From a virus: a stretch of DNA of 64,000 nt. The stretch lies in the IMG/VR virus record IMGVR_UViG_3300048575_000082, positions 36,916 through 100,915 of that record; one strand, given 5' to 3'. The number at the start of each line of letters is the position of its first letter. Within the stretch, counting starts at the first letter, position 1. The position numbers and the translations under genes are program-made. Under the pieces are notes generated by a model. It saw nothing but the letters and a program-made list of their open reading frames with translations. It did no database searches and had not been told where the DNA came from. Positions 1 to 64,000 of this stretch are shown piece after piece.

Positions 1-810
1 CTCACCCTGGCTGAACCCGAGGGGGCCATTGGCCGATCCCGCTCCGACCTCAAGGGATACCGAGGAATTGAGCTGGACGTGCTCCCGACCTTGCTCGTCG
101 GTGAAGACCGAGGTGGTGAGGCCCGAAATCGAAGCCACGTCGATTTGACCCTTGATGGAGGTCGCCGTGAAGGTGCCTCCTGCAAAGGTGATCGTGTACT
201 CCGAACCGTTGACCTTGAGGATGAACTTGTCCGTCGAGCCCGTCGTGATCTCGAAAGGCGCGAAGCCCGGCGTTGTGAGCTGAGCCGTGGTCGTTGTCAC
301 CTGGTCGCTCACGTCGTCGGTGAAGACGGTGTCACCGCGATGGAAGTAGTAGGTGATCCGGACGATGTCTGTGGGCTGAGGCGGCACCTGGAAGATGACG
401 TAGCCCTTGGCGCCTTGTACGGCACCCACGGCGACCGGCGAACCGTTGACGGTTGCGGTCACGGAGCGAACGTCATTGGTGGTGCGCCCGAACCCCTGAC
501 CATCAACAATCGGGAAGTTGCGAACGCGGACCTTGGTGTAGGTCCCATCCGTCACTCCAAGCACCGGATTGTTGGGGTTCGTCTCGTCAACCACGAAGCT
601 CGCCGAGACGTCTTCGTTGACGATCTGTTCGTCAAGCGTTGAGCTAGAGCCACGCACAAGCTCCAGGTCAAGCTGCTCGAGTTCTTCTTGCCCGACCCCG
701 ATGTACACCGGAATCCGAAGCCCAGCAACGAGGTTGCTGACGTTGGCTTCAGTCAGACTGCGTGTGTAAACACCTGGGAATACAAAGGTCGCGAACGGTC
801 CAAGGCCCAT
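1..810 (-). CDS. Putative tail sheath protein, N-terminal part (runs off the left end; absent from the ORF track)
   Basis: ATG at 810 preceded by GGAG; open frame to position 1. Translates MGLGPFATFVFPGVYTRSLTE...; an N-terminal PGVY motif is typical of contractile tail sheaths, followed by beta-rich insertion domains. Confidence 0.65.
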   Translation of the reverse strand, partial: MGLGPFATFVFPGVYTRSLTEANVSNLVAGLRIPVYIGVGQEELEQLDLELVRGSSSTLDEQIVNEDVSASFVVDETNPNNPVLGVTDGTYTKVRVRNFPIVDGQGFGRTTNDVRSVTATVNGSPVAVGAVQGAKGYVIFQVPPQPTDIVRITYYFHRGDTVFTDDVSDQVTTTTAQLTTPGFAPFEITTGSTDKFILKVNGSEYTITFAGGTFTATSIKGQIDVASISGLTTSVFTDEQGREHVQLNSSVSLEVGAGSANGPLGFSQGE

Positions 811-922
811 CCGAATCTCCTGTGGTGGCTGCCCTGTTGAGCAGGTCCTGAAGAGGCTTCATCTATGTGCATCTGATCTGGATTTGGGCGCTGGACCCAC
901 TAACGACACGAACAAAGGAAGA

Positions 923-1345
923 TTATTGCTCGGCGGCTTTGCGGGTCTCCACAATCTTCTGACGCATCTTCGTATTGGCCTGGACACCAGCGTCACTCAT
1001 AGCCTCATACTCCACGAAGCCCTTACCGTTCCGTCGCATAAGAGAAGGCGTACCGCCCTGCTCCCGAACGGCCTTCTTGACCTTGTTCCTCGCGTCATAC
1101 TCACCCCAGCGGGCCTCGGCGCTACGTCCCACCGCCTTATCGGCCGTAGGGTAGTCCTTATCATGGACCCCTGTGTTCGCCGTCGCCGCCCCAGGAGTCT
1201 CTTGGAACCCAAAGGCGAAGCCGTCCCACACGCGGGGAGCGTCACATTCACACTTCGGGCATTCGTGCGTGGCATGATCCCCCATCTTGAGGACCCGTTC
1301 AAACCGGAGGTTGCAGTATGCACATTCGAATTCGTATTTAGGCAT
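923..1345 (-). CDS. FmdB-like zinc-ribbon protein
   Basis: MPKYEFECAYC...ECPKC pattern (MPxYxxxCxxC...CPxC). Confidence 0.65.
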   Translation of the reverse strand: MPKYEFECAYCNLRFERVLKMGDHATHECPKCECDAPRVWDGFAFGFQETPGAATANTGVHDKDYPTADKAVGRSAEARWGEYDARNKVKKAVREQGGTPSLMRRNGKGFVEYEAMSDAGVQANTKMRQKIVETRKAAEQ

Positions 1346-1351
1346 CGCTCT

Positions 1352-2542
1352 TCATCCAATCTTCTCGAACGAGTAGTTCCGTCCGACCGCAATAGGGGCC
1401 GTTTGATAAAAGAGTCCGCTGAAGACCTCTTGAATCGTCGAGGGGCCGTAAGCTCCTGGAGGCGCTGCGGCATCCCCCGACGCTGACGTCGGCGTGACGC
1501 GGCTGAGCGTGAGCGGCATCGGGACATGTACCTCCCAATCCGCCCGGAATTGTATCGACAAGGACGCCATGTAGGTGTACTGATCAGCGGTCTCGTCGTA
1601 GATCTCCTCCGATTCCCCGCCCATTGAAACATCGAGAATCTCGATCCCCTCATTCTCGAGAATCGGCTTCTTGATGCCCCACAAGCTCATGACGGCGAAG
1701 TCGGCGATCTCCTCCATCTGAAGGGGGTCCATGGCGATGACGTCGAAGTCGAAGGAGACCTCGAACTTGCCGCCGAAGGCGTTGGCGGTGAGAACGCGGT
1801 CTGGGTACACCACGACCGCCACCTTATCCCCAGGGCGGGCGCGCTTACCAAAGGCCAAGACAACCCCAGGGAGGGTCGTGAAGTCCGCCGTATTCCAGTA
1901 GAAGTCAATGGGACCTATGGACGGGACGGCGTAGCGGTAGTCCGCAACAATCGTCCCTCCGGGGACGTGATTGGCAAGCAGGATGATTGACCCAGGGGTC
2001 TCTCCCATCATGTAGTCAACGCCCTCACGTAGCAGGTACTTGTTGTTGTCCCACAGGCGTAGCGTTCCAGGGGCGGGCTCACCTTGAAGCTGTAGCTCCC
2101 GCTCAAGCCCCGTAGCGAATTGGGCTACGGGCTCATCCGTGACGGTGATGAGAGGGTCAACAACAAGGGTCCCTGCCTCATTAGCGTTTGTAGGGGCCGT
2201 GAGGATCTCGATGTAGTAAATCCCCGGGGTGAGCGGAAAGACGCCGTTATTGGCCCTTGTCGCCGCAATGTCCTCACGAATCCACTCGAGCGGGTAACAC
2301 GGAGCGCCTACGTTGGCGAGCATCACATAGCTCTCGATGGATCCGATGTAGTTATCGGCGGCGAGAGCTACCTTGTTGCCGGAGCTGCCCTTGACGACGA
2401 TGCCAAATTGGGGGCGCTCCTTGAAGGAGTATTTGCTCTGGATGAAGGGAACGATCTTCTCGTAGACGGGATGCTGCGCGAAGGAATCTTGAAGCTCTAG
2501 GATGAGGCGCCGCTTGAGGGCCGATACGAGGTAGTAGTACAC
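1352..2542 (-). CDS. Hypothetical virion protein, possibly tail completion/terminator
   Basis: 396-aa ORF just upstream of the sheath; beta-rich; function inferred from position only. Confidence 0.4.
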   Translation of the reverse strand: MYYYLVSALKRRLILELQDSFAQHPVYEKIVPFIQSKYSFKERPQFGIVVKGSSGNKVALAADNYIGSIESYVMLANVGAPCYPLEWIREDIAATRANNGVFPLTPGIYYIEILTAPTNANEAGTLVVDPLITVTDEPVAQFATGLERELQLQGEPAPGTLRLWDNNKYLLREGVDYMMGETPGSIILLANHVPGGTIVADYRYAVPSIGPIDFYWNTADFTTLPGVVLAFGKRARPGDKVAVVVYPDRVLTANAFGGKFEVSFDFDVIAMDPLQMEEIADFAVMSLWGIKKPILENEGIEILDVSMGGESEEIYDETADQYTYMASLSIQFRADWEVHVPMPLTLSRVTPTSASGDAAAPPGAYGPSTIQEVFSGLFYQTAPIAVGRNYSFEKIG

Positions 2543-2565
2543 GCTCTAGGTGTTTGACAGGAAGA

Positions 2566-3582
2566 CTAGTCGTCGGCGTGCTCTTCCGAGGCCAAGACCA
2601 GGAGGCCCTCCGCTACCGCTGTCAGAGGGTCGCGGGCAGCCCGTACCTCACTGACCTTGATGGGGAAGCCCCGCTTGCGAACGTCTTCAAACTCTTGCTT
2701 GAAGACGTCAAGGAAGCCCCCTGCCTTACTTGTCCCACCGCTGACCACAAAGGGGACGGCTTCGGGCAAGTCAAGGGAGGCTTGTACCTTGCGGAATTGC
2801 TGCGAGATAGCCTCGAGGCAATAGCGAATGAGCGCTCGGATGTAGAGGGCAATGGCTTCTTCTTCGCGGCAGGTGGGCTTGGCAAGGTCGATGCCCTTCT
2901 CCTTGATCGAGCACATGCGTGCCGCTGTGGAGCCCATGGCTTTGGCGGCGTGTTGGTCGATCCAATCCCCGCCCCGGGCGACCGCGAAGCTCATGCCTTG
3001 AACCGTCTGGTAGGCAAGGGCAACGTTGCACATGCCGGAACCAAAGCTCACCGAAAGCCCCGAGAAGTTCTCATTGGCGCATTGGCTGTAGACGATCGCC
3101 ATGGCTTCATTCATGGGATGGGGGGTGTAACCATGCTCTGCGACGATCTTTCGGAAGATCTCCGTGTGGTAGGTGATGTCCTGATCGAGATCGTCGATCG
3201 GGGCGGCCGGAACGGAGAAGTAGCAGTGCTCCCCTGGAGTCACAGGGTCGCCCAAGACGTGGTGAACCAGCAAGCTCAACACCTGTTGGGCGTCAAGCTC
3301 ACCAGCGGAGATGATCCCCCGGGAGAGGGGTCGCCGGATTTCACGCTTGAACAAGTTGGCCATGTTCAAGGCGGAGTCGCCAATGACGATGAGCTGGCCG
3401 TTCTTCTCTACGTAGTTGACCCGAGAAAGGCGCAAGGTCTTCTTGTCGGCGATGTCAAGGTCAAGGAATGCGTCCCGGATGCGTTCCAACGCAACCTTAT
3501 CGCCTTGCTGCCTGGCGCTGACGATGTTCATGGTCCCGATATCGAGACCCACCCCTGGGGCTTCAGCCACATCCTTGGTCAT
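2566..3582 (-). CDS. Actin-like ATPase (MreB/FtsA/MamK superfamily)
   Basis: Phosphate-1 GLDIGTMNIV, phosphate-2-like SVSFGSGMCNV, adenosine motif VVSGGTSK. Start moved to MTKDVAE after an AAGGAG RBS. Confidence 0.75.
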   Translation of the reverse strand: MTKDVAEAPGVGLDIGTMNIVSARQQGDKVALERIRDAFLDLDIADKKTLRLSRVNYVEKNGQLIVIGDSALNMANLFKREIRRPLSRGIISAGELDAQQVLSLLVHHVLGDPVTPGEHCYFSVPAAPIDDLDQDITYHTEIFRKIVAEHGYTPHPMNEAMAIVYSQCANENFSGLSVSFGSGMCNVALAYQTVQGMSFAVARGGDWIDQHAAKAMGSTAARMCSIKEKGIDLAKPTCREEEAIALYIRALIRYCLEAISQQFRKVQASLDLPEAVPFVVSGGTSKAGGFLDVFKQEFEDVRKRGFPIKVSEVRAARDPLTAVAEGLLVLASEEHADD

Positions 3583-3619
3583 TGTCATCTCCTTCACATC
3601 TTTTCTGGGCATTACGTCC

Positions 3620-4099
3620 TCAGTCTGCCCCACCGTCGGAGACAGGGCAAGTCCATTGTCCTGCCGTGCATACAGCGCCGACGCAATTCGGCATATCGTT
3701 CAGGTCGCAATCCTCGACGCAAACCCACGCCGTATCGTTGACACAGACGGGAGGGGAGGTGGGGCAGGCGGGTACGGGGGTGACTGAGGCACAGGGGCAC
3801 ACCCACTTACCGTCGACACACTTGGAGGAATAGCATTCCGGGGCGCTCCCTTCGCACCCGGCGTCCACCCCGGCTTCGGTTTGTGGACAGGTCCACTTAC
3901 CATCGACGCATACGGGGCCAACGCAGTTGGGCTTGGAATCAGCGTCTTCATCACAAGCGAGGGCAGACGCTTCGGGAGAGCCGTCGAGGGCGCTCGCGTC
4001 GGTGCCAGGCGTGGGCGGTGTAGGCTTGGGGTCATCCGAGCTGCTGCAAGCGGTGAGAGCCAAAACCGCGATGAGGCCGAGGAGTGTTGCGATCTTCAT
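3620..4099 (-). CDS. Cys-rich lipoprotein
   Basis: Signal peptide MKIATLLGLIAVLALTA-C with LTAC lipobox; repeated CVGxVCxxGxWxCP units; DAGVDAG motif. Confidence 0.7.
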   Translation of the reverse strand: MKIATLLGLIAVLALTACSSSDDPKPTPPTPGTDASALDGSPEASALACDEDADSKPNCVGPVCVDGKWTCPQTEAGVDAGCEGSAPECYSSKCVDGKWVCPCASVTPVPACPTSPPVCVNDTAWVCVEDCDLNDMPNCVGAVCTAGQWTCPVSDGGAD

Positions 4100-4121
4100 T
4101 TCTGTAGTCCTTCTGGTGTAG

Positions 4122-4820
4122 TTAGGTAGCCTTCCAAGAGAGGGCCGACGCTTGACGTTGGCCTGCACGCTGTTGTAGCAGATAGATGTTCTCTTCGTGC
4201 TTGTCGGCGATGCCTTGCAAACGGTTGTCTACACCGAGACTCAAGAGACCGGACTTCTCCAGACCGGCGTAAGCGAGGTGCAAGAGCACCATGAAGCCAT
4301 ATTCGGCTCGCAAGCTAAGATTGACGTACTGCTGGGGGTTGGGGTCCACAGGGGCTCCCGAATAGAGCCACTTGAGCACCATGAGCTGGTGCGTCGAAAC
4401 GACGATCGGCTGAACCAAGAGGTGGGGTCCAAACCCGACGGCCTTCTCGGCGATCCCGTCGACCTCACCGTCAACGTTGCCATAGATGCGCTCGAACAAG
4501 AGGTGGTCACCGTAGTAGGTCACCCCACGCGTCTGCCAATGGTGGGATTGATGAACGACCGCAAGGGCCTTGAGGGCGGATAGCAGAACGCCCAGCTCGG
4601 CGGCTGGAGCCCCCGCGTACCCATTGAGCATCGAATTGAAAAGCGCCTGCGCATCCGAAAGGGACTCTTCGGACGCCTTGCGCATCATGTTTGCCACTGC
4701 TGCATTCTTGATTCGCATAGCTAGCCTCATCGCGGGCAAGTAGGGTGGCCCGTGCTGAAGGGGATCGTAGCCGGTGGGATCATCCCAAACCGGATCAAGG
4801 GTTCCAGCGGATTTCGACAT
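4122..4820 (-). CDS. Ferritin/Dps-like four-helix protein (DUF5856-like)
   Basis: VHQSHHWQTRG...DHLLFERIY...D.IAEKAVG...LQGIADKHEENIYLL pattern. Confidence 0.6.
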   Translation of the reverse strand: MSKSAGTLDPVWDDPTGYDPLQHGPPYLPAMRLAMRIKNAAVANMMRKASEESLSDAQALFNSMLNGYAGAPAAELGVLLSALKALAVVHQSHHWQTRGVTYYGDHLLFERIYGNVDGEVDGIAEKAVGFGPHLLVQPIVVSTHQLMVLKWLYSGAPVDPNPQQYVNLSLRAEYGFMVLLHLAYAGLEKSGLLSLGVDNRLQGIADKHEENIYLLQQRAGQRQASALSWKAT

Positions 4821-5205
4821 TCTTGCCAGCCTTCTGGATGAGGTGGTCTACCCAACCAAGGGCAGCGCTGTAATCGCTGAAGGTTGCGGTCTTGAAGGTT
4901 GCCTCACCGGGGAGGCGATACTCCAAGCGCGATCCCTCTTCGCCAGCCTTCTTCTTCGCCTTGGCGGCTTCTTGATCCTTCTTGACTTCCTTACCCACGT
5001 CACCGAGGGAGGACTTCTCAGGCTTGGCGGCGAAAGACTTGCCAGTGAAGGGGCTCTTGATCGAGGTTTGCTTGGACTCCGTCCAGAAGTCCTTACCCGT
5101 CTCAGGGCACGTGTACTTGTAGAGGATCGCCGCTGCCGTCCGTGGGGCTGTCGCGGTCACGATGTTCTCTGCTTGGTGGATGAGGCTAGCTTGACGAGGG
5201 TGCAT
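4795..5205 (-). CDS. Hypothetical protein; C-terminal module shared with 12703-12906
   Basis: AGGAG RBS before MHPRQAS; YTCPETG...SPFTG motif; C-terminal LEYRLPG...VEIRW. Confidence 0.55.
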   Translation of the reverse strand: MHPRQASLIHQAENIVTATAPRTAAAILYKYTCPETGKDFWTESKQTSIKSPFTGKSFAAKPEKSSLGDVGKEVKKDQEAAKAKKKAGEEGSRLEYRLPGEATFKTATFSDYSAALGWVDHLIQKAGKNVEIRWNP

Positions 5206-5240
5206 GATCTCTCCTTGCTTCAGGACGAGACTCAAGAGGT

Positions 5241-5810
5241 TTATTTGCGGAGCGACCGGAGCTTGCTCCGATTGCTTGCGATGTTGGTTGCTGAGGACTC
5301 CTCCGTCTTGGATTCTATCCGAACCTCGGCGTCCACAGGCTTGATGCTTGACGGTATGAAGGTCGGCGTGTCGTCCGGAAGGATCGCAGCGGGAATCCCC
5401 GCCACGGCCGGTTGTGCCGAAACAACGCGAACTTGAACCCCCGTGGCTTCAACCTTGGCCATCATGACCTTAAAAGCTTCCGTTTGGAGGCGTAGCTGCT
5501 CGAGAATGGCGGCGTTCATAGCCCGCTGCTCCTCAAGGGTCTGATGGAGCTGCTTGTTCTGATCCGTCAAGGCTGCAATCACCACGTCGTGGTTTGACTG
5601 ATGGGGGGCCACTTGAATTGGCGCTCCGATCGCCCCTGAATGAATCCGCATGATGGACTTCTGGGCTATGGCCTGCCAGAGGTGTTTTGACCGCAAGGCA
5701 AGCTCGGCAGGAATGGTGACGATCATGCCTTGTGGCACACTCATCTGGATATCTTCAAGGACGTGATCCCCCATGGTCACGCCCAGAACAGTCACGTCTC
5801 CGGTGCTCAT
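5241..5810 (-). CDS. Hypothetical protein with coiled coil
   Basis: 189-aa ORF overlapping the upstream gene by 4 nt. Confidence 0.5.
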   Translation of the reverse strand: MSTGDVTVLGVTMGDHVLEDIQMSVPQGMIVTIPAELALRSKHLWQAIAQKSIMRIHSGAIGAPIQVAPHQSNHDVVIAALTDQNKQLHQTLEEQRAMNAAILEQLRLQTEAFKVMMAKVEATGVQVRVVSAQPAVAGIPAAILPDDTPTFIPSSIKPVDAEVRIESKTEESSATNIASNRSKLRSLRK

Positions 5811-6382
5811 CTTGATGCCTCTCTCAGTCGCTTGCGTATGTCCGCCGCGATGCGCTTCTTGACGGCCTCACGCGCCTCCTCCCGGACCTTCTCAATGATG
5901 CCCGTTGAAGGGCGGCCGGGATGCACCCACTTGCCGTTTGCCATAGACTTAGCGGTTGCGCTTCGAAAGATCAACTGCCCGTCATCCGTGACAATCGGGA
6001 TGGGCGCCCGCGCCTTCGTTAGCCAGGTCATCTGTTGACTCTTCTGCCCCATGATGAGAGGCTTGAAGGCTGGGTGGTTCACCGTTACAGCCAGGCTGCT
6101 CTGCTTGATTTCGATTCGTACCGCCGACGCCAGCATACGCTTGGCACTTGGTGAATAGTCCGTGGTCTGAAGCGCGGCGCGTAGCCTTCGCATGATGCTC
6201 CGGTTGAGCATCTGCATGGCCTGTTGAATATCCGCCGTGAGGGTCGTAGGGTCGACGAGATGTACACGCTTCTCGTCGATCAGAGGCTTTCCGTAGAAAG
6301 CCATGATCTTGAATTGCAGCCCTTGCTTAGACTTGGACCCTACAAGGGGGCGCCCGCTCAGAGGTTTGACGTGTCCTGGCAT
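5807..6382 (-). CDS. Hypothetical basic protein, possibly neck/tail morphogenesis
   Basis: 191-aa ORF tightly packed in the neck region; function from context. Confidence 0.45.
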   Translation of the reverse strand: MPGHVKPLSGRPLVGSKSKQGLQFKIMAFYGKPLIDEKRVHLVDPTTLTADIQQAMQMLNRSIMRRLRAALQTTDYSPSAKRMLASAVRIEIKQSSLAVTVNHPAFKPLIMGQKSQQMTWLTKARAPIPIVTDDGQLIFRSATAKSMANGKWVHPGRPSTGIIEKVREEAREAVKKRIAADIRKRLREASR

Positions 6383-6383
6383 C

Positions 6384-7721
6384 TTAGTACTCGATGTTCT
6401 CCCACGTTCCGGTTAGCCCCCGAAGCTGGCGCTCCTCGGGGATGTTTGGCTTATCCGTGGGTGCGGTACCCTCGGGGCGTTCAGGCCCGATCTTCTGGAC
6501 CTGGTTGATGGCGTGTTGCGTAGGATCGATGAGGGGCACCCTGTAACGGATGTCCTTCTCATCGAAGTGTCCGATATTGAAGTGTTGCTGCAACACCATA
6601 CCGCGATTGCTTGGGACACGCACGGCACCAATCGAGTAACGTTTACCATTAGCCTTCACGATGAAGTCACGATGGGATAGCAACGGGGCCGGTCCGGTCC
6701 AGACCTCATAGCTGTGCTCAACCGTCCGGCCGGTATCCTTCTGCGTGATGCGTTTCTCGGCATCATCGGGAGCCACAAGGAGGTCGTAGGGGCCTTCGTA
6801 GCCGCCCACGATGCCCGTCCCATAACACACGGTGCAGTCGCTGACTGGTTGTCGGGTGTGCTCGGTTGGCGCGACACAAGGGCACCGTGGCCCGACGTTC
6901 TTGCGAAGGAAGACCCTGACACGCTCGCCCCCTTGGTCAAGGATCCAGCGGTTGCGCCGGATAGCCTCTCGCCAGATGTAGTCAAGCTTTTCGACCGCAT
7001 ACGAGCTGACCACCGCAGCATTCTCAAGAGGGGTCTCCGTGAGGGGGGCGCCTTGGGCGGCGGACCCTACCGAGGTCACGCGATAGAAGACCCGTTGAAC
7101 GAGGTCGGTCTTCAGAAAGCTGCGAGTGTAGCGGTAGGTGCAAGTCACGACACTCCCGGGCTTTGGTAGCACGGGGTCAATGAGCTTCTGGGTCACCACG
7201 TCGGGGTAGCTCTTCGGATCAAGCTCAACCTCTCCTGCGGTTCCGTAGATGTACTTGACCCTTGCGGGGACGCCATCCACAAAGACCTGCACATCTCGTG
7301 GGTCATTGGCCGGAATGCTCTGCGATCCCGCCTTAACAATGGGGAAGTGCTGGACCTGGAAAACATATCGGGCACGGTCTTGGCCCGTTGATGCGTCCCC
7401 ACGCAGCGTGAAGGATGCGGAAACGTCCTCATCCGGAACAAGGACATTGTCCGTCTGGTCACGCCAGAAGTTTGACCCCAGCGGAATCGACGTGATCAGG
7501 TCATACGGGCCGTACTCCGAATCGAAACTTCGGTAGACGTTGACACCTACGAGGGCGAACTTGGCGTTGTGGACGAGCTGAGCGGGGTCATCCCACCAAA
7601 TGTCATAGACCCCCGGGCTCCCTCCCGTCAAGATGAAGGCGTTGAGGGGCGCCGCAGGCCAATCCGCCCCGGACATCTCCAAAGGGTGTACTTCGCGATC
7701 TCGCTGTGAGGCGTAGGGCAT
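6384..7721 (-). CDS. Putative head-closure/neck protein with Zn-finger insertion
   Basis: CPC...CTVCYGTG insertion, then a beta-barrel-like segment (...RDFIVKANGKRYSIGAV...); AGGAG RBS. Confidence 0.5.
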   Translation of the reverse strand: MPYASQRDREVHPLEMSGADWPAAPLNAFILTGGSPGVYDIWWDDPAQLVHNAKFALVGVNVYRSFDSEYGPYDLITSIPLGSNFWRDQTDNVLVPDEDVSASFTLRGDASTGQDRARYVFQVQHFPIVKAGSQSIPANDPRDVQVFVDGVPARVKYIYGTAGEVELDPKSYPDVVTQKLIDPVLPKPGSVVTCTYRYTRSFLKTDLVQRVFYRVTSVGSAAQGAPLTETPLENAAVVSSYAVEKLDYIWREAIRRNRWILDQGGERVRVFLRKNVGPRCPCVAPTEHTRQPVSDCTVCYGTGIVGGYEGPYDLLVAPDDAEKRITQKDTGRTVEHSYEVWTGPAPLLSHRDFIVKANGKRYSIGAVRVPSNRGMVLQQHFNIGHFDEKDIRYRVPLIDPTQHAINQVQKIGPERPEGTAPTDKPNIPEERQLRGLTGTWENIEY

Positions 7722-7754
7722 GGGGACTCCTACAGGGTCCCCACGAAAGGAGGA

Positions 7755-8084
7755 TTAGGTGGTGGGAGGTGGGGGCGCCTTCTTCCGGACGTCATCGATG
7801 ACTCCGGTCTGAGGATCGATCTCCCAGGCGCCGGTAAGGGGCAACCCTCGCTCCATGCACACGATCTCCCAGAGGCGGCTCTTCTCATTGTCGATACGTT
7901 GGGCCGCTGCTAGAAGGCGGACCTTGCGGATCTCAAGGTCAAGAAGCTCATCACCGAGAGCCAGACGGCTATTGGTGAGAGTCTCGAACTTGGCAAGAGT
8001 CTCGGCGTCCACGGGGGCATCCGGGGACAGCCGAGGTGTCTTGGGGGCGGGGTTCTGATTCTGATCGCTCATCTTCATCTCCAT
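7755..8084 (-). CDS. Hypothetical coiled-coil protein
   Basis: 109-aa ORF within the operon. Confidence 0.5.
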   Translation of the reverse strand: MEMKMSDQNQNPAPKTPRLSPDAPVDAETLAKFETLTNSRLALGDELLDLEIRKVRLLAAAQRIDNEKSRLWEIVCMERGLPLTGAWEIDPQTGVIDDVRKKAPPPPTT

Positions 8085-8096
8085 CCGACGCGTGCC

Positions 8097-9041
8097 TTAC
8101 GCGCCTGCTTCGTTCATCATCTTCTCGATCCGGTTGGTCAAACCAACGAGGCCCTTGACCCAGTCGATGAATTGGTTGAACCGATCGGCGAGGTAGTTCC
8201 ACGCCTTGGTGAGGGTGTCCATGAGGCCCGCTTGCTTGTAACCAGAGAGGCCCTCGGGGTTGAAGTAACCCTCGGGAAGGGGAACGCCCTCTTCAACGCG
8301 GTTGATGGCAGCCTGGACAGCTTCCAACACCTGCTTCTTGTCGAATTCCTTGAGGGCGAGGAGGAGCATGAATTGGAACTCCTTCTCGAATTCGATCGTC
8401 GGGACCTTGCTCTCGTTGTAGCGGCGAACCTGGACATCTAGTTCACCGAGGCTCTTGCGGGCCTTCTCGAGCTGGTCAATGTGGGTATTGAAGTCGCGGC
8501 GGGCGCCTTCAAGCCACTTCTGCCGTTGAGCGACGCCCTTTTCGCTCTTGGCTTCAGCAAGTCCCTTGATGTGCTTGTCGATCAGCTCCTGGGCTTCGGC
8601 GACCTTCTTCTCGTAGTGGGCAATCCAGAGCTTCCAATCGTACGTCGATCGGCCGACCTGGTCGAGGAGCTGCTTGCTCTTGAGAGTCTCCTTGACCCAA
8701 TCCTCGATCTGCTCGCCGGTCTTCGCCGCCCACTTGCCTGCGCCGCCCTCACCACCAAGAGCTTCAATGTACTTCGGAGGCAAGGTGATGTTCATCTTGG
8801 CGCACTTGTTTCGCCAATGCTGGACGGTCGCTGCCCAAGACTTACCGTTCTTGGGGTCGAATCGCTCTCCCTCGTATTCAACGACGTACTTCCAGATGTT
8901 CAGGCATTCAACAGGCAACTCGCCGGAGTCGACACCTTGAACGATCTCCTTTGGAGGGGTGTAGCGAGAGTCGGCTGCTTCGATGGGGCGATGGGCCGCC
9001 AGATAGCGACGAAGGACATTCTTGGCGATGGTATCACGCAT
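8097..9041 (-). CDS. Hypothetical helical protein with N-terminal KNVLRRYLAA tag
   Basis: 314-aa ORF, GGAG upstream, preceded by TTTCTTTTATAG motif. Confidence 0.6.
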   Translation of the reverse strand: MRDTIAKNVLRRYLAAHRPIEAADSRYTPPKEIVQGVDSGELPVECLNIWKYVVEYEGERFDPKNGKSWAATVQHWRNKCAKMNITLPPKYIEALGGEGGAGKWAAKTGEQIEDWVKETLKSKQLLDQVGRSTYDWKLWIAHYEKKVAEAQELIDKHIKGLAEAKSEKGVAQRQKWLEGARRDFNTHIDQLEKARKSLGELDVQVRRYNESKVPTIEFEKEFQFMLLLALKEFDKKQVLEAVQAAINRVEEGVPLPEGYFNPEGLSGYKQAGLMDTLTKAWNYLADRFNQFIDWVKGLVGLTNRIEKMMNEAGA

Positions 9042-9100
9042 GGGGGTAGGCTCCGAAGGTTACGTTCTCCGTGCCTACATCCGGGCTATAAAAGAAACCA

Positions 9101-9298
9101 TCACTGCTTCTTGGCAGACCGTGTGCGTGCCATGACTCGAAGGAAGCGCATGAACTCATCATAGTCAAGACCCGCATGTTCCACCATAGCCTGTGCCTCT
9201 TGGTCATGGCTGACCTCGGCCACGCCAGGCGGGACGCTAGGCGGGACGCTAGGCGCCTCCTGCTCCGGTTTCGTCGAGGGTCGTTGAGTTCTCATCAC
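9101..9298 (-). CDS. Small hypothetical protein
   Basis: 65-aa ORF; weak support. Confidence 0.3.
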   Translation of the reverse strand: MMRTQRPSTKPEQEAPSVPPSVPPGVAEVSHDQEAQAMVEHAGLDYDEFMRFLRVMARTRSAKKQ

Positions 9299-9551
9299 CC
9301 TTATCTACACCGGAATCAGGGCAGTCTGGGCACGTAAGACGCCTCCCGATGCCACAACAATCACAAGGCCGGACAAGGTATTCAATGGATGAACCATCCC
9401 CAAATGTAACCAAGAGGCGTCCCCTCCGGATCGCCATCTGGGCTACATGTGTTCCCCTGGTGTCAGCGGCCTGTGTGGCTTCACGAACCGCGCGGAAGTA
9501 CTCGAGAAAGGATGCGTGCCCCAAGGGACGGTCTGTCGTGAAGGGTATCAC
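9249..9551 (-). CDS. Small hypothetical protein with CDCC...CPDC
   Basis: 100-aa ORF overlapping the upstream stop. Confidence 0.35.
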   Translation of the reverse strand: MIPFTTDRPLGHASFLEYFRAVREATQAADTRGTHVAQMAIRRGRLLVTFGDGSSIEYLVRPCDCCGIGRRLTCPDCPDSGVDKGDENSTTLDETGAGGA

Positions 9552-10081
9552 CCCTTAACCATACACCGGGACGACCAGTACACAATGGCCTCTGCGAATT
9601 CTTGGGCCGTGTAGGCGGCGGCCGTACCCCCCTTGAGGACGAGCATGTTGCGCGCCATGGTGAGCGGGTGCATCGGCTCGGGCGCCTCCGTCACGCGGGC
9701 ATTGATGCTGACGATCTCGTAGTCAGCGTCGGTCGTAGCCTCATTGCCCTCCGCCAGGACGTCCTTGTGGTAGAGCACGATGTCCACGTACAAGGCCGCC
9801 TGCTTTTTGCCGTCTGCCACGACCTTGACGTAGGGGGCTTCATCGGGCCGACGTGCCACGAAGCTGGCCTCGAGGCGGGTCTCGGGGGTAACGTCAATGG
9901 TCGTTGAGAAGAAGCCGTCTGCGGGCACAGGGACCAAAAGAACGCCGGGACGGTAGCCTTGGCGGGCCTTGTCGAAGTGCTTGGTGACGAGGGCCTCAAG
10001 CTCCTCCCACGTTCCGGTGAAGTGAGCGTAGGGAGAGGTTTCGGTTTGACGGGTTACGAAATCGTTGATCTTGATCTTCAT
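9548..10081 (-). CDS. DUF3228-like protein
   Basis: FVARRPDEAP...YVDIVLY...EIVSI...PMHPLTMARN...GGT...AIVYW resembles the DUF3228 pattern. Confidence 0.55.
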   Translation of the reverse strand: MKIKINDFVTRQTETSPYAHFTGTWEELEALVTKHFDKARQGYRPGVLLVPVPADGFFSTTIDVTPETRLEASFVARRPDEAPYVKVVADGKKQAALYVDIVLYHKDVLAEGNEATTDADYEIVSINARVTEAPEPMHPLTMARNMLVLKGGTAAAYTAQEFAEAIVYWSSRCMVKG

Positions 10082-10144
10082 GATACCTGCCTGACGCACA
10101 AGGGTTGCGTTGTCTGACAGGGATATGCCACGAGGGCGTGAGGA

Positions 10145-10429
10145 TCAACTATTTCGTGGGGCGGGCATACGGGCGACGACGCCAGGGACCTGCTTCAGGA
10201 GATCAAAGTCGTGTTGCGCCCTTGCCCTTGAATCAGCACTGAGGTTATCAAGTTGGATGCCCTTGAGCATATCCACCTCAACAGAAGGCAGGACCAGCCC
10301 TGATTCGACATCGACGCGGAGACGTGAAACAGAGCCGATGACCTCACCGTTGACAGCCAGGCTCGCAAGGGATGTGAGCTTACCGTCTTCGACTTCGACC
10401 TTGATGTTGATTTCCAATGTGGTTCCCAT
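10145..10429 (-). CDS. Hypothetical protein
   Basis: 94-aa ORF with GGGAG RBS. Confidence 0.45.
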   Translation of the reverse strand: MGTTLEINIKVEVEDGKLTSLASLAVNGEVIGSVSRLRVDVESGLVLPSVEVDMLKGIQLDNLSADSRARAQHDFDLLKQVPGVVARMPAPRNS

Positions 10430-10444
10430 CTGTATCTCCCTGGG

Positions 10445-11317
10445 TTAATACCCGATGAACTTGGCGGGCGTCAAAACCCCACGGCCTGTGTAGGGGCCGA
10501 AGGCGCTCCGGATGCCCGTCCCGTAGCGCGGCTGCTGAAGGCCCTTCGTGAACTTGACCGTTTGCTTAGCCCGATCAAGCTGCTTATCGAACTGATCGAT
10601 CGCCATTTGGGCGGCTGACTCGTACTTGCTAGCCTTGTCGATCGCAAGGCTTACGCCCCCGATGGAGTAGTCGAACTCGTCGGCTACCCAGTTGATGCGC
10701 AAGGCTTGAAGGGCGTGGATCATAGCCCCGGTGAGCACAAGGGTGCGCCACTCCGGCATGGTCTGAACCATGTGATCGAGGCTGTTGAAAGGTGTCCTAG
10801 GGGGCGCGGCGACAACCATATCCAAGCCGCGATCGAGGTACTCAACCAGCTCCTCATCCTCCCAGATGAAACCGAAGACCCGGTTGTACTGCCGGATCGT
10901 TTCCTCATGGGTTGGCGGCCTGAAGTGATAGTTCCGGTCGGGGGAATTTGATACGAGTAGCCCTGATCTGAACAAAACGAAGTTGTGCCAATCCGCAGCC
11001 GTGACGTCGTACATATACTGCCGTGGAGGCAAGCTGTTCAAGGATAGCACTCGCACCCCATTGGACACAGCACCCGGCTGAAGTCGCTCGGCCTCAATCT
11101 TCTCAGTTGGGGCCAAGAACACGCGGTGCCCGCCTGTCAGCACAGCGGCCCCCTGGGACGTGGTGACCTCAACGACGTTCTCTGGCCCTACTTCAGCACG
11201 GTGTACCGCTTCAACACGCTTCCAAGCCAGATCCCCCCGTGGGGACACGGACTTCACGCGCAGCCGACCGTTGTGGAACGCCCTGCGAATCTTGTCCTGT
11301 TGAGTTACGTCGAGCAT
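10445..11317 (-). CDS. Split gene, 3' half: intein C-fragment (124 aa) fused to the C-extein of a putative neck/head-tail adaptor
   Basis: AAGGA RBS, ATG at 11317. Block B VLTGGHRVF, block F YMYDVTAADWHNF, block G GLLVSN, then Ser+1 (SPDRNYHFRPP...). Confidence 0.85.
   Translation of the reverse strand: MLDVTQQDKIRRAFHNGRLRVKSVSPRGDLAWKRVEAVHRAEVGPENVVEVTTSQGAAVLTGGHRVFLAPTEKIEAERLQPGAVSNGVRVLSLNSLPPRQYMYDVTAADWHNFVLFRSGLLVSNSPDRNYHFRPPTHEETIRQYNRVFGFIWEDEELVEYLDRGLDMVVAAPPRTPFNSLDHMVQTMPEWRTLVLTGAMIHALQALRINWVADEFDYSIGGVSLAIDKASKYESAAQMAIDQFDKQLDRAKQTVKFTKGLQQPRYGTGIRSAFGPYTGRGVLTPAKFIGY
10946..11317 (-). mobile_element. Split intein, C-terminal fragment (IntC)
   Basis: TxxH, D-V-T and terminal Asn followed by a Ser nucleophile; no block A. 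Confidence 0.85.
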
Positions 11318-12242
11318 CACCAAAGTCCTTCTCGGTCCAGACGATGAACACCCATCCCATGGATGCGGCAAAAGAAGAAGAAGCATGCAACCGACGCGAA
11401 ACCTTGTGGCCAGGGGGCAGTCCCAGCACCCAGCTCGCCTTGACCTCTAGCAAGGTCACCGAGCCGTCACGGTGCTGCACCACGAAGTCTGGTAGAATCC
11501 AGCGCCCGTCCGGCAGCTCGACCCGGCACTCGTACTCGTAGGCTACCACGTCTGGATCCGCGTCCAACAAGCCCACCACAACCCGCTCGTAGCTGCTGCG
11601 TGTCCAGATCCTGGGCGTGACGCACTTCACCGTGTCCACGTAGGCTCCCCGCCCACGGCACCACTTTTCGGGGTGCTCCTGCATCCGTTTGGTTTGAGCC
11701 CTGGACCGTTCCCGACGGACGTCTTCTGCCTGATGGTATGCCAACAAACGGGCACGTTCGTCCGGCCGCTGCCAGCGGCGCAAGGCAGCCTCATGTCGAT
11801 GCTCCTTCACATCTGGCCGCTGCGCTGCCAGCCTCAAGACTGTCCGCTCCGCCTGGGACCGGATGCGCCCCCGATGAAAGTCGAACGAGCCTGCTTCCCA
11901 CGCTTGCCGCAACTGCTCGGACAGCCAGGGCTTCTTTTCTCCGCGTCGAGCTTGGGCCGTGCGCGCTGCACAAGCCCGTCGATTCTCCCTGGATGCAGTG
12001 TTGCCCACGGCCCGTGTGCCGCGTTCGATGGCCCCCAGGGACAGCCCTGTGATCTCGACCATCCTGGCCCACGGCATCCCACCCAAGTGCAGCTCCGTGA
12101 TGATGTCCCGGCGCTTCTCGGCGACCCAAGCCAAATCCTTGGGCAGCCTGCCCTTGCGGGTGAACTGCTCCCAGGTCAACCCGTGGCGTTCAAGCAATGG
12201 GACTAGCTCAGAGTGTGCCGTGGATGGCTTCGTAGAGATCAC
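11211..12242 (-). CDS. Free-standing putative homing endonuclease (HTH + basic helical region + TnsA-like PD-(D/E)XK domain)
   Basis: RSSYE...LDADPDV..YEYE...ILPDF.V......LLEVK catalytic pattern; lies between the two intein halves and overlaps both; start uncertain. Confidence 0.7.
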   Translation of the reverse strand: MISTKPSTAHSELVPLLERHGLTWEQFTRKGRLPKDLAWVAEKRRDIITELHLGGMPWARMVEITGLSLGAIERGTRAVGNTASRENRRACAARTAQARRGEKKPWLSEQLRQAWEAGSFDFHRGRIRSQAERTVLRLAAQRPDVKEHRHEAALRRWQRPDERARLLAYHQAEDVRRERSRAQTKRMQEHPEKWCRGRGAYVDTVKCVTPRIWTRSSYERVVVGLLDADPDVVAYEYECRVELPDGRWILPDFVVQHRDGSVTLLEVKASWVLGLPPGHKVSRRLHASSSFAASMGWVFIVWTEKDFGDARRNSTGQDSQGVPQRSAAREVRVPTGGSGLEAC

Positions 12243-12699
12243 GGACAGATACTACCATTCGTTCCCCGTCCACGTCAAGCTCAATCAACTCCTCCTCACC
12301 GATGCAGTTGTCCCGGAGCAGGATGCGCAGCCGCCGCGCAAGGTCCACTGTGGCGACAGAGTAGGGCTGCGGAGCCTCTACGGCTCTATCCAGGATGGCG
12401 AACTCTTGAACGGCCGTTTGAATGGGGCCGTTGACCGTCTCACGGAATGACCACCGAACGCGGTAGGTGCCAAGGTTGGCATCCAAGGGGATGACGATGT
12501 TGGCGTAGTACTCACCTACCGAGGGGTTGGCAGGCGTGCGCCTAGGAGGCCCCACAAGGGCCTCGAGCCCCGTGGTGACGTCGTAGATCGCGTAGCTGAT
12601 CTCCGCCACGTTGGTAGGGTTACCAGAGGCATTATCGAGGAAGATGTTGAGATCTTCTCGACCTAGCTGCTGTCCACGATAATAGGCTACGCCACCCAT
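12208..12699 (-). CDS. Split gene, 5' half: N-extein of a putative neck protein fused to intein N-fragment (32 aa)
   Basis: ...RRLRILLRDN then CIGEEELIELDVDGERMVVSVRDLYEAIHGTL-stop; Cys1 block-A-like start. Confidence 0.8.
   Translation of the reverse strand: MGGVAYYRGQQLGREDLNIFLDNASGNPTNVAEISYAIYDVTTGLEALVGPPRRTPANPSVGEYYANIVIPLDANLGTYRVRWSFRETVNGPIQTAVQEFAILDRAVEAPQPYSVATVDLARRLRILLRDNCIGEEELIELDVDGERMVVSVRDLYEAIHGTL
12211..12306 (-). mobile_element. Split intein, short N-terminal fragment (IntN)
   Basis: Cys1 codon at 12304-12306; 32 aa with 9 acidic versus 2 Arg residues. Confidence 0.75.
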
Positions 12700-12702
12700 T
12701 GC

Positions 12703-12906
12703 TTAACCCTTCGGCCACCGAACTTCAATGTCCGGGGCATCGCCTTCTTGCTGCTTCTCAACCCACTTCTTCGCGGCTTTCTCGTCCTTGAAAGACTTCG
12801 TCTTCCACCCGCCCTTACCAGGGATGCGGTAGCGGATCTCGTAGTCCCCCGAGGCATTCAGGTACCTTGCAACAATCCTTCGGGCCATCTCATCACGTGC
12901 AGACAT
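12703..12906 (-). CDS. Small protein with RRIVARYL tag
   Basis: GAGG RBS; MSARDEMARRIVARYLNAS, then a YEIRYRIPG...IEVRW module. Confidence 0.6.
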   Translation of the reverse strand: MSARDEMARRIVARYLNASGDYEIRYRIPGKGGWKTKSFKDEKAAKKWVEKQQEGDAPDIEVRWPKG

Positions 12907-12916
12907 CGTGGGCTCC

Positions 12917-13255
12917 TCAACGCAGCTCTCGGAGGACGTCCCCGAGAAAGTCTCGAATACGTAAGGCTTTACGCTTGCCGTCCTTGTCGGAATCAAGCGC
13001 AAGGTAGTCGATCAAGTCGGCTACCTGCTTGCTAGCTTGTTGGACATCTTTCTTCTCGACAGGCTTCTTGGCCTTGAGATTGTCCAGCACGCCAAGGAGG
13101 GTCGGTGCGGCTTCCTTCACGTCGGATCGATCGAAGTTTTTGAGGGCATACGCGGACTCCTCCGAGTAGAAATCCGTGTTCTTCAAGCCCTTATTCGTGG
13201 TCGCCGCCGAAAGGTAACGTGCTACAACGCGTTTTGCCACTGCTGATCTGTCCAT
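12917..13255 (-). CDS. Small protein with KRVVARYL tag
   Basis: ATG overlaps the upstream TAA (TAATG); MDRSAVAKRVVARYLSAA. Confidence 0.6.
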   Translation of the reverse strand: MDRSAVAKRVVARYLSAATTNKGLKNTDFYSEESAYALKNFDRSDVKEAAPTLLGVLDNLKAKKPVEKKDVQQASKQVADLIDYLALDSDKDGKRKALRIRDFLGDVLRELR

Positions 13256-14061
13256 TAGAACCATCCTCGTTGCCGTGTACAGGTCGGCGGGGGCGACCCG
13301 GCTGCGATTGCATCTTGTATCATGAAGCACATAGCCTCTTCAAGTACAGGACCACCATAAGTAAGCTGGTAGCGCCAAACAATCCGCCACCGGCCCGGCT
13401 GACCCCCGTCCCCAGCGATACCCGTGGCGTAGTACTCACCAATGTCGCCTTGAGCTGGGTAGCGATCAGAAGGACCGATTAGCTTCGGAACACACCCAGG
13501 GAGCCCTTGATAGAGCGTGTAGGTCACACGGTAGGGGGAGATCGCGCCTTTACCGATCTGCGTGATCCAGATCCCCAAGTCACCTCGTTGCAGCATCTGC
13601 CCAAGGCGCAAGGTTCGGATCGAAGACTTGCAGCTCAGAGGGGCCGGAACGCGAACAACCTCAAGGTAGGCAGAGAGGTTGCAGCCACAAATGATGGGCA
13701 TTGGCTGCGCGTACGTTACAAGGGACGTCCCAGAAATATGCCCGTGCAGCATACGCGATCGGTGCAGAACTGCCGTAGTAGACCCTACACCGATGATGGC
13801 ACCCGAGAGATTGGTCTCTCGCAAGGATAGCGTGCCCACCCCATGAATGTTCCCGGAGACGATGACGCTTCGATACGGTGCCGCCCCTTCTACGTCGGCG
13901 CTCCCCAAGATAGCTCCTTGCAAGCGATGCCCAATGTACGCGGTGCTTGGCAGGGAGGCTAGTCCGTTCGCGGATCCTACCAATCGGTGAAGGATACTCC
14001 ACGAGGGCGGCGGGAGGTTGGCCTCGCCAAGGATGTCTCCTGAGAGGAGGACGTCAGCCAT
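13255..14061 (-). CDS. Hypothetical virion protein (Gly-rich repeats plus Ig-like C-terminus)
   Basis: 268-aa ORF coupled to both neighbours by 1-nt stop/start overlaps. Confidence 0.5.
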   Translation of the reverse strand: MADVLLSGDILGEANLPPPSWSILHRLVGSANGLASLPSTAYIGHRLQGAILGSADVEGAAPYRSVIVSGNIHGVGTLSLRETNLSGAIIGVGSTTAVLHRSRMLHGHISGTSLVTYAQPMPIICGCNLSAYLEVVRVPAPLSCKSSIRTLRLGQMLQRGDLGIWITQIGKGAISPYRVTYTLYQGLPGCVPKLIGPSDRYPAQGDIGEYYATGIAGDGGQPGRWRIVWRYQLTYGGPVLEEAMCFMIQDAIAAGSPPPTCTRQRGWF

Positions 14062-14444
14062 TAGCTCTCTGTCACCGTAAGCTGCCCTGCCGGGAAGCGT
14101 GCGTCGTCATTGACGTCGATAAGCCTGGGTGCCGCAAAGGAGGCGAAGTAGAGCATGTTGCCCCCAGAGGCTGCGTCCATGAGGGCGTAAGCCTCAACGG
14201 TTCCCCAAGGGGCTGTCGCCGTGGGGAAGACAACGTCAGCCGAATTGGCGGTCGTGCCCGCCACAGGGTCCGTGAAGGTCGCGGGCTGCCGCGCATAAGC
14301 GCCACCGGACACTTCAATCCCAGGAAGGGTCGGTGTTGGCGCGGTCGTGAAAAGAGCCACGTAGATTGTGGATGGAGATGAATAGGCAACGCCCCGAAGG
14401 ACGTGGTTGAGAAGAACGGTGTCGAGATAGACGGTCTTGGGCAT
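14061..14444 (-). CDS. Phage tail-associated protein (YVALFT...EVSGGAYAR family)
   Basis: LLNHVLRG...IYVALFTTAP...EVSGGAYAR...FPTAT..WGTV...LMDAASGGNMLY; paralog at 15390-15776. Confidence 0.65.
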   Translation of the reverse strand: MPKTVYLDTVLLNHVLRGVAYSSPSTIYVALFTTAPTPTLPGIEVSGGAYARQPATFTDPVAGTTANSADVVFPTATAPWGTVEAYALMDAASGGNMLYFASFAAPRLIDVNDDARFPAGQLTVTES

Positions 14445-14456
14445 CGGGGTCTCCTA

Positions 14457-14849
14457 TCAGGTGGGCCGTGTAAATGAACTTTTGACGCCCGAGGCAGCGT
14501 CGGTCTGGGTTTGAGCGGAAACGTCGTAGTCTTGAGCCGATGTCTGTGTCCCTACAGGGTATGACACAAGCACACGCCAGAACCCCACAGCATTGGGCCG
14601 GAAGCGGAGGCTGTAGAATCCGGGGGACCCGGGGATCTCATGGAAGTAGATCCGGCCGCTCGCAACCTGATTGTCAAGGACGCTGCTACCGGAGGTGAGG
14701 GGCCAAGGCTGCGCGCTATTGTTGAAGAACACCAGGCATGTGAGATCGGCAATGGTCAATCCCGTGATGCGCGTGAAGCCGTCCACAGCGAGGAAGTCAA
14801 CCTGATCAAGGACGACTTGATTGGCTTGGATGAGACGGGTGTTGGGCAT
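14457..14849 (-). CDS. Hypothetical virion protein (Ig-like)
   Basis: GGAG RBS before MPNTRL; PGFYSLRFRP motif. Confidence 0.5.
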   Translation of the reverse strand: MPNTRLIQANQVVLDQVDFLAVDGFTRITGLTIADLTCLVFFNNSAQPWPLTSGSSVLDNQVASGRIYFHEIPGSPGFYSLRFRPNAVGFWRVLVSYPVGTQTSAQDYDVSAQTQTDAASGVKSSFTRPT

Positions 14850-14888
14850 GAGCGATCTCCTCAATTCGAAGACCGCATAGGGAGAAAT

Positions 14889-15377
14889 TCAGGTCTGACG
14901 GCGAGGGGAAATGCTCGGGTGCGTCAACACGGGCGAGGGTGGTGTGATCCGCATACCAACCCCAAGCACGGATGTGACCTCTGGGGCGGGGGCTACGACA
15001 GGGTGTGAAACGTACGGAACACCCATCTGTAGGTTTGAATTGCCGCTGAAAGTCACCCTGAAGGCGCTAGCCACATTCAAGGATGCCTGGACGTCACTTT
15101 GGCCGCTCACACTAGCAGAGATTGGCACGTTGGCGTGGAGGTCATCATAGATTGCGCTGTCTCCAGCAAGGGCCGCAGCCAAGGAACGTTGGGCGCTGGC
15201 CGTGGCAGCCAGGCTGCTCTCACCGGCCAGGGCCGCGTCCAGGGGCTTCTGGGTGCTTTCCGTAGCCGACAGATCTGACTCACCCGAGAAATCGGTGGCA
15301 AGCGCCCAGAGGACGTTGGACGTCGCGGAAACGTCGCCTTCCCCTGCTAGTGCTGCTTCGAGTGCGATGTCAGCCAT
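14889..15377 (-). CDS. Ala/Ser/Gly repeat virion protein
   Basis: Imperfect LxAALAGES-type repeats. Confidence 0.5.
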   Translation of the reverse strand: MADIALEAALAGEGDVSATSNVLWALATDFSGESDLSATESTQKPLDAALAGESSLAATASAQRSLAAALAGDSAIYDDLHANVPISASVSGQSDVQASLNVASAFRVTFSGNSNLQMGVPYVSHPVVAPAPEVTSVLGVGMRITPPSPVLTHPSISPRRQT

Positions 15378-15389
15378 GGATCCCCCTTA

Positions 15390-15776
15390 TCAGGTCTCGT
15401 TGACCGTCAGGGTGCCCGTCCCGAAGGAAGCCGTGTCCCCATTGTCCACCGTCTTGGTCGACGCGAGGTCACCGAAGTAGAGCATGTTGCCCGCCGTGGG
15501 ATCATCGAAGATCGCCACACCCGTAACGACGCCCCATGAGGCCGTCGCCGTGGGGAACGTGCAAGGCGCACTATTCGAGGCGGCGCCGTTGGTCGGAGCA
15601 CCAATGGTGACGGCCGTCCGGGCGTAAGCACCACCCGTGACTTCCGTCCCCGCCGTGCCCTTGGTAGGCGTCACGGTGAAAAGGGCTGCGTAGACCGTCG
15701 TGGGAGAGGTCACGCTGCTATTCCGCAGGAAGTGGTTGATGACGCTGTTCTCGAGGTAGTGCGACTTGTTGTTCAC
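15390..15776 (-). CDS. Phage tail-associated protein, paralog of 14061-14444
   Basis: SHYLENSVINHFLRN...VYAALFT...EVTGGAYAR...FPTATASWG...GNMLYFG. Confidence 0.65.
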   Translation of the reverse strand: MNNKSHYLENSVINHFLRNSSVTSPTTVYAALFTVTPTKGTAGTEVTGGAYARTAVTIGAPTNGAASNSAPCTFPTATASWGVVTGVAIFDDPTAGNMLYFGDLASTKTVDNGDTASFGTGTLTVNET

Positions 15777-15789
15777 GATGAACCTCCAC

Positions 15790-16044
15790 CTATGTCATGT
15801 GGCAAACAGACTTCAGGCTCTTGATGGCATTCGAGAAAGGAAGTGCTGGGACCTTACCCGTGTGGTTGAACCACGCGGTTTTCAGCTCTTCGATGTTCGC
15901 GACCGACCCATCGAAGATGAAGAAGACCTTCCCCCCTTGCTCACGCTCATGGCGCACAAGGGGGGCTCCGGCTACTTGAAGGTACGCCGCGAAGTAAAGG
16001 TCACAGGTTCGAACTTCTTTTCCGTGATCGGGTTTGGCCGACAT
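15790..16044 (-). CDS. DUF5659-like small protein
   Basis: TCDLYFAAYL...KVFFIF motif. Confidence 0.5.
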   Translation of the reverse strand: MSAKPDHGKEVRTCDLYFAAYLQVAGAPLVRHEREQGGKVFFIFDGSVANIEELKTAWFNHTGKVPALPFSNAIKSLKSVCHMT

Positions 16045-16119
16045 CTTTCATCCAATCTCGGCGCAGAGCGCCGTAACGCATCGAATTCTGAATCTAGATA
16101 TACATCTGCCTGCTAACAA

Positions 16120-17211
16120 TCAGGCGACCACTCGCACGTTCGAGAGCAAGGTGTCCATCTTGACTTGCACCCAGCAGGTCGCCGCAGCGAGGCCCGGGAG
16201 CGCGGTGAGGGGGACAACGATGCTCGTTGCGGAGATCGTTCCGCCTGCATGCTTGATGGCACGCTGGTCAAGGGTCTTGGCGCAAGCGCCGGTGGTCTTG
16301 ATCGAGGACATGAAGGTCTCGTTGGAACCGAGTCCCGTCCCTGTGATGGTCAAGTTACCGCCGCCGATAACGGCCGACGTGATGTTCGGAACCGGTGCGG
16401 TGTAGAGCGACACCCCGTCGTCTTGGACGACCGTGATAGCTGCTCCATCAGGGAGGCGGTTGGCATCGGGGGTGTAGTTGGCCGAACGGTAGCCAGCGAG
16501 GTTGCCTACCTGGAAGCTTCGAACAACCACCTGGGTCTCGACGAGCTTGAGGGAGACAGCGTCCGCTACCGCAAGAGCCTGGGCGTCAGTCAAGCCGCCA
16601 CCAAGGGTTGCCAAGAGGGTCGCGTTCGACACATCCAAGGGGCCGCCTACGGGGTTGAGGGCCGTGATGACCGCTGCCGCCGTGGGCATGGTGAATGCCC
16701 CGCCTGCAATCGCGATCCCAGGGACCGAATTGAAGGTCGAGCCACCCGCCACCGAGTCAACCTCGATGTAGGCACCAGGGCCGGTCGCCGTTGACTTGAG
16801 AACCATGAAGGTCCCCGTGCGGTCAAGGCTGACGCTGGCTGCCACACCGCCCGCAACAAGGGCTGCATTGACCGCAACCATGAGGGCCGCGACCGTAGCG
16901 TAGGCTGCCATGGCGATATTGCAGGTCGTGAACGCTGTGGGTGCCACAGAGGTTCTCACCTTGAGGGCTCGGTTGCCAGCACCAATGGTGATCGGCAAGC
17001 CGATGGACGTCATGTTGACCGTGCCGAGCAATCCTGCCTGGGCACCCGCCATAGCCGTCGCCATCTCGCTGAGAATGGGTCGGCTGATGTAGAACGTCTG
17101 CCCGACCGGTTCGATTGCCGGATCGTATTGAGAAATGACTTCAAGGTCCGCGAGGAACAGCGGGCCAGGGAGGTCTCCGCGAGTGACTGCTACGCGCATA
17201 GTATCAACCAT
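16120..17211 (-). CDS. Hypothetical structural protein with C-terminal Ig/IPT-like domain
   Basis: Ala/Gly/Val-rich; C-terminus NLTITGTGL...GGTISATSIVVP shared with 17582-18181. Confidence 0.55.
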   Translation of the reverse strand: MVDTMRVAVTRGDLPGPLFLADLEVISQYDPAIEPVGQTFYISRPILSEMATAMAGAQAGLLGTVNMTSIGLPITIGAGNRALKVRTSVAPTAFTTCNIAMAAYATVAALMVAVNAALVAGGVAASVSLDRTGTFMVLKSTATGPGAYIEVDSVAGGSTFNSVPGIAIAGGAFTMPTAAAVITALNPVGGPLDVSNATLLATLGGGLTDAQALAVADAVSLKLVETQVVVRSFQVGNLAGYRSANYTPDANRLPDGAAITVVQDDGVSLYTAPVPNITSAVIGGGNLTITGTGLGSNETFMSSIKTTGACAKTLDQRAIKHAGGTISATSIVVPLTALPGLAAATCWVQVKMDTLLSNVRVVA

Positions 17212-17578
17212 CCTTTACTTGTGGGTCCAGCCGCCCCCTGGCCTTGTCTGTGGCGAGGAGCCGCATGATTGTCCCGTAGTCCGAAAGAAAACCCGTGACG
17301 GCCTGCAAGAAAGCCAGGTCGTCGTAACGCCAAGCCCGTTTTGCCTGCTGCTCGTAGAGACGCATACGGTGAATCAGCTTCACGTACACGTCCCCACGAT
17401 CCATCGATGCGAACTCGTCCAGGGCTGCCGCGAGATAGGAGTACTTCTCCTGGATATCCTTGAGCAAGGATCGACGGTAGGGCTCTTGTAAAAGCCCTGT
17501 TGGCCGCCAACGGCGATCGAGCCGTTGGAAGGCACCCGCTTCTTGCTCCAGAATCCATGGTAGAAGCCTCGTAGTCAT
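17204..17578 (-). CDS. Hypothetical protein
   Basis: 124-aa ORF packed between structural genes. Confidence 0.45.
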   Translation of the reverse strand: MTTRLLPWILEQEAGAFQRLDRRWRPTGLLQEPYRRSLLKDIQEKYSYLAAALDEFASMDRGDVYVKLIHRMRLYEQQAKRAWRYDDLAFLQAVTGFLSDYGTIMRLLATDKARGRLDPQVKDG

Positions 17579-17581
17579 TCA

Positions 17582-18181
17582 TCACACAACGCTGAAAGAG
17601 TTGGACCGCTTCTCGTCCGAAACAACAAGCGCGGCCGTTCCCGGTGCAGCGATTCCAGGGACCAGAGCAGCGGGGATGAAGATGCTGGTATCGGAGATCG
17701 TTCCGGTACCTGCCAAGATCTCCGCCTGGGTCAAGGTCACCGCGCCGGTCCCCGTGAGTTCCACCTTCGTGGTAACGGGAGCAAGCGACAGCAGCCCGGT
17801 GCCGGTGATGGTCAAGTCACCTGCGCCTGGAACGCCAAGCTGTGCATTGGTGATGACTGGGGTCGCAACGTCCGCCTCGGCAAAGACCGTGACGTCGATG
17901 AGGCCCGCCCGACGCAACCCGTAGATCTTCCCCTTGCCTGCCGAATGCGTCACACGATCTGTCTCGTAGACGTCGATGAAGCCCGCGATGGTCGTATCCG
18001 CAGGATGGGCATAGGGGATGTAGCAGGATTGCTTGGGCTTGTTTGCGTAACCATCCCGAGGGTACGCCTTCGGATCGGCTGTCGTGCCCATCCTGTGTAC
18101 CGTCTTGTTCGGGAGCCCGTCGTCAATGTCATCGACGAGAAGAGGACCGAGGGTTGTTTGCTTGTGGATGAGTCGCAGCAT
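17582..18181 (-). CDS. Hypothetical structural protein with C-terminal Ig/IPT-like domain
   Basis: DLTITGTGLL...GTISDTSIFIP, paralogous to 16120-17211; AGGAG RBS. Confidence 0.55.
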   Translation of the reverse strand: MLRLIHKQTTLGPLLVDDIDDGLPNKTVHRMGTTADPKAYPRDGYANKPKQSCYIPYAHPADTTIAGFIDVYETDRVTHSAGKGKIYGLRRAGLIDVTVFAEADVATPVITNAQLGVPGAGDLTITGTGLLSLAPVTTKVELTGTGAVTLTQAEILAGTGTISDTSIFIPAALVPGIAAPGTAALVVSDEKRSNSFSVV

Positions 18182-18252
18182 GAGCGCTCCTAATGAGTTG
18201 CAGGGAAATCCCTTCGACCAGTGCCCGCTATAAAAGGAAAGCGGGGCGTCCA

Positions 18253-18270
18253 GAGGCGGTTGCCCGCCCC
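18253..18270 (-). terminator. GC-rich hairpin with GCAA loop
   Basis: Minus strand GGGGCGG-GCAA-CCGCCTC downstream of 18313-18939; no strong U-tract. Confidence 0.35.
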
Positions 18271-18312
18271 GTTCTTGAAAAATAACCGTGAGCCCAGGGA
18301 TGCACGTTGGGG

Positions 18313-18939
18313 CTACCTGGCGTAGGCTAGGGTGAAGGTTGCTTGGAAGGCTACGATCGCGCCCGAGCCACGTACCCGAATCCCAGATGTTGCTCCGCGC
18401 AGGTTGGCAAGGATTTGTTGGGTCGCTCCACCCTTGACCGTGTACTCCGCATCCGAATCCAAGGCAGCAACCATGAGCGCGTTGGTGTCCGAGTTGTTAA
18501 CGATGCGCAAGTCTTCGACAAGGCGCGGGAAATGTATGATCGTCGAATTGGCAACGGCCGCCACATTGGGGGCGTTGCCTGCGATGATCACGGTTCCAAA
18601 GCCCCCCTGGTCGGGTAGAATCAGAACGCCTGGTGTTGCCGTTCCGGGGGCACCCCCAGTGACGGGGACAAATCGAAGCCAGAAAGCCTTGGCGTCTACC
18701 ATGGCATAATTGGCTGGGTCGAAGATCATTCGAACGTTGTCCCCAGCCATCATGGTGTGCCCAGCATCCCGAAGGCTGTCATCGACATGACCACTCAAGG
18801 AGGCTGTGAAGAGCGTGGTGTAAGTCGCGTCGAAATTGGTAGCCCATTCAAGGCGATAACCATCAACCCCAGGGCGACGTGGTGTGACCACGTCGACAAG
18901 GTTCGGGCGGCGCCGGACGACAGAAAACTCCCGGATCAT
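18313..18939 (-). CDS. Hypothetical virion protein
   Basis: 208-aa beta-rich ORF; ATGA overlap with the upstream gene. Confidence 0.5.
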   Translation of the reverse strand: MIREFSVVRRRPNLVDVVTPRRPGVDGYRLEWATNFDATYTTLFTASLSGHVDDSLRDAGHTMMAGDNVRMIFDPANYAMVDAKAFWLRFVPVTGGAPGTATPGVLILPDQGGFGTVIIAGNAPNVAAVANSTIIHFPRLVEDLRIVNNSDTNALMVAALDSDAEYTVKGGATQQILANLRGATSGIRVRGSGAIVAFQATFTLAYAR

Positions 18940-19346
18940 GTGGCTTGCTCCTTGGCAACAAGAGGTGCGTACGTAGCAGCAGCGGAGTCACCACCCTCTT
19001 TCCGCGCGGCCTCTTGAGCCTCACGCCACGTTCCCGTCTCCTCGCCACCGTAGTTGGGCTGCAAGGAGGACTTGAAGACATGGTCCTTCTCTCGGCGGGC
19101 CATCTCCTCACGACGCTTCATCCTGTACTTGTTCTCCTTGCCAGCCTTGGACACCCACCCGCCCGTGGCGCTGTCCTTGAGAACGAACATGACCTTTCCG
19201 GGCTGGAAGTTGATGGACATGGCCTCTGTGCAAGACGGACAAGCAATGTGCAACGTCCCCTCTTTGAGGGCATCATAGTCGGTGAAGGACATTCGGCGAT
19301 CTTCAATCCTGCCGCACTCGAGACACGCTAGGGAATAGGTTGGCAT
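18936..19346 (-). CDS. FmdB-like zinc-ribbon protein
   Basis: MPTYSLACLECG...CPSC. Confidence 0.65.
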   Translation of the reverse strand: MPTYSLACLECGRIEDRRMSFTDYDALKEGTLHIACPSCTEAMSINFQPGKVMFVLKDSATGGWVSKAGKENKYRMKRREEMARREKDHVFKSSLQPNYGGEETGTWREAQEAARKEGGDSAAATYAPLVAKEQAT

Positions 19347-19358
19347 TCGATCCTCATC

Positions 19359-19919
19359 TTACGAGCTTGATTGATCAGGGGGCTCCGGCTCGCTCGAGAC
19401 CTCCCAACATGCACCTGGAACGAAAGGATAAGCGCCCGCCTTCTTCGAAGACAAGCTCCACCCTCGTACCAAACTCACTACGGCGGCTACGTGCTTGCAG
19501 ACCTTGTGGGTCCGGTGTGGGTCACGAACGTTGGGCGGTGAAGCCGTTCCTGCGGGCTTACCGTCCAAGTAACCGCCTGATTGCGCATTGTGCTCCGGCC
19601 CACGCCATTGCCAAGCTGGGCAGGAACACGAGAAGGCAACGTCCATCTTCGTTAGGGCTACCACATTGCCCTTCTTCGTCGCCTTCATTCGGACCACCTT
19701 GGGGCCATTACCAGCGTCCACCGAAAAGATCCAGCGGAGGTTCTTGATGTCTGCCCTCTTGAGCAAGACCTTGCAGGTCGAAGCACGATCCGCGATCGTC
19801 TTGGACAAGCCAGAAACGATCTGGTCAAGGGTCGCAGCTACCCTTGCGTCCAGGCTGATAACAACCGACGGCTCGTGTTGCGTGACCCAGAGCCCCAAAA
19901 CGATACGTGGGTCTGCCAT
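19359..19919 (-). CDS. SWIM-type zinc-finger protein
   Basis: FSCSCPAW...VCKHVAAV (CxC...CxH). Confidence 0.6.
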   Translation of the reverse strand: MADPRIVLGLWVTQHEPSVVISLDARVAATLDQIVSGLSKTIADRASTCKVLLKRADIKNLRWIFSVDAGNGPKVVRMKATKKGNVVALTKMDVAFSCSCPAWQWRGPEHNAQSGGYLDGKPAGTASPPNVRDPHRTHKVCKHVAAVVSLVRGWSLSSKKAGAYPFVPGACWEVSSEPEPPDQSSS

Positions 19920-20860
19920 CAGAGAGCCCTTTCAAGGGTCACAACCGCTTGCTTGATGTGCCCCCCGGGAGTGTAGCCCACACTCATGGCCTTCGCGAGA
20001 GCCTTTAGCCCACGAACAAACTTACCTCCCCCAAGGTTTTCTGTGCGTGCCAGGCTCTCAACCTCACGGTAAATGTCTGCGATGACATCAGCACGCTTCA
20101 CGAATCTGGACAAGGCGTCCTTCGTAACACCGATCCGCTTCAGCTCATCCTTGGCGACGTCATCGAATCGCAGGGCCGCCGTCTTGAATTCCATTACCCC
20201 CATATTCTGCACGCCCTTGAGCTTACCTACAAAGGGGTAGGCCATCTCCAAGGTCTCTTGGATGGCATTCCGTAGGGGCGTTAGCGATGACCGTACTGCA
20301 AAGGATGAGGTCTCCTTGGTCCACCTTTCAATCTGACGGAGGTCTTCATTCAGCCCATCACAAGCCTTGTCCAGCTTACCTTGAAGACTCTTCAAGGCTT
20401 CAAGGATCTCCCTGACCTTACCCGCGATAGAGGGGTCCTTAACCGCTTGGAACCGAAGAGCCACGCGTGTACTGATCATGAGAGACCCTAACTTGGACAC
20501 AGCATTATGTGTATTGGGGATGCCGTCACGGTAGGGGTACTTGGTTTTGGAGGTATCTTGTGGACCAGGGGCTCCAAAACCGATCCCATCGTGATGGTCG
20601 GCATTATCTTCTCTGGTGTCCACACGGTCACGATCCTTGGTGAGATCGTCAGGACCGTCAACCCGCTTGATGGGCTCGTCGTCCTTTCGGTCCTCCCGTT
20701 TGTCGTCAACAGGTTTGGCAAACGTCGCGCCCCCGGGGATCCCTGGGTCTACGGGCAAACCCTTGTCGGTAGGCCCACCCTGGGGGAGCTTGGACTCCCC
20801 CACAGGCGTTGCTGGGCGGCCGGTGCCGTAAGGCGGGCGGGATACTAGCGGGCTGGTCAT
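19919..20860 (-). CDS. Hypothetical two-part protein (disordered N-half; RVALRFQA tag then helical C-half)
   Basis: TAATG coupling; internal Met at 20479 precedes the tag. Confidence 0.55.
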   Translation of the reverse strand: MTSPLVSRPPYGTGRPATPVGESKLPQGGPTDKGLPVDPGIPGGATFAKPVDDKREDRKDDEPIKRVDGPDDLTKDRDRVDTREDNADHHDGIGFGAPGPQDTSKTKYPYRDGIPNTHNAVSKLGSLMISTRVALRFQAVKDPSIAGKVREILEALKSLQGKLDKACDGLNEDLRQIERWTKETSSFAVRSSLTPLRNAIQETLEMAYPFVGKLKGVQNMGVMEFKTAALRFDDVAKDELKRIGVTKDALSRFVKRADVIADIYREVESLARTENLGGGKFVRGLKALAKAMSVGYTPGGHIKQAVVTLERAL

Positions 20861-23067
20861 TACACCCTCACGTAGCCTTGAATGGCTGGGTCAAGGGTAA
20901 TGAGCCTCTCGTGACGCATTCGACGTAGCACGTCTCCATAGGTGTCCTGGCCGAAAAGGAGGTCTCGGAACGCATCCTTACCAGCTACACCGTGGGTGTC
21001 GATGTACATGAGAATGTCATCACGATGTTTCGCGTAATCCTTGTCGAGCTTCTCGATAAGGCTCTTGAGAAGCGTCTCGATTCGGATCGTTTGCGCGACG
21101 TATTCAGCGGCCGGGGCACCTTGCTCACGCATGTCGTGCAGCCAGTCGACGAAGATGTTGACGTCCATCTGGGGGACGCCGCGTCGGTCGGGGTTTTCCG
21201 TTCCCGCATTCCAAGCGGGTTTCAGAAAGTCTGTCACCTCGACGTAGACACGTAGGGCATTGGCCCACTCCTCGGGAGAGACGCCAGTAGGCGTGGGCCA
21301 ATCAGGAAAATTTGAGGAGGCATCCTTGAAGTCCGAAGCGGACTTCTTCTTGGGGCGGACATCCACATGGGACACATCCTCGTTGGGGTGTCCTCCCGGA
21401 TTCGTGCGGGTTTTCTCAACGTCCACCGTCACTAAGCCATCTGCCTTCACGCGCACGACTTTACCAGTGACCTTTTCCTTCTTGGCGTCATTGGGCCAGG
21501 GGACACCAATCTCGACCTCCACCATGTCACCCTTCTTGGCGTCTTCAAGGGGCACAGTACGGGTAGCGGACTTGAACTGGTCCTTATGCTCCTTGTTCTG
21601 GCGCTCCCATTCGGCCTTCTGTTCTGGTGTCATGTTTTCGGTGGGATCGGCAGGCTTACCCTTCTCGAACTTGCTCTCGTGATCGCTCTCAGCCGCCGTA
21701 ACGTGCCGCCAGGCCATGGTGTGTAGGCCGCTGATGACCTTCACCTGCTTGCGGAGCGAGGATACAATGTCAAGTACCTCGGGGGCCAAGCGCTTCATCT
21801 CTTGCTTGACGCCGCCGCCTTGGGGGCCTTCAACCTGGCGCCAGATCTTCCACACATGAGCCGCCTTGGTCTCGATATCCTCGGAGGCCGCCTTCATGGA
21901 GGTTGAGAGATCAATGAGGGCCGTGCTGAAGTCACTCAGAATATCGCCAGCATGCTTGTTCTTGACGACGTCCTTGTGCTTCTCATGCATGTCGTTGATG
22001 ATGGCGACTTGCTCATCCGTGATCGCCGGGTTGACCTTCTGGAATTCCTCCCCGGCGCCCGCAAGCACCTCTTCATTGGCGAACTTGGCGGGGGACCCGT
22101 CCATTTCCTTGGCGGCCTGAATGAAGGCGTCATTAGCCTGGTTCAACAGCTTGAAGGCTTGCTGAAGCAGCTTGAGCACACGCGGGGGCCAGTTGCTCTT
22201 GTCGATCTTCTCGAACTTGTAGGCATCGTCAAGGGCGATCTGTACGCCGCCCCGGACGTCCCAAATGGGATCCCCGTCTCCCTTGCGAGCCGTCTTGTTC
22301 TTGACCACGTCCTTGTTCGCCTCCCATTGGTCGGCGATCTCCTTGAGCTGCGCATCCGTGAGGGCGGGGTTCTCCTTCTTGAACCCATCCATGACCTCTT
22401 CACGGCTTCCGGCGCTTTGCAGAAGCGCTTGCATCTGCTGACCCCCAAGGGCCTGCTGAAGAGCCGTTTCGAGGACCACGGCAAGGCGCTCACGATTCCG
22501 GAGGGTTCCGTCCGTGATGGCGTCTGCTACGGCAAGGATCATGTTGGGATCAAGGCGCGTTGGGATGCTTGCAAGCCGGAGGTTTGGGACCTCCTGCTCA
22601 CGCAGCATTGCCACGATGGAAGCGACGTCCTTAACCGGAAACCGGCCTGACTCCGCTAGCCCTGCGGCAACATCCCGAAGAGCCTTTGCGGTCTCATTGG
22701 GTTGCATAGGGGTATCTCCTGAACGGCGGGTTACGTAGCGAATTCTCGAATCCTCAAGGGCGCGCTCAAGCTCCTCCACCTTTTCGGGCTTGAGCGTTTG
22801 CTTGATTTCATCGTAGTCCAGCTTGGTGGCAGCAAGGGCGGTAGCCCCCAACGCCTTGTCCAGCTTGAATAGAGCCTCGGGGATGCCGTGCAGAAGATGC
22901 CCAGCTACCTCGAAGATGTGGTCTCGTTGCGGGGATTTCTCAACGAGCTGCACGGCGTCTTGGATGTACCTCTTGAGCTGTTCGCAACGCAAGCGCGCGT
23001 CGGTTAGCTCCTCCATCAAGTAGATGGTGACGCCTTGTGCGGCTGTTTTGGAAGCGGAGTCGGTCAC
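20860..23067 (-). CDS. Large modular helical protein, probable internal head protein
   Basis: GTG start after GGGAG; repeated unit (FxxxNPAxTDxQxxxI...HKDxxKxxxA) and many K-x-A motifs. The track start at 23439 overlaps the neighbouring gene. Confidence 0.6.
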   Translation of the reverse strand: MTDSASKTAAQGVTIYLMEELTDARLRCEQLKRYIQDAVQLVEKSPQRDHIFEVAGHLLHGIPEALFKLDKALGATALAATKLDYDEIKQTLKPEKVEELERALEDSRIRYVTRRSGDTPMQPNETAKALRDVAAGLAESGRFPVKDVASIVAMLREQEVPNLRLASIPTRLDPNMILAVADAITDGTLRNRERLAVVLETALQQALGGQQMQALLQSAGSREEVMDGFKKENPALTDAQLKEIADQWEANKDVVKNKTARKGDGDPIWDVRGGVQIALDDAYKFEKIDKSNWPPRVLKLLQQAFKLLNQANDAFIQAAKEMDGSPAKFANEEVLAGAGEEFQKVNPAITDEQVAIINDMHEKHKDVVKNKHAGDILSDFSTALIDLSTSMKAASEDIETKAAHVWKIWRQVEGPQGGGVKQEMKRLAPEVLDIVSSLRKQVKVISGLHTMAWRHVTAAESDHESKFEKGKPADPTENMTPEQKAEWERQNKEHKDQFKSATRTVPLEDAKKGDMVEVEIGVPWPNDAKKEKVTGKVVRVKADGLVTVDVEKTRTNPGGHPNEDVSHVDVRPKKKSASDFKDASSNFPDWPTPTGVSPEEWANALRVYVEVTDFLKPAWNAGTENPDRRGVPQMDVNIFVDWLHDMREQGAPAAEYVAQTIRIETLLKSLIEKLDKDYAKHRDDILMYIDTHGVAGKDAFRDLLFGQDTYGDVLRRMRHERLITLDPAIQGYVRV

Positions 23068-23113
23068 GGTATTTGTTCTCCCGTCAAGACCGGGGCGAAC
23101 AAAGGAAACACCG

Positions 23114-24265
23114 TCAGCCCGCCTGGAAGACAGCAGGGAACTCTGCGACGAGGGCTTGCTTCCCATCGTCCGTCTCGGCTGCAAAGGCGGCCTGAATGAC
23201 GTCAGGCCGATCTTCGAAGTCAAGCGAAAGCCGGGCAAGCCTCTTCTTGAGGGGCGCCTCGAAGTCATAAGACTCCGGGAAGTCTGCGCACAGGGACTTG
23301 GCGATGATCTTACGTGTTGCCACAGGGAGCGCCGGAAGCGGTGCCGCCTTGGGCTGTGGGGCTGCCGCTTGGACAGGGCGTGCGGGCTGGACCTCGGGGC
23401 GCTTGGGGCCGTTGGTGTTGGTGAACTTGATACCCTCACGCTCAGTCACCGTGGTCTCGGTCTGCATGGCGCCCGTGGTAGGATCCGCGATCTCTGTACC
23501 ACCACCTGTGGTCGTCGTGATCGTCATGCCCTCACGAGTCACAGGAGCCTGCTTCTTGACGGCTGCAACAACAGGGCGACCCGACTTGGCTGCGGCTGCG
23601 GCAATCTCAGCATCGTACACCGCGCGCCGTGACTCCTTCTCGGCCAGGTACACGGTACGCTCTTCCTCGGTCATCAAGGCCAAAGCCTCGTCCTCAGTAC
23701 GCCCCTTGACGGGCTGAATGGTGGGGGGCTTGGCCGCGCTGATCAGGGCACCAGCGTTGTCACCATCCAACACAGGGCGGGACTTGGCAGGGGTCTGGAG
23801 GTCACGGAAGTGTGTCCCATCCTGGGCCTCGACCTCCATGACGCGACCGTGCTGGTCTTTGACCTTGCCGCCCGATCGATGGTAGTTCCGATTGCGGTTG
23901 GCAGTGGCTTCAGCGGCGGTGCGGGTGTTGCCGACCTGACGCTCATCGTTCTCGACCGTGACAATTGCCTTCTTCTCGGGGGGAGCGAAGGGGTTGCCTC
24001 CCTTGGTGGGGTGTCGTACTTGAATGTTCGCAGAAATGGCTTCGACAGGGTTATCCTGCTCAAAGCCCTCTTCAGGAACAAGCCAGCCCTGCTTGATTGG
24101 CCCACGAAGACGCGGCATGGTGAAGCTTTCCCCATCCGTGGTCACCGTGACCCCATCAAATTCAACCTCTTGTCCGTGACGGAATTGGATGTTGCTGTCA
24201 CCCATCGTGAAGGTGCGGGTAACGATGAGTCTGACGGGCTCGCCTGGCTTGAATCTGATATCCAT
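23114..24265 (-). CDS. Hypothetical protein
   Basis: 383-aa ORF with GGAGG RBS. Confidence 0.6.
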   Translation of the reverse strand: MDIRFKPGEPVRLIVTRTFTMGDSNIQFRHGQEVEFDGVTVTTDGESFTMPRLRGPIKQGWLVPEEGFEQDNPVEAISANIQVRHPTKGGNPFAPPEKKAIVTVENDERQVGNTRTAAEATANRNRNYHRSGGKVKDQHGRVMEVEAQDGTHFRDLQTPAKSRPVLDGDNAGALISAAKPPTIQPVKGRTEDEALALMTEEERTVYLAEKESRRAVYDAEIAAAAAKSGRPVVAAVKKQAPVTREGMTITTTTGGGTEIADPTTGAMQTETTVTEREGIKFTNTNGPKRPEVQPARPVQAAAPQPKAAPLPALPVATRKIIAKSLCADFPESYDFEAPLKKRLARLSLDFEDRPDVIQAAFAAETDDGKQALVAEFPAVFQAG

Positions 24266-24342
24266 CTGATGTCCTCCGTATAGGCGAGGAACTTGGTTCC
24301 TCGTACCATAGGGGATCTGACAAATGGATTATGACCAGATTC

Positions 24343-24765
24343 TCAACGTGCCGGGGTAAGGTCAGCGGCCATTTCGACAACCTTGCCCTTTTCAGGCGCA
24401 ACCCCCTGCGGGAGGGTCGGGAAGAGAATCCCACAGGCTTCCCCGATGGCTGTCATTTGCTTGCTCACGCTGTCAGCCAAGCCCTCGAAGTCACGCATCA
24501 CAACGTCGCACAACGATTGAAGGGCTATGTTGGCATCCTCTTGATCCTCAACGGACCACTCGCGGGAGTATGCGGGGCTGGACGCCTCGTCGGTGGTCTT
24601 GACACGATCCGTGAGGGTCATCCTGGCGCTCCATCGGGTCCCGACGCCTTGAAGATCGGTGCCTGTGGTGCTCACATTGACATCAACGTGAGGAACAGCG
24701 CAGTATGCAGCCCCAAAAGCCACGGCGGCAGAGGTCAAAGTACTGATCAGATCTTGGTTGAGCAT
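24343..24765 (-). CDS. Hypothetical protein
   Basis: Open frame filling the gap divergent from ung; weak support. Confidence 0.35.
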   Translation of the reverse strand: MLNQDLISTLTSAAVAFGAAYCAVPHVDVNVSTTGTDLQGVGTRWSARMTLTDRVKTTDEASSPAYSREWSVEDQEDANIALQSLCDVVMRDFEGLADSVSKQMTAIGEACGILFPTLPQGVAPEKGKVVEMAADLTPAR

Positions 24766-24800
24766 GCTACACTCTACACCGGAACGGTGTAGCAATCGGC

Positions 24801-25511
24801 ATGGACCCTAGTTGGAAGACCCTTCTCAAACCTCAATTTGAGCAAGACTACTTCACGAAGTTGGCCGAAGCCATCAAGGCAGACGCGGCATCCCACGTGA
24901 TCCTTCCGCCAAGTGCGCGTGTTTTCGAGGCATTCAACACGCCTTACGCCGCGATCAAGGTCGTCATCCTTGGCCAGGACCCTTACCATGGGCGTGGACA
25001 AGCCCACGGGCTAGCCTTCTCGGTGCTCCCCGGGGTGCCCATCCCCCCGTCCTTGGCAAACATCTACAAGGAGGCTGAGGCAGATGTGGGCGCCAAGCCT
25101 GTCAAGCACGGCTACCTTGGGCATTGGGCGGAACAGGGCGTGATGCTTCTCAATACGAGCCTCACGGTTCGCGAGGGTGTTCCCGCCAGCCATAGCAACC
25201 TGGGATGGGGGGTATTTACCACCGCTGTGATCCGCATGTTGGCGGCTCGGGAGAAACCCATGGTCTTCATCCTATGGGGCCGCCATGCTCAATCGAAGCG
25301 GGCCTTGATTGACGATGAGAAGCACTACGTCATCACGGCACCTCACCCGTCACCACTATCGGCACACGCTGGCTTCTTCGGAAGCAAGCCATTCTCAAAG
25401 ACCAACGAGGCCCTCAAGCGTTGGGGGCTTGCCCCTATCGATTGGCAGCTACCTGCCACCATTGATGTGAAGCTCACGTCGGGCTTCCAAGGAGAACCGG
25501 AGAGAGAATGA
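24801..25511 (+). CDS. ung: Uracil-DNA glycosylase, family 1
   Basis: VVILGQDPYH, AHGLAFSV, GVMLLN and HPSPLS motifs. Confidence 0.95.
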   Translation: MDPSWKTLLKPQFEQDYFTKLAEAIKADAASHVILPPSARVFEAFNTPYAAIKVVILGQDPYHGRGQAHGLAFSVLPGVPIPPSLANIYKEAEADVGAKPVKHGYLGHWAEQGVMLLNTSLTVREGVPASHSNLGWGVFTTAVIRMLAAREKPMVFILWGRHAQSKRALIDDEKHYVITAPHPSPLSAHAGFFGSKPFSKTNEALKRWGLAPIDWQLPATIDVKLTSGFQGEPERE

Positions 25512-25978
25512 GCCCTGAAGACACCGTCATCGAGGCCCTCAAATGGGCACGCAGCATGGACGTCCGTATCCTACGCGGACCCGTCTTCGACTTCTGTGAC
25601 TACACGAATTACCCGAGGGTCGTTCGTACCGAAGGGCTCCCGGCGTGCAATGCGATTGGGGCGGTCCTGCTGCGGCATGAGCTTCAAGGGCTATGCTACC
25701 CGGATTTCGCCCCCCATTGGGAGAGGAAGCTCCTCGAGATCCTTAGCACGGATCGCACCTGGCTTTGGCGGTTTGACCATGGCTGGAACCGTGGGAATTG
25801 CCTGGTCTTCGAGGTCACGAAGAAGGGGGAGACCAAGTCGACCACCGTCTATGACGAGGTGAGCCGGTGGGGAAACAGGATGGCAAACGAGTGGGTCAGC
25901 CCCCAGCTATTACTCGGAGGCCGAGCCGCTCCATCCGTACCCTTCGAATCAATGCCGGAATGTAACGCAGCGCAATAG
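25508..25978 (+). CDS. Hypothetical protein
   Basis: ATGA overlap with the ung stop. Confidence 0.5.
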   Translation: MSPEDTVIEALKWARSMDVRILRGPVFDFCDYTNYPRVVRTEGLPACNAIGAVLLRHELQGLCYPDFAPHWERKLLEILSTDRTWLWRFDHGWNRGNCLVFEVTKKGETKSTTVYDEVSRWGNRMANEWVSPQLLLGGRAAPSVPFESMPECNAAQ

Positions 25979-26087
25979 CCTCCCTCAAGTTACGATGCCT
26001 GTGAAGGATGGCCCTCCGAAGCGTCTGCTTCCCCTGGGGCGTCATCAGTGCCTTCGCCACAAGCGCGTCACGTTCTTCTGGTGTCAT
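25896..26087 (-). CDS. Small protein resembling the capsid N-terminal helix
   Basis: MTPEERDALVAKALMTPQGKQTL; weak RBS; overlaps a plus-strand ORF. Confidence 0.35.
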   Translation of the reverse strand: MTPEERDALVAKALMTPQGKQTLRRAILHRHRNLREAIALRYIPALIRRVRMERLGLRVIAGG

Positions 26088-26303
26088 GAAGAGCCACTAC
26101 ACCATTGATCCCTGACCCTCCTTGGCATACCAGGAGCATGAAGATCGGACGCAAGGCTCAAGGTCAAGAGGCAGGCAAGGAGTGGGTTCAACGCCACGGT
26201 CATAAGCGTGGCGTTTCGCGACGGTCCTATGCCGCCGCAGAGAAGGCCCTTGAGACGAAGGTTCGCCAGGAAGGGAAGAAGGCTTGTCGTGAAAGGGAGG
26301 GTT

Positions 26304-26325
26304 GAGGGGGCGCGGTGGCCCCCTC
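26304..26325. terminator. Hairpin immediately downstream of the major capsid gene
   Basis: GAGGGGGC-gcggtg-GCCCCCTC perfect 8-bp stem, 14 nt past the capsid stop. Confidence 0.5.
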
Positions 26326-26339
26326 TAGGGCAGGACCGC

Positions 26340-27221
26340 TTAGAAGCGGTTGACGACGATGCGGGTGAGGCCGCGAGGGTTGAAGGCGCCGATGCCGATG
26401 TTCTGGAAGCAGGAGAACCCAATCGTGCGCGCCTTGGGGTCGTCTGCCGAAAGGACGGTCAGCTCGGTACGGACCGGGAAGCGTCCGAAGTTCTCGGGCT
26501 CTGCGCAGAGGTACACGAAGCCGACCGGAACCAGACGGCTGGTGATGATCTGTGCGCCCCAGAGGGTCGCCTGAAGACCTGTCTTGAGCAGCGTGGCCTG
26601 GCTCTCGATGTCCAGGATGTCGCGACCGAACTTACGAATGTCGGCGTAATCGACGGCATTCATATAGATGCGGGCAACGCGCAGGTCGTGACGCTCGATC
26701 TCGGCGAACGCGTCGGCGAGGATCGAGGGGCTGATCGGGGCAACAACCGCGAGGTCAGGGTTCGTTCCGCCCGGAAGCGTATCGAAGCCGCTGACGGCGA
26801 TCGAGTCGAGAACCGCAAAGACGCGCTCGTCTTCGGCGGCCTGGATCTGGGCCTTCGCCAGGTCCTGAGCACGTTCGATCAGGTCGAAACGACGCTCCTT
26901 GATCTGGGTGAGGGGGATCTCGGGGTTCGAGGCGATCTCGAACAGCGGGAAGATGACGCGGCGTGGCTTCTGGATCGCGAGGATGTTCTCGCCTTCCTCA
27001 CCAACCACGAATGCGGTGACGTCCGGATCCTTGTCGTAGATCGGGAGCGCTCCATCGGGAAGCTGCTCGACCAAGAAGGTCTTGCGGCCCACGGCGGTGT
27101 AGTCACGACGCAGCCGGAGAGGCTGGATCATGGAGGCGGCGAGCTTGGCGCGACCCGCAGCGGTCTTGATGTACTCGCTGATGATCTGCTGCTTGATCTC
27201 GTTGGAAACTTGAGTCGTCAT
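26340..27221 (-). CDS. Major capsid protein (probable HK97 fold)
   Basis: About 293 aa; GGAGG RBS; very strong C/G-ending codon bias; follows the protease, scaffold and decoration-like genes. Confidence 0.75.
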   Translation of the reverse strand: MTTQVSNEIKQQIISEYIKTAAGRAKLAASMIQPLRLRRDYTAVGRKTFLVEQLPDGALPIYDKDPDVTAFVVGEEGENILAIQKPRRVIFPLFEIASNPEIPLTQIKERRFDLIERAQDLAKAQIQAAEDERVFAVLDSIAVSGFDTLPGGTNPDLAVVAPISPSILADAFAEIERHDLRVARIYMNAVDYADIRKFGRDILDIESQATLLKTGLQATLWGAQIITSRLVPVGFVYLCAEPENFGRFPVRTELTVLSADDPKARTIGFSCFQNIGIGAFNPRGLTRIVVNRF

Positions 27222-27251
27222 GATATCCTCCAAAAAGTCCTGTTTCGAGCC

Positions 27252-27878
27252 TCAGACCCGGAGGTCGATGACGAGGATGTTGTTGGTTCCGGCATCGGGT
27301 GCGGCCTTGACGATGCCCATGAGGGTCGGGGTAGGTGCGCCCGCGACGTTGTTCTCGTATGCGTCTTCGAGAACGTTGGTGAGGTAGCCGTTCATCGACG
27401 CGTACACAGGGTCGCCCGCCGTGTAGGTGATGTTGGCCGAACCGGTCTTCTGGTGCTTGGTCTCGTAGATCGAGAGGCCGAGGCAGCTTCCGCTACCGCA
27501 CACATAGGGACCCTTGCCGGAGGCTGCGCCTGGGGTGTTCTCGAACGGGTTGCCGATGGCGTCGTTCAAGAAGATGCCGAGGGGCTTCAAGCCTGCGAGG
27601 TAGGTGGGGCCTGCCGTGACGACTGGTCCACCATGATAGCCGTTCCCGACGTCGGGACGGGTGAAGGCGACCGACCCACCGAGGACGCCGACCTTGGCGA
27701 CGCTGGAGAGTGTGGCGCTCTTGTTGGCCGTTGCGGTGACTACAGGGGGATTTGCCTGCGTGAAAGCGTCTGTCGTCAGAGCACCCAGCGAATTGCGGGT
27801 CACGACGTGGAGAAGCTGTACACGACCGGAAGTCTCCTTGAAATCACCCGAGCTGATTCCACCGATAGGCATTGGCAT
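27252..27878 (-). CDS. Putative capsid decoration/cement protein
   Basis: Directly upstream of the capsid gene; LGIF...ASGK...YTAGDPVYAS..GYLT...LMGIV pattern. Confidence 0.55.
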   Translation of the reverse strand: MPMPIGGISSGDFKETSGRVQLLHVVTRNSLGALTTDAFTQANPPVVTATANKSATLSSVAKVGVLGGSVAFTRPDVGNGYHGGPVVTAGPTYLAGLKPLGIFLNDAIGNPFENTPGAASGKGPYVCGSGSCLGLSIYETKHQKTGSANITYTAGDPVYASMNGYLTNVLEDAYENNVAGAPTPTLMGIVKAAPDAGTNNILVIDLRV

Positions 27879-27960
27879 AACTCTTACTCCTGAAACACGG
27901 TTTTTGCCGGGGTGAACTCCACATCTACATCTTCATCTGGGTACTGCATGAGGGGTTGGC

Positions 27961-29295
27961 TTACCGCTTGGTAAGACCGAACGCCTCGCTCACGTCTGGT
28001 GCGCTGGCCCACAAGGAGGACATACGATCGACGTCTGATCCCGCCTTGGGTGCTCCGACTCCACCACCACCGATGCGGCTAACGCCACCCGAGGGGCGCG
28101 TTCCGACCGTGCGGGTCGAGGCGGTGCGAACACTTGCCTGCTTCTGCTGGCCTTGGTCACCCTGCCCCTGGATCTGCTCCTGGGCTTGGGTTTCTTCGTT
28201 GGCGAAGAGGCTCATCAGGACGTCGTCTTCGGGGCCAAGGGCCACGTCGCCGGTATCCATGATGGGGGTCTCAAGCTCAATGCCGAGGTCGTCGGCAACG
28301 GGCTCGGGATTGATCTCGATGTCACCGAGCTGGCTGACCTGCTGTTGGGTCTGGACCTGTTGCTGGGCCGGGGGCACCTGCTGTTGGGTCTGGACCTGTT
28401 GCTGGGCCTGCATAGCCTGCTGGACGGCTTGCTGAACCATCTGGGCGATCTGGTCTTGGCTGACTTGAACCTGCTGGGTCTGAACCTGCTGCTCAGCCTG
28501 CTTCTGGCCTTCGCCTTGATCGTCCTTCTTCTCTTCGTCTTGGGCCATCTTGCCACAAGCCTGGGGACATTGCTGCGCCTGGGCTTGCTGCTGAGCCATC
28601 TGCTGCATCGCCTGGGCGACCGCTTGCTGGATCTGGGCCTGAATGTCTTGCTGCGAGACCTGCTGCTGTTGCGCTTGCTGACCTTGCAGGCTGACTTGCT
28701 GTTGAACGTCGGCTTCCTTCTTCTCGCCTTCGTCCTTCTTCTCGTCGTCCTTCTTGGCCTCGGCCTCTTCCTTCTTCTTCTCGGCGTTCTCCCGGAATTG
28801 AGGGGGCATCTGACCGGCTTCCTTGTCCTGCCCATCATCCTGCTGAGCCTGACCCTGCTGCTCGTCGGCGAGGCGGGTATAGGTCTCGATGAGGTCGTAG
28901 TCAGGGAGGTTCATCAGCGCGGCGGCCTGGTCCTCAATAGCGGCCTCGGTCGCGGTCTTGCGGAGCATGAGAGAGGCGACGCGAACGCAGAGGTTTGCCT
29001 TCTTGATGAGGGTCTCCTCGTCAAGGGCGGCAGTCTTTTCGGGATGGTTGAAGGTCTCGGCGCGGAATTCGGGCATACCGATTTCGTTGCGCGCAACCTG
29101 GCCGCCCTTGTACTCGTCTTCCCACCGATTGGTCTTGTCGACGTCTTCAGCGAAGGACGATGGGGTGCCCGTGGTGTAGTCGGTAGCGCCGGGTTGCTGT
29201 TGTACGTGGTTCTGGTTCATCAGGGTCGGATCCGCCTTACGCTGCATTGCAGCCTGCCGGATCTGGTCTCGATTCCAAGTTGTGCGCTCGCGCAT
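27961..29295 (-). CDS. Putative scaffolding protein (Q/E/K-rich, low complexity)
   Basis: Lies between protease and capsid genes; QQQVQTQQQV repeats; frequent K-x-A motifs. Confidence 0.55.
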   Translation of the reverse strand: MRERTTWNRDQIRQAAMQRKADPTLMNQNHVQQQPGATDYTTGTPSSFAEDVDKTNRWEDEYKGGQVARNEIGMPEFRAETFNHPEKTAALDEETLIKKANLCVRVASLMLRKTATEAAIEDQAAALMNLPDYDLIETYTRLADEQQGQAQQDDGQDKEAGQMPPQFRENAEKKKEEAEAKKDDEKKDEGEKKEADVQQQVSLQGQQAQQQQVSQQDIQAQIQQAVAQAMQQMAQQQAQAQQCPQACGKMAQDEEKKDDQGEGQKQAEQQVQTQQVQVSQDQIAQMVQQAVQQAMQAQQQVQTQQQVPPAQQQVQTQQQVSQLGDIEINPEPVADDLGIELETPIMDTGDVALGPEDDVLMSLFANEETQAQEQIQGQGDQGQQKQASVRTASTRTVGTRPSGGVSRIGGGGVGAPKAGSDVDRMSSLWASAPDVSEAFGLTKR

Positions 29296-29341
29296 GATGT
29301 CACGTCACCTTTCTGCTCTCAGATGGATTATAGAAGGATTC

Positions 29342-30877
29342 TCACGAACCCGCGTCATACAGGCGACCCTTCTGGAGTAGGGTCTTCGACTCAATGTCCG
29401 TGAGGTCTCGCCCAATGTGTTGCTTGCAAGCAGCCAAAAAACGCTGATCATTCCCAAATCTTGCGGGGCCACCAACCGCAAGAATGGTCCGGTAGAGCCT
29501 AGCCTCACCGGCTACAAACCCTCGACGGGCAAATGAATCAACGAACCGAGAGATCGCCAGAAGCTCCCTCCCAGTGAATTGCTGCGCCGCCGTTACGGTC
29601 CGCCAGCCGCCATGCTTGTAGAGCATGAGGCCCTCAAGCATTCGCTTGGATAGGACACGGTTGCGCGTTCCGGCATAGACCACCTTAGCGATCTCGTGCC
29701 AGACGTAGTTACCGGCTGACTTGATCAGCCCGTCATTGGTGCTCTCATCCATGTTGTGGATGCGATTGGCGTCGTCCTTGCCCATCTCACCACGAACACG
29801 CTCGATGACCTTCTCATGCACCGTGTTGACTAGATCATCGACCACCCTCTTGAGGGGGTCTGCAGGAGCCTTGGGAGCCTCTGCTGGGGCGCCTCCTTGG
29901 TCAAACCCATCATCGAAGGCGAGATTGGTTCGAGGGGCACGCGGGGGTGTCAGAAAGAGAGATGCCTCATGGGCAAGCTGCCGGTCCCTCTCAAGGTATG
30001 CGGACGTCGCGCTTGCCGCACGTTGCAGCATTGTAGGGTCTGCTGTGCGGGCCGGTGTAGAGAAGGCTACCTGCACACGCTGTCCGATCCCTGCAATCTC
30101 ATCGGGGGTGAGGATGCTGCGAAGCACCGCCCCGGTAAACGCAGGGTTCGCAACCCAGGAGGCTTCGATGAACTTGACGCTCCCAGGCTCCGCCTCACGG
30201 TGACCACAAAGCTCCGCAATACGACGGCGGTTACCAAGCTCGTCAATCCATTCGTTGCCCTTGAGGTAACGAACGTGGGGGCATAGCTGGGGCTCGTCCG
30301 CCGCAACGTTGCCGCACTTGGTGCAGATGGTGAACTCTACCGAGCACCCCATCGACAGGGTCTGCAAGCGGCCGGTGGTGATGGCGCTGATGAGGTCCCG
30401 ATGCTTACGGTTCGTCGCGACGAGGATATCGATGTAGATCGAGTCACCAATGTCACGGCTTGCCGCATCGATGATCTTGCCCTTCGAAAGCTCCGGGATC
30501 TGGATGTGTTCGACGTAGTTTTCGCCCCCAACGAATGTCTTGAAGCTCGACAGCAAGAGCCGCCGTTCCCAGCAATCGTTGTTGTTGTTGATGTACTTCG
30601 TCGTGTCCGGGGATACGAGCCAATCGGCGTACTTGCGGGTGATCTGGAACCCATCGACCATCTGCCCGCCAAGGGGTGCCTTCGACTCCTCCGTATCCAC
30701 CGACGCAATGATCGTGCAATGTGTCAGGAGGAATTGCTTAGGGTCGTACTCCTCCAGGATGACCTTGTTGGCCGTCTTGGAAAAGACAGGCTGCCCCGCG
30801 CCGCGAAGGCTTGTCCAAGCGTCCGTAGACACCAGGGGCTTGACGACAGCGGCATTGGCGTAGCGTAGGAAGGCCAT
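29342..30877 (-). CDS. Putative prohead protease (HK97/assemblin-like) with Cys-rich insertion
   Basis: YVEH...SKGKI, LSMGC and FIEASWV.NPAF.GA motifs; position upstream of scaffold and capsid. Confidence 0.65.
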   Translation of the reverse strand: MAFLRYANAAVVKPLVSTDAWTSLRGAGQPVFSKTANKVILEEYDPKQFLLTHCTIIASVDTEESKAPLGGQMVDGFQITRKYADWLVSPDTTKYINNNNDCWERRLLLSSFKTFVGGENYVEHIQIPELSKGKIIDAASRDIGDSIYIDILVATNRKHRDLISAITTGRLQTLSMGCSVEFTICTKCGNVAADEPQLCPHVRYLKGNEWIDELGNRRRIAELCGHREAEPGSVKFIEASWVANPAFTGAVLRSILTPDEIAGIGQRVQVAFSTPARTADPTMLQRAASATSAYLERDRQLAHEASLFLTPPRAPRTNLAFDDGFDQGGAPAEAPKAPADPLKRVVDDLVNTVHEKVIERVRGEMGKDDANRIHNMDESTNDGLIKSAGNYVWHEIAKVVYAGTRNRVLSKRMLEGLMLYKHGGWRTVTAAQQFTGRELLAISRFVDSFARRGFVAGEARLYRTILAVGGPARFGNDQRFLAACKQHIGRDLTDIESKTLLQKGRLYDAGS

Positions 30878-31614
30878 TAGACGCCTCCACCTGCAAGGCG
30901 CTGCTCAAGAGCGTCCAAGAGGCGTAGACCTGCCTCCGGATTCTTGTGTAGCATCGCCGTGATCTTGCGCACCGTGGCGGCAAGAATGATGGGCTCATCG
31001 GTTTCATACGCCTCGCCCCCCGGAGGTACCGCCCCAATGGCGCTCTCCGCGATGACCCGGAAGAACCGTAGCGACTCGTTCCGAGCCTTCACGATCCCCT
31101 TGATGTCAACCCGGAGCTGCTTGAAGACCATGACGAGGGCGCTTAGGACGATGCTCATGTCCGATCCGAACACGATCTGGTCCATGGGGGCCTCGGCAGA
31201 ATCCTCAAGGTCCCGTGCTCCCTCTAGCATGTCACGCGTCCCGATCAGGACATCCCGCATGGCGAAGGTGACCTTACCGAGAACGGAGGGGGAGAAGTCC
31301 TTGAAGTTGTAGTACCTCTTCGTGGCTCGATTGACGATCTCACCGGCATCTGCCAGGGCCGCCTTGAACCCGATGAGGTCCATCCCGAACGCCTTTGCGA
31401 TGAAGAACATCTGCTGGAGCGTGTCTTGGAGGGCCAAGGCGAAGATCATGAATTGATCAGTGGTCTTCTTTCCCCGATACTCCGCCCAAGCCGTCGCAGC
31501 TCCCTTACCGGAAACCAGAAGGGCTCGGGAGGCACGCTGAACGATGGCTAGCTTGCCCGTGCTATCGAGAGGAATCTCATCTGCGGCTGTTCGCGCGTAT
31601 GTGTACATCACCAC
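30877..31614 (-). CDS. Hypothetical helical protein
   Basis: 245-aa ORF; TAATG coupling to the protease gene. Confidence 0.5.
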   Translation of the reverse strand: MVMYTYARTAADEIPLDSTGKLAIVQRASRALLVSGKGAATAWAEYRGKKTTDQFMIFALALQDTLQQMFFIAKAFGMDLIGFKAALADAGEIVNRATKRYYNFKDFSPSVLGKVTFAMRDVLIGTRDMLEGARDLEDSAEAPMDQIVFGSDMSIVLSALVMVFKQLRVDIKGIVKARNESLRFFRVIAESAIGAVPPGGEAYETDEPIILAATVRKITAMLHKNPEAGLRLLDALEQRLAGGGV

Positions 31615-32327
31615 TCCACAGGAGCGCCGTCCGGCCCTAGCAAGTTGTCACGCTTGAGCAGGAATAGGCACTTGGGGCAAGCGAAGAGCCGGGCACGAGA
31701 GCCCTTCTCCATCTTGTAGGTTGTCTTGCGCATAGCCTTGCCGCACTTCGGACAAGCGGGGCGCTTGGCAAGCAGCTCCTCTTGTGTCACCCGGAATTGA
31801 CGATTCTGGGCAACCCAATAGGCTGCCGAACGGTGCGCAAAGGCTTGGATCCGCATCTCGGTAGCGTTCCGGGCAAGCCGGTAGAACTTCGCCACCTCAT
31901 TGCGGAGGATTTCGTCGTCGACGGTGTTACCATAGCGGTGCCACAATTCATCGTAAGCCGCGACCTCATCGGCCGTCTTCGCCCAAAGGCTCGACAGGGC
32001 TACGTAAAAGGGGGCTGGAAGGACATCCGTTCGCCATAGGCGCCCAAGGTTGGCCGCCTGCCTCGCCATCGCGACGTCGTATCCTGCGTAGTAGGAGAAG
32101 TCGAGGGATGGGGGGAGGTACTTGGCGAATTGGGGGTTGACCCTGACGATCTCTTCCGCCGACATACGCTCATTGCCGTAGGGCCATTGTACGTCGACGT
32201 AGCCGATGCCCTTATGTACCGCTGTGACCCGACCGACGAAGGGGGAGAGGTCTCCATGCACGGGGGCAAACCGTTGAACGGTGTCCCCGGGCTTGAAGTC
32301 CTTGACCAGCTTCCAAAAGTCGATCAT
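31608..32327 (-). CDS. Hypothetical protein (SH3-like N-terminus, C-terminal zinc ribbon)
   Basis: FKPGDTV...GRVTAV...VDVQWP; CPKC...CPKC. Confidence 0.55.
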   Translation of the reverse strand: MIDFWKLVKDFKPGDTVQRFAPVHGDLSPFVGRVTAVHKGIGYVDVQWPYGNERMSAEEIVRVNPQFAKYLPPSLDFSYYAGYDVAMARQAANLGRLWRTDVLPAPFYVALSSLWAKTADEVAAYDELWHRYGNTVDDEILRNEVAKFYRLARNATEMRIQAFAHRSAAYWVAQNRQFRVTQEELLAKRPACPKCGKAMRKTTYKMEKGSRARLFACPKCLFLLKRDNLLGPDGAPVEW

Positions 32328-32345
32328 AGGTCGTCACGCACCTGT

Positions 32346-35300
32346 TCAGGGCGCCAGGGGGCGGCCGGTGGTGGATTGTCCGTGGTTGACGGCGGAGGTC
32401 TGGTCATCCTTGTAGGCGCTCATGTAGGGCTCATCAGCGTCGGTCTGGATAGGGGCCATGGGGTTCTTGAAGGTGTCCATGTAACCTTCGTCCGCATCGC
32501 GCTGGATGACTTCGGCTTGACGGCGCTGGAAGGACGCCTCACCAAAGGATCCCACTTCGACCTCGTCAGCGACGCGGTCAAGGTCATTCACAATCGCCTT
32601 GGCGACTTCGAAGGGTATGCCCATCTGAGCATACTTCTTCTCGATTTGCCCGGCGATGTGGTCGAGACGGGCGAGGACGGTGTCAGCGGTCTTGGCAGCG
32701 AGCTTGATCGACATGTTAGCCTCACGTTGGATGTGTGCGTTCTGCTCCCCTCCTGGATTATAAGCAGAAGTTGCAACCGTCAGGAGCGTCCCTGTGTTGC
32801 CAACCCCAGCCAGGCGGCGGAGAAGATCTTCGTAGACAGGGGGAGGGAATCCCACCGAATAGAAGCCATCCTTGGTTGTCCGGATGGCGAGATCAAGGGC
32901 AGCGCGAAGCTGTGCGTCACGCGGGGCGCCCTCATAGTTTTCCTTGAGCACGGTTTGCTGTAGCCAGCTACGCGCCTCCTTGAGGATGAGGTCAAGGTCG
33001 GCAGCCGTAATGTCCCGCTGCTGTGCTTGGGTCCACGGGACGTAGGCTTCATTGGTGTGGTAGGGTGCGATCCCGTTGTAAACAGCGGTCTTCATTGATG
33101 TCCCCCGGGGATAAATGAAATCGCCGGTCTTGGTCTTCTTAGCCTTCTCGGCCCGCATACGTGCCTCCTCCTTAGCTGCTTCAAGGCGCTCCTTACGGGC
33201 CACCTCAGCCTCAAGGCGGGCTTGTTCCTTGCGGGCCTTCTCAGCCTCTGCGGCCTCCGTCTTGGGATCCCAGAGGGTCTTGCGCACCTTGTCAATCTCT
33301 GACTCGTCCGTGAGGTTCTGAACGTAGCCAAGCGGCATCGGAGGCTTGGGAGGCTCCCTCGGCTCAAGCCCGAGATCAGGCATAACGGGAGCCTTGGGCG
33401 GGGTCATATCAAGGGCGGGCAACTCGTGGAGCTTCTCCCGGGTAGGGCGCTCAATCTGTGCGACCTCATAGTACATCTGAACGTTGTGCTTCCATTCAGC
33501 GAGGTCGTTCTCGTACTGCTCCTGCTCCTTATCGAACTTCTCCTTGGCCTTCGCTTGAGCCTTGTCGTACTTGGCTTTGTCCCGCTGCCACTGCTTGAAG
33601 TCCTTGACGTATTGGGGGTAGTCCTTCTTGTACTGCTCAGCATCCCGAGCCGCCATCTCGTCACGAACAACGCGGTACTTGTCAGGGTCGACCGTCTTGA
33701 GCCTTGCCAAGACCCGCGTCTTGAAGGCCCGAGCCATATCGTGCTGGATCGCGTCTGGCGGATAGCTCTTGGCACGTTCCGCGAAGAACTTGTCCGACTT
33801 GAGGAGCCCATTGATGATCTCTTTCGGGGTGCTGTGCTCCGTGAATGAGTCATCTGACCCTGACGATAGGAACTTCTCCTTTGCCAGGTGATAGTCATTC
33901 GCCTGGTAGTAGGATGTGATGAGACGGGATACAGCGGAGTCATCCGTCCCACATAGCTTGAAGGCAGCGCGGATCTTGCCCTCTGAAATCTTGGTCAGCT
34001 TACCCGAGGAGAGGGCCTGCTCAAACACGTCGTCAGCCGCCTCCTTAGCCCGCTTGTCGCGTTCTTGGGAGGTCTCTGCGGGGTTGTGTCGCAGGTGAAA
34101 GTCAGCCACGCCAAGGGCCAAGTCCGGGGGGATACCCGCCTCCCCGAATGAATCAACCATCATGTCCCTGGCAATGAGACTCTTCGTGAACACCTTCATC
34201 CGGTGTTGCTGCATAGCAGCAGCCTTCTTATCGGGGTCCAGATTGTCGAATGGGACCCCCCCTACCAGTGTAGGGGGGCGGACAGCGAGAGGATCCAACG
34301 AAAAGGACCCTCGTGCATCCTGAATGAAGCTCGCCCGTGACGAGGGCGTCATCGGATGTTTGAGAAATGCGGTGTGTTGCTTGACGATCTCCCGGATCTC
34401 ATTCGGATGGAGGTTGGCCGCCGTTATGTCACCAATCATGTGAAGCGGAAGGTTATCCATCGCTTCACTCATGGCTTCATCGTAGTCTTCCTCCGTATAG
34501 TCCTCCTCCGGGGGTGGTGGGGCGCCTTCCGGGATCTTGGTCTTCTTCTCGGGCTTGGCTTCTTCCTTCGGAGCAGCGTCGCTCTTGGGAGCCTCGCTCT
34601 TCGGGGGCTCTTCACTCTTGGGCGCCTCGCTCTTGGGCTCATCACCCTTGGGGGCGTCGCTCTTTGGGGGAGCCTCACTCTTGGGCGCCTCGCTCTTGGG
34701 AGGTGCTTCGCCCTTGGGGGGCTCCTCACTCTTAGGTGGTTCGGAACTCTTGGGAGCCTCCTCACTCTTGGGGGGCTCCGGGTTCTTAGGCGCGTCTCCC
34801 TTGGGGGACTCCTCACCCTTGGACTCTGCGCCTTTGGGGGGCTCCTCGCTCTTGGGAGCTTCGGCCTTCGGCGCCTCCTTGGGCGCGGGGCCTGCCGATC
34901 GGGCGGCCTCAAACAGGTCCTTAATGGTCTTGAGACCCCCGGGGAACTCACGATTCCCAAAAAGGGCCGTCAGAGGCATGTCCGGGCTATCCTCGATGGC
35001 ATCCTTCAGCTCGTTTTTCGGATTCGCGAACTGCTTGAGGACCTTCGATAGGATGGGGTCTTTCTTGGCTTGATCATATAGCTCTTTACCCGCCGCTGCA
35101 TAGTCAGCCTCACCCTTCGGGGCTTCCTTGTCCTTGGGGGCGTCTTCGCCATTCGGGGCTTCGGGCTTGCCCTCGGATTCCGGAGCCTCGTGCTTATCCG
35201 CGTCGTAGGGCTCGTACTGGCCCGGATTCTCCTTGAGCGTCCGGGGGCTCACCATGACCATGACCTTGTCGGTTTTGTTCCAAGCCGGAACGCGCTGGTC

Positions 35301-35516
35301 TTGACTCAAGCCTAGAAAGCGGCGCGCCACACGGGCCGCCAGGGAGGCATCCTTGTCGGCGTCCCTGTCAGGATCGTCTTCCTCAACACGCTCCCGGCGT
35401 AGGTCATGCCGGGGCGGCTTCTGCTTAGGGGCCGGACGGACGAGGCGCTCTGCCTCGTCTTGATCACGCTCGTAGTTGTCCTTGGTCGCGGTGCGCATGT
35501 GACCAACCCGATTCAT
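32346..35516 (-). CDS. Large multi-segment head-region protein (about 1056 aa)
   Basis: Start moved to MNRVGHMRTA because the track start overlaps the portal; RVARRFL tag; P/K/E repeat; internal Met starts at 33095 and 32714. Confidence 0.6.
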   Translation of the reverse strand: MNRVGHMRTATKDNYERDQDEAERLVRPAPKQKPPRHDLRRERVEEDDPDRDADKDASLAARVARRFLGLSQDQRVPAWNKTDKVMVMVSPRTLKENPGQYEPYDADKHEAPESEGKPEAPNGEDAPKDKEAPKGEADYAAAGKELYDQAKKDPILSKVLKQFANPKNELKDAIEDSPDMPLTALFGNREFPGGLKTIKDLFEAARSAGPAPKEAPKAEAPKSEEPPKGAESKGEESPKGDAPKNPEPPKSEEAPKSSEPPKSEEPPKGEAPPKSEAPKSEAPPKSDAPKGDEPKSEAPKSEEPPKSEAPKSDAAPKEEAKPEKKTKIPEGAPPPPEEDYTEEDYDEAMSEAMDNLPLHMIGDITAANLHPNEIREIVKQHTAFLKHPMTPSSRASFIQDARGSFSLDPLAVRPPTLVGGVPFDNLDPDKKAAAMQQHRMKVFTKSLIARDMMVDSFGEAGIPPDLALGVADFHLRHNPAETSQERDKRAKEAADDVFEQALSSGKLTKISEGKIRAAFKLCGTDDSAVSRLITSYYQANDYHLAKEKFLSSGSDDSFTEHSTPKEIINGLLKSDKFFAERAKSYPPDAIQHDMARAFKTRVLARLKTVDPDKYRVVRDEMAARDAEQYKKDYPQYVKDFKQWQRDKAKYDKAQAKAKEKFDKEQEQYENDLAEWKHNVQMYYEVAQIERPTREKLHELPALDMTPPKAPVMPDLGLEPREPPKPPMPLGYVQNLTDESEIDKVRKTLWDPKTEAAEAEKARKEQARLEAEVARKERLEAAKEEARMRAEKAKKTKTGDFIYPRGTSMKTAVYNGIAPYHTNEAYVPWTQAQQRDITAADLDLILKEARSWLQQTVLKENYEGAPRDAQLRAALDLAIRTTKDGFYSVGFPPPVYEDLLRRLAGVGNTGTLLTVATSAYNPGGEQNAHIQREANMSIKLAAKTADTVLARLDHIAGQIEKKYAQMGIPFEVAKAIVNDLDRVADEVEVGSFGEASFQRRQAEVIQRDADEGYMDTFKNPMAPIQTDADEPYMSAYKDDQTSAVNHGQSTTGRPLAP
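34540..34880 (-). repeat. Coding tandem repeat (KSEAPK/KSEEPPK/KGEAPPK units)
   Basis: Recurrent ctcttggg/ggggggct units on the plus strand; boundaries approximate. Confidence 0.75.
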
Positions 35517-35526
35517 AGGCAGAATC

Positions 35527-37335
35527 TCAGAACCGGCCCTCCTCTTGGGGCTCATCTTTGACCTTGAGGCCGAGGTACTTGGCCATCTTGTCGAGGATGT
35601 CGGTCTTCTCTGCCAGCATTCGGCCAATCTCACCGTAGAGCGACCGGATGACCTCGTTGAAGGTCGAGTCGTTGACGGTGAACATGTCCTTCTGGATCTT
35701 CTCTTGCGTATCCATCGGGTCGAGATTGAACATCTCGAGAATGACGTCGACCGAAACGCTGCCCTTCGTGTAGAGGTTGTAGAGCGCGTCGAAGGTGTCT
35801 TGGCTGTCACGTAGGGGGAGCCGCGTGAAGCTGAGGCGCGGGTAAAGCACTACCTCTTCGCCCCACTTGTTCTTCTCGACAAACCCCTTGCGGCGGGCAA
35901 CGGGCTCGAAGAGGTACTTCTCAACGTACTCCTGAATGACCTCACGGAGGAAGAGGTATCGGGTGTTGATGACTTCGAGCTTGAGACGATCTCCTGAATA
36001 GAGGGCCTCGCCGCTCATGAGGCTCTCGGTCACACCGAGGCCCGAAAGAAGCTGACGCTCCGTCTGCTCGTACTCCCCGGAAAGGTCAAGAAGCCGATCG
36101 CGGCTGCTCTGCTCTTCCCAGTGAATCTCGTAGTTCGTGACAATCGAATAATCAGGGTCGACAAGGGACAGGTCGACCTGCTCACGAAGGTCCTCTGTGT
36201 CCATATCCGAAAGGCCCTCCGCCCAAACAAGGCGTCGGGGGGTCATGGCCCGGCTGGCGATCTGGGTCTGAGCTTGGCGGAGCTTGTCACGGTAGTAGAG
36301 GACCCGAAGGCATCGGTCGAGGATGCTGTGGCCAAGGGCCTCATCCGCCCCATGGCGGGCCTTGAGGTGATAAACGAAGCTCCCCTCATCGGGATCCGTC
36401 CCAAGGGGGATGAGGTTGCCCAGCTCAAGATGCTCACGGACCTCATCGGGGATCTCTTGGACCATCTCCATGGCGACCGGGTCGCCCATCTTGGCTTGCT
36501 CAATGAGGGCGCGATCGTTCGAGGAGGGTATGAGATTGACCTTGACCTTGTCCGTGAAGGAGAAGGTCTTGACATCGACCTGGTCAATGGGGAGGATGAT
36601 AAGGCGCTCCCACCCCTGGTAGTGCTTCTGATAGTAGGCAAGCTCGGCATCCTCGCGATCGGGGCGCTCAACCCAATTCTCGATGTGGCGCTCTTCGGCG
36701 CCACGTGCCTCGGTGTAGACCGACTCAACGGAGATCTTGCGATCATAGCCGATATTCTGGGGGACCTCGACGGTGCTATCCTCGGCGAAGAAGTGCACGT
36801 TGCCGTCAAGCCAGTAGTGGTGGACGCCCGTGATGAGCCTCTGGAATAGCTTGATCCGGTCACACATGCGCTGGAAGAAGAAATGGATGTACTTGCCGTA
36901 GTCATCCGGGCTTTCGTAGCCCTCGGGGCAAGTCGTAGGGCGCGGCGGCGCGAGGCGAACCTTTGAGAGAGGCAGCTCCGTGTGGAGGTCAATGGCTTGA
37001 CCTACCAGCGGCTCGCTGTTGTAGAAGTGACGGTAGATCTCGCGGCGTTCACGCGCGCTTTGCGGTAGCTCGAGGAAGTCGGTTGAGAGCTGGGGCGAGA
37101 AGAAATTCGACGTCCCGCTCATCGTGGTGTTGGCGCCTGCCAAGCTCTGCGTCGGGAAGCCGTAGGAGCTAGCTTCCTTCTGCATCTTGGCGATACGCCT
37201 GACTTCACGCTCCTTGGGCGTGAGCCCTGTTGTGCTGGCACCCTTGGACATGTAAGGGTTACGCGATGTGGGGCGGACGGTCACAAGTGACTCACCGTCG
37301 ATGTGATGCGGCACATTGGTGATCTTGTTAGGCAT
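35527..37335 (-). CDS. Portal protein
   Basis: About 600 aa in the terminase-to-protease block; helical segment ...RHFYNSEPLVGQAIDLH... typical of portals. Confidence 0.7.
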   Translation of the reverse strand: MPNKITNVPHHIDGESLVTVRPTSRNPYMSKGASTTGLTPKEREVRRIAKMQKEASSYGFPTQSLAGANTTMSGTSNFFSPQLSTDFLELPQSARERREIYRHFYNSEPLVGQAIDLHTELPLSKVRLAPPRPTTCPEGYESPDDYGKYIHFFFQRMCDRIKLFQRLITGVHHYWLDGNVHFFAEDSTVEVPQNIGYDRKISVESVYTEARGAEERHIENWVERPDREDAELAYYQKHYQGWERLIILPIDQVDVKTFSFTDKVKVNLIPSSNDRALIEQAKMGDPVAMEMVQEIPDEVREHLELGNLIPLGTDPDEGSFVYHLKARHGADEALGHSILDRCLRVLYYRDKLRQAQTQIASRAMTPRRLVWAEGLSDMDTEDLREQVDLSLVDPDYSIVTNYEIHWEEQSSRDRLLDLSGEYEQTERQLLSGLGVTESLMSGEALYSGDRLKLEVINTRYLFLREVIQEYVEKYLFEPVARRKGFVEKNKWGEEVVLYPRLSFTRLPLRDSQDTFDALYNLYTKGSVSVDVILEMFNLDPMDTQEKIQKDMFTVNDSTFNEVIRSLYGEIGRMLAEKTDILDKMAKYLGLKVKDEPQEEGRF

Positions 37336-37723
37336 TGACTAGATCCTCCCCGAAGAGTTCGACCATGTCGTCATTTGGGGGAAGAAGCCCTCTAGGGGCC
37401 TGACGTTGAATCGGAGGCTTGTTCTCCTTGGAACGGGCGTCCTCTTCCCGTGCAACCTTCTCGAGGGTGGACGCGACCACACGACACGGCGTAGTCGTCC
37501 GCCTCAACCCCTGATCCACCATCCCTGCAAAGCGTGTCCAAGTGTTTGCGTACATCAGGTAGGCTGACGACACGTCCGAGGGGGCGCGTCGTGCATACTG
37601 ATGAATCGAACGGGACAGCTCGTAGATTCGACGGGCATCCTGCTCCATACGATCGCGGATCGCATTGATCTCGTCGATCGCGGCGCGGGGTTCCATCAGG
37701 GAGGGGGTTGTGGGGTTTCTCAT
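37328..37723 (-). CDS. Hypothetical protein
   Basis: 131-aa ORF overlapping the portal start. Confidence 0.45.
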   Translation of the reverse strand: MRNPTTPSLMEPRAAIDEINAIRDRMEQDARRIYELSRSIHQYARRAPSDVSSAYLMYANTWTRFAGMVDQGLRRTTTPCRVVASTLEKVAREEDARSKENKPPIQRQAPRGLLPPNDDMVELFGEDLVNA

Positions 37724-37733
37724 CTACATCTTC

Positions 37734-38258
37734 CTACAGCGACGTCTGAATCCCCAAGTAGAAGCGATTCAGCTCACTGGGGACCTGAGCGCAAATCCCC
37801 GTGAAAAAGCACGGGGCCTTGGGATTACCAGAAAGCGTAAGCTCGTCTTCATTCGTCCAGATGCCCCTTAGCGAAAAATACAAGGGGTCGTTCTCGGTAT
37901 AGATGATCTCCACAAGCGGCCCACCACCAATCCTGGACGCATAGGTGTAGCGCTCGTAGGTCGAGGTGGAGATGATGTTGTTGCCCAAGAAGATCGTGGC
38001 GTAGCGGTAGTGGGGCTGCTGCCGCGTCATGGCCGTGAAGTCGTCCCCGGGTTCGTCCGATCCCCATACGAGGAAGCCCCCATAACGACCGTCTGAATAG
38101 GTCACGACACGGATATCTTCACCGGCCGGGGGATCGACCCACATAACGCCCTGCCCACCGGGCCACCCCCCATCGACCATAGCTTGAGAGACCGCCACCG
38201 TGTAGGTGTCACCCTTGAACAACACGATCACGTCTCGGGAGCGAATGATCTCAGGCAT
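37734..38258 (-). CDS. Tandem paralog 3 (decoration-like)
   Basis: Start MPEIIRSRD, matching the other two paralogs. Confidence 0.65.
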   Translation of the reverse strand: MPEIIRSRDVIVLFKGDTYTVAVSQAMVDGGWPGGQGVMWVDPPAGEDIRVVTYSDGRYGGFLVWGSDEPGDDFTAMTRQQPHYRYATIFLGNNIISTSTYERYTYASRIGGGPLVEIIYTENDPLYFSLRGIWTNEDELTLSGNPKAPCFFTGICAQVPSELNRFYLGIQTSL

Positions 38259-38259
38259 G

Positions 38260-38781
38260 TCAAATGGCCGTTTGCAGCACGAGGTTGAAGTTGTTCGACG
38301 CCCTGGGCGCTTGGACGATGTAGGCGAGGTAGTACGTGTTGGGCGCTCGGGGATCCCCTGAAAGCGTCCATTCATCCTCGAGGGTCCAATAGCCTCGGAG
38401 GCTGAAAACCACACGTTTCCCTGCCGTGTAAGGGATCGGAATGAGAGGGCCTCCGCCCGTGCGTGAAGCGTAGGTGTACTTCTCGTAGGTTGAGGTGGAT
38501 AGCAGCCACCCTCCCATGCAAAAGACGGCGTGCCCGTAGGTCACCTGCTGACCCGTAAGAGCCGTGAACTTGTCGGATGGTTCGTCAGATCCCCACAAGA
38601 GGAATCCTCCGTACCGTCCATCCGAGTATGTGACCGTCAGCTCCCCAGTCGTTGAGGGTGCCCACATGACGCCTTGGCAGCCGGGCCATCCGCGCTGTAG
38701 CATTGCAGGAGCCAACGCCACCGGAAGGGCGTCACCCTTGAAAAACACGGTACAGTCGCGGGTTCGGATGATCTCAGGCAT
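38260..38781 (-). CDS. Tandem paralog 2 (decoration-like)
   Basis: GQGVMW, YSDGRYGGFLLWGSDE, YEKYTYASR.GGGPL, EDEWTLSGDPRAP. Confidence 0.65.
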   Translation of the reverse strand: MPEIIRTRDCTVFFKGDALPVALAPAMLQRGWPGCQGVMWAPSTTGELTVTYSDGRYGGFLLWGSDEPSDKFTALTGQQVTYGHAVFCMGGWLLSTSTYEKYTYASRTGGGPLIPIPYTAGKRVVFSLRGYWTLEDEWTLSGDPRAPNTYYLAYIVQAPRASNNFNLVLQTAI

Positions 38782-38784
38782 GGC

Positions 38785-39303
38785 TCAAATCGACGTTTGT
38801 ATGGTCATGTAGTGGTCGTTTTCAGCCGTTGGCGGCTGGCTCACAAAGCCGATGTAGTAGTTATTCGGTGCCCGTGGGTCTCCCGAAAGCGTCCATTCAT
38901 CCTCGCTGGTCCACAGCCCTCGGTTGGAGAACACAAGGCGGTCGGACCCGTGGTAGTCAATCTCAACAAGAGGGCCACCCCCCATGCGTGATGCGTAGGT
39001 GTAGCGCTCGAAGGAGTTCGTCACGATGAGCCACCCGCCCGATCCATTCGTTCCAAACCGATAGATGGCCTGGCTACGGGTCGAGGAGACGAGCTGATCA
39101 GACTCCTCATCGGAGCCCCACAGCATGAAACCCGCGTAGAGCCCGTCCGAGAACGTCACCATGAATTCATCGCGCGGGGATTCCGCCCACATGACGCCCT
39201 GTCCCCCACGCCACCCTCGGGCGGCCATCTCATCGCTCACGGCTACGGGGTAAGAGTCCCCTTTGAAAAGAGCGATGCAGTCACGCGTCCGGGGGACAAT
39301 CAT
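38785..39303 (-). CDS. Tandem paralog 1 (decoration-like)
   Basis: Same motifs as the two downstream ORFs. Confidence 0.65.
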   Translation of the reverse strand: MIVPRTRDCIALFKGDSYPVAVSDEMAARGWRGGQGVMWAESPRDEFMVTFSDGLYAGFMLWGSDEESDQLVSSTRSQAIYRFGTNGSGGWLIVTNSFERYTYASRMGGGPLVEIDYHGSDRLVFSNRGLWTSEDEWTLSGDPRAPNNYYIGFVSQPPTAENDHYMTIQTSI

Positions 39304-39554
39304 ACGTCCTCCTGATCAGAGGTCATACGCCCAGGCATTTGCCCCCAGGCGGTGACGATCTTCTCAAGCAACCCAATGGCGGTATTGCTTCCGTCCACGA
39401 GAGAGGCCCAAGACCCACCCATCTGACGGTAAACCACGCGCAAGGCTTGGTAGTCTGCTTTGCGCACAACCATACCCTCACCAAACAGGTGGTCGACGAG
39501 TTGCCGAATGATCCTATTGGCTAGCTGGTTCGGAGGGGCAGCAGGTGCATCCAT
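39300..39554 (-). CDS. Small hypothetical protein
   Basis: 84-aa ORF; ATGA overlap with the downstream gene. Confidence 0.45.
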   Translation of the reverse strand: MDAPAAPPNQLANRIIRQLVDHLFGEGMVVRKADYQALRVVYRQMGGSWASLVDGSNTAIGLLEKIVTAWGQMPGRMTSDQEDV

Positions 39555-39584
39555 GGTCTCTACAGGGGCGTTGTAGAAAAGGAT

Positions 39585-42500
39585 TCATCGCATACGCCCC
39601 GACATTCTCGACCGTGAGGCTCGAGGATTCCGATCCATCATAGCCCCGTGGGACCTCATCCGGGCCGATTGGTACGCCATCGTAGAAGCAGGAACGGCGG
39701 CGTGAGGGCGTACGTCTCCAACAACGCGCCCGTTGGCGGTGTACTTCTGATTGGACATGCGCTCATGCGTGAGCCAGATGGCGCGGATGAGCGCGTCGCT
39801 CTGGTCGTCATGGGCACCCGCGATCTTGGGAGCCTCGACAATGACGAGGTTACGTGAGACCTGCTGGGCTTGTAGCGAGAAAAGCTCCTCGATGAGGGGG
39901 GATTGCTTGGTCCCCTCCACCGGGATGGGGTAGTTGTAGAGGGACAAGCGCTCATCGAACATGAGCATCTTGGCCGTCTGGAACATCTTGCTCGATTGGT
40001 CCCGCGTGAAAAAGTCGCTTTGGAATTGGGTGAGCCCCCTCTTGTGAAGCGCCTGCTCCAAAGGGATGCCGTTCCAACGGTCAAAGAGACCGTCCGTGAT
40101 GTAGAATCGCTTGGTCAGCTCTTGGATCCAACCCGCGATCTCGTCGAAGTCGAGACGGTCAACGTTCTCGAGGGTCTTCGCATAGGGCACCAGCGGTTCA
40201 TGAAGGTGCGGATTGCTGGTCCGCCATGACACACCAGCGTACCAGATCTCATGATACGCCAGAACGACTCTGTCCCCAACAGCATAGGTGATGGCAATGG
40301 AGGTCCCGTCACCAACCAAACCAACGTCGACGCCCATCTGATATGGGTAGCGGAGCATCCCAAGATCCGTGGGACGCGCTTCGGGGTCGATACACGCCAG
40401 GAGGTCTTGTCGGCGCTCGATCCACCCCTTGAGGCTATCCGTGAAGTCCGCCCCGTGCTCCACCATGAATACGGCGGGGTCTTCGTGGTACTTGCGGCGA
40501 TAGTAGCTCGTCGCGATCGTCGGGTTGATTTCCCAGGTCGGGGCTTGGATAGCGAGAAGGTTCTCCGACCCCGGGCGGTTGTGCATGGCGTCGTCGTAAA
40601 GCTCGAAGAACTTGCCGCTCTTGCCCAAGGGGGACGAGATCAAGATGACGCGGGCGTCCGTGGGTGTCTTCGGCCCGTTGATGGGCATACCCGTATCTGG
40701 ATTCTTCGGCGAGAAGGCAGCGGTGGACGGTGTGACGGCGTCGTAGATGTCCTTGGCGGACGATTGCCCCTTGTCTTGGAAGTGCGCGGCCTCGTCAAGG
40801 ATGACCATCGCGTTACCGGACCCACGGAGGCCCTTGGCGATGCACGACTTGAAGGTGACGCGGAGGCTGGCCTTGCCGTTGAAGCTGACGAACTTGCCCT
40901 CTTGGGTCCGGGACGTAGGCCCGTACCGTTCGATCTCATAGGGGGTCCGGAAGTTGACGAGCTTCTGAGTGTTATTCGCGACGTATGGCTTGAAGTAATC
41001 ACACTTTGCCAGGTGGCTTGTCACCTCATTGTAGAGGAGTGACGCCTGATCCTGGTCGGTCGCGACGCTGATGATCTGGATACGGTTGCCGTTGGGTAGG
41101 CCGTAGTACCGTTGGGGATTGTGAAGGTTGAGGAGCCGGTAGATCTCGTAGGAGGCGAAGATCCCGCTGAGAGTCGTGTTGTGGTTCGTCAAACCATTGG
41201 CAACGAAGGACGCGCCGTCAGGCACCGTGAGGTCATATACCTGCCCCTCACCCTGCTCGACGCCAACCACGGGGTCGTAGAAGTAGTCAAGTCGTAGAAG
41301 CTCCTCGAAATGAGCAGTCTCCTCGGCCCCGGCACCAAGTTCGCGGGCTACTGTGAGCGTCTTGATGAGCCGGGGGTAGGTAAGGTCTTCTCCCTGGTTA
41401 GGCTTGCAAGCATTACCGAGAACCAACCTGAGCTTAGCTCTCCCCCACCCAAGCTCACCCCGTGCCGGGTTGCGTTTGGGGACGGACTCCAACCAGTCAC
41501 GGATGGCCCGGTGCTGATGTGGGATACTCTCTGTGTCCGACTTACCTTCCTGTGCGGCCTCCAAGGCAGCGAGCATAGGCAAACGCTTCTTGTCGGAGTC
41601 GAAACCCACCAAGGCTGCAAACTGCCGTCGAGACCGGACCCCCTTGACGGACAAGACCGCGTAATGCTTGCGTGTCTTCCTGTCCCACTTGCGGGAGACG
41701 TTCGACACAATGCCAAGGTTGAGTAGGAGGATCTGGACTTCATGGGCCAGCCGGAAACTCGCACTAGAAAGAGTGATGTGCCGCCCGCCACTCTCAGCAC
41801 ACCCGTCCGTTTCGAAGAGACCCCGCAAGAAGGCACACACCACGGGACGGGGCGAGCGTAGTACAGCCCAAGGCACCATCTTTTTGTCCCGTGCTGTTCC
41901 CTGTTGCCACCCAAGAGCGTCTAGGAATCGCCGTGCCCGGACGCTACACACCTCCAAACGGCCAGTGTTGGCGGTACGTTTGTCCATTTGCACACGCGGC
42001 TCCCCGAAGTGCTGTGACAGCAAACCCCGAAGGTGTTCCCACGTCTCTGGGTGTTCAACCGTGAGTGCAACGGCATGACCATCCCCCCAGGTGCCATCGC
42101 CCACGAGATAGCCCAAAAGGTTCCCCAAGGATTCGTTCAAGGTGGTGGGAAGCGTGATGCCCTTGTAACCGTCGCCATTGTGGTAGGGGCGTAAATCCAG
42201 GTAGTCAGAAGCCCACAGGTCTGTGTTCCGGTTGAGCGCCACGAAATCCCCGGGGCGGATCTCGTCTAAGTAGCGCCATTCGACGCGCCCAGATGGGGCC
42301 ATGACCTTGATCCGGTGGTTGGCCGTCCCGGAGAGGCTGTAACCGGAGTCGGTGCGAAGCATGAAAGTCGGCTTCAAGCCGCCGTTGTAGAAGGCGGTTG
42401 CGGTCGCACGCCTGCTCGCTTCCTGTCCGACCCCGATCTGGGCCGGAGAGAAGTCCTCCTCGGGCGCCGCGCCTAGCTCCTCAATGCGGAAGACGCCGTT

Positions 42501-42938
42501 CGAGGTGGGTACCAGAGTACCCTCTTCGACGCACTTGCCCGCGCGACGGCCGATGGCAAGGACGAGGTCCTTGCGCTCGTGATCCTGTTCCCCTATGTTA
42601 CACCGGCCCTCGTTGTGAAGGAACCGGAGGTACTCCGCCTCGCTGAAGCGATAGAGCACCTTGGTGTTGAACATGTCCGTGACGGTGATCGTCGGTTCGC
42701 CGGTATCAAGCGGGAGGAAGTAGTAGAGCTTGACCAGGAACCGCTGCGCCGGATAGAGGCGCATGTTGAGCCCCCACGGCTGCTCGATGTAGTCAAGAAT
42801 GCTGAAGATCTTGGGCTTGGTCGGGGCGGTTTCACCGCTTACGGCGGCGGCTATGTCAACTGCGACGAGGTCCCGCTTAATCTCTTGCCCGGCATTACGG
42901 ATGAGGGAGGTGATCCCTCCGGACTTCTTGGCAGCCAT
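39585..42938 (-). CDS. terL: Terminase large subunit containing an intein
   Basis: Walker A GRRAGK|T, Walker B VILDEAAHF, ISSP coupling motif, C-terminal nuclease GVDVG...HDDQSD. Confidence 0.88.
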   Translation of the reverse strand: MAAKKSGGITSLIRNAGQEIKRDLVAVDIAAAVSGETAPTKPKIFSILDYIEQPWGLNMRLYPAQRFLVKLYYFLPLDTGEPTITVTDMFNTKVLYRFSEAEYLRFLHNEGRCNIGEQDHERKDLVLAIGRRAGKCVEEGTLVPTSNGVFRIEELGAAPEEDFSPAQIGVGQEASRRATATAFYNGGLKPTFMLRTDSGYSLSGTANHRIKVMAPSGRVEWRYLDEIRPGDFVALNRNTDLWASDYLDLRPYHNGDGYKGITLPTTLNESLGNLLGYLVGDGTWGDGHAVALTVEHPETWEHLRGLLSQHFGEPRVQMDKRTANTGRLEVCSVRARRFLDALGWQQGTARDKKMVPWAVLRSPRPVVCAFLRGLFETDGCAESGGRHITLSSASFRLAHEVQILLLNLGIVSNVSRKWDRKTRKHYAVLSVKGVRSRRQFAALVGFDSDKKRLPMLAALEAAQEGKSDTESIPHQHRAIRDWLESVPKRNPARGELGWGRAKLRLVLGNACKPNQGEDLTYPRLIKTLTVARELGAGAEETAHFEELLRLDYFYDPVVGVEQGEGQVYDLTVPDGASFVANGLTNHNTTLSGIFASYEIYRLLNLHNPQRYYGLPNGNRIQIISVATDQDQASLLYNEVTSHLAKCDYFKPYVANNTQKLVNFRTPYEIERYGPTSRTQEGKFVSFNGKASLRVTFKSCIAKGLRGSGNAMVILDEAAHFQDKGQSSAKDIYDAVTPSTAAFSPKNPDTGMPINGPKTPTDARVILISSPLGKSGKFFELYDDAMHNRPGSENLLAIQAPTWEINPTIATSYYRRKYHEDPAVFMVEHGADFTDSLKGWIERRQDLLACIDPEARPTDLGMLRYPYQMGVDVGLVGDGTSIAITYAVGDRVVLAYHEIWYAGVSWRTSNPHLHEPLVPYAKTLENVDRLDFDEIAGWIQELTKRFYITDGLFDRWNGIPLEQALHKRGLTQFQSDFFTRDQSSKMFQTAKMLMFDERLSLYNYPIPVEGTKQSPLIEELFSLQAQQVSRNLVIVEAPKIAGAHDDQSDALIRAIWLTHERMSNQKYTANGRVVGDVRPHAAVPASTMAYQSARMRSHGAMMDRNPRASRSRMSGRMR
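41178..42533 (-). mobile_element. Intein with LAGLIDADG endonuclease (452 aa) in TerL
   Basis: GK|CVEEGTLV...LGYLVGDG...FLRGLFETDG...ANGLTNHN|T. Confidence 0.92.
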
Positions 42939-42941
42939 AGG

Positions 42942-43670
42942 TCACTTTCCGGCCATCTCTTCGGAGGCGCGATCCTCCCACCCGTCAAGAACGGTCTCCA
43001 GGCGATTGAAGAAGAGGTCACACTGCTCCGGGGTGAGGAGATCTTGAGCGACCTCCTTGAGGGACAAGATCCAGAAGGAGAAGACCCTCTGGAAGCGCTC
43101 ACCGTGGAGGTCCACCGCGTCTGCCCCGAGCTTCTTGAGTTCGAATTGAATCGACGCGATCTTGTTGAGGGTCTCAACACGGCGACTTGAGATCTGCGCC
43201 GTGTCTCGCCCATACTTCTCGTTTTCGATCCGTTGGAAGTGTAGGGCGGCAGACTCCTTCGCGACTTCGACGAGAAGGGCGCGGATAAGGGTGATGGCAT
43301 CCTTGCCCTTGGCGGCGAGAACGATCGGGTCGGCATCGATGAACTTCTGCTTCTCTGCGCTCATCGCGGCATGGTACTCAAGATCGCTCGTGGTCGGCAT
43401 ACGCTCGACCTTCCGAGGGCGGCCTCGACCACGCTTGACCACGAGGGGGTTCTTGCCGGTATTTGGGGCGGCGTGTACCGGCAAGAGCTGACGAACGTTG
43501 TCCGTAGGATCGTCTGTAGGCTCGTCCGAATCCTCAACGGTCTCGTCCTCTTCATCAGGCTCAACCGGATCGGGGTCAGCACCGCCAACGTCGGTCGGGT
43601 CCACTGGGGGATCGGCCGGGGGATTGTCGTCACGCGGGGTGTTGTCTTCAGGCATCTTTTCGGCGGACAT
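42942..43670 (-). CDS. AT-hook protein, candidate terminase small subunit
   Basis: GAGGAG RBS; acidic N-terminus; KRGRGRPRK; helical C-terminus; directly upstream of terL. Confidence 0.45.
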   Translation of the reverse strand: MSAEKMPEDNTPRDDNPPADPPVDPTDVGGADPDPVEPDEEDETVEDSDEPTDDPTDNVRQLLPVHAAPNTGKNPLVVKRGRGRPRKVERMPTTSDLEYHAAMSAEKQKFIDADPIVLAAKGKDAITLIRALLVEVAKESAALHFQRIENEKYGRDTAQISSRRVETLNKIASIQFELKKLGADAVDLHGERFQRVFSFWILSLKEVAQDLLTPEQCDLFFNRLETVLDGWEDRASEEMAGK

Positions 43671-43681
43671 GGTGACTCTCC

Positions 43682-44068
43682 TCACCCGACAGCCTTGGCA
43701 CCTCCCCCACCCTCGGTTCGAATGAGGTACTGGGAGAGGTTGCGTACGGCGTCATAACCTTTGTCTTTCGGGACTTGCTTATCGAGGGCCTTCTGCAAAT
43801 CGTGCCCCGTTTCCGCGAAGTTGCGGACGCCCATTTGGTTCGGGGTTCCAGCGAAGACGTCTTCAGGTCTAATGTCTCGGCGGTCCGGGGGCACGGTCTC
43901 TTCGAAGTGATCCTCAACGCTCCGTCCATGCTCGTGGACGATGTCGGGGGCAATGCCCCTGGGCTTGTTGATGGGGTGCGTGAGCTTCTTGGCCTCTTGA
44001 CGCGCACCGGGGGCTTGGTTCGCTTGGAACCTGGCAGCAACACGGAGGGCAATGAGGCGAAGATTCAC
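43682..44068 (-). CDS. Small protein with RVAARFQA tag
   Basis: GTG start overlapping the upstream TGA. Confidence 0.55.
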   Translation of the reverse strand: MNLRLIALRVAARFQANQAPGARQEAKKLTHPINKPRGIAPDIVHEHGRSVEDHFEETVPPDRRDIRPEDVFAGTPNQMGVRNFAETGHDLQKALDKQVPKDKGYDAVRNLSQYLIRTEGGGGAKAVG

Positions 44069-46299
44069 AGCTTGATCCCTTGGTTTCCGAATTCGATCGT
44101 CACGTCGATGGGCTTCTGAGGTTCATCGATAACCACCTCTGCCTCACGTTGCGACATCTCGAATTCTTGAAGCATAGCATGGCCGTTGTTTACAAGCCCA
44201 TCGTAACTGATCTCGGTAGCCGGACCAGATGACAGGATCGCCTTCTGCTGGGCAGCCTTGTCTGCATAGTAGGGCTCGCCCAAGGTCTTGTTGAGCTTCG
44301 AGCAGTATCCTGGCTTCGTTTGAAGGATACAGGAGGAGCACTTGGGGCCGGGCTTGACATTCGCCACCAAGCGGCTCCGGTGAAGGCGCATTGCCTCTTC
44401 ACAACCGTGGCCGTAGTCGGCGTAGATCGTGGGGTCGACGTAGTAGATCCCCTGGAGCCCTTGTTCAGCCAGGACCGGCTTGAGGTCGTCCTTGGCGGCG
44501 ATAAGGTCACGGGGATCGAATCGAGCAAGCATGGCCTCACGGAGCTGGTTCCCGTAGAGACCCTCGTTGATGTAACGGGAGGCTGTTCGGACGATCTCAC
44601 GCCGGGTGATGCCCGAGGTGACTTGCCCAACGGGCTGCCCATGGAAGGCCGTCTGGACGTTCAGACGTTCAGACGCTTGGACGCTTGAGGTCCGGTGTTG
44701 CTCGACCGCCGCATGGATAGTCCGTAGCGCAGCGGCTGGGGTCATTTGCATCGGAACCGAATAGACCGGGGAAAGGCGCCCTGCCGTCCGATGCTCTTGA
44801 ATGACGGTGGTGACCGTTTCCGGGGTGAGAATCTCAGAGGCGCTTTGGACCAGGGGCTTACCGTACAGGAGGCATCGTCCGATCTTGTTGTAGATGCAGC
44901 CTGAGCACTTGGCACCAGCAACCAAGACACGGATCCCCGGGTTGTGTCGAGCGAGGAAGTCCGCACCCTCACGGCAATCGCCGAAGCTCTCTTGAGAGGC
45001 ATACACGACGCCGAAAAGTCCTGCCTCACGGAAGACTGGCTCCCAGAGAGGCTTGGACTCTCCAAGGTCACGAACATCGAAAGCTAGGCGGAGGGCTGTG
45101 ACTAGCTCCTTCGGGCCACGTCCCTTGAGCATCTCCCGTCGCAGAAGGGCGATGACCGGGGCGGCACGGCGCTTTGCTGCGAGCTTGTCGGCTGCCTCTT
45201 GGGCCTTGGCGGCCTCTTGGGCTGCCTTCTCTACCCCGGCTTGGGCGGCTTCTGGGGTTGCAACGGCCGGGGGCGCCTGAATGCCTGCGCCGCGATAGAC
45301 GACCCGTTCAACCGGAACGCCCTCTTCCGCTGCCGTCTTGAGGGCTTGGACATGCTCAAGCGTTGTGGCGGCGGCGATCTCCTTGAAGAGACCTTGCGCG
45401 TCCGTCACCTTGAGGCGGCCTGACTTCAAGGAGGTGTCCACCGCTTCTCGAGCGGCCTGCTTCGGTGCCGTGAGGTCCACGGTTACGGCCAACGGAGCGG
45501 GCGTGGAAGCCTGACTCATGAGCCGTGCAGTATTCTCGATCGGCTTGGGCATAGCTGCCGGAGGCGCGATCTTGATAGCTGGGGCGAGGAAGGCTTCGCG
45601 GATACGCTCACGGGCGGTGAGGTTGGGCTGATCCTTGATGTCACGCCCCGCTGCTTTGAGACGGCTTGCGACCTTCTCTGCCAGGGCCTCGGTGTAGGGC
45701 AGCTCAATGACAAGCTGCTTGTGGAATTGGGAGCAGTGACTCTTACCGGCCACCTGTTGGGAGTGGGCACAATCGCGACAGGCTGCCTTGGCGAGCACAA
45801 AGGGAGCGTTGGAGGCGTGCTTGGTGACCAGCTCCAAGCCCTTACCACTTGCGCACCCCTGGAAGTCAGAGGCGTCCACGTAGAAACGCCCAAGGAGTCC
45901 GCGCTCCTCCATGGTGGCCAGGATCTCTTGTGAGGCTGCCGTCAAAGAGTCACGATCGAATCGCTTGACCAGGGCGTCTTCAACACGGGCGGGATCCGTG
46001 GTTTGAAGCAGGGCCAGCTTGACGACCCGGACGATCTCAGCAGGCTTAGCCCGGAGAGCCCCGTGTGTCTTGGAGAGGTCGCCCATTGTCCGTGGGACCG
46101 CCGCCTGATTTGGCTCGAGGTAAGAGGTAGCAGGCTTGTCCTCATGGCTCCACAGGGCTTCCAGATCGGGGGAGATCTGAAGGTTCTGCTCCGGAAGGCG
46201 ATCTTGTTTGCGGTATTCCTGCTCGTCGACATCTAGCCAATCGAGATTCGAAACCCCGCCTTCCTTCAGGAAGTTGTCCAAGTTGCCGAGGTCAGCCAT
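44065..46299 (-). CDS. Large protein with three copies of a Cys-rich domain
   Basis: Start MADLGNLD after an RBS; three ...RFD.RDL...GL.G..Y...C..G...C..C...C units. Confidence 0.6.
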   Translation of the reverse strand: MADLGNLDNFLKEGGVSNLDWLDVDEQEYRKQDRLPEQNLQISPDLEALWSHEDKPATSYLEPNQAAVPRTMGDLSKTHGALRAKPAEIVRVVKLALLQTTDPARVEDALVKRFDRDSLTAASQEILATMEERGLLGRFYVDASDFQGCASGKGLELVTKHASNAPFVLAKAACRDCAHSQQVAGKSHCSQFHKQLVIELPYTEALAEKVASRLKAAGRDIKDQPNLTARERIREAFLAPAIKIAPPAAMPKPIENTARLMSQASTPAPLAVTVDLTAPKQAAREAVDTSLKSGRLKVTDAQGLFKEIAAATTLEHVQALKTAAEEGVPVERVVYRGAGIQAPPAVATPEAAQAGVEKAAQEAAKAQEAADKLAAKRRAAPVIALLRREMLKGRGPKELVTALRLAFDVRDLGESKPLWEPVFREAGLFGVVYASQESFGDCREGADFLARHNPGIRVLVAGAKCSGCIYNKIGRCLLYGKPLVQSASEILTPETVTTVIQEHRTAGRLSPVYSVPMQMTPAAALRTIHAAVEQHRTSSVQASERLNVQTAFHGQPVGQVTSGITRREIVRTASRYINEGLYGNQLREAMLARFDPRDLIAAKDDLKPVLAEQGLQGIYYVDPTIYADYGHGCEEAMRLHRSRLVANVKPGPKCSSCILQTKPGYCSKLNKTLGEPYYADKAAQQKAILSSGPATEISYDGLVNNGHAMLQEFEMSQREAEVVIDEPQKPIDVTIEFGNQGIKL

Positions 46300-47833
46300 T
46301 GTGCGATCCTTCCCGCGTCCGCTGGTATGTCTGGTCCGGACGGTAGTCTCTTGTGGTATAGTCCCACTTGATGTAGGGGTTATCGGTACGTTCGAAGGTT
46401 TGCCCCGTGTTGGGGAGGTCACGATCTGCATTGTAGTCCACCGATTCGTCACCGGGGACTTCGGATTGGCCTACCATGCCCCCTTTGGGGCCTTCGTAGT
46501 AGTCCGATCGCGCAACGGGCGGTTGGTCATCATTGGGCAGCATTGCGTCAGCCCACACATTGCGGTTGGGCGAGACCTGTACTTCGACACGCCGCGTGGT
46601 GTCTGGATGTTCATTGTCATGGGTAGCGCCACCAGGGTTCTTAGGAAGCCCTGAGGCGGGTCCATTGACGCCCTGTTCCCCTGTGTCAGGGTTGGGCTCA
46701 CCGTAGCCGCCTGCGCCTTGTCCGTGGGCGTCGTTGCCGTTACCGTAGCCAATGCCGAAGTCCCAACCTTCGGTCGGGGTTCGCTCCGTATTGGAATCGG
46801 GTACAGCCGAGGCGGCGTCTTTCCGACATGCCGGGCATAGTCCGTAGCGCGTCACCTTGTGGGGGCTCGCGCATCGGCATTGGCTGATGACGGAATCGCA
46901 AACGAGGCATAGCTCGGTGTAGTGGTCAGCCGTCCGGTTGGTGAGGTTAGCCCAATCAGAGGGGTAGGCGTATTCGTTACCAACGCCCTCTTCACGGGAC
47001 CAGTCATCATTGACCGGGGGCTCATTGCGGTTGTAGGTCCCTGCGGGGCCTTGCCCCTCACCAGGGCCGAGATGGTCAACGCGAGGCCCTGGAAGCGTCT
47101 CTACCGGGATGGTGGAGTTGGCCTGCATGTAGAACTTTGCGACCCGCGCCGCCATAGCCCGAACCTCCGGAGGCAAGGCCAATTCTGAAATCGGAACCTC
47201 CGCGTAGAGGCCAGCCGTCTTGGGGAACGTGTTATTGGCTTCGGTCGTTTCCGAAGCTCCGGGGACCTTTGAGGCAGGACCATCGGATTGCGGCGCGTGG
47301 GGTGTCTTGTTGGGACCCTTATCGTTCGCCTCTTCGATCGCTGACATCTCCTCTTCGGGTTCTTCCTCGGGGTTGTCGAGAAGCTTCTGGCTCTCTTCGA
47401 CGAACCGGGAAACGTCCTCGGCGTCGTTCTGGTCGAGTTGCGCAAGACGGGGGCGCCAATGGGGTCCGTTGATCTCGTCGTGAACAGTGTCGCTGATGAG
47501 GGATAGAGCCTCACAAGCCTCGTAGAGCTTCTGACGCACTTCCTTGACGCCCATGACGTAGCCGCGCCCACCGATCAAACCGTCAGGGCTGATCGAGACG
47601 CTCTTGAGCCTGGTGAATTGGCGGTAGGCTGTAAGGGCATGTCCCAAGGAGACGCTCATAGCCCAGAGCATCTTTGCCAGGGGCTTGAGCGCCCTTGGAT
47701 CGTATGGATGCTCCTTGGGAATGTCACGCTTGTGGGCGCTGGCAGGACCTGCGGCACCAAAGGGCTTCGGCGGGAAGGGCATGTCCCCTGCGGCGGTCTT
47801 CAAGCGAACCAAGGTCTTGTCGTGTGCGCCCAC
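46292..47833 (-). CDS. Modular hypothetical head-region protein
   Basis: 513 aa; RVAKFY tag; short Cys-rich module; disordered C-terminus. Confidence 0.55.
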   Translation of the reverse strand: MGAHDKTLVRLKTAAGDMPFPPKPFGAAGPASAHKRDIPKEHPYDPRALKPLAKMLWAMSVSLGHALTAYRQFTRLKSVSISPDGLIGGRGYVMGVKEVRQKLYEACEALSLISDTVHDEINGPHWRPRLAQLDQNDAEDVSRFVEESQKLLDNPEEEPEEEMSAIEEANDKGPNKTPHAPQSDGPASKVPGASETTEANNTFPKTAGLYAEVPISELALPPEVRAMAARVAKFYMQANSTIPVETLPGPRVDHLGPGEGQGPAGTYNRNEPPVNDDWSREEGVGNEYAYPSDWANLTNRTADHYTELCLVCDSVISQCRCASPHKVTRYGLCPACRKDAASAVPDSNTERTPTEGWDFGIGYGNGNDAHGQGAGGYGEPNPDTGEQGVNGPASGLPKNPGGATHDNEHPDTTRRVEVQVSPNRNVWADAMLPNDDQPPVARSDYYEGPKGGMVGQSEVPGDESVDYNADRDLPNTGQTFERTDNPYIKWDYTTRDYRPDQTYQRTREGSHNG

Positions 47834-47837
47834 AATG

Positions 47838-48101
47838 TCACCCCTTCACAGGTTGGCCGTTGTCGTCGAAGAGCCTCTCGATGAAGAACTTGTCTCCATC
47901 CTTTTGGAGGCTCCATAGCTCCTTCTGGCTGCGATGAACAAGGGTGTCCGCCGAGACCCGAGTGAAGCCCGTAAGGTCTTGAAGCGAAGCTACACGCCGA
48001 CGCATCCTGTGCGGGCGGACCATCTCAGGGTTCTGCTCAAAGCAGGCGTCGATCCCTACGGAGCCCGTGACTTGAATTTTTCCAAGATCGAAATCGCTCA
48101 T
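47838..48101 (-). CDS. Small hypothetical protein
   Basis: 87 aa; ADTLVHRSQKELW motif; GAGG RBS. Confidence 0.5.
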   Translation of the reverse strand: MSDFDLGKIQVTGSVGIDACFEQNPEMVRPHRMRRRVASLQDLTGFTRVSADTLVHRSQKELWSLQKDGDKFFIERLFDDNGQPVKG

Positions 48102-48108
48102 GTGTGCC

Positions 48109-49011
48109 TCACGTAACCACTAGCCGGACGACTACGTCCGCAGACATGTTGTCACTATAACCGCTGATGCGAAGGGTCTCTTCGTAGGTCCCAAGGGCCA
48201 GACCATCGGGCGGTTGAACCAGAACTGTCACAAGTTGCTGAGATGTGCCAGGAATCTGACCGATGGGCGGTGCGAATGCCGAGAGCCAAAGGCTGAGCCC
48301 GGTGAGCTTCTGGATCTGGTAATCAAGAAGCGATGCGGCCAACCCAGTGTTGCGGATCTGGAATCCTTGCGCCGGTATGGGCGCGAAGGACCCCGACAAG
48401 GGCCGCGTAGCATGAAATTCCACAAGGGTAGTAGACAGCTCGATGTGAGCCTTGGGCCGGACGATGATCGTCACGGGGATAGCTTGAGGAGAATTCGAAG
48501 CGCGCGGGTCTTGAACGAGGACAACACCGGAGATGGGGCTGCTTGAAGCCAGGAGATTGGTGGAGTCAACGGTAACGTCGAATTGCGCGGACGCATTGGA
48601 GGCAATCCCTCCCAGCGTTGCGGGGGAGACCGTTATGTAAGCAGCCGAGGTGGAGAGGGCCGCGCTCAAGAGGCTTCCGAATACACCGCTGTTCGTAACG
48701 GTAACGTGCTGCGGCGTCGTGTAGCCCCACCCTTCATCCACTTCGAAGGTCAAGGAGCTTGGCGGACCAGCAAGGATTGACGGGGAGTAGGCGACTTGAA
48801 GCTCCGCGATAGATCCGGCCATCTTAAGGATGATGTCACCGGGGATCGGTGTGGAGTCTCGAAGGACACCCCATGGAGACACAACGTCCAAAACCGTGTA
48901 GGTCGGAGACGCTCCTGAAACATCGACGCGGGTTGTCCAACGCCACACACCCGCAGAGGTGCGCTCTTCAAATTGGTAGTCTTGCTTTCGAAGGCTGGAT
49001 ACAAGAGGCAC
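48109..49011 (-). CDS. BACON/Ig-like domain protein
   Basis: TVTNSG...YITVSP..., IRNTG...WLS... Ig-like strand pattern occurring twice. Confidence 0.55.
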   Translation of the reverse strand: MPLVSSLRKQDYQFEERTSAGVWRWTTRVDVSGASPTYTVLDVVSPWGVLRDSTPIPGDIILKMAGSIAELQVAYSPSILAGPPSSLTFEVDEGWGYTTPQHVTVTNSGVFGSLLSAALSTSAAYITVSPATLGGIASNASAQFDVTVDSTNLLASSSPISGVVLVQDPRASNSPQAIPVTIIVRPKAHIELSTTLVEFHATRPLSGSFAPIPAQGFQIRNTGLAASLLDYQIQKLTGLSLWLSAFAPPIGQIPGTSQQLVTVLVQPPDGLALGTYEETLRISGYSDNMSADVVVRLVVT

Positions 49012-49061
49012 GGCGACGCTCCAATCCTACTGGATGGTCGCCATAAAAGAAAACCCGCAGC

Positions 49062-49691
49062 TCAGGCGCACTCGTCTCCGCCACGCCCTGCCCATTGGGG
49101 GAGCTTGACCTCTCGGAGGATGTTGAACTTCTTACTAGAGATGGCGTCGAAGACCTTTGCGTAGGGCTCAAGCCTAGCATCCACCTTGGCCTTCTCACGC
49201 AAGGTTCGAACAGCGCGGAAGAAGCGATGCCGAACGCGCCCCTGGGTTAGGCCCAGCTTGGTCGCGACCTCGCTCTGACACGTGGTCTGCCACATGCCTA
49301 CCAGAATGTTTATGTCGATGGGGTTGTCAAAGGCGAGGGGGAGGGCTTCGCGGATTTCTTGCTCGGTGAGGCGGGGGATCGAGAGGAGGAACTTGATACG
49401 CTGGATGCCGCGCTCCAACCGATAGCTGATGGCGGCTTGGGTGACGCCGAAGATGATCGCGATGTCCGCTTGGCGCTTCTTCTGGATGAAGTATAGCTCC
49501 AGAAGGTCTGCCTCACGGACGGGGATGCGGGGCAAGAGGGGCACGATTTGAGCCTCATAGCTCGGATCGAGTTGCTCGGCTTCGTCGTCTGTGAGCCCGG
49601 CTTGCTGCTCGGCAGCTTCCAACGGGTCCTCAAACGGCATGGCGCGATTAGCAAGTTGTGCAGGATCAACGGGGTATGTGAAGCTGCTCAT
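49062..49691 (-). CDS. Transcription regulator with two sigma70 region-4-type HTHs
   Basis: LPRIPVREADLLELYF...QADIAIIFGVTQAAISYRL and QSEVATKLGLTQGRVRHRF. Confidence 0.6.
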   Translation of the reverse strand: MSSFTYPVDPAQLANRAMPFEDPLEAAEQQAGLTDDEAEQLDPSYEAQIVPLLPRIPVREADLLELYFIQKKRQADIAIIFGVTQAAISYRLERGIQRIKFLLSIPRLTEQEIREALPLAFDNPIDINILVGMWQTTCQSEVATKLGLTQGRVRHRFFRAVRTLREKAKVDARLEPYAKVFDAISSKKFNILREVKLPQWAGRGGDECA

Positions 49692-49738
49692 CGTTGTCGC
49701 TACCTCGAACCGTGCCCGTCTGGACGGGCTGCCTCAAG

Positions 49739-51652
49739 TTACTTGAGAAAGCCTTGGGGGGACCCGAATAGCGGCTCCACCACCTCTGGCGCCATTTCCA
49801 CATCTTGAATCCGCTCGAGAGCGGCAGTACGATCTACATTCGGAGCAATCTGTGTGACGGAAACGTCGCGTAGGGTCATGAGCCCCACGTTCAACTTCAA
49901 CTGCGCTTCTGCCTCACGCAGCCTAGCATACTGTACCTTTGTTAGACCAGGCAAGCCAGAAGTGAAAATCCCTTCGACAGTACCATGGGAACGAACCAAT
50001 GCCGAGAGAATTTTCACCGGGACACGAGATACGCCTGGGATGTTGTCAGAAGTATCACCCGCCATGGCCCGGAGATGCGGCATTGACGCGGGTTGGACCC
50101 CGTATTCCTCCAGCACACGGTCAACGTCGAAGAAGATCTCCTTGCGCCCACCGCTCTCTGGTACGAGCACAACCGTTGTGGACGTCACCAATTGAAGCAG
50201 GTCGCGGTCAGTGGAAATGATGATGTTCCGGTCATCCTTGAGGGTGCCGCGTACAAGCGAGGCAATGACGTCGTCGGCCTCCTCCTGGGGATTCCAGGCT
50301 TGATGGACGCCGAGGAAGGGCAAGACACCGCGAACAAAGCCTACCTGGTCAAAGCCGTCCGAGGCACGCTCCGGCCGGTTCGCCTTGTAGGCCGAGAAGA
50401 CGTCCTTGCGACGCTGTGACGACCCGTCCCAGCAAACGTGAATCTGAGCGGACGGGTAACGTTTCTTGATAGCGGCGAGGCTTCGTAGGAAGCCGACGAT
50501 GAGCCCGGTGGGGCGCCCCTTGGAGTCTTTGAGGTCCGAGAGGCCGGGGGCGAACCGGCACCGGAAGGCCAGGTTGAAGCCGTCGATGATTACGTTGTCG
50601 AGCATTGTGGACTCCAAGGATGCGATCTGCATCTGTATCTGGTTGATCTCGTTCACCATGGTGGTGACCCGGGTGGCCAAGTCCTTCAAACGAAGCCACC
50701 GTTGGTAGGCCGCCATCATGCGGTCGGTGCTTACCTCTACACTGTACGCCCTGATGAATTCGAAAAGATCGGAGGCGTGGGAGCGCCACCCCTCAAGGCG
50801 TTGCCAACGCTCCAGGAGTGTCGCCAAGGTTGAGGGGATCTCCAAGGGGGGTCCCTCTAGAACACGGATCAGATTCCAAAGTTGAGCCCCTCGCTCCATG
50901 TAGCCGTTGAGACGTATCAGACGGTCCCATCGAAACATGATGGCGTCCGTGCTGAGGGGATAGGACCAGGCTTGAATACAAGCGAAAAGGTCCCTCCCAC
51001 GCTCTCGCCAATGCACAAGCTGCTGTAGGTTGCCGTAGGCCGTGAGCATGGGGGTGGCTTCCGTAGTGCGCCACCGGGCCAGTACGGTGGCCATGTCAAG
51101 CCAAACAGCAAAGCTCCGAATGTGTAGCTCGAGAGGCGTGTACTCCTTACGGGTCTGAATCTGTAAGAAGGATCGAGGAAGTGTCACGATTGACTGCTTC
51201 GACCGCAGCTTGACGTGGACCTGCACCATCTTGGTGTCGGGGTAGTCCTCGATGACCTCTGCCTGGAGGGCCTTGTAGGGGCCAGCCGTGATGAGGACAA
51301 CGTCGCCCACGCAGATCCCTTGGTCGGCCTCAACGTACATGCGACTTCGCAGGCGTTCAATCTCTGAATTGGGGACCGTGGCCAGGGCGTGCCGGGCGTG
51401 GTCGATCAGAAGGGATTGGACGAACCTGCAATTCTCAAGGGATCGGTAGGCAGCGTCGGGCTTGACCTTGCGGACGAAGGCGTACCCTTCGACAAGGTAT
51501 TGGATGACACGATCCTCCCCGATCTGTGTTATCGCCGCAGGTATGAATACATCAGCCCCCTTCAGCGCACCGCTTATAGAGCGCCGAATGATGTCGGGAT
51601 CTTCACCTTCAGCACGGGGGCTTAGCTCTACGACTAGCCAAATTTCGCTCAT
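49739..51652 (-). CDS. NusG-like (NGN+KOW) domain, helical repeats and 5'-3' exonuclease fusion
   Basis: VFIP...LVEGYAFV, VGDVVLITAGPY; then VIIDGFNLAFR, CWDG, YKANRP, EADDVIA, STDRDLLQL, GDTSDNIPGV. Confidence 0.75.
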   Translation of the reverse strand: MSEIWLVVELSPRAEGEDPDIIRRSISGALKGADVFIPAAITQIGEDRVIQYLVEGYAFVRKVKPDAAYRSLENCRFVQSLLIDHARHALATVPNSEIERLRSRMYVEADQGICVGDVVLITAGPYKALQAEVIEDYPDTKMVQVHVKLRSKQSIVTLPRSFLQIQTRKEYTPLELHIRSFAVWLDMATVLARWRTTEATPMLTAYGNLQQLVHWRERGRDLFACIQAWSYPLSTDAIMFRWDRLIRLNGYMERGAQLWNLIRVLEGPPLEIPSTLATLLERWQRLEGWRSHASDLFEFIRAYSVEVSTDRMMAAYQRWLRLKDLATRVTTMVNEINQIQMQIASLESTMLDNVIIDGFNLAFRCRFAPGLSDLKDSKGRPTGLIVGFLRSLAAIKKRYPSAQIHVCWDGSSQRRKDVFSAYKANRPERASDGFDQVGFVRGVLPFLGVHQAWNPQEEADDVIASLVRGTLKDDRNIIISTDRDLLQLVTSTTVVLVPESGGRKEIFFDVDRVLEEYGVQPASMPHLRAMAGDTSDNIPGVSRVPVKILSALVRSHGTVEGIFTSGLPGLTKVQYARLREAEAQLKLNVGLMTLRDVSVTQIAPNVDRTAALERIQDVEMAPEVVEPLFGSPQGFLK

Positions 51653-54363
51653 ACTGCCCTACTGCTCGGCCAAAGACGTTCAAAAGCGATTCTCCATTGA
51701 TCCGGCGTGAGGATCCGGGTTTCATCTTCAGGGGTGTCCACGCTGAAGTTGGGCGGCTTGATGACGGAACGGCCTCGGGGGTGCTCTTGCGGCACGGCCT
51801 TATGGTCCAGCGCCGTGAGCGCCTTTGGGTCTTGCCCCAAGGGTCCGATCCCATCGGCCCGCACATCGGGTCCGGTCGCTTGAACCGGAACGGTGGTAGG
51901 GCGAGCCGGTTGAGGCGCAACAGGAGCCGCTGCCTTCGGCGCTGCGGGGGCCACAGGGGGAGCTGCGGCCGTCACCGGGACTTGTGCCGGTACTTGCACC
52001 TGAATGGCAGGAAGAGGCGCCTGTGCTTGAGGTAGGGTGACAAGTGAGTCGCAGACCAAGCTAATGCGTGTGTTGTAGCGCGCTTTGGCGAACTTGTCCG
52101 CGAGACGGACGACCCCGTCACCGTACTTCTGATGCAGCTTGATAGCCAGGTCGCGATCGACCGTGACGAAGTTGGTGAAGAGACCGTGCGCTAGCCGGAA
52201 GGCGTTCATTGCGGCCTCTGCCATACCCGTAGCGACCTCATCAGGACCTACACGGTCGCAAGCCTTCTCGATAAGCTCGATCGCGGCGGAGGGGTTGTCG
52301 AGGTTGAGCAAGATCTCGTAGTAGGTCGAGACCATGCTCAAGCTCAGGTTCTCCCGGACGCTTTCAAGCGTCACAGGCCCGAGCTGCGCGATCATCCCCA
52401 GCTTGTTGATGATGTCACGGACGTGCCCGTCACAATAGTCGATGACCGTCAGGATGGCGTCGTCGTCACCTTCGACCCCTTCCTTTGTCAGGATCATTCG
52501 CATACGGGCGAGCACGTCCTCACGGTTGATCTTGCGGATCGAGTACTCTTCGCAACGGGAGCGGATCGTGCCACGGATCTTTTCGGGCTCCGTCGTGCAG
52601 AAGATCCCGATCATCTTCTTCTCTTCGAGGGGCTTGAGCAAGACGTCCTGGGAATCCCGGGACATCCTGTGAACCTCGTCAAAGAGGTAGATGCGCTTGG
52701 ACCCCGTCAGGGGCATGAAGGCCAAGTCGTCCACGATGGACCTGACGTTATCGATGGTCCCCTTGGACGCGGCATCAAGCTCAACGTATGAAAGGCACGC
52801 CTCGTCAAGAAAGGCCCGACAATTCTCGCATTCGTTGCAAGGCTCTGGGTCGTTCCTATCGAGGTTCTGGCAAAGCAACGCCCGCGCAAGAATGCGCGCG
52901 AGCGTCGTGTTATGGTTCATGAACCCGTTAGCCGCGAACATCTCACCGTCAGGAACATTGAGGTCGTAGACCTCACACTCACCTTGAGACAAGTCCACCA
53001 CGGGGTCGTAGTAGAACCCGGCGTCCGCAAGGATCTTGAAGTGACCTGTCAAACGCGGGGGGAAGTGATGCAGGATGTAGCCCACCTGCTTGGCGGTACA
53101 GGCGACCTTGCCTCTACGGCACCGGAGGAAGTGGCCAGCCTCGGATGATCGGAGGTCGGATGGGAGACTGGCGTAGAGCTGCGCCACGTGCCTCGCCTGG
53201 AAGGGCACTACGTCGTAAGCATTCTCCAGCTTACGGCGTCCGGTGGTGTGGTCTCCGCGCAAGATTGCCGCCAGAGCTTCCTGCTTGCGCTGCGAGATGA
53301 AACCAATCCTATCAGCGAACTTCTGCAAGCTCGTACGCCGTACCCGAACCCTCCAGTAGAGACCGTACTTGGGGTGCCTCTTTGGGAAGCGCCGTGACAA
53401 GATCCCGAAGCTCAAGAGCAACACTTGCACCTGCCGTGCAAGCTCAGGAGATTTCGTTACGGCTTCCACCACGAAGCCGCTAGCAGAGCCATCAGCCTCG
53501 AAGTAGGCCCGGAGGAATTCAGCTACCACCGGCTCGGGAGACGCCAGGACTGCCCAAGGGATGGTCTTCTTAGCCGCCCCCACGTAATCCACGCCGAGGT
53601 AGGCCAAAAAGCTCCGCAGCTGCACGCGACTACAGCGGAGGTTGGCATTCCCGCTGGAGCCACGTCGGTCAAGTGTCTCCGAGCCAGAGCCTCCGAGCCG
53701 ATCCAGAAGACGCAAAACATCCTCTTTGATCTCCGGATCGGCGCAGGTGACACTCACGTCCGTACGCGTAGCGCAGACGCCGTCACCAGCGAGATAGCCC
53801 ATCAACCGCCCCCAATGGCCGTCCAGGAACGCAGGGGGCTTGAAGGGAATGCTAGAATGATCAGCAGGGAGCGGCTCAAACTGGTACCCGGAAAGATCCG
53901 CACCCTGTCCGAAGAAACCGTAAGGGGCGATGCAGGCAAAGTCCCCCACGGCCAAATCCCCCAGGCGCTTCCAGTCAATGACTCCTTCAGAAGTCATGAC
54001 ACGAATGCGATGCTCTGGCGTACCCTCCAGAGCGTACCCAAGGTAGGTGCGCAGTCGCACCGTCTTGCGTACCCCACCCCGGTAAGTGTACGCAGCCTTC
54101 GCCGGGCCTGACTCCTGCGCAACGGTGACATTGATGGGATCAATCTGATGCTCCCCCATCAACTTCTGAATAGGCAGCAGCCCGCGATCCGTTGGCACGA
54201 GGGTGTCCCCCCGAACACACTTCCCTTGGCCGTGACCGCCCGAGAAGATGTAGCTAGTGTTCAGGGCCGTCCCGGCCTTGAGCCGGGACTTGAGAATGGC
54301 GACAGCGCCCTCTTGCCCGAGAACGTCGGTAAACTTCAGCGGACGATACTTGATGTCCCACAT
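51649..54363 (-). CDS. dnaX: DNA polymerase III gamma/tau-like clamp loader containing an intein
   Basis: KYRPLKFTDVLGQ, GQGK|TTLARI, ELDAAS, LFDEVH, LLKPLEE, TIRSRC, GHVRD. Confidence 0.88.
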   Translation of the reverse strand: MWDIKYRPLKFTDVLGQEGAVAILKSRLKAGTALNTSYIFSGGHGQGKCVRGDTLVPTDRGLLPIQKLMGEHQIDPINVTVAQESGPAKAAYTYRGGVRKTVRLRTYLGYALEGTPEHRIRVMTSEGVIDWKRLGDLAVGDFACIAPYGFFGQGADLSGYQFEPLPADHSSIPFKPPAFLDGHWGRLMGYLAGDGVCATRTDVSVTCADPEIKEDVLRLLDRLGGSGSETLDRRGSSGNANLRCSRVQLRSFLAYLGVDYVGAAKKTIPWAVLASPEPVVAEFLRAYFEADGSASGFVVEAVTKSPELARQVQVLLLSFGILSRRFPKRHPKYGLYWRVRVRRTSLQKFADRIGFISQRKQEALAAILRGDHTTGRRKLENAYDVVPFQARHVAQLYASLPSDLRSSEAGHFLRCRRGKVACTAKQVGYILHHFPPRLTGHFKILADAGFYYDPVVDLSQGECEVYDLNVPDGEMFAANGFMNHNTTLARILARALLCQNLDRNDPEPCNECENCRAFLDEACLSYVELDAASKGTIDNVRSIVDDLAFMPLTGSKRIYLFDEVHRMSRDSQDVLLKPLEEKKMIGIFCTTEPEKIRGTIRSRCEEYSIRKINREDVLARMRMILTKEGVEGDDDAILTVIDYCDGHVRDIINKLGMIAQLGPVTLESVRENLSLSMVSTYYEILLNLDNPSAAIELIEKACDRVGPDEVATGMAEAAMNAFRLAHGLFTNFVTVDRDLAIKLHQKYGDGVVRLADKFAKARYNTRISLVCDSLVTLPQAQAPLPAIQVQVPAQVPVTAAAPPVAPAAPKAAAPVAPQPARPTTVPVQATGPDVRADGIGPLGQDPKALTALDHKAVPQEHPRGRSVIKPPNFSVDTPEDETRILTPDQWRIAFERLWPSSRAV
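52909..54219 (-). mobile_element. Intein with LAGLIDADG endonuclease (437 aa) in DnaX
   Basis: GK|CVRGDTLV...MGYLAGDG...FLRAYFEADG...ANGFMNHN|T. Confidence 0.92.
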
Positions 54364-54397
54364 AGGCGGGGTCCTCTCTCAGGGTACTACTACCCCA

Positions 54398-54892
54398 CTA
54401 TGCCCGTGTGGTCTGCTGTTGTGTAGCCTCCGTGGAGGTTTCAGAGACGATGGCCTGGAGATCGATCTCCTTGGCGATGGAGGTGAAGCCCGCGAGGTCG
54501 TCGTTCCACGCACCGTGACGACGAAGGATGGATGAGAATTCACGAACGTCCGGCTCGCGCAGGGTCCACTTCATGGGGGCGCCTGCGTCTTCTTCGTCCT
54601 CTTCGCCCCAGCAGCATTCAAGCAGGTGGTCGACGAGGGCGGTGCGCTGCTCGGCTGTCATCTCGTTCCAGCGGTCAAGGCCGACCTCCATGAGGAAGTC
54701 GACGTCGAGCAGGTATTCGAGGACGCCGGAGATCTTGCGAACCTTGCCGTTGACGGGCTTGCCGCCCTTCATTCCGGCCTTGTCGCAGAAGACGTACCGG
54801 ATGCGAGCGGTAGCTAGCTCCGGGTGGTAGGTAGGGATGAGCTGGGTTGCCAGGGCTTGAACGGCGTCGGCGTTGTCATAGATTCGAGGCAT
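54398..54892 (-). CDS. Putative phage metallopeptidase-like protein (degenerate motif)
   Basis: ARIRYVF...DFLMEV...W...ALVDHLLEC...PDVREFSSILRRHG. Confidence 0.55.
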   Translation of the reverse strand: MPRIYDNADAVQALATQLIPTYHPELATARIRYVFCDKAGMKGGKPVNGKVRKISGVLEYLLDVDFLMEVGLDRWNEMTAEQRTALVDHLLECCWGEEDEEDAGAPMKWTLREPDVREFSSILRRHGAWNDDLAGFTSIAKEIDLQAIVSETSTEATQQQTTRA

Positions 54893-55595
54893 CGAAAGAC
54901 TCCTGTGTGCTCTTCAAAAAGGCGAGTAGCCTTGTGTCTCCCCACGCCTCCCAAATCTCCGAGGGGTCCTTGGCTAGCTTCCCGTCAGCCAATCTGGCGG
55001 GTGGGTAGGCGATGGTTTGTACTTCGAAAGTGTCTCCGTAGGCTTTGGTGAACCGTGCACAAGATGCCCGGCCGGTTCGGTCCATATCATACCCGAGCGC
55101 GACGTGCTTGACAAGACGTCGAAGAAAACGAGCGAGCTGATTGGGGACGCGTGCCGTAAGGGTAGCGAATACGTAGGGGATCCCCCGCTGTATCGGGAAG
55201 ACGTCAAAGGCACCTTCCACAACGAAGGCTCGGCGCGTACGCCACACGGCAGGCATTGCTTGACCGAGCCCGAAGAGAACGGGCTCTTCACGCTCGATGA
55301 CGTACTCGCTGTAGCCCTTGCGGGCTTGATCGACATGCCTGAATTGCATCCCAAGGATCTGCCCCAGCGCATTGGTCAGCGGTAGCGTGAAGACGTCATC
55401 GATCCGACCCTCACCTTGAGCCCATTTGACGAAGTCCTTAGCCTCGGCAGGCAAGGCTGGGATGACCCCATTCAGATGCCCAAGGTTGTAGAGATCGATC
55501 TGCTCGTCGGACACACCGCGACCATAGAGCGCATCCCGGACGCGCTCGTCCAATTGCTGATGCGCATGGGCAGCGAGGTCATCGAGCCAGCTCAT
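54876..55595 (-). CDS. DnaG-type primase catalytic/TOPRIM core
   Basis: RGVSDEQI, LFGL, FVVEGAFDV, GYDMDRTG, KDPSE; no zinc-binding domain. Confidence 0.7.
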   Translation of the reverse strand: MSWLDDLAAHAHQQLDERVRDALYGRGVSDEQIDLYNLGHLNGVIPALPAEAKDFVKWAQGEGRIDDVFTLPLTNALGQILGMQFRHVDQARKGYSEYVIEREEPVLFGLGQAMPAVWRTRRAFVVEGAFDVFPIQRGIPYVFATLTARVPNQLARFLRRLVKHVALGYDMDRTGRASCARFTKAYGDTFEVQTIAYPPARLADGKLAKDPSEIWEAWGDTRLLAFLKSTQESFDASNL

Positions 55596-56167
55596 GACAC
55601 CACCGAGAAGCTGCGGTTGGCCTTGAAGACCATGACGCCGATGTAGTCATCGCTGCGCAAGTAGACGCCTGCGTCAGCGGCCACCACGAGGCGTTGCTTG
55701 GCAGGGACCGGGCCTACGAGGGTCTGCACGCCGTCAACCACCGAGACGTAACCTTGGAAGCGCATGAGGTACTCCGCCGTCTTAAGATCGACCCCGGTTT
55801 GGTGGAGATCCTCCTCCGGGATGACGATCGAACGGGGTTTGATACCTGCGGCACGCATCTTTTCCAAAGCCTCTGGGACAGAAGTACACCGATTGTCCCA
55901 GCCTCTGTCTTGGATTGTGCGCAGAAGTGACTGAAAGACGGCCGTTTCCTCGTCGATTAGGCAGGAGAAGATGCCGCATCGAACGTTACCGGGCGCGAAT
56001 GTGCGGGTTTGAACCCACGCTCCCCTGGTGTTGGTTACCAGAACGGGCTCTATGGCGGGGGTCGCCGCCCGTTCCTGCATGACTGGGACAGAGAAGCCGC
56101 CTTGAGGGGCGGCTCTCTTGTGGATGCGTTCAACTTCAAACAGGCGGTCAAGGATTGTGTACCCCAT
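55592..56167 (-). CDS. Hypothetical protein
   Basis: 191-aa ORF overlapping both neighbours. Confidence 0.45.
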   Translation of the reverse strand: MGYTILDRLFEVERIHKRAAPQGGFSVPVMQERAATPAIEPVLVTNTRGAWVQTRTFAPGNVRCGIFSCLIDEETAVFQSLLRTIQDRGWDNRCTSVPEALEKMRAAGIKPRSIVIPEEDLHQTGVDLKTAEYLMRFQGYVSVVDGVQTLVGPVPAKQRLVVAADAGVYLRSDDYIGVMVFKANRSFSVVS

Positions 56168-56720
56168 CGGTCGCTCCCGCTTCGGGCAGGTAGTGCGACA
56201 GGTCTACACCGGGGCGCAGAGGTTCAAGGTTGATTCTGAGAAAGCGCCACCACAACCGAACCCACCATGGAAATGGTGAATCGTGGAAATGCGTGACGCT
56301 AAGATCTGCGACCCAGACAAGGGTGTAGACCTCGGGGAGGTTGGCTTCCAACCACTCGGTATCCCTTAGCTGGTTCGCGAACTCCTCGAGGATCTGCTCC
56401 TTGGTTCGGATGGGCTGAAACTTGGGGCAGCGTTGGGCGTCGATAGCGTCCTCACAGATGTCCCCGGGCCACTCTTCAGGATTGGACGCTCCGTACATGC
56501 AAAGGCCGATGGTCTTTGTCACGGCCACCCCTGGGCAAGCTGAGACCCGGTTGAAGCCGTCGTTCACGTCACCCTCATGAAAGCGGCGCTCGTCAAGCGG
56601 GTTGCGTCGGTTGTGAACGCACCTCTCCGGCAAGCGCTTCGTGGCATAGACGAGGCGGCGCTGTAGCTCCTTGAGGAGGAGCCCTCGAATCCGATCGTGG
56701 ATCTCACCTATGGACCGCAT
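56148..56720 (-). CDS. Hypothetical Cys-containing protein
   Basis: Start likely MRSIGE; several Cys/His residues. Confidence 0.45.
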   Translation of the reverse strand: MRSIGEIHDRIRGLLLKELQRRLVYATKRLPERCVHNRRNPLDERRFHEGDVNDGFNRVSACPGVAVTKTIGLCMYGASNPEEWPGDICEDAIDAQRCPKFQPIRTKEQILEEFANQLRDTEWLEANLPEVYTLVWVADLSVTHFHDSPFPWWVRLWWRFLRINLEPLRPGVDLSHYLPEAGATDGVHNP

Positions 56721-57409
56721 GTTGACCCTCGTAGCTGCTTCAAGCCCAGGTGTTTGGATCCGTCCTCCACACAAACCTCCTGACCCCGGTAGGCTGCGTC
56801 GGCGTTATCGAGGTAGGCTTGCTTGTGGGTCACCAGGAGGATGTCGATCCCGGCGCTTGCCGCGAGGCGCTTCAGGAAGCGCCCCGTGGTGTCAACGTAC
56901 TCGTCCGAGACGGCCGACAAGGTTTCGTCCAAGAAGAGGATGGGCTTACGCCCAAGACGAAGCATTGTCAGGACGCGAAGGAGAAGGGACGCGACGCTTA
57001 CAGGGCCTCCGCCGAAGCCCTCAAGGGGCTTGTCGCGTATGGCAAGGGCACCCTCGCCCTGCCGCATAAGAAAGTCGATGGCGACCTTGTTGTAGCGCGT
57101 CCCAATCTCCGCCTCGAACGTCAGCTCCTGATCGAAGAAGATCGTATGCAGGCCGTCCGTCACGATCCGCTCAATGGTCTTGACTTGATCGGTCACGAGA
57201 CGGTTCATGAGAGCCTGAAAAAGCTCCGTGACCTTGAGGAGGCAGGTGACCCGCCGCGACAAGGCTTCGATCTCTTCTTCTGTCCGTGCCAGGTCTGTAG
57301 CCAAGGCGTCACGTCGGGTAGCAAGCCGGATCCCCTGATCGGAGACGGCCCGCACCCGACGTCGCCAGTCGCTCAGTCCTTCGACGGCATCAGCCGCGTG
57401 ACTTTGCAT
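56708..57409 (-). CDS. sbcC: SbcC/Rad50-like ATPase, C-terminal half
   Basis: Coiled coil, signature-like FGGG, Walker B ILFLDE, H-loop LLVTHK. Confidence 0.75.
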   Translation of the reverse strand: MQSHAADAVEGLSDWRRRVRAVSDQGIRLATRRDALATDLARTEEEIEALSRRVTCLLKVTELFQALMNRLVTDQVKTIERIVTDGLHTIFFDQELTFEAEIGTRYNKVAIDFLMRQGEGALAIRDKPLEGFGGGPVSVASLLLRVLTMLRLGRKPILFLDETLSAVSDEYVDTTGRFLKRLAASAGIDILLVTHKQAYLDNADAAYRGQEVCVEDGSKHLGLKQLRGSTCGP

Positions 57410-58602
57410 TCGACCGCACCCTCTTGCGTGTTGTCCTGTGCCACCTTGCCGTTGGCGTCAAGCCAGAACCGATCGATCGTCCGGAAGATCGCGCCGGTCT
57501 TCGACCCCTTCTGGATCAAGGAGACGCGGAATTCGACCTCGTTGCAAACCGTGTTGAAGAGGTCGCGGAGCTGATCGACGTTGACGTTGACACTGAACGA
57601 TTCGGGGTTCCGGAATTCACGGGCGTTGATCGGGATCGCCTCGAACCGCGTCTTGGCCTTGCTCTCGTTGAGGCTCACCGTGAATTGCCCGCTGTCATGG
57701 TCATAGGCGAACCGGATCTTGTCCTTGCCCTTGTCGGCGATACGCTGCCGGAGGTAGGCCGTAGCGGATTGCATGAGGGCCTTGTCGACGCGGAAAATGT
57801 AGCCGTCCTTGTCCAAGGGGAAGTAGCTGTAGCGCGGGTGGACCTTGTTGCTACGCGAGAACCCGAGGATCCGGCCCCGGGAGTCCTCGAGGAACATCAT
57901 GTTGGTGCCCAAGCGGTAGCTGACGTCGCCTTCTACCTTCGTGAGGTAGCTCAAGATGTGGGCAATGTTGTCCGAATGGAGGGCGAGGTGCTTGTCCTTG
58001 AAGGCGGCACAATCGAAGTAGGCGGCCCGGATCGCGTCGGCGGCGAACAGGACTCCATTGCCCTTCTCCCATTCCGGCTTGGATGCGTCGAAGGTCTGGA
58101 GGTTCTTGTAGAGGTCATCCGTCCGGTCATCGGTGGCGAGGTGACCCTTCACCGTCGAGAGCCCTACGCGGAGGATGCCCGAGGGGAACGTCACGGTGCC
58201 CACAGCGGCGGCGTTGTAGTCCTCATCAAGCTGCGCGATGAACTTAGGGTTGGTGGAGGGGCATTCGTCGGTCGTGCCAGTGTCCGTCTGATACGCCACG
58301 ATGTAGCGATCTCCGTCGACCTGGCAGGAGATCGTCACCGTCGACCCTCGCGTCAACGCGAGGGGCTCAATGGCGGATTCCGGATAGATGAGGTCTGCGT
58401 CACCATCGGATTCCAGGACGGGGATTTGCGCGCGGCTCACGCGCGTCTTGTCGCGTGAGTAAATCGAGCAGACGCCGTCATGCACGACGAAGCGGTAGCC
58501 AGTCACGTCACCGACCAGAGGCTGGGGTGCAACAACCCCGACGATATCGATTGCTTCCAGAAGCTCTTTGAGATTCAGCGTGAATTGCATGCGCATCCTC
58601 AT
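57373..58602 (-). CDS. dnaN: DNA sliding clamp (beta-subunit-like)
   Basis: About 400 aa in three similar alpha/beta blocks; VLFAADAIRAA resembles the clamp ATDG.RL region; dnaX nearby. Confidence 0.55.
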   Translation of the reverse strand: MRMRMQFTLNLKELLEAIDIVGVVAPQPLVGDVTGYRFVVHDGVCSIYSRDKTRVSRAQIPVLESDGDADLIYPESAIEPLALTRGSTVTISCQVDGDRYIVAYQTDTGTTDECPSTNPKFIAQLDEDYNAAAVGTVTFPSGILRVGLSTVKGHLATDDRTDDLYKNLQTFDASKPEWEKGNGVLFAADAIRAAYFDCAAFKDKHLALHSDNIAHILSYLTKVEGDVSYRLGTNMMFLEDSRGRILGFSRSNKVHPRYSYFPLDKDGYIFRVDKALMQSATAYLRQRIADKGKDKIRFAYDHDSGQFTVSLNESKAKTRFEAIPINAREFRNPESFSVNVNVDQLRDLFNTVCNEVEFRVSLIQKGSKTGAIFRTIDRFWLDANGKVAQDNTQEGAVECKVTRLMPSKD

Positions 58603-58880
58603 TTCTTGTCGAAGGCAGCGAGAGCTTTCTCTACGGCCACCAACTCGTTCTCGAATGTTGCGACGGTGGCTTCAAGGTCCGCCTTCGCTTTGGTTACCTC
58701 TTCAGGTAGCTTTTTGGGGTCATACCCCGCTGCGGTGATCTCTTGGGCGAGCTGGACAAGCTCATCCTTCTTCGCCTCAAGTTGCCCCTTCAAGGACGCC
58801 CGGCGCTGTATTACAGCCCCGTGGCGTGTCACCAGGTCTTTGATCTTGGTATCGATAGGATCTGCCATTACCGTCCTCAC
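58599..58880 (-). CDS. Small coiled-coil protein
   Basis: 93-aa heptad-rich ORF overlapping both neighbours. Confidence 0.55.
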   Translation of the reverse strand: MRTVMADPIDTKIKDLVTRHGAVIQRRASLKGQLEAKKDELVQLAQEITAAGYDPKKLPEEVTKAKADLEATVATFENELVAVEKALAAFDKK

Positions 58881-59776
58881 GGATCTAGGGATACGTCCTC
58901 CACAGCTACACCGCCCGGGGATAGCTTCAGGGGGCTATCTGTCACAGCTTGTCCCTCGGGGCAAACCGTAACGTATGAGCAGAGCTTGCAGTTGTGCTCT
59001 TTCGCAACCGCCGAGAAGGGTCCGCCGCCCTTGGGAGCTTCGCCCCGAAGGGATGCCTTGCCCTCTTCGATCTTCGCGATCGAACCAAGGACCTCCTTGC
59101 TGAGATCCGTCAAACCCTCTGGTGTGAAGTCAACCCAGTCAACCGCCCTGTTAGGCCCCCACCTCCAGAAAACGAATCCCAGCTTGTCTGGAATCCGTTG
59201 GTAGCGCATCCGGTAGAGCATGGCGTACCACCGGAGCTGCATACCGTCGACGTACTTGCCACGATGCTTGGACCCCTTACCGTCGAGGATGATGAGGTCC
59301 CCGTGTGGGCGTGTCCGCTCGATGACGAAGTCGGCGCGACCCCCAAGGGTGTGCCCCTCAAGTGGTGAGTCGAGCTTCATCTCGGCTTCGGCAAATGGCC
59401 CAAGGAACCGATGCGCCTTGATGATAGCCAGCCCGTTGGGGATGGCCTTGACGACGTCGGCTCGTAAAGCATCGAGGTTGCTGTATTGGCGGACCGTTCT
59501 CGGATCCGACCAATTGAAGGCTCCGCCCTTCCGAACCTCTTCAGCCATGATACGCTTGATCATGGGATCGACGAGGGTCAAGAGGGCGGTTACGACGTCG
59601 GGCTTGCGCCAGAGCTGGTCATTGTAGAACGCCTCGAAGATGGTGCCTACGACCGACCCGTAGAGCATGCTGACGCGATTGTCCTGAACGGTGAGCTTGG
59701 TCTTGCCTATGTACTGATGCCAGTATTGGCGCGGGCAAGTCAGGTAGGTTTTGAAGCCAGAATAGGAGATGTACAT
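58877..59776 (-). CDS. PD-(D/E)XK nuclease (RecB/AddB/Cas4-like)
   Basis: ISYSGFKTYLTCPRQYW, GRADFV...ILDGKGS, QLRWYA, C..C.Y...C. Confidence 0.8.
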   Translation of the reverse strand: MYISYSGFKTYLTCPRQYWHQYIGKTKLTVQDNRVSMLYGSVVGTIFEAFYNDQLWRKPDVVTALLTLVDPMIKRIMAEEVRKGGAFNWSDPRTVRQYSNLDALRADVVKAIPNGLAIIKAHRFLGPFAEAEMKLDSPLEGHTLGGRADFVIERTRPHGDLIILDGKGSKHRGKYVDGMQLRWYAMLYRMRYQRIPDKLGFVFWRWGPNRAVDWVDFTPEGLTDLSKEVLGSIAKIEEGKASLRGEAPKGGGPFSAVAKEHNCKLCSYVTVCPEGQAVTDSPLKLSPGGVAVEDVSLDP

Positions 59777-59780
59777 GCCT

Positions 59781-60752
59781 CTACTTTAGCTCCGTTCTGG
59801 CTCTTTCGAGATAAGAAAGCGCAAGTTCCCGCACATCTTTTGCGTAATCCATCGAGGAGAGGGTGCTCTCGATGGATTGGTCAGGATTCGATGACACGCT
59901 CAATTGGAGTCGTGAGACGAACTCTGCGATGGCGCCCTTCTCCTCCTCCGCGCGGGTCTTGGCGGCGAAGTCAAAGACCTCTTCGGGAGGGGCAACGACA
60001 AGCGGCTGCTCCTCCACTAGGATCCCTTCGGGCGTAATGTCCATGAGGACCACCTTGGGCGTCCTCGAGATGTTCTCATGCGTCAAGGCTCCCCGGCTTA
60101 CGGAGCCCGTGTTGACGAAGCGCGTCGACCCGATGGTTGTGATGCCCTGATCCTTGTGCCAATGGCCGAAGCACCACACGTCGGGACCATCTGGGCTCAT
60201 GAGGTCGGAATAGCGGAAGACGGGCTCGCCAAATAGCTCCTCCGTCGTGGCGCTCGGGTTTGAGGACGCAAGGCAGTGTGCCAAGACGATGAGGTAGGTG
60301 TCTCCCGGTTGCTTGCGGATCGCCCTCAAGGTATCCAAGGAGAGACCGGAGTCATACGGCACCCCTACGACCCTGATGCGAAGGCCATCCTCTTCGAAGA
60401 CCTCATTGCGGAGCTGGTTGAAAGCCCCGGAGGCGAACATGACGCCGATAGGCTGTCGGATGACTGAATCAAGGTTATTGTAGGCAATGTCGTGGTTGCC
60501 CTCGATCGCATAGACCGGGCTGGCGCAAGAGCGATGCATCCGGATCATCTGCTGAACAAGGGCGTGGCTGTTACGTGTCGCCGCCTTGACATGAAAGAAG
60601 TCGCCCCCGTCAAGGATCGCTCGAACCCCACGAGCCCTCGCAAGAGCGAAGATCTGCTCCAGGTCGTTTACGATCTCCGCAAGGTAGTCGCCCTTCCATG
60701 AGGCAGGCGTATGGTCCGATGCATGGACGTCCGTCCTGAATAGAAATCTCAT
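59781..60752 (-). CDS. sbcD: SbcD/Mre11-like metallophosphoesterase nuclease
   Basis: TDVH, GGDFFH, GNHD, AH and GHWH motifs. Confidence 0.85.
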   Translation of the reverse strand: MRFLFRTDVHASDHTPASWKGDYLAEIVNDLEQIFALARARGVRAILDGGDFFHVKAATRNSHALVQQMIRMHRSCASPVYAIEGNHDIAYNNLDSVIRQPIGVMFASGAFNQLRNEVFEEDGLRIRVVGVPYDSGLSLDTLRAIRKQPGDTYLIVLAHCLASSNPSATTEELFGEPVFRYSDLMSPDGPDVWCFGHWHKDQGITTIGSTRFVNTGSVSRGALTHENISRTPKVVLMDITPEGILVEEQPLVVAPPEEVFDFAAKTRAEEEKGAIAEFVSRLQLSVSSNPDQSIESTLSSMDYAKDVRELALSYLERARTELK

Positions 60753-61960
60753 GGATGGTCGTGTCCTTCGTGGAAGGGCCTATCGCACACGGGACAAGCT
60801 CCAAGTTGGCGGATCTCTTCTTGAATACACCGTTCCTCTTCCAAGACGGCCTGGTATTGAGCGTCGAGGGAGGCGACGGCGCCCTCAAGCGCGGCCAGAC
60901 GCCCTGCGAGGTCACGGACGGTCTTGGCGGCCTCTGCCTTGGCCGTCAATGCCTCGAGGGAGGGCACCGGCGTGTTGCGCGTGTCCAGCCATAGTTGTAG
61001 CGCGGCCTTGAGGGTCTTGACGCGGGTCATCCAGCCTTCCAGCTTCCGCGCCAGATCCAGCTTGGCCTTCAAGGGTTCCACCTCGGGGATCACCACATCC
61101 GTGACGGGTGTGAGCGTATCCACGGCGCGGGTCTTCTCCTCAAGACTTGTTTTGAATCCGCTGACTTTCACCAGGGATCGGACTCGCGAGATGACGGGGG
61201 CGGTTTCAGGAACCACCACGTCAGAGATCCCGTCAAGCCGCTGGATGTCCGTCGTCAAAGCCATGTAGCTCTGCTGGAACCCTTGTAGGTTCACGACACG
61301 GCTGTCCGCAAGCTCGATCTCCTTGAGGCGACCCTCTACTGCGTCCTTGGATGCAAGGGCCGTGTCGAGCCCTTGGTAGCCCCGCAGCGCGTCTTGGTAG
61401 CGGGCTGCGTCGGCTTGCCTGACCTTGAGGGTGGCCATGTCCGCCTTGCGGTCCTTCTCGCTGAGCCGCATGGCAACGTTGATCCGGTCAAGGCAAGCGA
61501 TGTCCGATAGGACGTCCGCCACCGTGCCCCCGGTAGCATTGAGCAAGAACAGGGGGTCCCATTGAGGGGCCACCTGGAGCATCGTATGGACGTCCCCGGC
61601 CTTGATGGGCGTGAAGTCAGGGTTAAGAAACTCCGGAAACCCTCGGGAGATGGCTTCGTAGTCTTTACCGTTGTACACGTAACGATTGACGCCGTCGCCC
61701 TTTTCCCAAAGAAGGTCGAAACCCTGCCCGACGATGTGAACCGAGGCGAAGCACTTGCAAGTCTTGCCCTTGATTCGCCTGGCGCAGGTCGGACCATGGC
61801 GGACGAAATTCGTCCCAGAGGCGCCCGTGAGGGCGTATTCGACCGCCCTCACGATGGCGCTCTTGCCGATATTGCTGCGGCCAACCAGGGCCGTGAAGCC
61901 TTGGACCTGGATGGCCGCGTGCTCAATCGACTGGAAGTTGCGAATCTCGATGCGAATCAT
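60749..61960 (-). CDS. sbcC: SbcC/Rad50-like ATPase, N-terminal half ending at a zinc hook
   Basis: IEIRNFQSI, Walker A GRSNIGKS, coiled coil, terminal CPVC. Confidence 0.8.
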   Translation of the reverse strand: MIRIEIRNFQSIEHAAIQVQGFTALVGRSNIGKSAIVRAVEYALTGASGTNFVRHGPTCARRIKGKTCKCFASVHIVGQGFDLLWEKGDGVNRYVYNGKDYEAISRGFPEFLNPDFTPIKAGDVHTMLQVAPQWDPLFLLNATGGTVADVLSDIACLDRINVAMRLSEKDRKADMATLKVRQADAARYQDALRGYQGLDTALASKDAVEGRLKEIELADSRVVNLQGFQQSYMALTTDIQRLDGISDVVVPETAPVISRVRSLVKVSGFKTSLEEKTRAVDTLTPVTDVVIPEVEPLKAKLDLARKLEGWMTRVKTLKAALQLWLDTRNTPVPSLEALTAKAEAAKTVRDLAGRLAALEGAVASLDAQYQAVLEEERCIQEEIRQLGACPVCDRPFHEGHDHP

Positions 61961-63216
61961 TCGCCGCCTTCGTCGCTGCCTTCGTCACTACCCTCTTCAA
62001 CGTTCTCGGTGTCTGTGTCCTCTTCGGCATCGAAGGTATCGTCATCCCCGAGAGCACCCTTCATGTCACTCATGATGGAGTCTTCATCGTCAATGACAGC
62101 CGCCTTGGGGACGCTATCGAGAATCGACTCGTAGATCTTCTGCTTGATGGCCTCCGTCGCGGTGGGATTGCCCATGAGGAAGGCTCGGAACTTCTCCTTG
62201 CCCACGAACTTCTCGCCGTTGAATTCCAACGAGGCCCCGCTCTTTCCGATGATCTTGCGGGTGACGCCAGCCTCGATCAAGGAGAGGTAGTCGTCAAGCC
62301 CGAAGCCGTAGCGGATGAAGACCTCACCGCCGTGGCCTTGCTTGGCGTCAGCCTTGTTCTTGACGACCTTGACCTGGACAAGGTTGCCCACCGGGATGCG
62401 CTTCTTCTTGCCGGTGAAGGGATCCATCTTCTCGATGTAGTCAGAACGGATACGGCTGATCCGGAGCCGTAGGTAGGCGTAGAACTTGAGCGCCTTGCCG
62501 CCCGAGGTGTTCTCGTTGTCACCACCACCGCCGCCGTAGCCGCCCGTGTTGATTGCTGCGCGGGTCTGGTTGAGGAAGATGACGGCCGTTCCCAGGCATT
62601 CGGGGTGGTTCTCGACGGGCTTGGTGAGCCAGATGACCATCTTGGGAAGGATCTCGCTCATAGCCTTGGCGAGGGCGCCGAGCTTGGCGTTGTCGTCGAT
62701 CTTCTTCTCAAGCTCCGTCTTGGGGACCATGGCCGCCACGGAGTCAACCACCACAAGGTCGACGCCGGTTGCAATGGCGACGTAGAGCATCTTGAGGCCC
62801 TCTTCCATCGTATCGGGCTGGAAGTACAGGAGCTTGTCCTGGGCGAAGTCAACGCCAATGGTTTTGGCATAGCCGTGATGGAGCGCGTGTTCGAAGTCGA
62901 GGAACATCGCGAGCCCTCCACGGCGTTGGCAATCCGCGATGGCTGCCAGGGCCATCGTCGTCTTACCCGAGGATTCAGGGCCGTAGATCTCGGTGATGCG
63001 CTTGCGGGGATAGCCGGGGCACACACAGCCGTGCCCGTCCTGGGCGGGGGATCCACCGATGAGAAGGTTAACAAGGGTTGATCCCGAGGGGACGTGCGGC
63101 ATAGTAGAGTAGGAAGGCTCCAGAGGCTTCTGGCCTGTGGTCTTCAAAATAACGGCGGCGGCACGTGCCGCGATCTCAGAAGTGGGACTTGCAGCGGGCT
63201 TGTCTTTCTTAGCCAT
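61957..63216 (-). CDS. recA: RecA recombinase
   Basis: RITEIYGPESSGKTT, FLDFEHAL, VVDSVAAMVP, IFLNQ.R, SGGKALKFYA. Confidence 0.93.
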   Translation of the reverse strand: MAKKDKPAASPTSEIAARAAAVILKTTGQKPLEPSYSTMPHVPSGSTLVNLLIGGSPAQDGHGCVCPGYPRKRITEIYGPESSGKTTMALAAIADCQRRGGLAMFLDFEHALHHGYAKTIGVDFAQDKLLYFQPDTMEEGLKMLYVAIATGVDLVVVDSVAAMVPKTELEKKIDDNAKLGALAKAMSEILPKMVIWLTKPVENHPECLGTAVIFLNQTRAAINTGGYGGGGGDNENTSGGKALKFYAYLRLRISRIRSDYIEKMDPFTGKKKRIPVGNLVQVKVVKNKADAKQGHGGEVFIRYGFGLDDYLSLIEAGVTRKIIGKSGASLEFNGEKFVGKEKFRAFLMGNPTATEAIKQKIYESILDSVPKAAVIDDEDSIMSDMKGALGDDDTFDAEEDTDTENVEEGSDEGSDEGGE

Positions 63217-63865
63217 CGTGATCTCCAAGGAGAGAGTAGCGGAAGAACCTATCGTTCTCGCGGAACACTACACCGCGCCGGGTAGTCGTCCCGGCCTTTG
63301 CCCCCCTCTGGTAGGTGTGGGTGCGGGCGAAGGTGTGTAGCTCGGCGGGTGTGAGGTCATCGTCCGTCAAAACGCCGTCGTGGTACTCCCAAAAGCGGGC
63401 CGCGAAACGGGCGAGGTGATAGGCGTCAGCCTCATTGTGGTTGATGGGCTTGGTGAGGTTGGCATCTGCCATAGCAAAGCGAACCATCTCGCCCTTGTCC
63501 ATGGTTCCTTTGACCACCTTGGGGTCCATCTTCACGAGAGACTTCAAGGTCTTAGGGTCAAAGTAGACCACGTTCTTGCGCTTGATGTAGAGGGCCTCAT
63601 TGACGTACAAGAACAAGCCGTAGAGACCCTCTGACCAAAGCTCACCAAAGGGCGGGCTTTCCACCGCAACGGCCTCCACGATAGGGAAGCGGTCACACAG
63701 GGCCAAGAGGTTGTCTCTTGAATCCATGTAGCGCGTGACGAAGGCGTTGTGGGTGGGTGTCGCCCAATGGCCCCGGGCAAGTATTCTGGCGGGTCCTACG
63801 ACCGAGGAGTTGTGAACGCACCAGCCAAATCCCGTGAGAGACGGATCTAGTCCCAGGGTGATCAT
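63209..63865 (-). CDS. ruvC: RuvC-like Holliday junction resolvase
   Basis: MITLGLDPSLTGFGW, VAVESP, NEADAY. Confidence 0.8.
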   Translation of the reverse strand: MITLGLDPSLTGFGWCVHNSSVVGPARILARGHWATPTHNAFVTRYMDSRDNLLALCDRFPIVEAVAVESPPFGELWSEGLYGLFLYVNEALYIKRKNVVYFDPKTLKSLVKMDPKVVKGTMDKGEMVRFAMADANLTKPINHNEADAYHLARFAARFWEYHDGVLTDDDLTPAELHTFARTHTYQRGAKAGTTTRRGVVFRENDRFFRYSLLGDHDG

Positions 63866-63875
63866 GAAGGGTAAA

Positions 63876-63895
63876 GGGGGCGGTTGCCCGCCCCC
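63876..63895 (-). terminator. Hairpin GGGGGCGG-GCAA-CCGCCCCC followed by TTT
   Basis: Perfect 8-bp stem just after the TAG at 63906-63908. Confidence 0.5.
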
Positions 63896-63905
63896 TCCTC
63901 CTGGG

Positions 63906-64000
63906 CTAGACGTTGTTGAGGATGTCGCCGAAGTCTTCGGCGCCGACGCTGGCGGATCCGCCGCCACCGAGGCCGAGCTTGATCCGGAGATCAGAAGAGG
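63906..64000 (-). CDS. C-terminal end of an upstream gene (Gly-rich linker, acidic tail; possibly an SSB-like protein)
   Basis: ...DLRIKLGLGGGGSASVGAEDFGDILNNV-stop. Confidence 0.4.
   Translation of the reverse strand, partial: SSDLRIKLGLGGGGSASVGAEDFGDILNNV

What the first reader, a model, noticed from the sequence alone, without database searches (positions are those of the whole stretch)
4122..47833. Recurring R-V-A-x-R-[YF]-L peptide tag on otherwise unrelated proteins: candidate capsid-targeting address
Seen: KNVLRRYLAA (start of 8097-9041), RRIVARYLNAS (12703-12906), KRVVARYLSAA (12917-13255), TRVALRFQA (near 20479), ARVARRFLG (near 35330), LRVAARFQA (43682-44068), ARVAKFYMQA (near 47140) and the variant VRVASLMLRKTA in the scaffold. 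The tag usually lies near an N-terminus or a domain start, and the sequences after it are unrelated. Established analogy: T4 internal proteins carry a short capsid-targeting sequence removed by the prohead protease. Inference: this may be an undescribed packaging or assembly signal that loads diverse cargo into the head.
Basis: partly seen in the sequence, partly recalled or inferred. Interest (0 to 1): 0.72.

Follow-up and report, generated by a model that had tools for sequence, protein, structure and literature searches.

The report
Portable helix tag on head-module proteins
A fragment of an uncultured giant phage, and its many relatives, carry the same roughly 10-residue helical peptide (consensus A-x-R-V-A-A-R-Y/F-L-x-A) on otherwise unrelated proteins; it is most likely a docking label that loads small charged proteins and counter-defence-type enzymes into the capsid, although no packaging or binding partner has been shown.

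Summary
All eight quoted strings are present. A profile built only from relatives gives 8 hits at score 12 or more in the 136-kb contig, against 0.40 in shuffles. Seven of these lie in true coding frames. Codons differ between copies, so the conservation is in the protein.

The core set is 12703-12906, 12917-13255, 8097-9041, 43682-44068 and the post-portal protein. 46292-47833 is borderline and 19919-20860 is weak. The scaffold "variant" is not a member. Two further N-terminal copies lie outside the window.

The tag recurs across a very large uncultured clade whose capsid protein is over 90% identical while neighbouring proteins are 30-68% identical. It sits at N-termini, at C-termini and in linkers, sometimes several times in one protein. 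In relatives it is attached to 2H phosphoesterases, zincin-like peptidases, a GNAT and a HAD-TopoIB fusion. An AlphaFold2 model shows it as a low-confidence extension outside the enzyme fold. It is absent from the complete genomes of phage G and Tunturi_5.

Best reading (about 0.5): a cargo or assembly docking peptide, functionally like the T4 capsid-targeting sequence. The receptor, any cleavage and actual packaging are unproven. A clade-specific scaffold hairpin and a phage GroEL are alternative hubs.

Earlier scan notes on related genomes proposed a protease cleavage code and one shared N-terminal leader, not this motif.

The parts
12859..12879 (-). Tag core RIVARYL at residues 10-16 of the 67-aa protein 12703-12906 (context MSARDEMARRIVARYLNAS). 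An SD-like GAGGAG lies upstream of the ATG.
   Evidence: Relatives-only PSSM 24.2. HMM E = 7e-5.
13211..13231 (-). Tag core RVVARYL at residues 9-15 of the 112-aa protein 12917-13255 (context MDRSAVAKRVVARYLSAA).
   Evidence: PSSM 24.1. HMM E = 3e-5. No close relatives found in IMG/VR.
35313..35333 (-). Tag core RVARRFL in the large post-portal protein. The ORF 32346-35810 overlaps the portal gene for its first ~94 codons. The true start is the ATG pair near 35496-35514, which puts the tag at about residue 55-60. It is followed by a long PK/E-rich low-complexity linker.
   Evidence: PSSM 22.3. In about 27 orthologues the tag follows a conserved LSLNYKNVGGS.
9000..9020 (-). Tag core NVLRRYL at residues 8-14 of the 314-aa helical protein 8097-9041, which lies just downstream of the connector genes.
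   Evidence: PSSM 12.2. Orthologues at 40-47% identity keep V9, R12 and L14. The AF2 model has a helix at 7-16 followed by coil, at low confidence.
44024..44044 (-). Tag core RVAARFQ at residues 9-15 of the 128-aa, mostly disordered protein 43682-44068, upstream of the terminase gene.
   Evidence: PSSM 12.6. HMM E = 0.024.
47126..47146 (-). Borderline variant RVAKFYM at residue 230 of 46292-47833. It forms an island in a long acidic, disordered stretch, ahead of a Cys4 zinc-ribbon-like segment.
   Evidence: Relatives-only PSSM 10.7.
20447..20467 (-). Weak or possible member RVALRFQ at residue 132 of 19919-20860, directly after the conserved KTKYPYRDGIPNTHNA. Most orthologues have V-A-x-L-W-L-L here.
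   Evidence: Below 8 with the relatives-only PSSM.
28846..29043 (-). Scaffold residues 85-150: a conserved helical hairpin (KKAxLCxxxARxML ... IEDQAxxLMxLPDxxLxxTxxRLA, with the E-D-Q region invariant). It is not a tag. It is a candidate receptor only.
   Evidence: Present in G000 and LR745208, absent from phage G and Tunturi_5.
26340..27233 (-). Major capsid protein (HK97 fold). It is over 90% identical in 556 IMG/VR contigs. Candidate receptor.
29342..30877 (-). Head maturation protease (protease domain about residues 94-258) with a C-terminal extension.
35527..37335 (-). Portal protein. Candidate receptor.
13366..13386 (-). RIVWRYQ in ORF 13255-14061. It matches the pattern but lacks the flanking Ala context, and the ORF has weak coding statistics. 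Doubtful.

Best explanation
The motif is a short linear docking peptide. It forms one amphipathic helix of about three turns, with consensus (L/A)-A-x-R-V-(A/V/L)-x-R-(Y/F/W)-(L/Q/M)-x-A. V, the aromatic residue and L form a hydrophobic stripe, and the two arginines flank it.

It is appended by a flexible linker to the N-terminus of proteins with unrelated folds, less often to the C-terminus or an inter-domain linker, and sometimes in two to four copies.

The most likely role is to dock these proteins onto one common, abundant component of the assembling procapsid. That component could be the scaffold core, the inner face of the capsid protein or the portal. The tagged proteins would then be enclosed in the head and probably leave with the DNA.

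The cargo in this contig is small charged proteins and a roughly 1050-aa low-complexity post-portal protein. In relatives it also includes 2H phosphoesterases, zincin-like metallopeptidases, a GNAT and a HAD-TopoIB fusion. Elsewhere, enzymes of these kinds reach the host as covalent fusions to MuF or portal domains, or as polyvalent proteins.

Shown here: the motif, its statistics, its conservation, its modular placement and its attachment to folded enzymes. Inferred: docking, the receptor, packaging and ejection.
For: Statistics: 8 hits against 0.40 expected with a profile built from relatives only. No extra hits appear in non-coding frames, and codons differ between copies.

Modularity: tagged proteins share only the tag. 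In relatives the tag is N-terminal in 16, C-terminal in 2 and internal in 29 of 47 distinct copies. One protein carries up to three copies.

Selection: the tag is kept in orthologues at 40-47% identity and in about 27 orthologues of the post-portal protein at about 32% identity.

Structure: an AF2 model of a tagged 2H-SAK enzyme from relative L002 has pLDDT above 90 for residues 21-175 and below 50 for tag residues 1-15. The tag therefore lies outside the fold.

Location: 7 of 9 copies lie in the terminase-to-connector head module, which is 29% of the contig. By my arithmetic the binomial p is about 0.004.

Independent genome: in LR745208 (485 kb, capsid protein 83% identical) the syntenic post-portal and pre-neck proteins are tagged.

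Cargo type: 2H/LigT, HAD-TopoIB, four HExxH paralogues and a GNAT. 2H and zincin domains are described in proteins injected with phage DNA (PMC5512222).

Clade-specific: a tag HMM finds 6 hits in G000, 6 in LR745208, 0 in the complete phage G genome and only one antisense chance hit in Tunturi_5.
Against: - There is no virion proteomics, no binding data and no cultured member in the collections searched.
- No protease site consistently follows the tag.
- Two copies in this contig and five of ten in LR745208 lie far from recognisable head genes.
- At least two other clade-specific hubs share the tag's phyletic pattern: the scaffold hairpin and a phage GroEL. Co-occurrence therefore does not single out the capsid.
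- The window's own tagged proteins have no recognisable enzymatic domains.
Confidence: 0.5

Rival explanations
1. The tag is a real docking motif, but for a hub unrelated to the capsid. Examples would be a replication or transcription factory, a membrane or tail assembly site, or a host protein. The tagged proteins would then be co-localised in the infected cell rather than packaged.
For: Tagged genes are scattered over the 485-kb LR745208 genome. Two copies in this contig lie outside the head module on small ORFs of unknown function. Nothing here shows binding to a head protein.
Against: The copies are enriched in the head module in this contig. The tagged proteins are syntenic, next to portal and neck genes, in two genomes. 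No tag occurs in any recognisable replication protein.
Confidence: 0.18
2. The tag recruits proteins to the phage-encoded GroEL chaperonin as a dedicated client or co-factor docking helix.
For: A phage GroEL lies at genome 112707-114365, and a tagged 94-aa ORF sits directly upstream, in the position groES normally occupies. Cpn60 is present in G000, LR745208 and two IMG/VR relatives, and absent from phage G and Tunturi_5. That is the same pattern as the tag. From general knowledge, GroEL binds basic amphipathic helices.
Against: Many tagged proteins are largely disordered or exceed 1000 aa, which is too large for a chaperonin cage. Multi-copy tags do not fit this role. No tagged ORF lies next to GroEL in LR745208.
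Confidence: 0.08
3. The tag is chiefly a recognition or propeptide element for the head maturation protease. That protease is proposed elsewhere in this scan to cut at K/R-x-A|S/A/G.
For: Some tags contain R-V-A-A or R-V-A-S, which fit that code. K-D-A|S lies just before the tag of the post-portal protein.
Against: Most tags (RVVARYL, RIVARYL, RVLARFL, RILDRFL and others) do not fit the code. The K-D-A-S site is not conserved in orthologues. No site follows the tags at a fixed distance.
Confidence: 0.08
4. The tag anchors proteins on the outside of the capsid, for example to the decoration protein.
For: The tags lie in the head module. The decoration-like protein 27252-27878 is conserved, at 62% median identity in the clade.
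Against: The cargo in relatives is intracellular nucleic-acid and protein-modifying enzymes. These make little sense outside a virion. The small, highly charged proteins resemble internal proteins.
Confidence: 0.06
5. There is no common partner. The motif is a favoured helix type or a shared ancestral segment, with no addressing role.
For: It is short and built from abundant residues (A, R, V, L). In the 19919-20860 family the position holds a generic amphipathic helix.
Against: Shuffles give 0.02-0.4 expected against 6-8 observed. PSSM scores are bimodal, with a gap between about 18 and 8. The Arg and aromatic positions are invariant across proteins and genomes. The tag is appended outside a folded enzyme.
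Confidence: 0.06

Closest known systems
Phage T4 capsid-targeting sequence (CTS) of the internal proteins IPI-III, Alt and others
   Same: It is a short peptide shared by otherwise unrelated proteins encoded with the head genes, and it is usually at the extreme N-terminus. The carriers include small charged proteins and host-directed enzymes. The presumed role is recruitment to the prohead interior.
   Different: There is no sequence resemblance, judged from my memory of the T4 CTS and not tested. Here the tag also occurs internally, at C-termini and in tandem. No protease site follows it, so removal is not indicated. The phage is phage G-related with an HK97-fold capsid protein, not T4-like.
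Encapsulin cargo-loading peptides
   Same: These are short conserved peptides, joined by a flexible linker to diverse enzymes, that direct them into an HK97-fold shell.
   Different: Encapsulin peptides are mostly C-terminal, extended and Gly/Ser/Leu-rich, and they bind the shell protein directly. Here the peptide is a basic amphipathic helix, mostly N-terminal, and its receptor is unknown.
MuF/portal-fused effectors and polyvalent proteins of phages (Iyer, Burroughs, Anand, de Souza, Aravind 2017, PMC5512222); P1 Dar proteins
   Same: The kind of cargo is the same (2H phosphoesterase, zincin-like peptidase and other conflict enzymes), as is the head-module context. The proposed outcome, delivery with the DNA, is also the same.
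   Different: Those systems link effectors covalently to a head domain or to each other. Here the enzymes are separate genes, each carrying a short non-covalent tag. No MuF or Dar domains were detected.
C-terminal coat-binding helices of phage and herpesvirus scaffold proteins
   Same: These are short amphipathic helices whose basic residues mediate binding inside procapsids.
   Different: Those are single-copy parts of the scaffold itself. This motif is spread over many non-scaffold proteins. The scaffold here has its own, different conserved ends.

Membership tests
T4-type capsid-targeting sequence | Short peptide at the extreme N-terminus of internal head proteins | tested here: inconclusive
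   Six of nine copies in the contig start at residues 5-10, with SD-like sites upstream. Other copies are internal or C-terminal, and some proteins carry several.
T4-type capsid-targeting sequence | Removed by the prohead protease at a consensus site at the end of the tag | tested here: not met
   No K/R-x-A-[SAG] site lies at a consistent distance after the tags. This is a sequence-level test only; no proteomics is available.
T4-type capsid-targeting sequence | Sufficient to carry a foreign protein into proheads; dependent on the scaffold core | not testable with these tools
   This needs expression and packaging assays.
Encapsulin cargo-loading peptide | Usually C-terminal peptide that binds a pocket on the inner face of the HK97-fold shell protein | tested here: inconclusive
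   The position is mostly N-terminal. Binding to the capsid protein was not tested.
Twin-arginine (Tat) signal peptide | S/T-R-R-x-F-L-K followed by a hydrophobic h-region and an A-x-A site | tested here: not met
   Only RRYL (8097-9041) and RRFL (post-portal protein) have the Arg pair. The sequences after the tag are polar or charged, not hydrophobic.
Short linear motif (SLiM) on disordered or terminal segments | 3-12 specific residues recurring in unrelated proteins, conserved in orthologues while the flanks diverge, and lying outside folded domains | tested here: met
   Flanking low-complexity or disordered sequence is seen.
Phage effectors delivered with DNA (polyvalent or MuF-fused proteins) | Conflict-type enzymatic domains (2H, zincin peptidase and others) encoded in a virion-gene context | tested here: met
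   This holds in relatives only: 2H-SAK, LigT, HAD_SAK_1, Topoisom_I, HExxH proteins and a GNAT, within 10 kb of the capsid gene or in syntenic head slots. The description of the family comes from PMC5512222.
Phage effectors delivered with DNA (polyvalent or MuF-fused proteins) | Covalent fusion to MuF, portal or other effector domains | tested here: not met
   The tagged enzymes are mostly separate ORFs. No MuF domain was detected.

The most novel reading that the evidence does not exclude
A sequence-defined, position-independent cargo address label is used across a very abundant clade of uncultured giant phages. Counter-defence enzymes and internal proteins would be recruited non-covalently into the procapsid by a 10-residue helix that docks on a clade-specific hub. 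One candidate hub is the invariant E-D-Q helical hairpin of the scaffold. This would replace the covalent MuF or polyvalent-protein solution and let cargo be swapped gene by gene.
Probability: 0.4. Interest if true: 0.85.

Novelty: new variant of a known kind. Interest (0 to 1): 0.74.

Why it matters
Targeting peptides that load proteins into phage heads are defined for very few systems: T4 and, in part, P1. None is known for the phage G-like giant phages, which are common in soils and sediments and have never been studied biochemically.

A short recognisable label would have three uses:
- It would allow the injected protein arsenal of hundreds of uncultured giant phages to be read directly from sequence.
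- It would point to a modular, non-covalent alternative to polyvalent effector proteins.
- It would offer a simple handle for loading foreign proteins into very large capsids.

If the label instead addresses another hub, such as the phage chaperonin, it would still define a new phage-encoded interaction network.

Tried and rejected
- Structure-based complex prediction of scaffold residues 1-150 (alignment A4) with the 67-aa tagged protein 12703-12906. The result was 'no answer': score 0.30 against a mark of 0.32, and the controls were not run. It counts neither for nor against binding.
- The capsid protein, portal and GroEL were not tested as partners, because only one complex job was allowed.
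- Nucleotide and scaffold-protein searches of the phage collection found nothing.
- PHROGs and Pfam gave no family for any tagged protein of the window.
- The ESM Atlas gave no usable hit for 19919-20860. For 8097-9041 it returned only coiled-coil look-alikes.
- The AF2 model of 8097-9041 was of low confidence, with mean pLDDT 57.
- IMG/VR held no relatives of 12917-13255.
- Contigs carrying capsid proteins of intermediate identity were too short to test co-occurrence.
- A DNA-level motif was rejected because the codons differ between copies.
- A Tat signal was rejected.
- The scaffold 'variant' was rejected as a member.
- The single profile hit in Tunturi_5 is in the antisense frame of the tail terminator gene.
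- Homologues of the tagged 2H-SAK enzyme appear both with and without the N-terminal tag. The short forms start at a Met inside the tag, so they may be gene-calling choices; this was not resolved.
- Two literature searches found no description of this motif.
Full report
**What the window is.** The window is bases 36916-100915 of a 136,473-bp virus contig with 59% G+C. CheckV rates the contig about 32% complete, so it is a fragment of a genome of roughly 400-500 kb.

Nearly all genes are on the minus strand. Family searches give this layout:
- replication genes above about 48 kb: a clamp loader with an intein, a 5'-3' exonuclease and others
- large terminase with an intein, 39585-42938
- portal, 35527-37335
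- a large ORF, 32346-35810
- head maturation protease, 29342-30877
- a Gln-rich scaffold-like protein, 27961-29295
- a decoration-like protein, 27252-27878
- HK97-fold major capsid protein, 26340-27233
- two phrog_240 head proteins, 15390-15776 and 14061-14444
- head-closure and connector proteins, 11211-12242 and 10445-11386
- tail-side genes below that

The nearest named relatives by capsid protein are an uncultured 485-kb phage (LR745208.1, 83% identity), Tunturiibacter phage Tunturi_5 (48%) and Bacillus phage G (38%).

**Checking the observation.** All eight quoted strings are present in minus-strand coding frames. The pattern R[VI][AV].R[YF][LQ] occurs six times in 21,281 residues of hand-called proteins. 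Per-protein shuffles give 0.02.

A six-frame scan of the whole contig with a looser pattern finds eight hits. All are in real coding frames between window 9000 and 47146. The arginine and valine codons differ between copies, so the signal is in the protein and not in the DNA.

To avoid circularity I built a position matrix from copies found only in other genomes and scanned the contig in six frames. It gives eight hits at score 12 or more against 0.40 in shuffled controls, and three at 16 or more against 0.05. Seven of the eight lie in true coding frames. With the first matrix the scores are bimodal: eight hits at 18-30, then nothing above 8.3.

Pairwise BLAST shows that the tagged proteins share only the 15-22 residues around the tag.

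**Refining the membership.** Robust members:
- 12703-12906 (residue 10)
- 12917-13255 (residue 9)
- the post-portal protein
- 43682-44068 (residue 9)
- 8097-9041 (residue 8)

The status of the remaining candidates is as follows:
- 46292-47833 (RVAKFYM) is borderline.
- 19919-20860 (RVALRFQ) is weak. In about 30 orthologues that position, just after a conserved KTKYPYRDxxPNxHNA, usually reads V-A-x-L-W-L-L.
- The scaffold string VRVASLML is in a different register and belongs to a conserved helical hairpin, so it is not a tag.

Two more copies lie outside the window. Both are N-terminal and on small ORFs of about 93 aa: MNIAQRVAARYAAELA at genome 115361 (minus strand) and MDTNAIAKRVARRYAASLY at genome 135154 (plus strand).

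The long ORF 32346-35810 overlaps the portal gene for its first ~94 codons. Orthologues begin near its residue 105, so the tag sits about 55-60 residues into the real protein.

**Relatives.** IMG/VR holds 556 contigs with a capsid protein over 90% identical. The wider protein collection holds 2021 clusters at E of 1e-10 or better. Neighbouring proteins are only 30-68% identical. The contigs, some exceeding 500 kb, are rated 21-32% complete at 100-155 kb. This is therefore a large clade of giant phages.

The tag recurs throughout the clade. There were 51 pattern hits in 1.07 Mb around the capsid gene, 43 of them on the gene strand. These reduce to 47 distinct copies in coding-like ORFs: 16 within 30 residues of the N-terminus, 2 at the C-terminus and 29 internal. 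Many of the internal ones are the post-portal protein's copy at about residue 75.

Examples:
- MDLARRVAARYLQAA at the start of an 89-aa protein
- ...RRVLERFLHAR-stop at a C-terminus
- three copies in one 1180-aa protein
- four tag-like helices in a 379-aa protein

The consensus from 29 copies in relatives is x-x-x-x-A-x-R-V-x-A-R-x-L-x-A, and both arginines are over 90% conserved. Orthologues of 8097-9041 at 40-47% identity keep V9, R12 and L14 invariant. About 27 orthologues of the post-portal protein keep R-[VIL]-x-x-R-[FYW] after LSLNYKNVGGS.

A profile of the tag finds six hits in this contig and six in LR745208. It finds none in the complete phage G genome. In Tunturi_5 it finds one, which lies antisense to the tail terminator gene. 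The tag is therefore clade-specific.

**What carries the tag.** In this contig the carriers fall into three groups:
- small, highly charged proteins
- largely disordered proteins
- a post-portal protein of about 1050 aa, with a conserved basic N-terminal element (ERLVRPAPKxKPPRxDLRRE), then the tag, then a long PK/E-rich linker

None of them matches a known family.

Relatives are more informative. In LR745208 the ten profile hits include:
- a 2H/LigT phosphoesterase with three tags, in the slot syntenic with 8097-9041
- a HAD plus type IB topoisomerase fusion in the post-portal slot, carrying the same basic element and tags at its C-terminus
- four HExxH metallopeptidase-like paralogues with single or tandem N-terminal tags, scattered over the genome

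Within 10 kb of the capsid gene in IMG/VR relatives there are a tagged 2H-SAK enzyme, a tagged GNAT and a tagged zincin-like protein.

An AlphaFold2 model of the 2H-SAK protein is confident for residues 21-175 (pLDDT above 90). For residues 1-15, which hold the tag, pLDDT is below 50. The tag is thus an appendage outside the fold.

2H phosphoesterases and zincin-like peptidases are recurrent parts of phage proteins thought to be injected with the DNA, where they are often fused to MuF or portal domains (PMC5512222).

**Interpretation.** The anatomy is that of a short linear motif: about ten residues forming an amphipathic helix (hydrophobic moment 0.4-0.57 per residue). It has a V / aromatic / L face and two flanking arginines, sits on linkers or termini, works in any position and number, and is conserved while the flanks drift. 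That points to one common binding partner.

Three things together favour recruitment into the procapsid, as with T4 internal proteins:
- Seven of the nine copies lie in the head-to-neck module of this contig.
- Syntenic head-slot proteins are tagged in a second genome.
- The cargo is of the kind other phages deliver with their DNA.

I put this at about 0.5. It remains an inference, because nothing here shows binding or packaging.

**Open points and rivals.** The receptor is unknown. Candidates:
- the capsid protein, which is extraordinarily conserved
- the portal
- a scaffold helical hairpin (residues 96-142, with E, Q and M invariant in the IEDQAxxLM helix)

The hairpin is the only part of the scaffold besides its ends that is also conserved in LR745208. 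It is absent from phage G and Tunturi_5, like the tag.

A phage GroEL has the same phyletic pattern, and in this contig a tagged ORF sits immediately upstream of it. This gives a chaperonin-docking rival. I rate it low because many tagged proteins are disordered or far too large for a chaperonin.

Earlier notes of this scan on related genomes propose K/R-x-A|S/A/G as the head protease code. Some tags happen to fit it, but most do not, and no such site follows the tags at a fixed distance. T4-like removal of the tag is therefore not indicated.

**Verdict.** In function the nearest known things are the T4 capsid-targeting sequence and encapsulin cargo-loading peptides, but the sequence, the positional freedom and the phage lineage all differ. 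I found no description of this motif in two literature searches.

Noticed in passing
window 26340-27233; loci L001-L080: The major capsid protein is 90-96% identical across 556 IMG/VR contigs and about 2000 protein clusters. The adjacent scaffold, protease, portal and decoration proteins are only 30-68% identical. The genomes appear to range up to about 500 kb. This is unusually strong constraint on one shell protein.
   Followed up: partly
L101:3708-5366 (genome 112707-114365, minus strand; outside the window): The phage encodes a GroEL-type chaperonin (phrog_5725, E = 3e-141). Cpn60 is also found in LR745208 and in two IMG/VR relatives, but not in the complete phage G or Tunturi_5 genomes. 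A tagged 94-aa ORF sits directly upstream.
   Followed up: partly
window 28846-29043 (scaffold residues 85-150): This helical hairpin has a nearly invariant KKA...AR.ML...IEDQA..LM.LPD..L..T..RLA sequence. Apart from the N-terminal RERTTWN and the C-terminal LWxSAPDVSxAFG, it is the only scaffold segment also conserved in the 83%-capsid relative LR745208.
   Followed up: partly
window 35496-35810: The first ~94 codons of ORF 32346-35810 overlap the 3' end of the portal gene in another frame and are not part of the protein. Orthologues start near residue 105. In many relatives the C-terminal ~120 residues form a separate ORF, and in some the protein is reduced to about 366 aa.
   Followed up: partly
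L091:4204-5727 (LR745208.1): The protein in the post-portal slot is a HAD (SAK-type) domain fused to a type IB topoisomerase catalytic core. At its C-terminus it carries the ERxxLVxPxPKxKPPRxDLR element that is N-terminal in this window's post-portal protein.
   Followed up: no
window 19919-20860 and orthologues in L002-L080: A strongly conserved KTKYPYRDG(I/K)PNTHNA(S/A) motif precedes the tag-like helix. The window's copy and L016 share a C-terminal half that differs from all other orthologues, which suggests a module swap at that junction.
   Followed up: no
A5 (L002:11935-12459 and P0271-P0279): Close homologues of the tagged 2H-SAK enzyme are called either with the tag or starting at a Met that occupies the Leu position of the tag (RVVHRF-M). 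This could reflect gene-calling choices, or long (tagged) and short (untagged) isoforms.
   Followed up: no
window 39585-42938 and 51649-54363: LAGLIDADG inteins interrupt both the large terminase and the clamp-loader gene (Pfam Intein_splicing and LAGLIDADG_3).
   Followed up: no

Follow-up and report, generated by a model that had tools for sequence, protein, structure and literature searches.

A head-to-tail adaptor-like gene of a huge phage, interrupted within an intein by a TnsA-like nuclease gene and probably rejoined by protein trans-splicing

I found that a gene on the minus strand of the analysed window (64,000 nucleotides of viral DNA, positions 36,916 to 100,915 of IMG/VR record IMGVR_UViG_3300048575_000082) is very probably a fractured virion adaptor gene, whose mini-intein appears to have been split by the insertion of an endonuclease gene and whose halves would be rejoined by protein trans-splicing. 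Since the adaptor gene is cut in two by a nuclease gene within an intein, the halves are very probably joined as proteins. An earlier note on this DNA, made from the letters alone, had proposed a split intein rejoining a fractured gene; this interpretation is supported by invariant catalytic residues, a switch of the +1 residue, purifying selection and collinear homologues. From the anatomy, homology, conservation and predicted docking of the parts, I infer that splicing takes place.

The locus consists of three ORFs, each in its own frame in the order 0, +1, +2 (all coordinates are for the minus strand). The first ORF (12699..12208, 163 aa) begins with an N-extein of 131 codons (12307..12699), which ends in ...LLRDN and encodes an Ig-like beta-sandwich domain and the first helix of the adaptor domain. 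It continues into an IntN of 32 codons (12208..12306, Cys1 ... HGTL) and thus ends ...LLRDN-CIGEEELIELDVDGERMVVSVRDLYEAIHGTL-stop, with the TGA stop codon at 12208-12210. The acidic character of IntN pointed out in the earlier note was confirmed (9 acidic and 2 basic residues, net charge -7). The last ORF (11317..10445, 290 aa) starts with an IntC of 124 codons (10946..11317, MLDVTQQ ... LLVSN), followed by a C-extein (10445..10945) of 166 codons from Ser+1 (SPDRNYHFRPP...) plus a stop codon, which encodes the remainder of the helical adaptor/neck-like domain. A Shine-Dalgarno-like GAGAAGGA (11326..11333) lies 8 nt 5' of the IntC ATG. Between the two halves, in the third frame, lies a free-standing endonuclease gene (11211..12242, 343 aa). 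The gene begins at a GTG that is still within the 3' part of the IntN codons. The conserved core of its product extends to WTEKD (~11318), and the tail beyond it overlaps the beginning of IntC. The conserved W-T-E-K-D codons of the endonuclease form the GAGAAGGA of the IntC ORF.

Is this layout real? The locus might be a decaying gene or an assembly or frameshift artefact, in which indels disrupted a former cis intein with an endonuclease domain and the host gene no longer functions or has been replaced. Two indels could in principle give three frames in 2.2 kb, and the genome record is incomplete. However, independent public assemblies reproduce positions 10457-12792 with substitutions only and 0 gaps or indels. 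The phage is present in wastewater samples. The three-ORF layout also recurs in the loci L002, L003, L004 and L006 and in an ENA contig at 45-90% amino-acid identity, a recurrence far beyond chance. At least 5 independent contigs thus agree in frames, stop and starts; layout, frames, stop and start codons are kept down to ~45% identity, also in LR745208.1, a public phage record of 485 kb. The GAGAAGGA and the IntC ATG are kept in L002, L004 and L006, the IntN stop codon is kept in L002 and L004, and the start codons of all three ORFs are conserved. Purifying selection acts on all five parts, with a dN/dS of 0.09-0.15 for the N-extein (versus L002 and L004), 0.07-0.11 for IntN, 0.06-0.13 for the endonuclease, 0.13 for IntC and 0.12-0.13 for the C-extein. 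In the 136 kb of this genome searched (~32% of the phage genome), neither a second copy nor a further intein or nuclease copy was found; an intact adaptor copy may lie in the rest. Decay or artefact is very improbable in view of these findings.

IntN and IntC of the window align end to end with cis inteins at the same site; in this alignment, the break is at a loop whose length varies. The residue right after LLRDN is Cys1, which all split N-halves at this site have and which does not vary among 6 cis relatives. The features that the earlier note had read in the second ORF (an RBS of its own, a 124-aa IntC with TGGH, block F, and Ser-Asn before Ser+1) are all there. In block B (LTGGHRVF), T61 and H64 are invariant in 17 sequences. 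In block F (YDVTAADWHNF), D104 is invariant, as is N124 at the IntC end (VSN, then SPDRNYHFRPP). The penultimate residue in block G is Ser here and in most relatives (VSN), while His is found in a minority (IHN in P0193, GHN in LR745208.1). A penultimate His is common but not universal among active inteins, and the Ser is probably tolerated because it is common to most cis relatives. Profile searches against solved structures point the same way. The cis-intein profile matched the Pho RadA intein (1.6e-10) and the PolII intein (4e-7), the IntC profile matched the MJ0781 intein (2jmz, 1e-8) and the Spl DnaX mini-intein (1e-7), and TFIIB and NrdJ-1 inteins were matched as well. All significant matches of the profiles were inteins or intein-like HINT domains. 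A PDB search with the single IntC sequence gave 0 matches. Pfam PF14890 aligned with IntC (P0002) residues 89-122 at E 4.7e-4, below the cut-off, and is on record for the homologues P0008, P0061, P0092 and P0118. With an IntN of 32 aa and blocks B, F and G all in IntC, the intein is of the atypically split type with a short IntN, for which a range of ~15-37 aa has been published (PMC13014065); among the relatives, IntN has 30-42 aa. Judging from the sequence pattern and the cis-intein alignment, the split after ...VSVRDLYEAIHGTL may correspond to the position after the first alpha-helix. These features support a functional, split class 1 intein.

The two intein halves have complementary charges. 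Across alleles, the net charge of IntN is -5 to -8, and that of the first 45 aa of IntC is +3 to +7 in 10 of the 11 alleles checked (-1 in P0052). Co-folding, which the earlier note had suggested as a check, predicted that IntN and IntC dock with an ipSAE of 0.84 against 0.01 for the best control; since this score may reflect the model's memory of solved inteins, it speaks for likeness to inteins rather than for binding. Of 78 solved complexes, 51 pass the mark used for co-folds, and of 108 mismatched pairs, 2 do. The predicted docking would suit equally well an association of the halves without splicing, in which the intein fragments serve as non-covalent interaction domains of a two-chain adaptor. 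According to PMC3045599, a phage ribonucleotide reductase (NrdA) split by a mobile element is assembled via element-derived interaction domains, and the absence of the penultimate His would also agree with such a role. In contrast, the splicing nucleophiles and catalytic residues are all invariant, and close cis inteins with the same VSN|S end must splice to release their host protein.

The alleles at the junction bear on the same point. The C-extein has 1336 homologues in all; among the matches listed, most are contiguous proteins of ~297 aa that span the junction. The consensus of the uninterrupted homologues across the junction is LLRDN-NPDRNYHFRPP. One of them, P0004 (297 aa), aligns without a gap to residues 1-131 of the N-extein (92%) and to the C-extein (95%), so that the uninterrupted homologues sought by the earlier note exist in exact collinearity. 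Other relatives have a contiguous mini-intein or the same three-ORF split at this site. Each of the 21 intein alleles has Ser or Cys at +1, whereas 109 of 139 empty alleles have Asn there and only 2 of 139 have Ser. The change from Asn to Ser or Cys, found only in intein-bearing alleles, is a constraint that would be useless for mere association and argues against it. Association without splicing is therefore improbable, and splicing of the two halves is the preferred reading. A maximum-likelihood tree built from 17 IntC sequences to see if the split had a single origin has long branches, and 10 of its 14 inner branches are open; thus, no number of fracture events is claimed. One further candidate, L005, was rejected as a complete three-piece allele, as the N-part and the last part are absent from its neighbourhood; it may be a remnant or a chimeric contig.

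As a further alternative, joining might take place before translation or in its course: at the RNA level, by splicing or trans-splicing, or through two programmed +1 frameshifts, which would make the endonuclease a nested domain of a single polypeptide. The order of the frames (0, +1, +2) is conserved, and the endonuclease ORF overlaps the end of IntN with its start and the start of IntC with its tail. However, LR745208.1 has an endonuclease with its own ATG 30 nt past the stop codon of the N-half, so the overlap is not needed. A start codon is conserved for each ORF, as is the Shine-Dalgarno sequence for IntC. No Rfam intron or other RNA family was found in 9500-13500, and contigs from RNA libraries run colinear with the DNA through the IntN stop codon, without any joint. 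The joining at the RNA level that the earlier note had set against its own proposal thus left no sign, and this alternative is extremely improbable.

In the endonuclease, a helical, HTH-like region at the N-terminus, predicted to bind DNA, precedes a TnsA-like PD-(D/E)xK core at the C-terminus. Pfam PF08722 aligned with it at E 1.2e-3, below the cut-off, while the structure model (pLDDT 89) had its best PDB match in TnsA (1t0f_A, Foldseek E 8.7e-5, probability 1.0). In a family of 55 members, S216, E219, E238, P251, D252, E266, K268 and E304 are invariant, and the catalytic signature E219/E238, P251-D252, E266-x-K268 is invariant in 41 sequences. The gene occupies the same position in L002-L004, L006 and the ENA contig, and 7 of 7 inspected loci of this nuclease family are inside the same host gene. 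From this context, the TnsA-like nuclease is presumably a homing endonuclease. It is a candidate for a further homing-endonuclease family, apparently dedicated to one target.

What is the host protein? The earlier note had called it a head-tail adaptor-like structural protein, and this is supported by PHROG and by the fold. The C-extein matches phrog_17327 (head-tail connector) at E 4.7e-6, a homologue in Tunturi_5 is annotated as a head-tail connector, and the neighbouring genes are structural (Gp80-like PF23140, phrog_240 head protein). The host model has strands at 4-103 and a helix at 115-127, with an Ig-like domain followed by a helical domain. Model residues 114-281 resemble portal-adaptor and neck structures with Z of 8.2-10.4, which is below the caution line of ~13 that the tool gives for helical folds. 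At these scores, the matches include tail or portal-tail complexes of KHP30, Pa223, A4, GP4 and SU10, as well as T4 gp13/gp14, the neck of phage 812 and the PhiM1 adaptor. Nearly all top matches of the helical domain are adaptor, neck or tail-complex proteins, and matches with Z below ~13 can be generic. When the host model was compared with PDB by Foldseek, no match fell below 1e-3, and those that appeared were Ig-like matches to the N-domain only. A PDB search with a sequence profile of the host protein had no match, and the N-half yielded no useful match to Pfam or PHROG. Since the break lies inside the adaptor-like domain (residues 114-281), neither half contains a whole domain.

The following course of events may be proposed. 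An ancestral huge-phage adaptor gene would have had an unbroken mini-intein within its conserved LLRDN|NPDRNY motif. A gene for a TnsA-like PD-(D/E)xK homing endonuclease may then have been inserted into the loop past the first helix of the intein, breaking the intein and the host gene together. The locus would now give three products: the 163-aa N-extein-IntN, the 290-aa IntC-C-extein and the endonuclease. IntN, acidic and 32 aa long, would dock on the basic, nearly complete IntC to rebuild the HINT fold. Class-1 trans-splicing via Cys1, the block B Thr and His, the block F Asp, the terminal Asn and Ser+1 would join the exteins into the 297-aa adaptor (...LLRDN-SPDRNYHF...). The endonuclease presumably cuts intein-free alleles of co-infecting relatives, by which the cassette would spread.

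Inteins, and split ones especially, have overwhelmingly been reported from DNA-handling enzymes. Here, an essential-looking neck component would be rebuilt from two polypeptides, and particle assembly would thus depend on trans-splicing. As empty, cis and split alleles exist at one site in related phages, they allow a direct test of the gene-breaking model. Few natural atypically split inteins have an IntN of peptide size, and such inteins are wanted for protein semisynthesis; those named in the literature searched are AceL-TerL, GOS-TerL, VidaL and PolB16. The present family has dozens of natural variants (IntN 30-42 aa, Cys1/Ser+1), which may be useful as tools.

A second intein site lies six residues downstream, with Ser1 and with Thr or Ser at +1. 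The inteins of this second site would be natural atypically split inteins free of the catalytic cysteine, of which one is named in the literature searched, and these neighbouring-site relatives may serve as a source of Ser1 variants for tools. In addition, some alleles may be in three pieces, broken by two different nucleases. It may even be speculated that inteins have long had a hot spot in the adaptor gene of a clade of huge phages, with all evolutionary stages (empty allele, cis mini-intein, split with nuclease) side by side at one motif, together with the Ser1 second site and the three-piece alleles, and, at its strongest, with trans-splicing timing or gating neck assembly. This broader idea is tentative and rather unlikely as a whole.

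Among the closest known systems are the fractured genes described by Dassa, London, Stoddard, Schueler-Furman and Pietrokovski (2009, PMC2677866). They have the identical order (N-part with IntN, free-standing homing endonuclease, IntC with C-part), phage origin, purifying selection and charge-complementary halves, and the present locus fits the gene-breaking model of that study, in which an endonuclease gene invades a cis intein. Their hosts are gp41, IMPDH, DnaE, NrdA, NrdJ, ligase, terminase and one protein without known function. Unlike these enzymes of DNA synthesis, repair and packaging, the present host is a virion adaptor/neck-like protein. The nucleases are GIY-YIG or Vsr-like there, while a TnsA-like canonical PD-(D/E)xK nuclease is found here.

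Among atypically split inteins, AceL-TerL and GOS-TerL (and the consensus Cat-TerL) combine a short IntN with a long IntC (25 + 104 and 37 + 115 aa; PMC11766414), as does the present intein (32 + 124 aa). They are split at the S2 position after the first alpha-helix (PMC13014065); the break here follows ...RDLYEAIHGTL. Cys1 is shared with AceL-TerL. In contrast, the host gene differs, the penultimate residue here is Ser, and the nucleophile pair here, Cys1/Ser+1, is neither the Cys/Cys of AceL-TerL nor the Ser/Cys of GOS-TerL. As for kinship in sequence, neither intein profile matched a TerL intein structure. VidaL and PolB16 OarG are also naturally split, metagenomic inteins with a very short IntN. 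They differ in having the earlier S1 split after beta2 and an IntN of 15-16 aa, and they are found in UvsX or helicase-like proteins and in PolB. With the IntC profile, the match to the VidaL structure had an E of 0.16 only.

The earlier note had known of no described example at such a site. This stands for the adaptor itself: in the mainly non-subscription literature searched, no intein or split intein was found in head-tail connector, neck, adaptor or jumbo/huge-phage structural genes. It does not hold for virion proteins in general, as cis inteins are known in mycobacteriophage portal proteins (Kelley et al. 2016, PMC5050341). These also lie within a virion protein of the head-tail junction, so that particle assembly depends on protein splicing. 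In contrast to the present intein, they are contiguous, their host is the portal and not the adaptor, and no free-standing nuclease breaks the gene.

TnsA, the Tn7 transposase subunit (PDB 1t0f, 1f1z), is the best structural match to the endonuclease core, and the E...PD...ExK signature is kept. The identity is ~17%, and the N-terminal helical region of the endonuclease differs. Unlike TnsA, the endonuclease is a candidate homing enzyme and not part of a transposase, with no TnsB, TnsC or other Tn7 partner. A fractured gene with an S2-type atypical split is an arrangement of a known kind, while the host class, the nuclease family and the intein lineage are new here.

The window lies within an IMG/VR virus record of 136,473 bp (completeness of about 32% by CheckV), and the relatives of its virus are huge phages, including LR745208.1 (485 kb), Tunturiibacter phage Tunturi_5 (309 kb), and Bacillus phage G. 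It was found that three minus-strand ORFs lie here in three different reading frames. The N-half ORF (12699..12208, 163 aa) ends with ...LLRDN-CIGEEELIELDVDGERMVVSVRDLYEAIHGTL-stop. The nuclease ORF (12242..11211, 343 aa) has a GTG start codon within the end of the N-half ORF. The C-half ORF (11317..10445, 290 aa) starts with MLDVTQQDKIRRAF..., includes the motifs LTGGHRVF and YDVTAADWHNF, and has the sequence ...LLVSN-SPDRNYHFRPP... over residues 120-135. All the sequences quoted in the earlier note, which had described a neck-like gene broken by a split intein, are present where it had placed them, and its observation is confirmed.

Do the outer two ORFs belong to a single gene? With the C-extein (166 aa), the host part of the C-half ORF, as the query, 1336 homologues were found. 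Among the 120 matches listed, most are 296-306 aa in length, with the N-extein (131 aa) and the C-extein collinear and without a gap. The closest of those listed, P0004, has 297 aa, exactly 131+166, with identities of 92% to the N-extein and 95% to the C-extein. An exhaustive N-extein search agreed and revealed two further allele types. Proteins of the first type (400-570 aa) have an insert of 144-169 aa, beginning with Cys exactly after RDN; the inserts of P0125, P0132, P0133, P0135, P0189, and P0193 are evidently contiguous mini-inteins (cis inteins). Proteins of the second type (160-180 aa) stop 30-42 residues past that Cys and resemble the N-half of the window. The consensus of 51 contiguous homologues, LLRDN-NPDRNYHFRPP, is the most conserved stretch of the host protein. 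Thus, uninterrupted homologues across the junction, which the earlier note had proposed to look for, do exist (for example, P0004). Judging from the sequences, the outer two ORFs are the halves of one gene.

The PHROG match of the C-extein (phrog_17327, E 4.7e-6) and the annotation of the Tunturi_5 homologue both read "head-tail connector". In the AlphaFold model of P0004 (pLDDT 82), residues 1-105 form an Ig-like sandwich and residues 114-281 a helical domain. In an exhaustive structural comparison, the neighbours of the helical domain were phage portal adaptors and neck proteins: KHP30 (Z 10.4), then Pa223, cyanophage A4, GP4, and SU10, as well as T4 gp13/gp14 (Z 9.3), phage 812 neck, and PhiM1 adaptor, all with Z values under the caution line for helical folds. 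Because of these low Z values and a negative result for the host model with Foldseek alone, the proposal of a head-to-tail adaptor or neck-like host protein is regarded as probable rather than settled. As the splice site (residues 131/132) follows the first helix of the helical domain, the adaptor domain is incomplete in either half, suggesting that the halves would need rejoining. Structural genes adjoin the locus, including a Gp80-like fibre protein gene and a head-protein PHROG. The gene just upstream (13255-14061) ends with a paralogue of the N-extein Ig-like domain; the same pairing is seen for 13276-13602 (minus strand) within this ORF in two related loci, L002 and L004. Within the structural gene run, a 355-aa ORF (2566-3633, minus strand) matches the actin-like family Volactin (PF25216, E 1.7e-78).

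The IntN and IntC of the window, placed end to end, align over the full length with six cis inteins, and the break corresponds to a loop whose length differs by up to about 24 residues. When compared with the PDB sequence set, a cis-intein profile matched only solved inteins or intein-like HINT domains: the Pho RadA intein (1.6e-10), the PolII intein (4.4e-7 over positions 1-152), and the NrdJ-1, TFIIB, and Spl DnaX inteins. Likewise, a profile anchored on the window IntC matched only such proteins (MJ0781, 2jmz, 9.8e-9; Spl DnaX, 1.4e-7; Pho RadA, 9.2e-7). No variation was seen at Cys1, the block B Thr and His, one block F Asp, or the terminal Asn. At +1, 109 of the 139 intein-free alleles have Asn and 2 have Ser, whereas the 21 alleles with an intein C-terminus all have Ser (15) or Cys (6). 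At the penultimate position, Ser replaces the usual His, as in most cis relatives, in which splicing is required for release of the host protein. These results clearly suggest that the insert is an intein and that it is split.

Every split IntN peptide carries a strong negative charge (net -5 to -8), and IntC is basic over its first 45 residues (+3 to +7) in all but one of the 11 alleles checked, the one being P0052 (-1). Charge complementarity of this kind has been described in other split inteins by Dassa et al. (PMC2677866). The co-folding proposed in the earlier note, using IntC residues 1-134 and N-half residues 122-163, predicted docking with a score of 0.84 in three runs vs 0.01 for the best of three controls. 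Among solved complexes, 51 of 78 attain this mark; among mismatched pairs, 2 of 108 do. The predicted interface includes nearly the whole IntN and both splice-junction ends of IntC. Such a score may reflect the familiarity of the model with solved inteins, so it indicates likeness rather than proof.

The nuclease family is small (55 members among 5.8 billion database proteins, 246-361 aa long except for a weak 385-aa outlier), and it lies in the adaptor host gene at all seven loci inspected. S216, E219, E238, P251-D252, E266-x-K268, and E304 are invariant and form a canonical PD-(D/E)xK signature. In the nuclease model (pLDDT 89), the N-terminal 190 residues or so form a helical region and the core is alpha/beta; the top PDB match of the model is TnsA (1t0f_A; E 8.7e-5, probability 1.0). 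From the context, the nuclease may be a homing endonuclease for the empty allele, the adaptor gene lacking an intein. In LR745208.1 (L006:512-1636), a 374-aa ORF lies directly upstream of the N-half, overlapping its start, and has a PD-(D/E)xK-like motif (YLPDFWV...IEDTKGW); it may be a second nuclease gene beside the fractured gene. In a 111-kb ENA contig, a 505-aa OrfB_IS605/Cas12f-like (TnpB-type) gene lies directly downstream of the C-half on the opposite strand.

The three ORFs were found in the same relative frames in independent records: L002 and L003 (JGI), L004 (Logan), the 111-kb ENA contig, and LR745208.1, whose copy is only about 42-57% identical and has the intein end GHN/C. Every record with this layout has a stop codon after the short IntN and an ATG start for IntC. 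This ATG and an upstream GAGAAGGA-like Shine-Dalgarno sequence, formed by the W-T-E-K-D codons of the nuclease, are conserved, as are the IntN stop and the nuclease GTG start. The dN/dS values against L002 and L004 (Nei-Gojobori, with synonymous sites near saturation) are 0.09-0.15 for the N-extein, 0.07-0.11 for IntN, 0.13 for IntC, 0.12-0.13 for the C-extein, and 0.06-0.13 for the nuclease. Contigs from independent wastewater runs have 21-38 substitutions, many spaced at multiples of three, and no gaps over 10457-12792. It was also assessed whether the halves are joined in RNA, the case which the earlier note had set against its own reading. A contig from a metatranscriptomic library is colinear through the IntN stop and the nuclease start with no RNA-level joints, and an Rfam scan found no intron or other RNA family. 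The arrangement is evidently real and maintained; it is widespread and under selection.

Some relatives, not the window, have a second intein site six residues downstream (RDNNPDRNY/S...). Its cis forms, P0170 and P0229, have Ser1 and end with AHN/T or AHN/S, a catalytic pair without cysteine. Its split N-halves (P0165, P0183, P0185, P0199, and P0243) end 30-37 aa past Ser1 and are candidate natural cysteine-less atypically split inteins, of which PolB16 is the only one named in PMC13014065. In other relatives (the P0327 locus on a Logan contig, and L005:2974-5654), the adaptor gene is twice broken. IntC and about 94 C-extein residues are followed by a second short IntN, with Ser1 after ...NWIADEF/SVSGDTPVS..., then by a different nuclease gene (Vsr/DUF559-like) and another IntC-bearing ORF. 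This layout would be a three-piece gene with two nuclease families; the first and last pieces are absent nearby in L005. In P0129, P0147, P0151, P0181, and P0187 (456-495 aa), the RDN-NPDRNY junction is intact and an additional IntC-like segment lies downstream of it, suggesting that the C-extein has further cis-intein insertion sites. In the window, contiguous inteins with LAGLIDADG domains (PF14890, PF14528) lie in a 1117-aa ORF (39585-42938, minus strand), the terminase of the earlier note, and in a 904-aa clamp-loader (DNA_pol3_delta2) ORF (51649-54363, minus strand). Thus, the phage has at least three inteins within 45 kb.

Dassa et al. 2009 (PMC2677866) described fractured genes with this same layout. 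The split (32/124 aa, block B being part of IntC, and the break past the RDLYEAI segment) appears to correspond to the atypical "S2" position, at which AceL-TerL (25/104 aa) and GOS-TerL (37/115 aa) are split; in VidaL and PolB16, the split is earlier. Neither the cis-intein nor the IntC profile revealed a sequence link to the TerL inteins. The published fractured genes have GIY-YIG and Vsr-like nucleases, whereas the nuclease here is PD-(D/E)xK and TnsA-like. The hosts named in the split-intein papers compared (PMC2677866 and others) and in the jumbo-phage reports found are DNA enzymes, apart from one protein of unknown function in Dassa et al. No report of an intein, split or contiguous, in a head-tail adaptor or neck protein was found in the open-access literature, in agreement with the earlier note; the nearest structural-protein precedent is the cis intein of mycobacteriophage portal proteins (PMC5050341). 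The interpretation of that note is thus supported. If the intein splices, virion assembly may depend on trans-splicing. The locus appears to be a huge-phage virion adaptor gene with a natural, atypically split intein and a free-standing TnsA-like nuclease, a new combination within an already known kind, the fractured genes with atypically split inteins.
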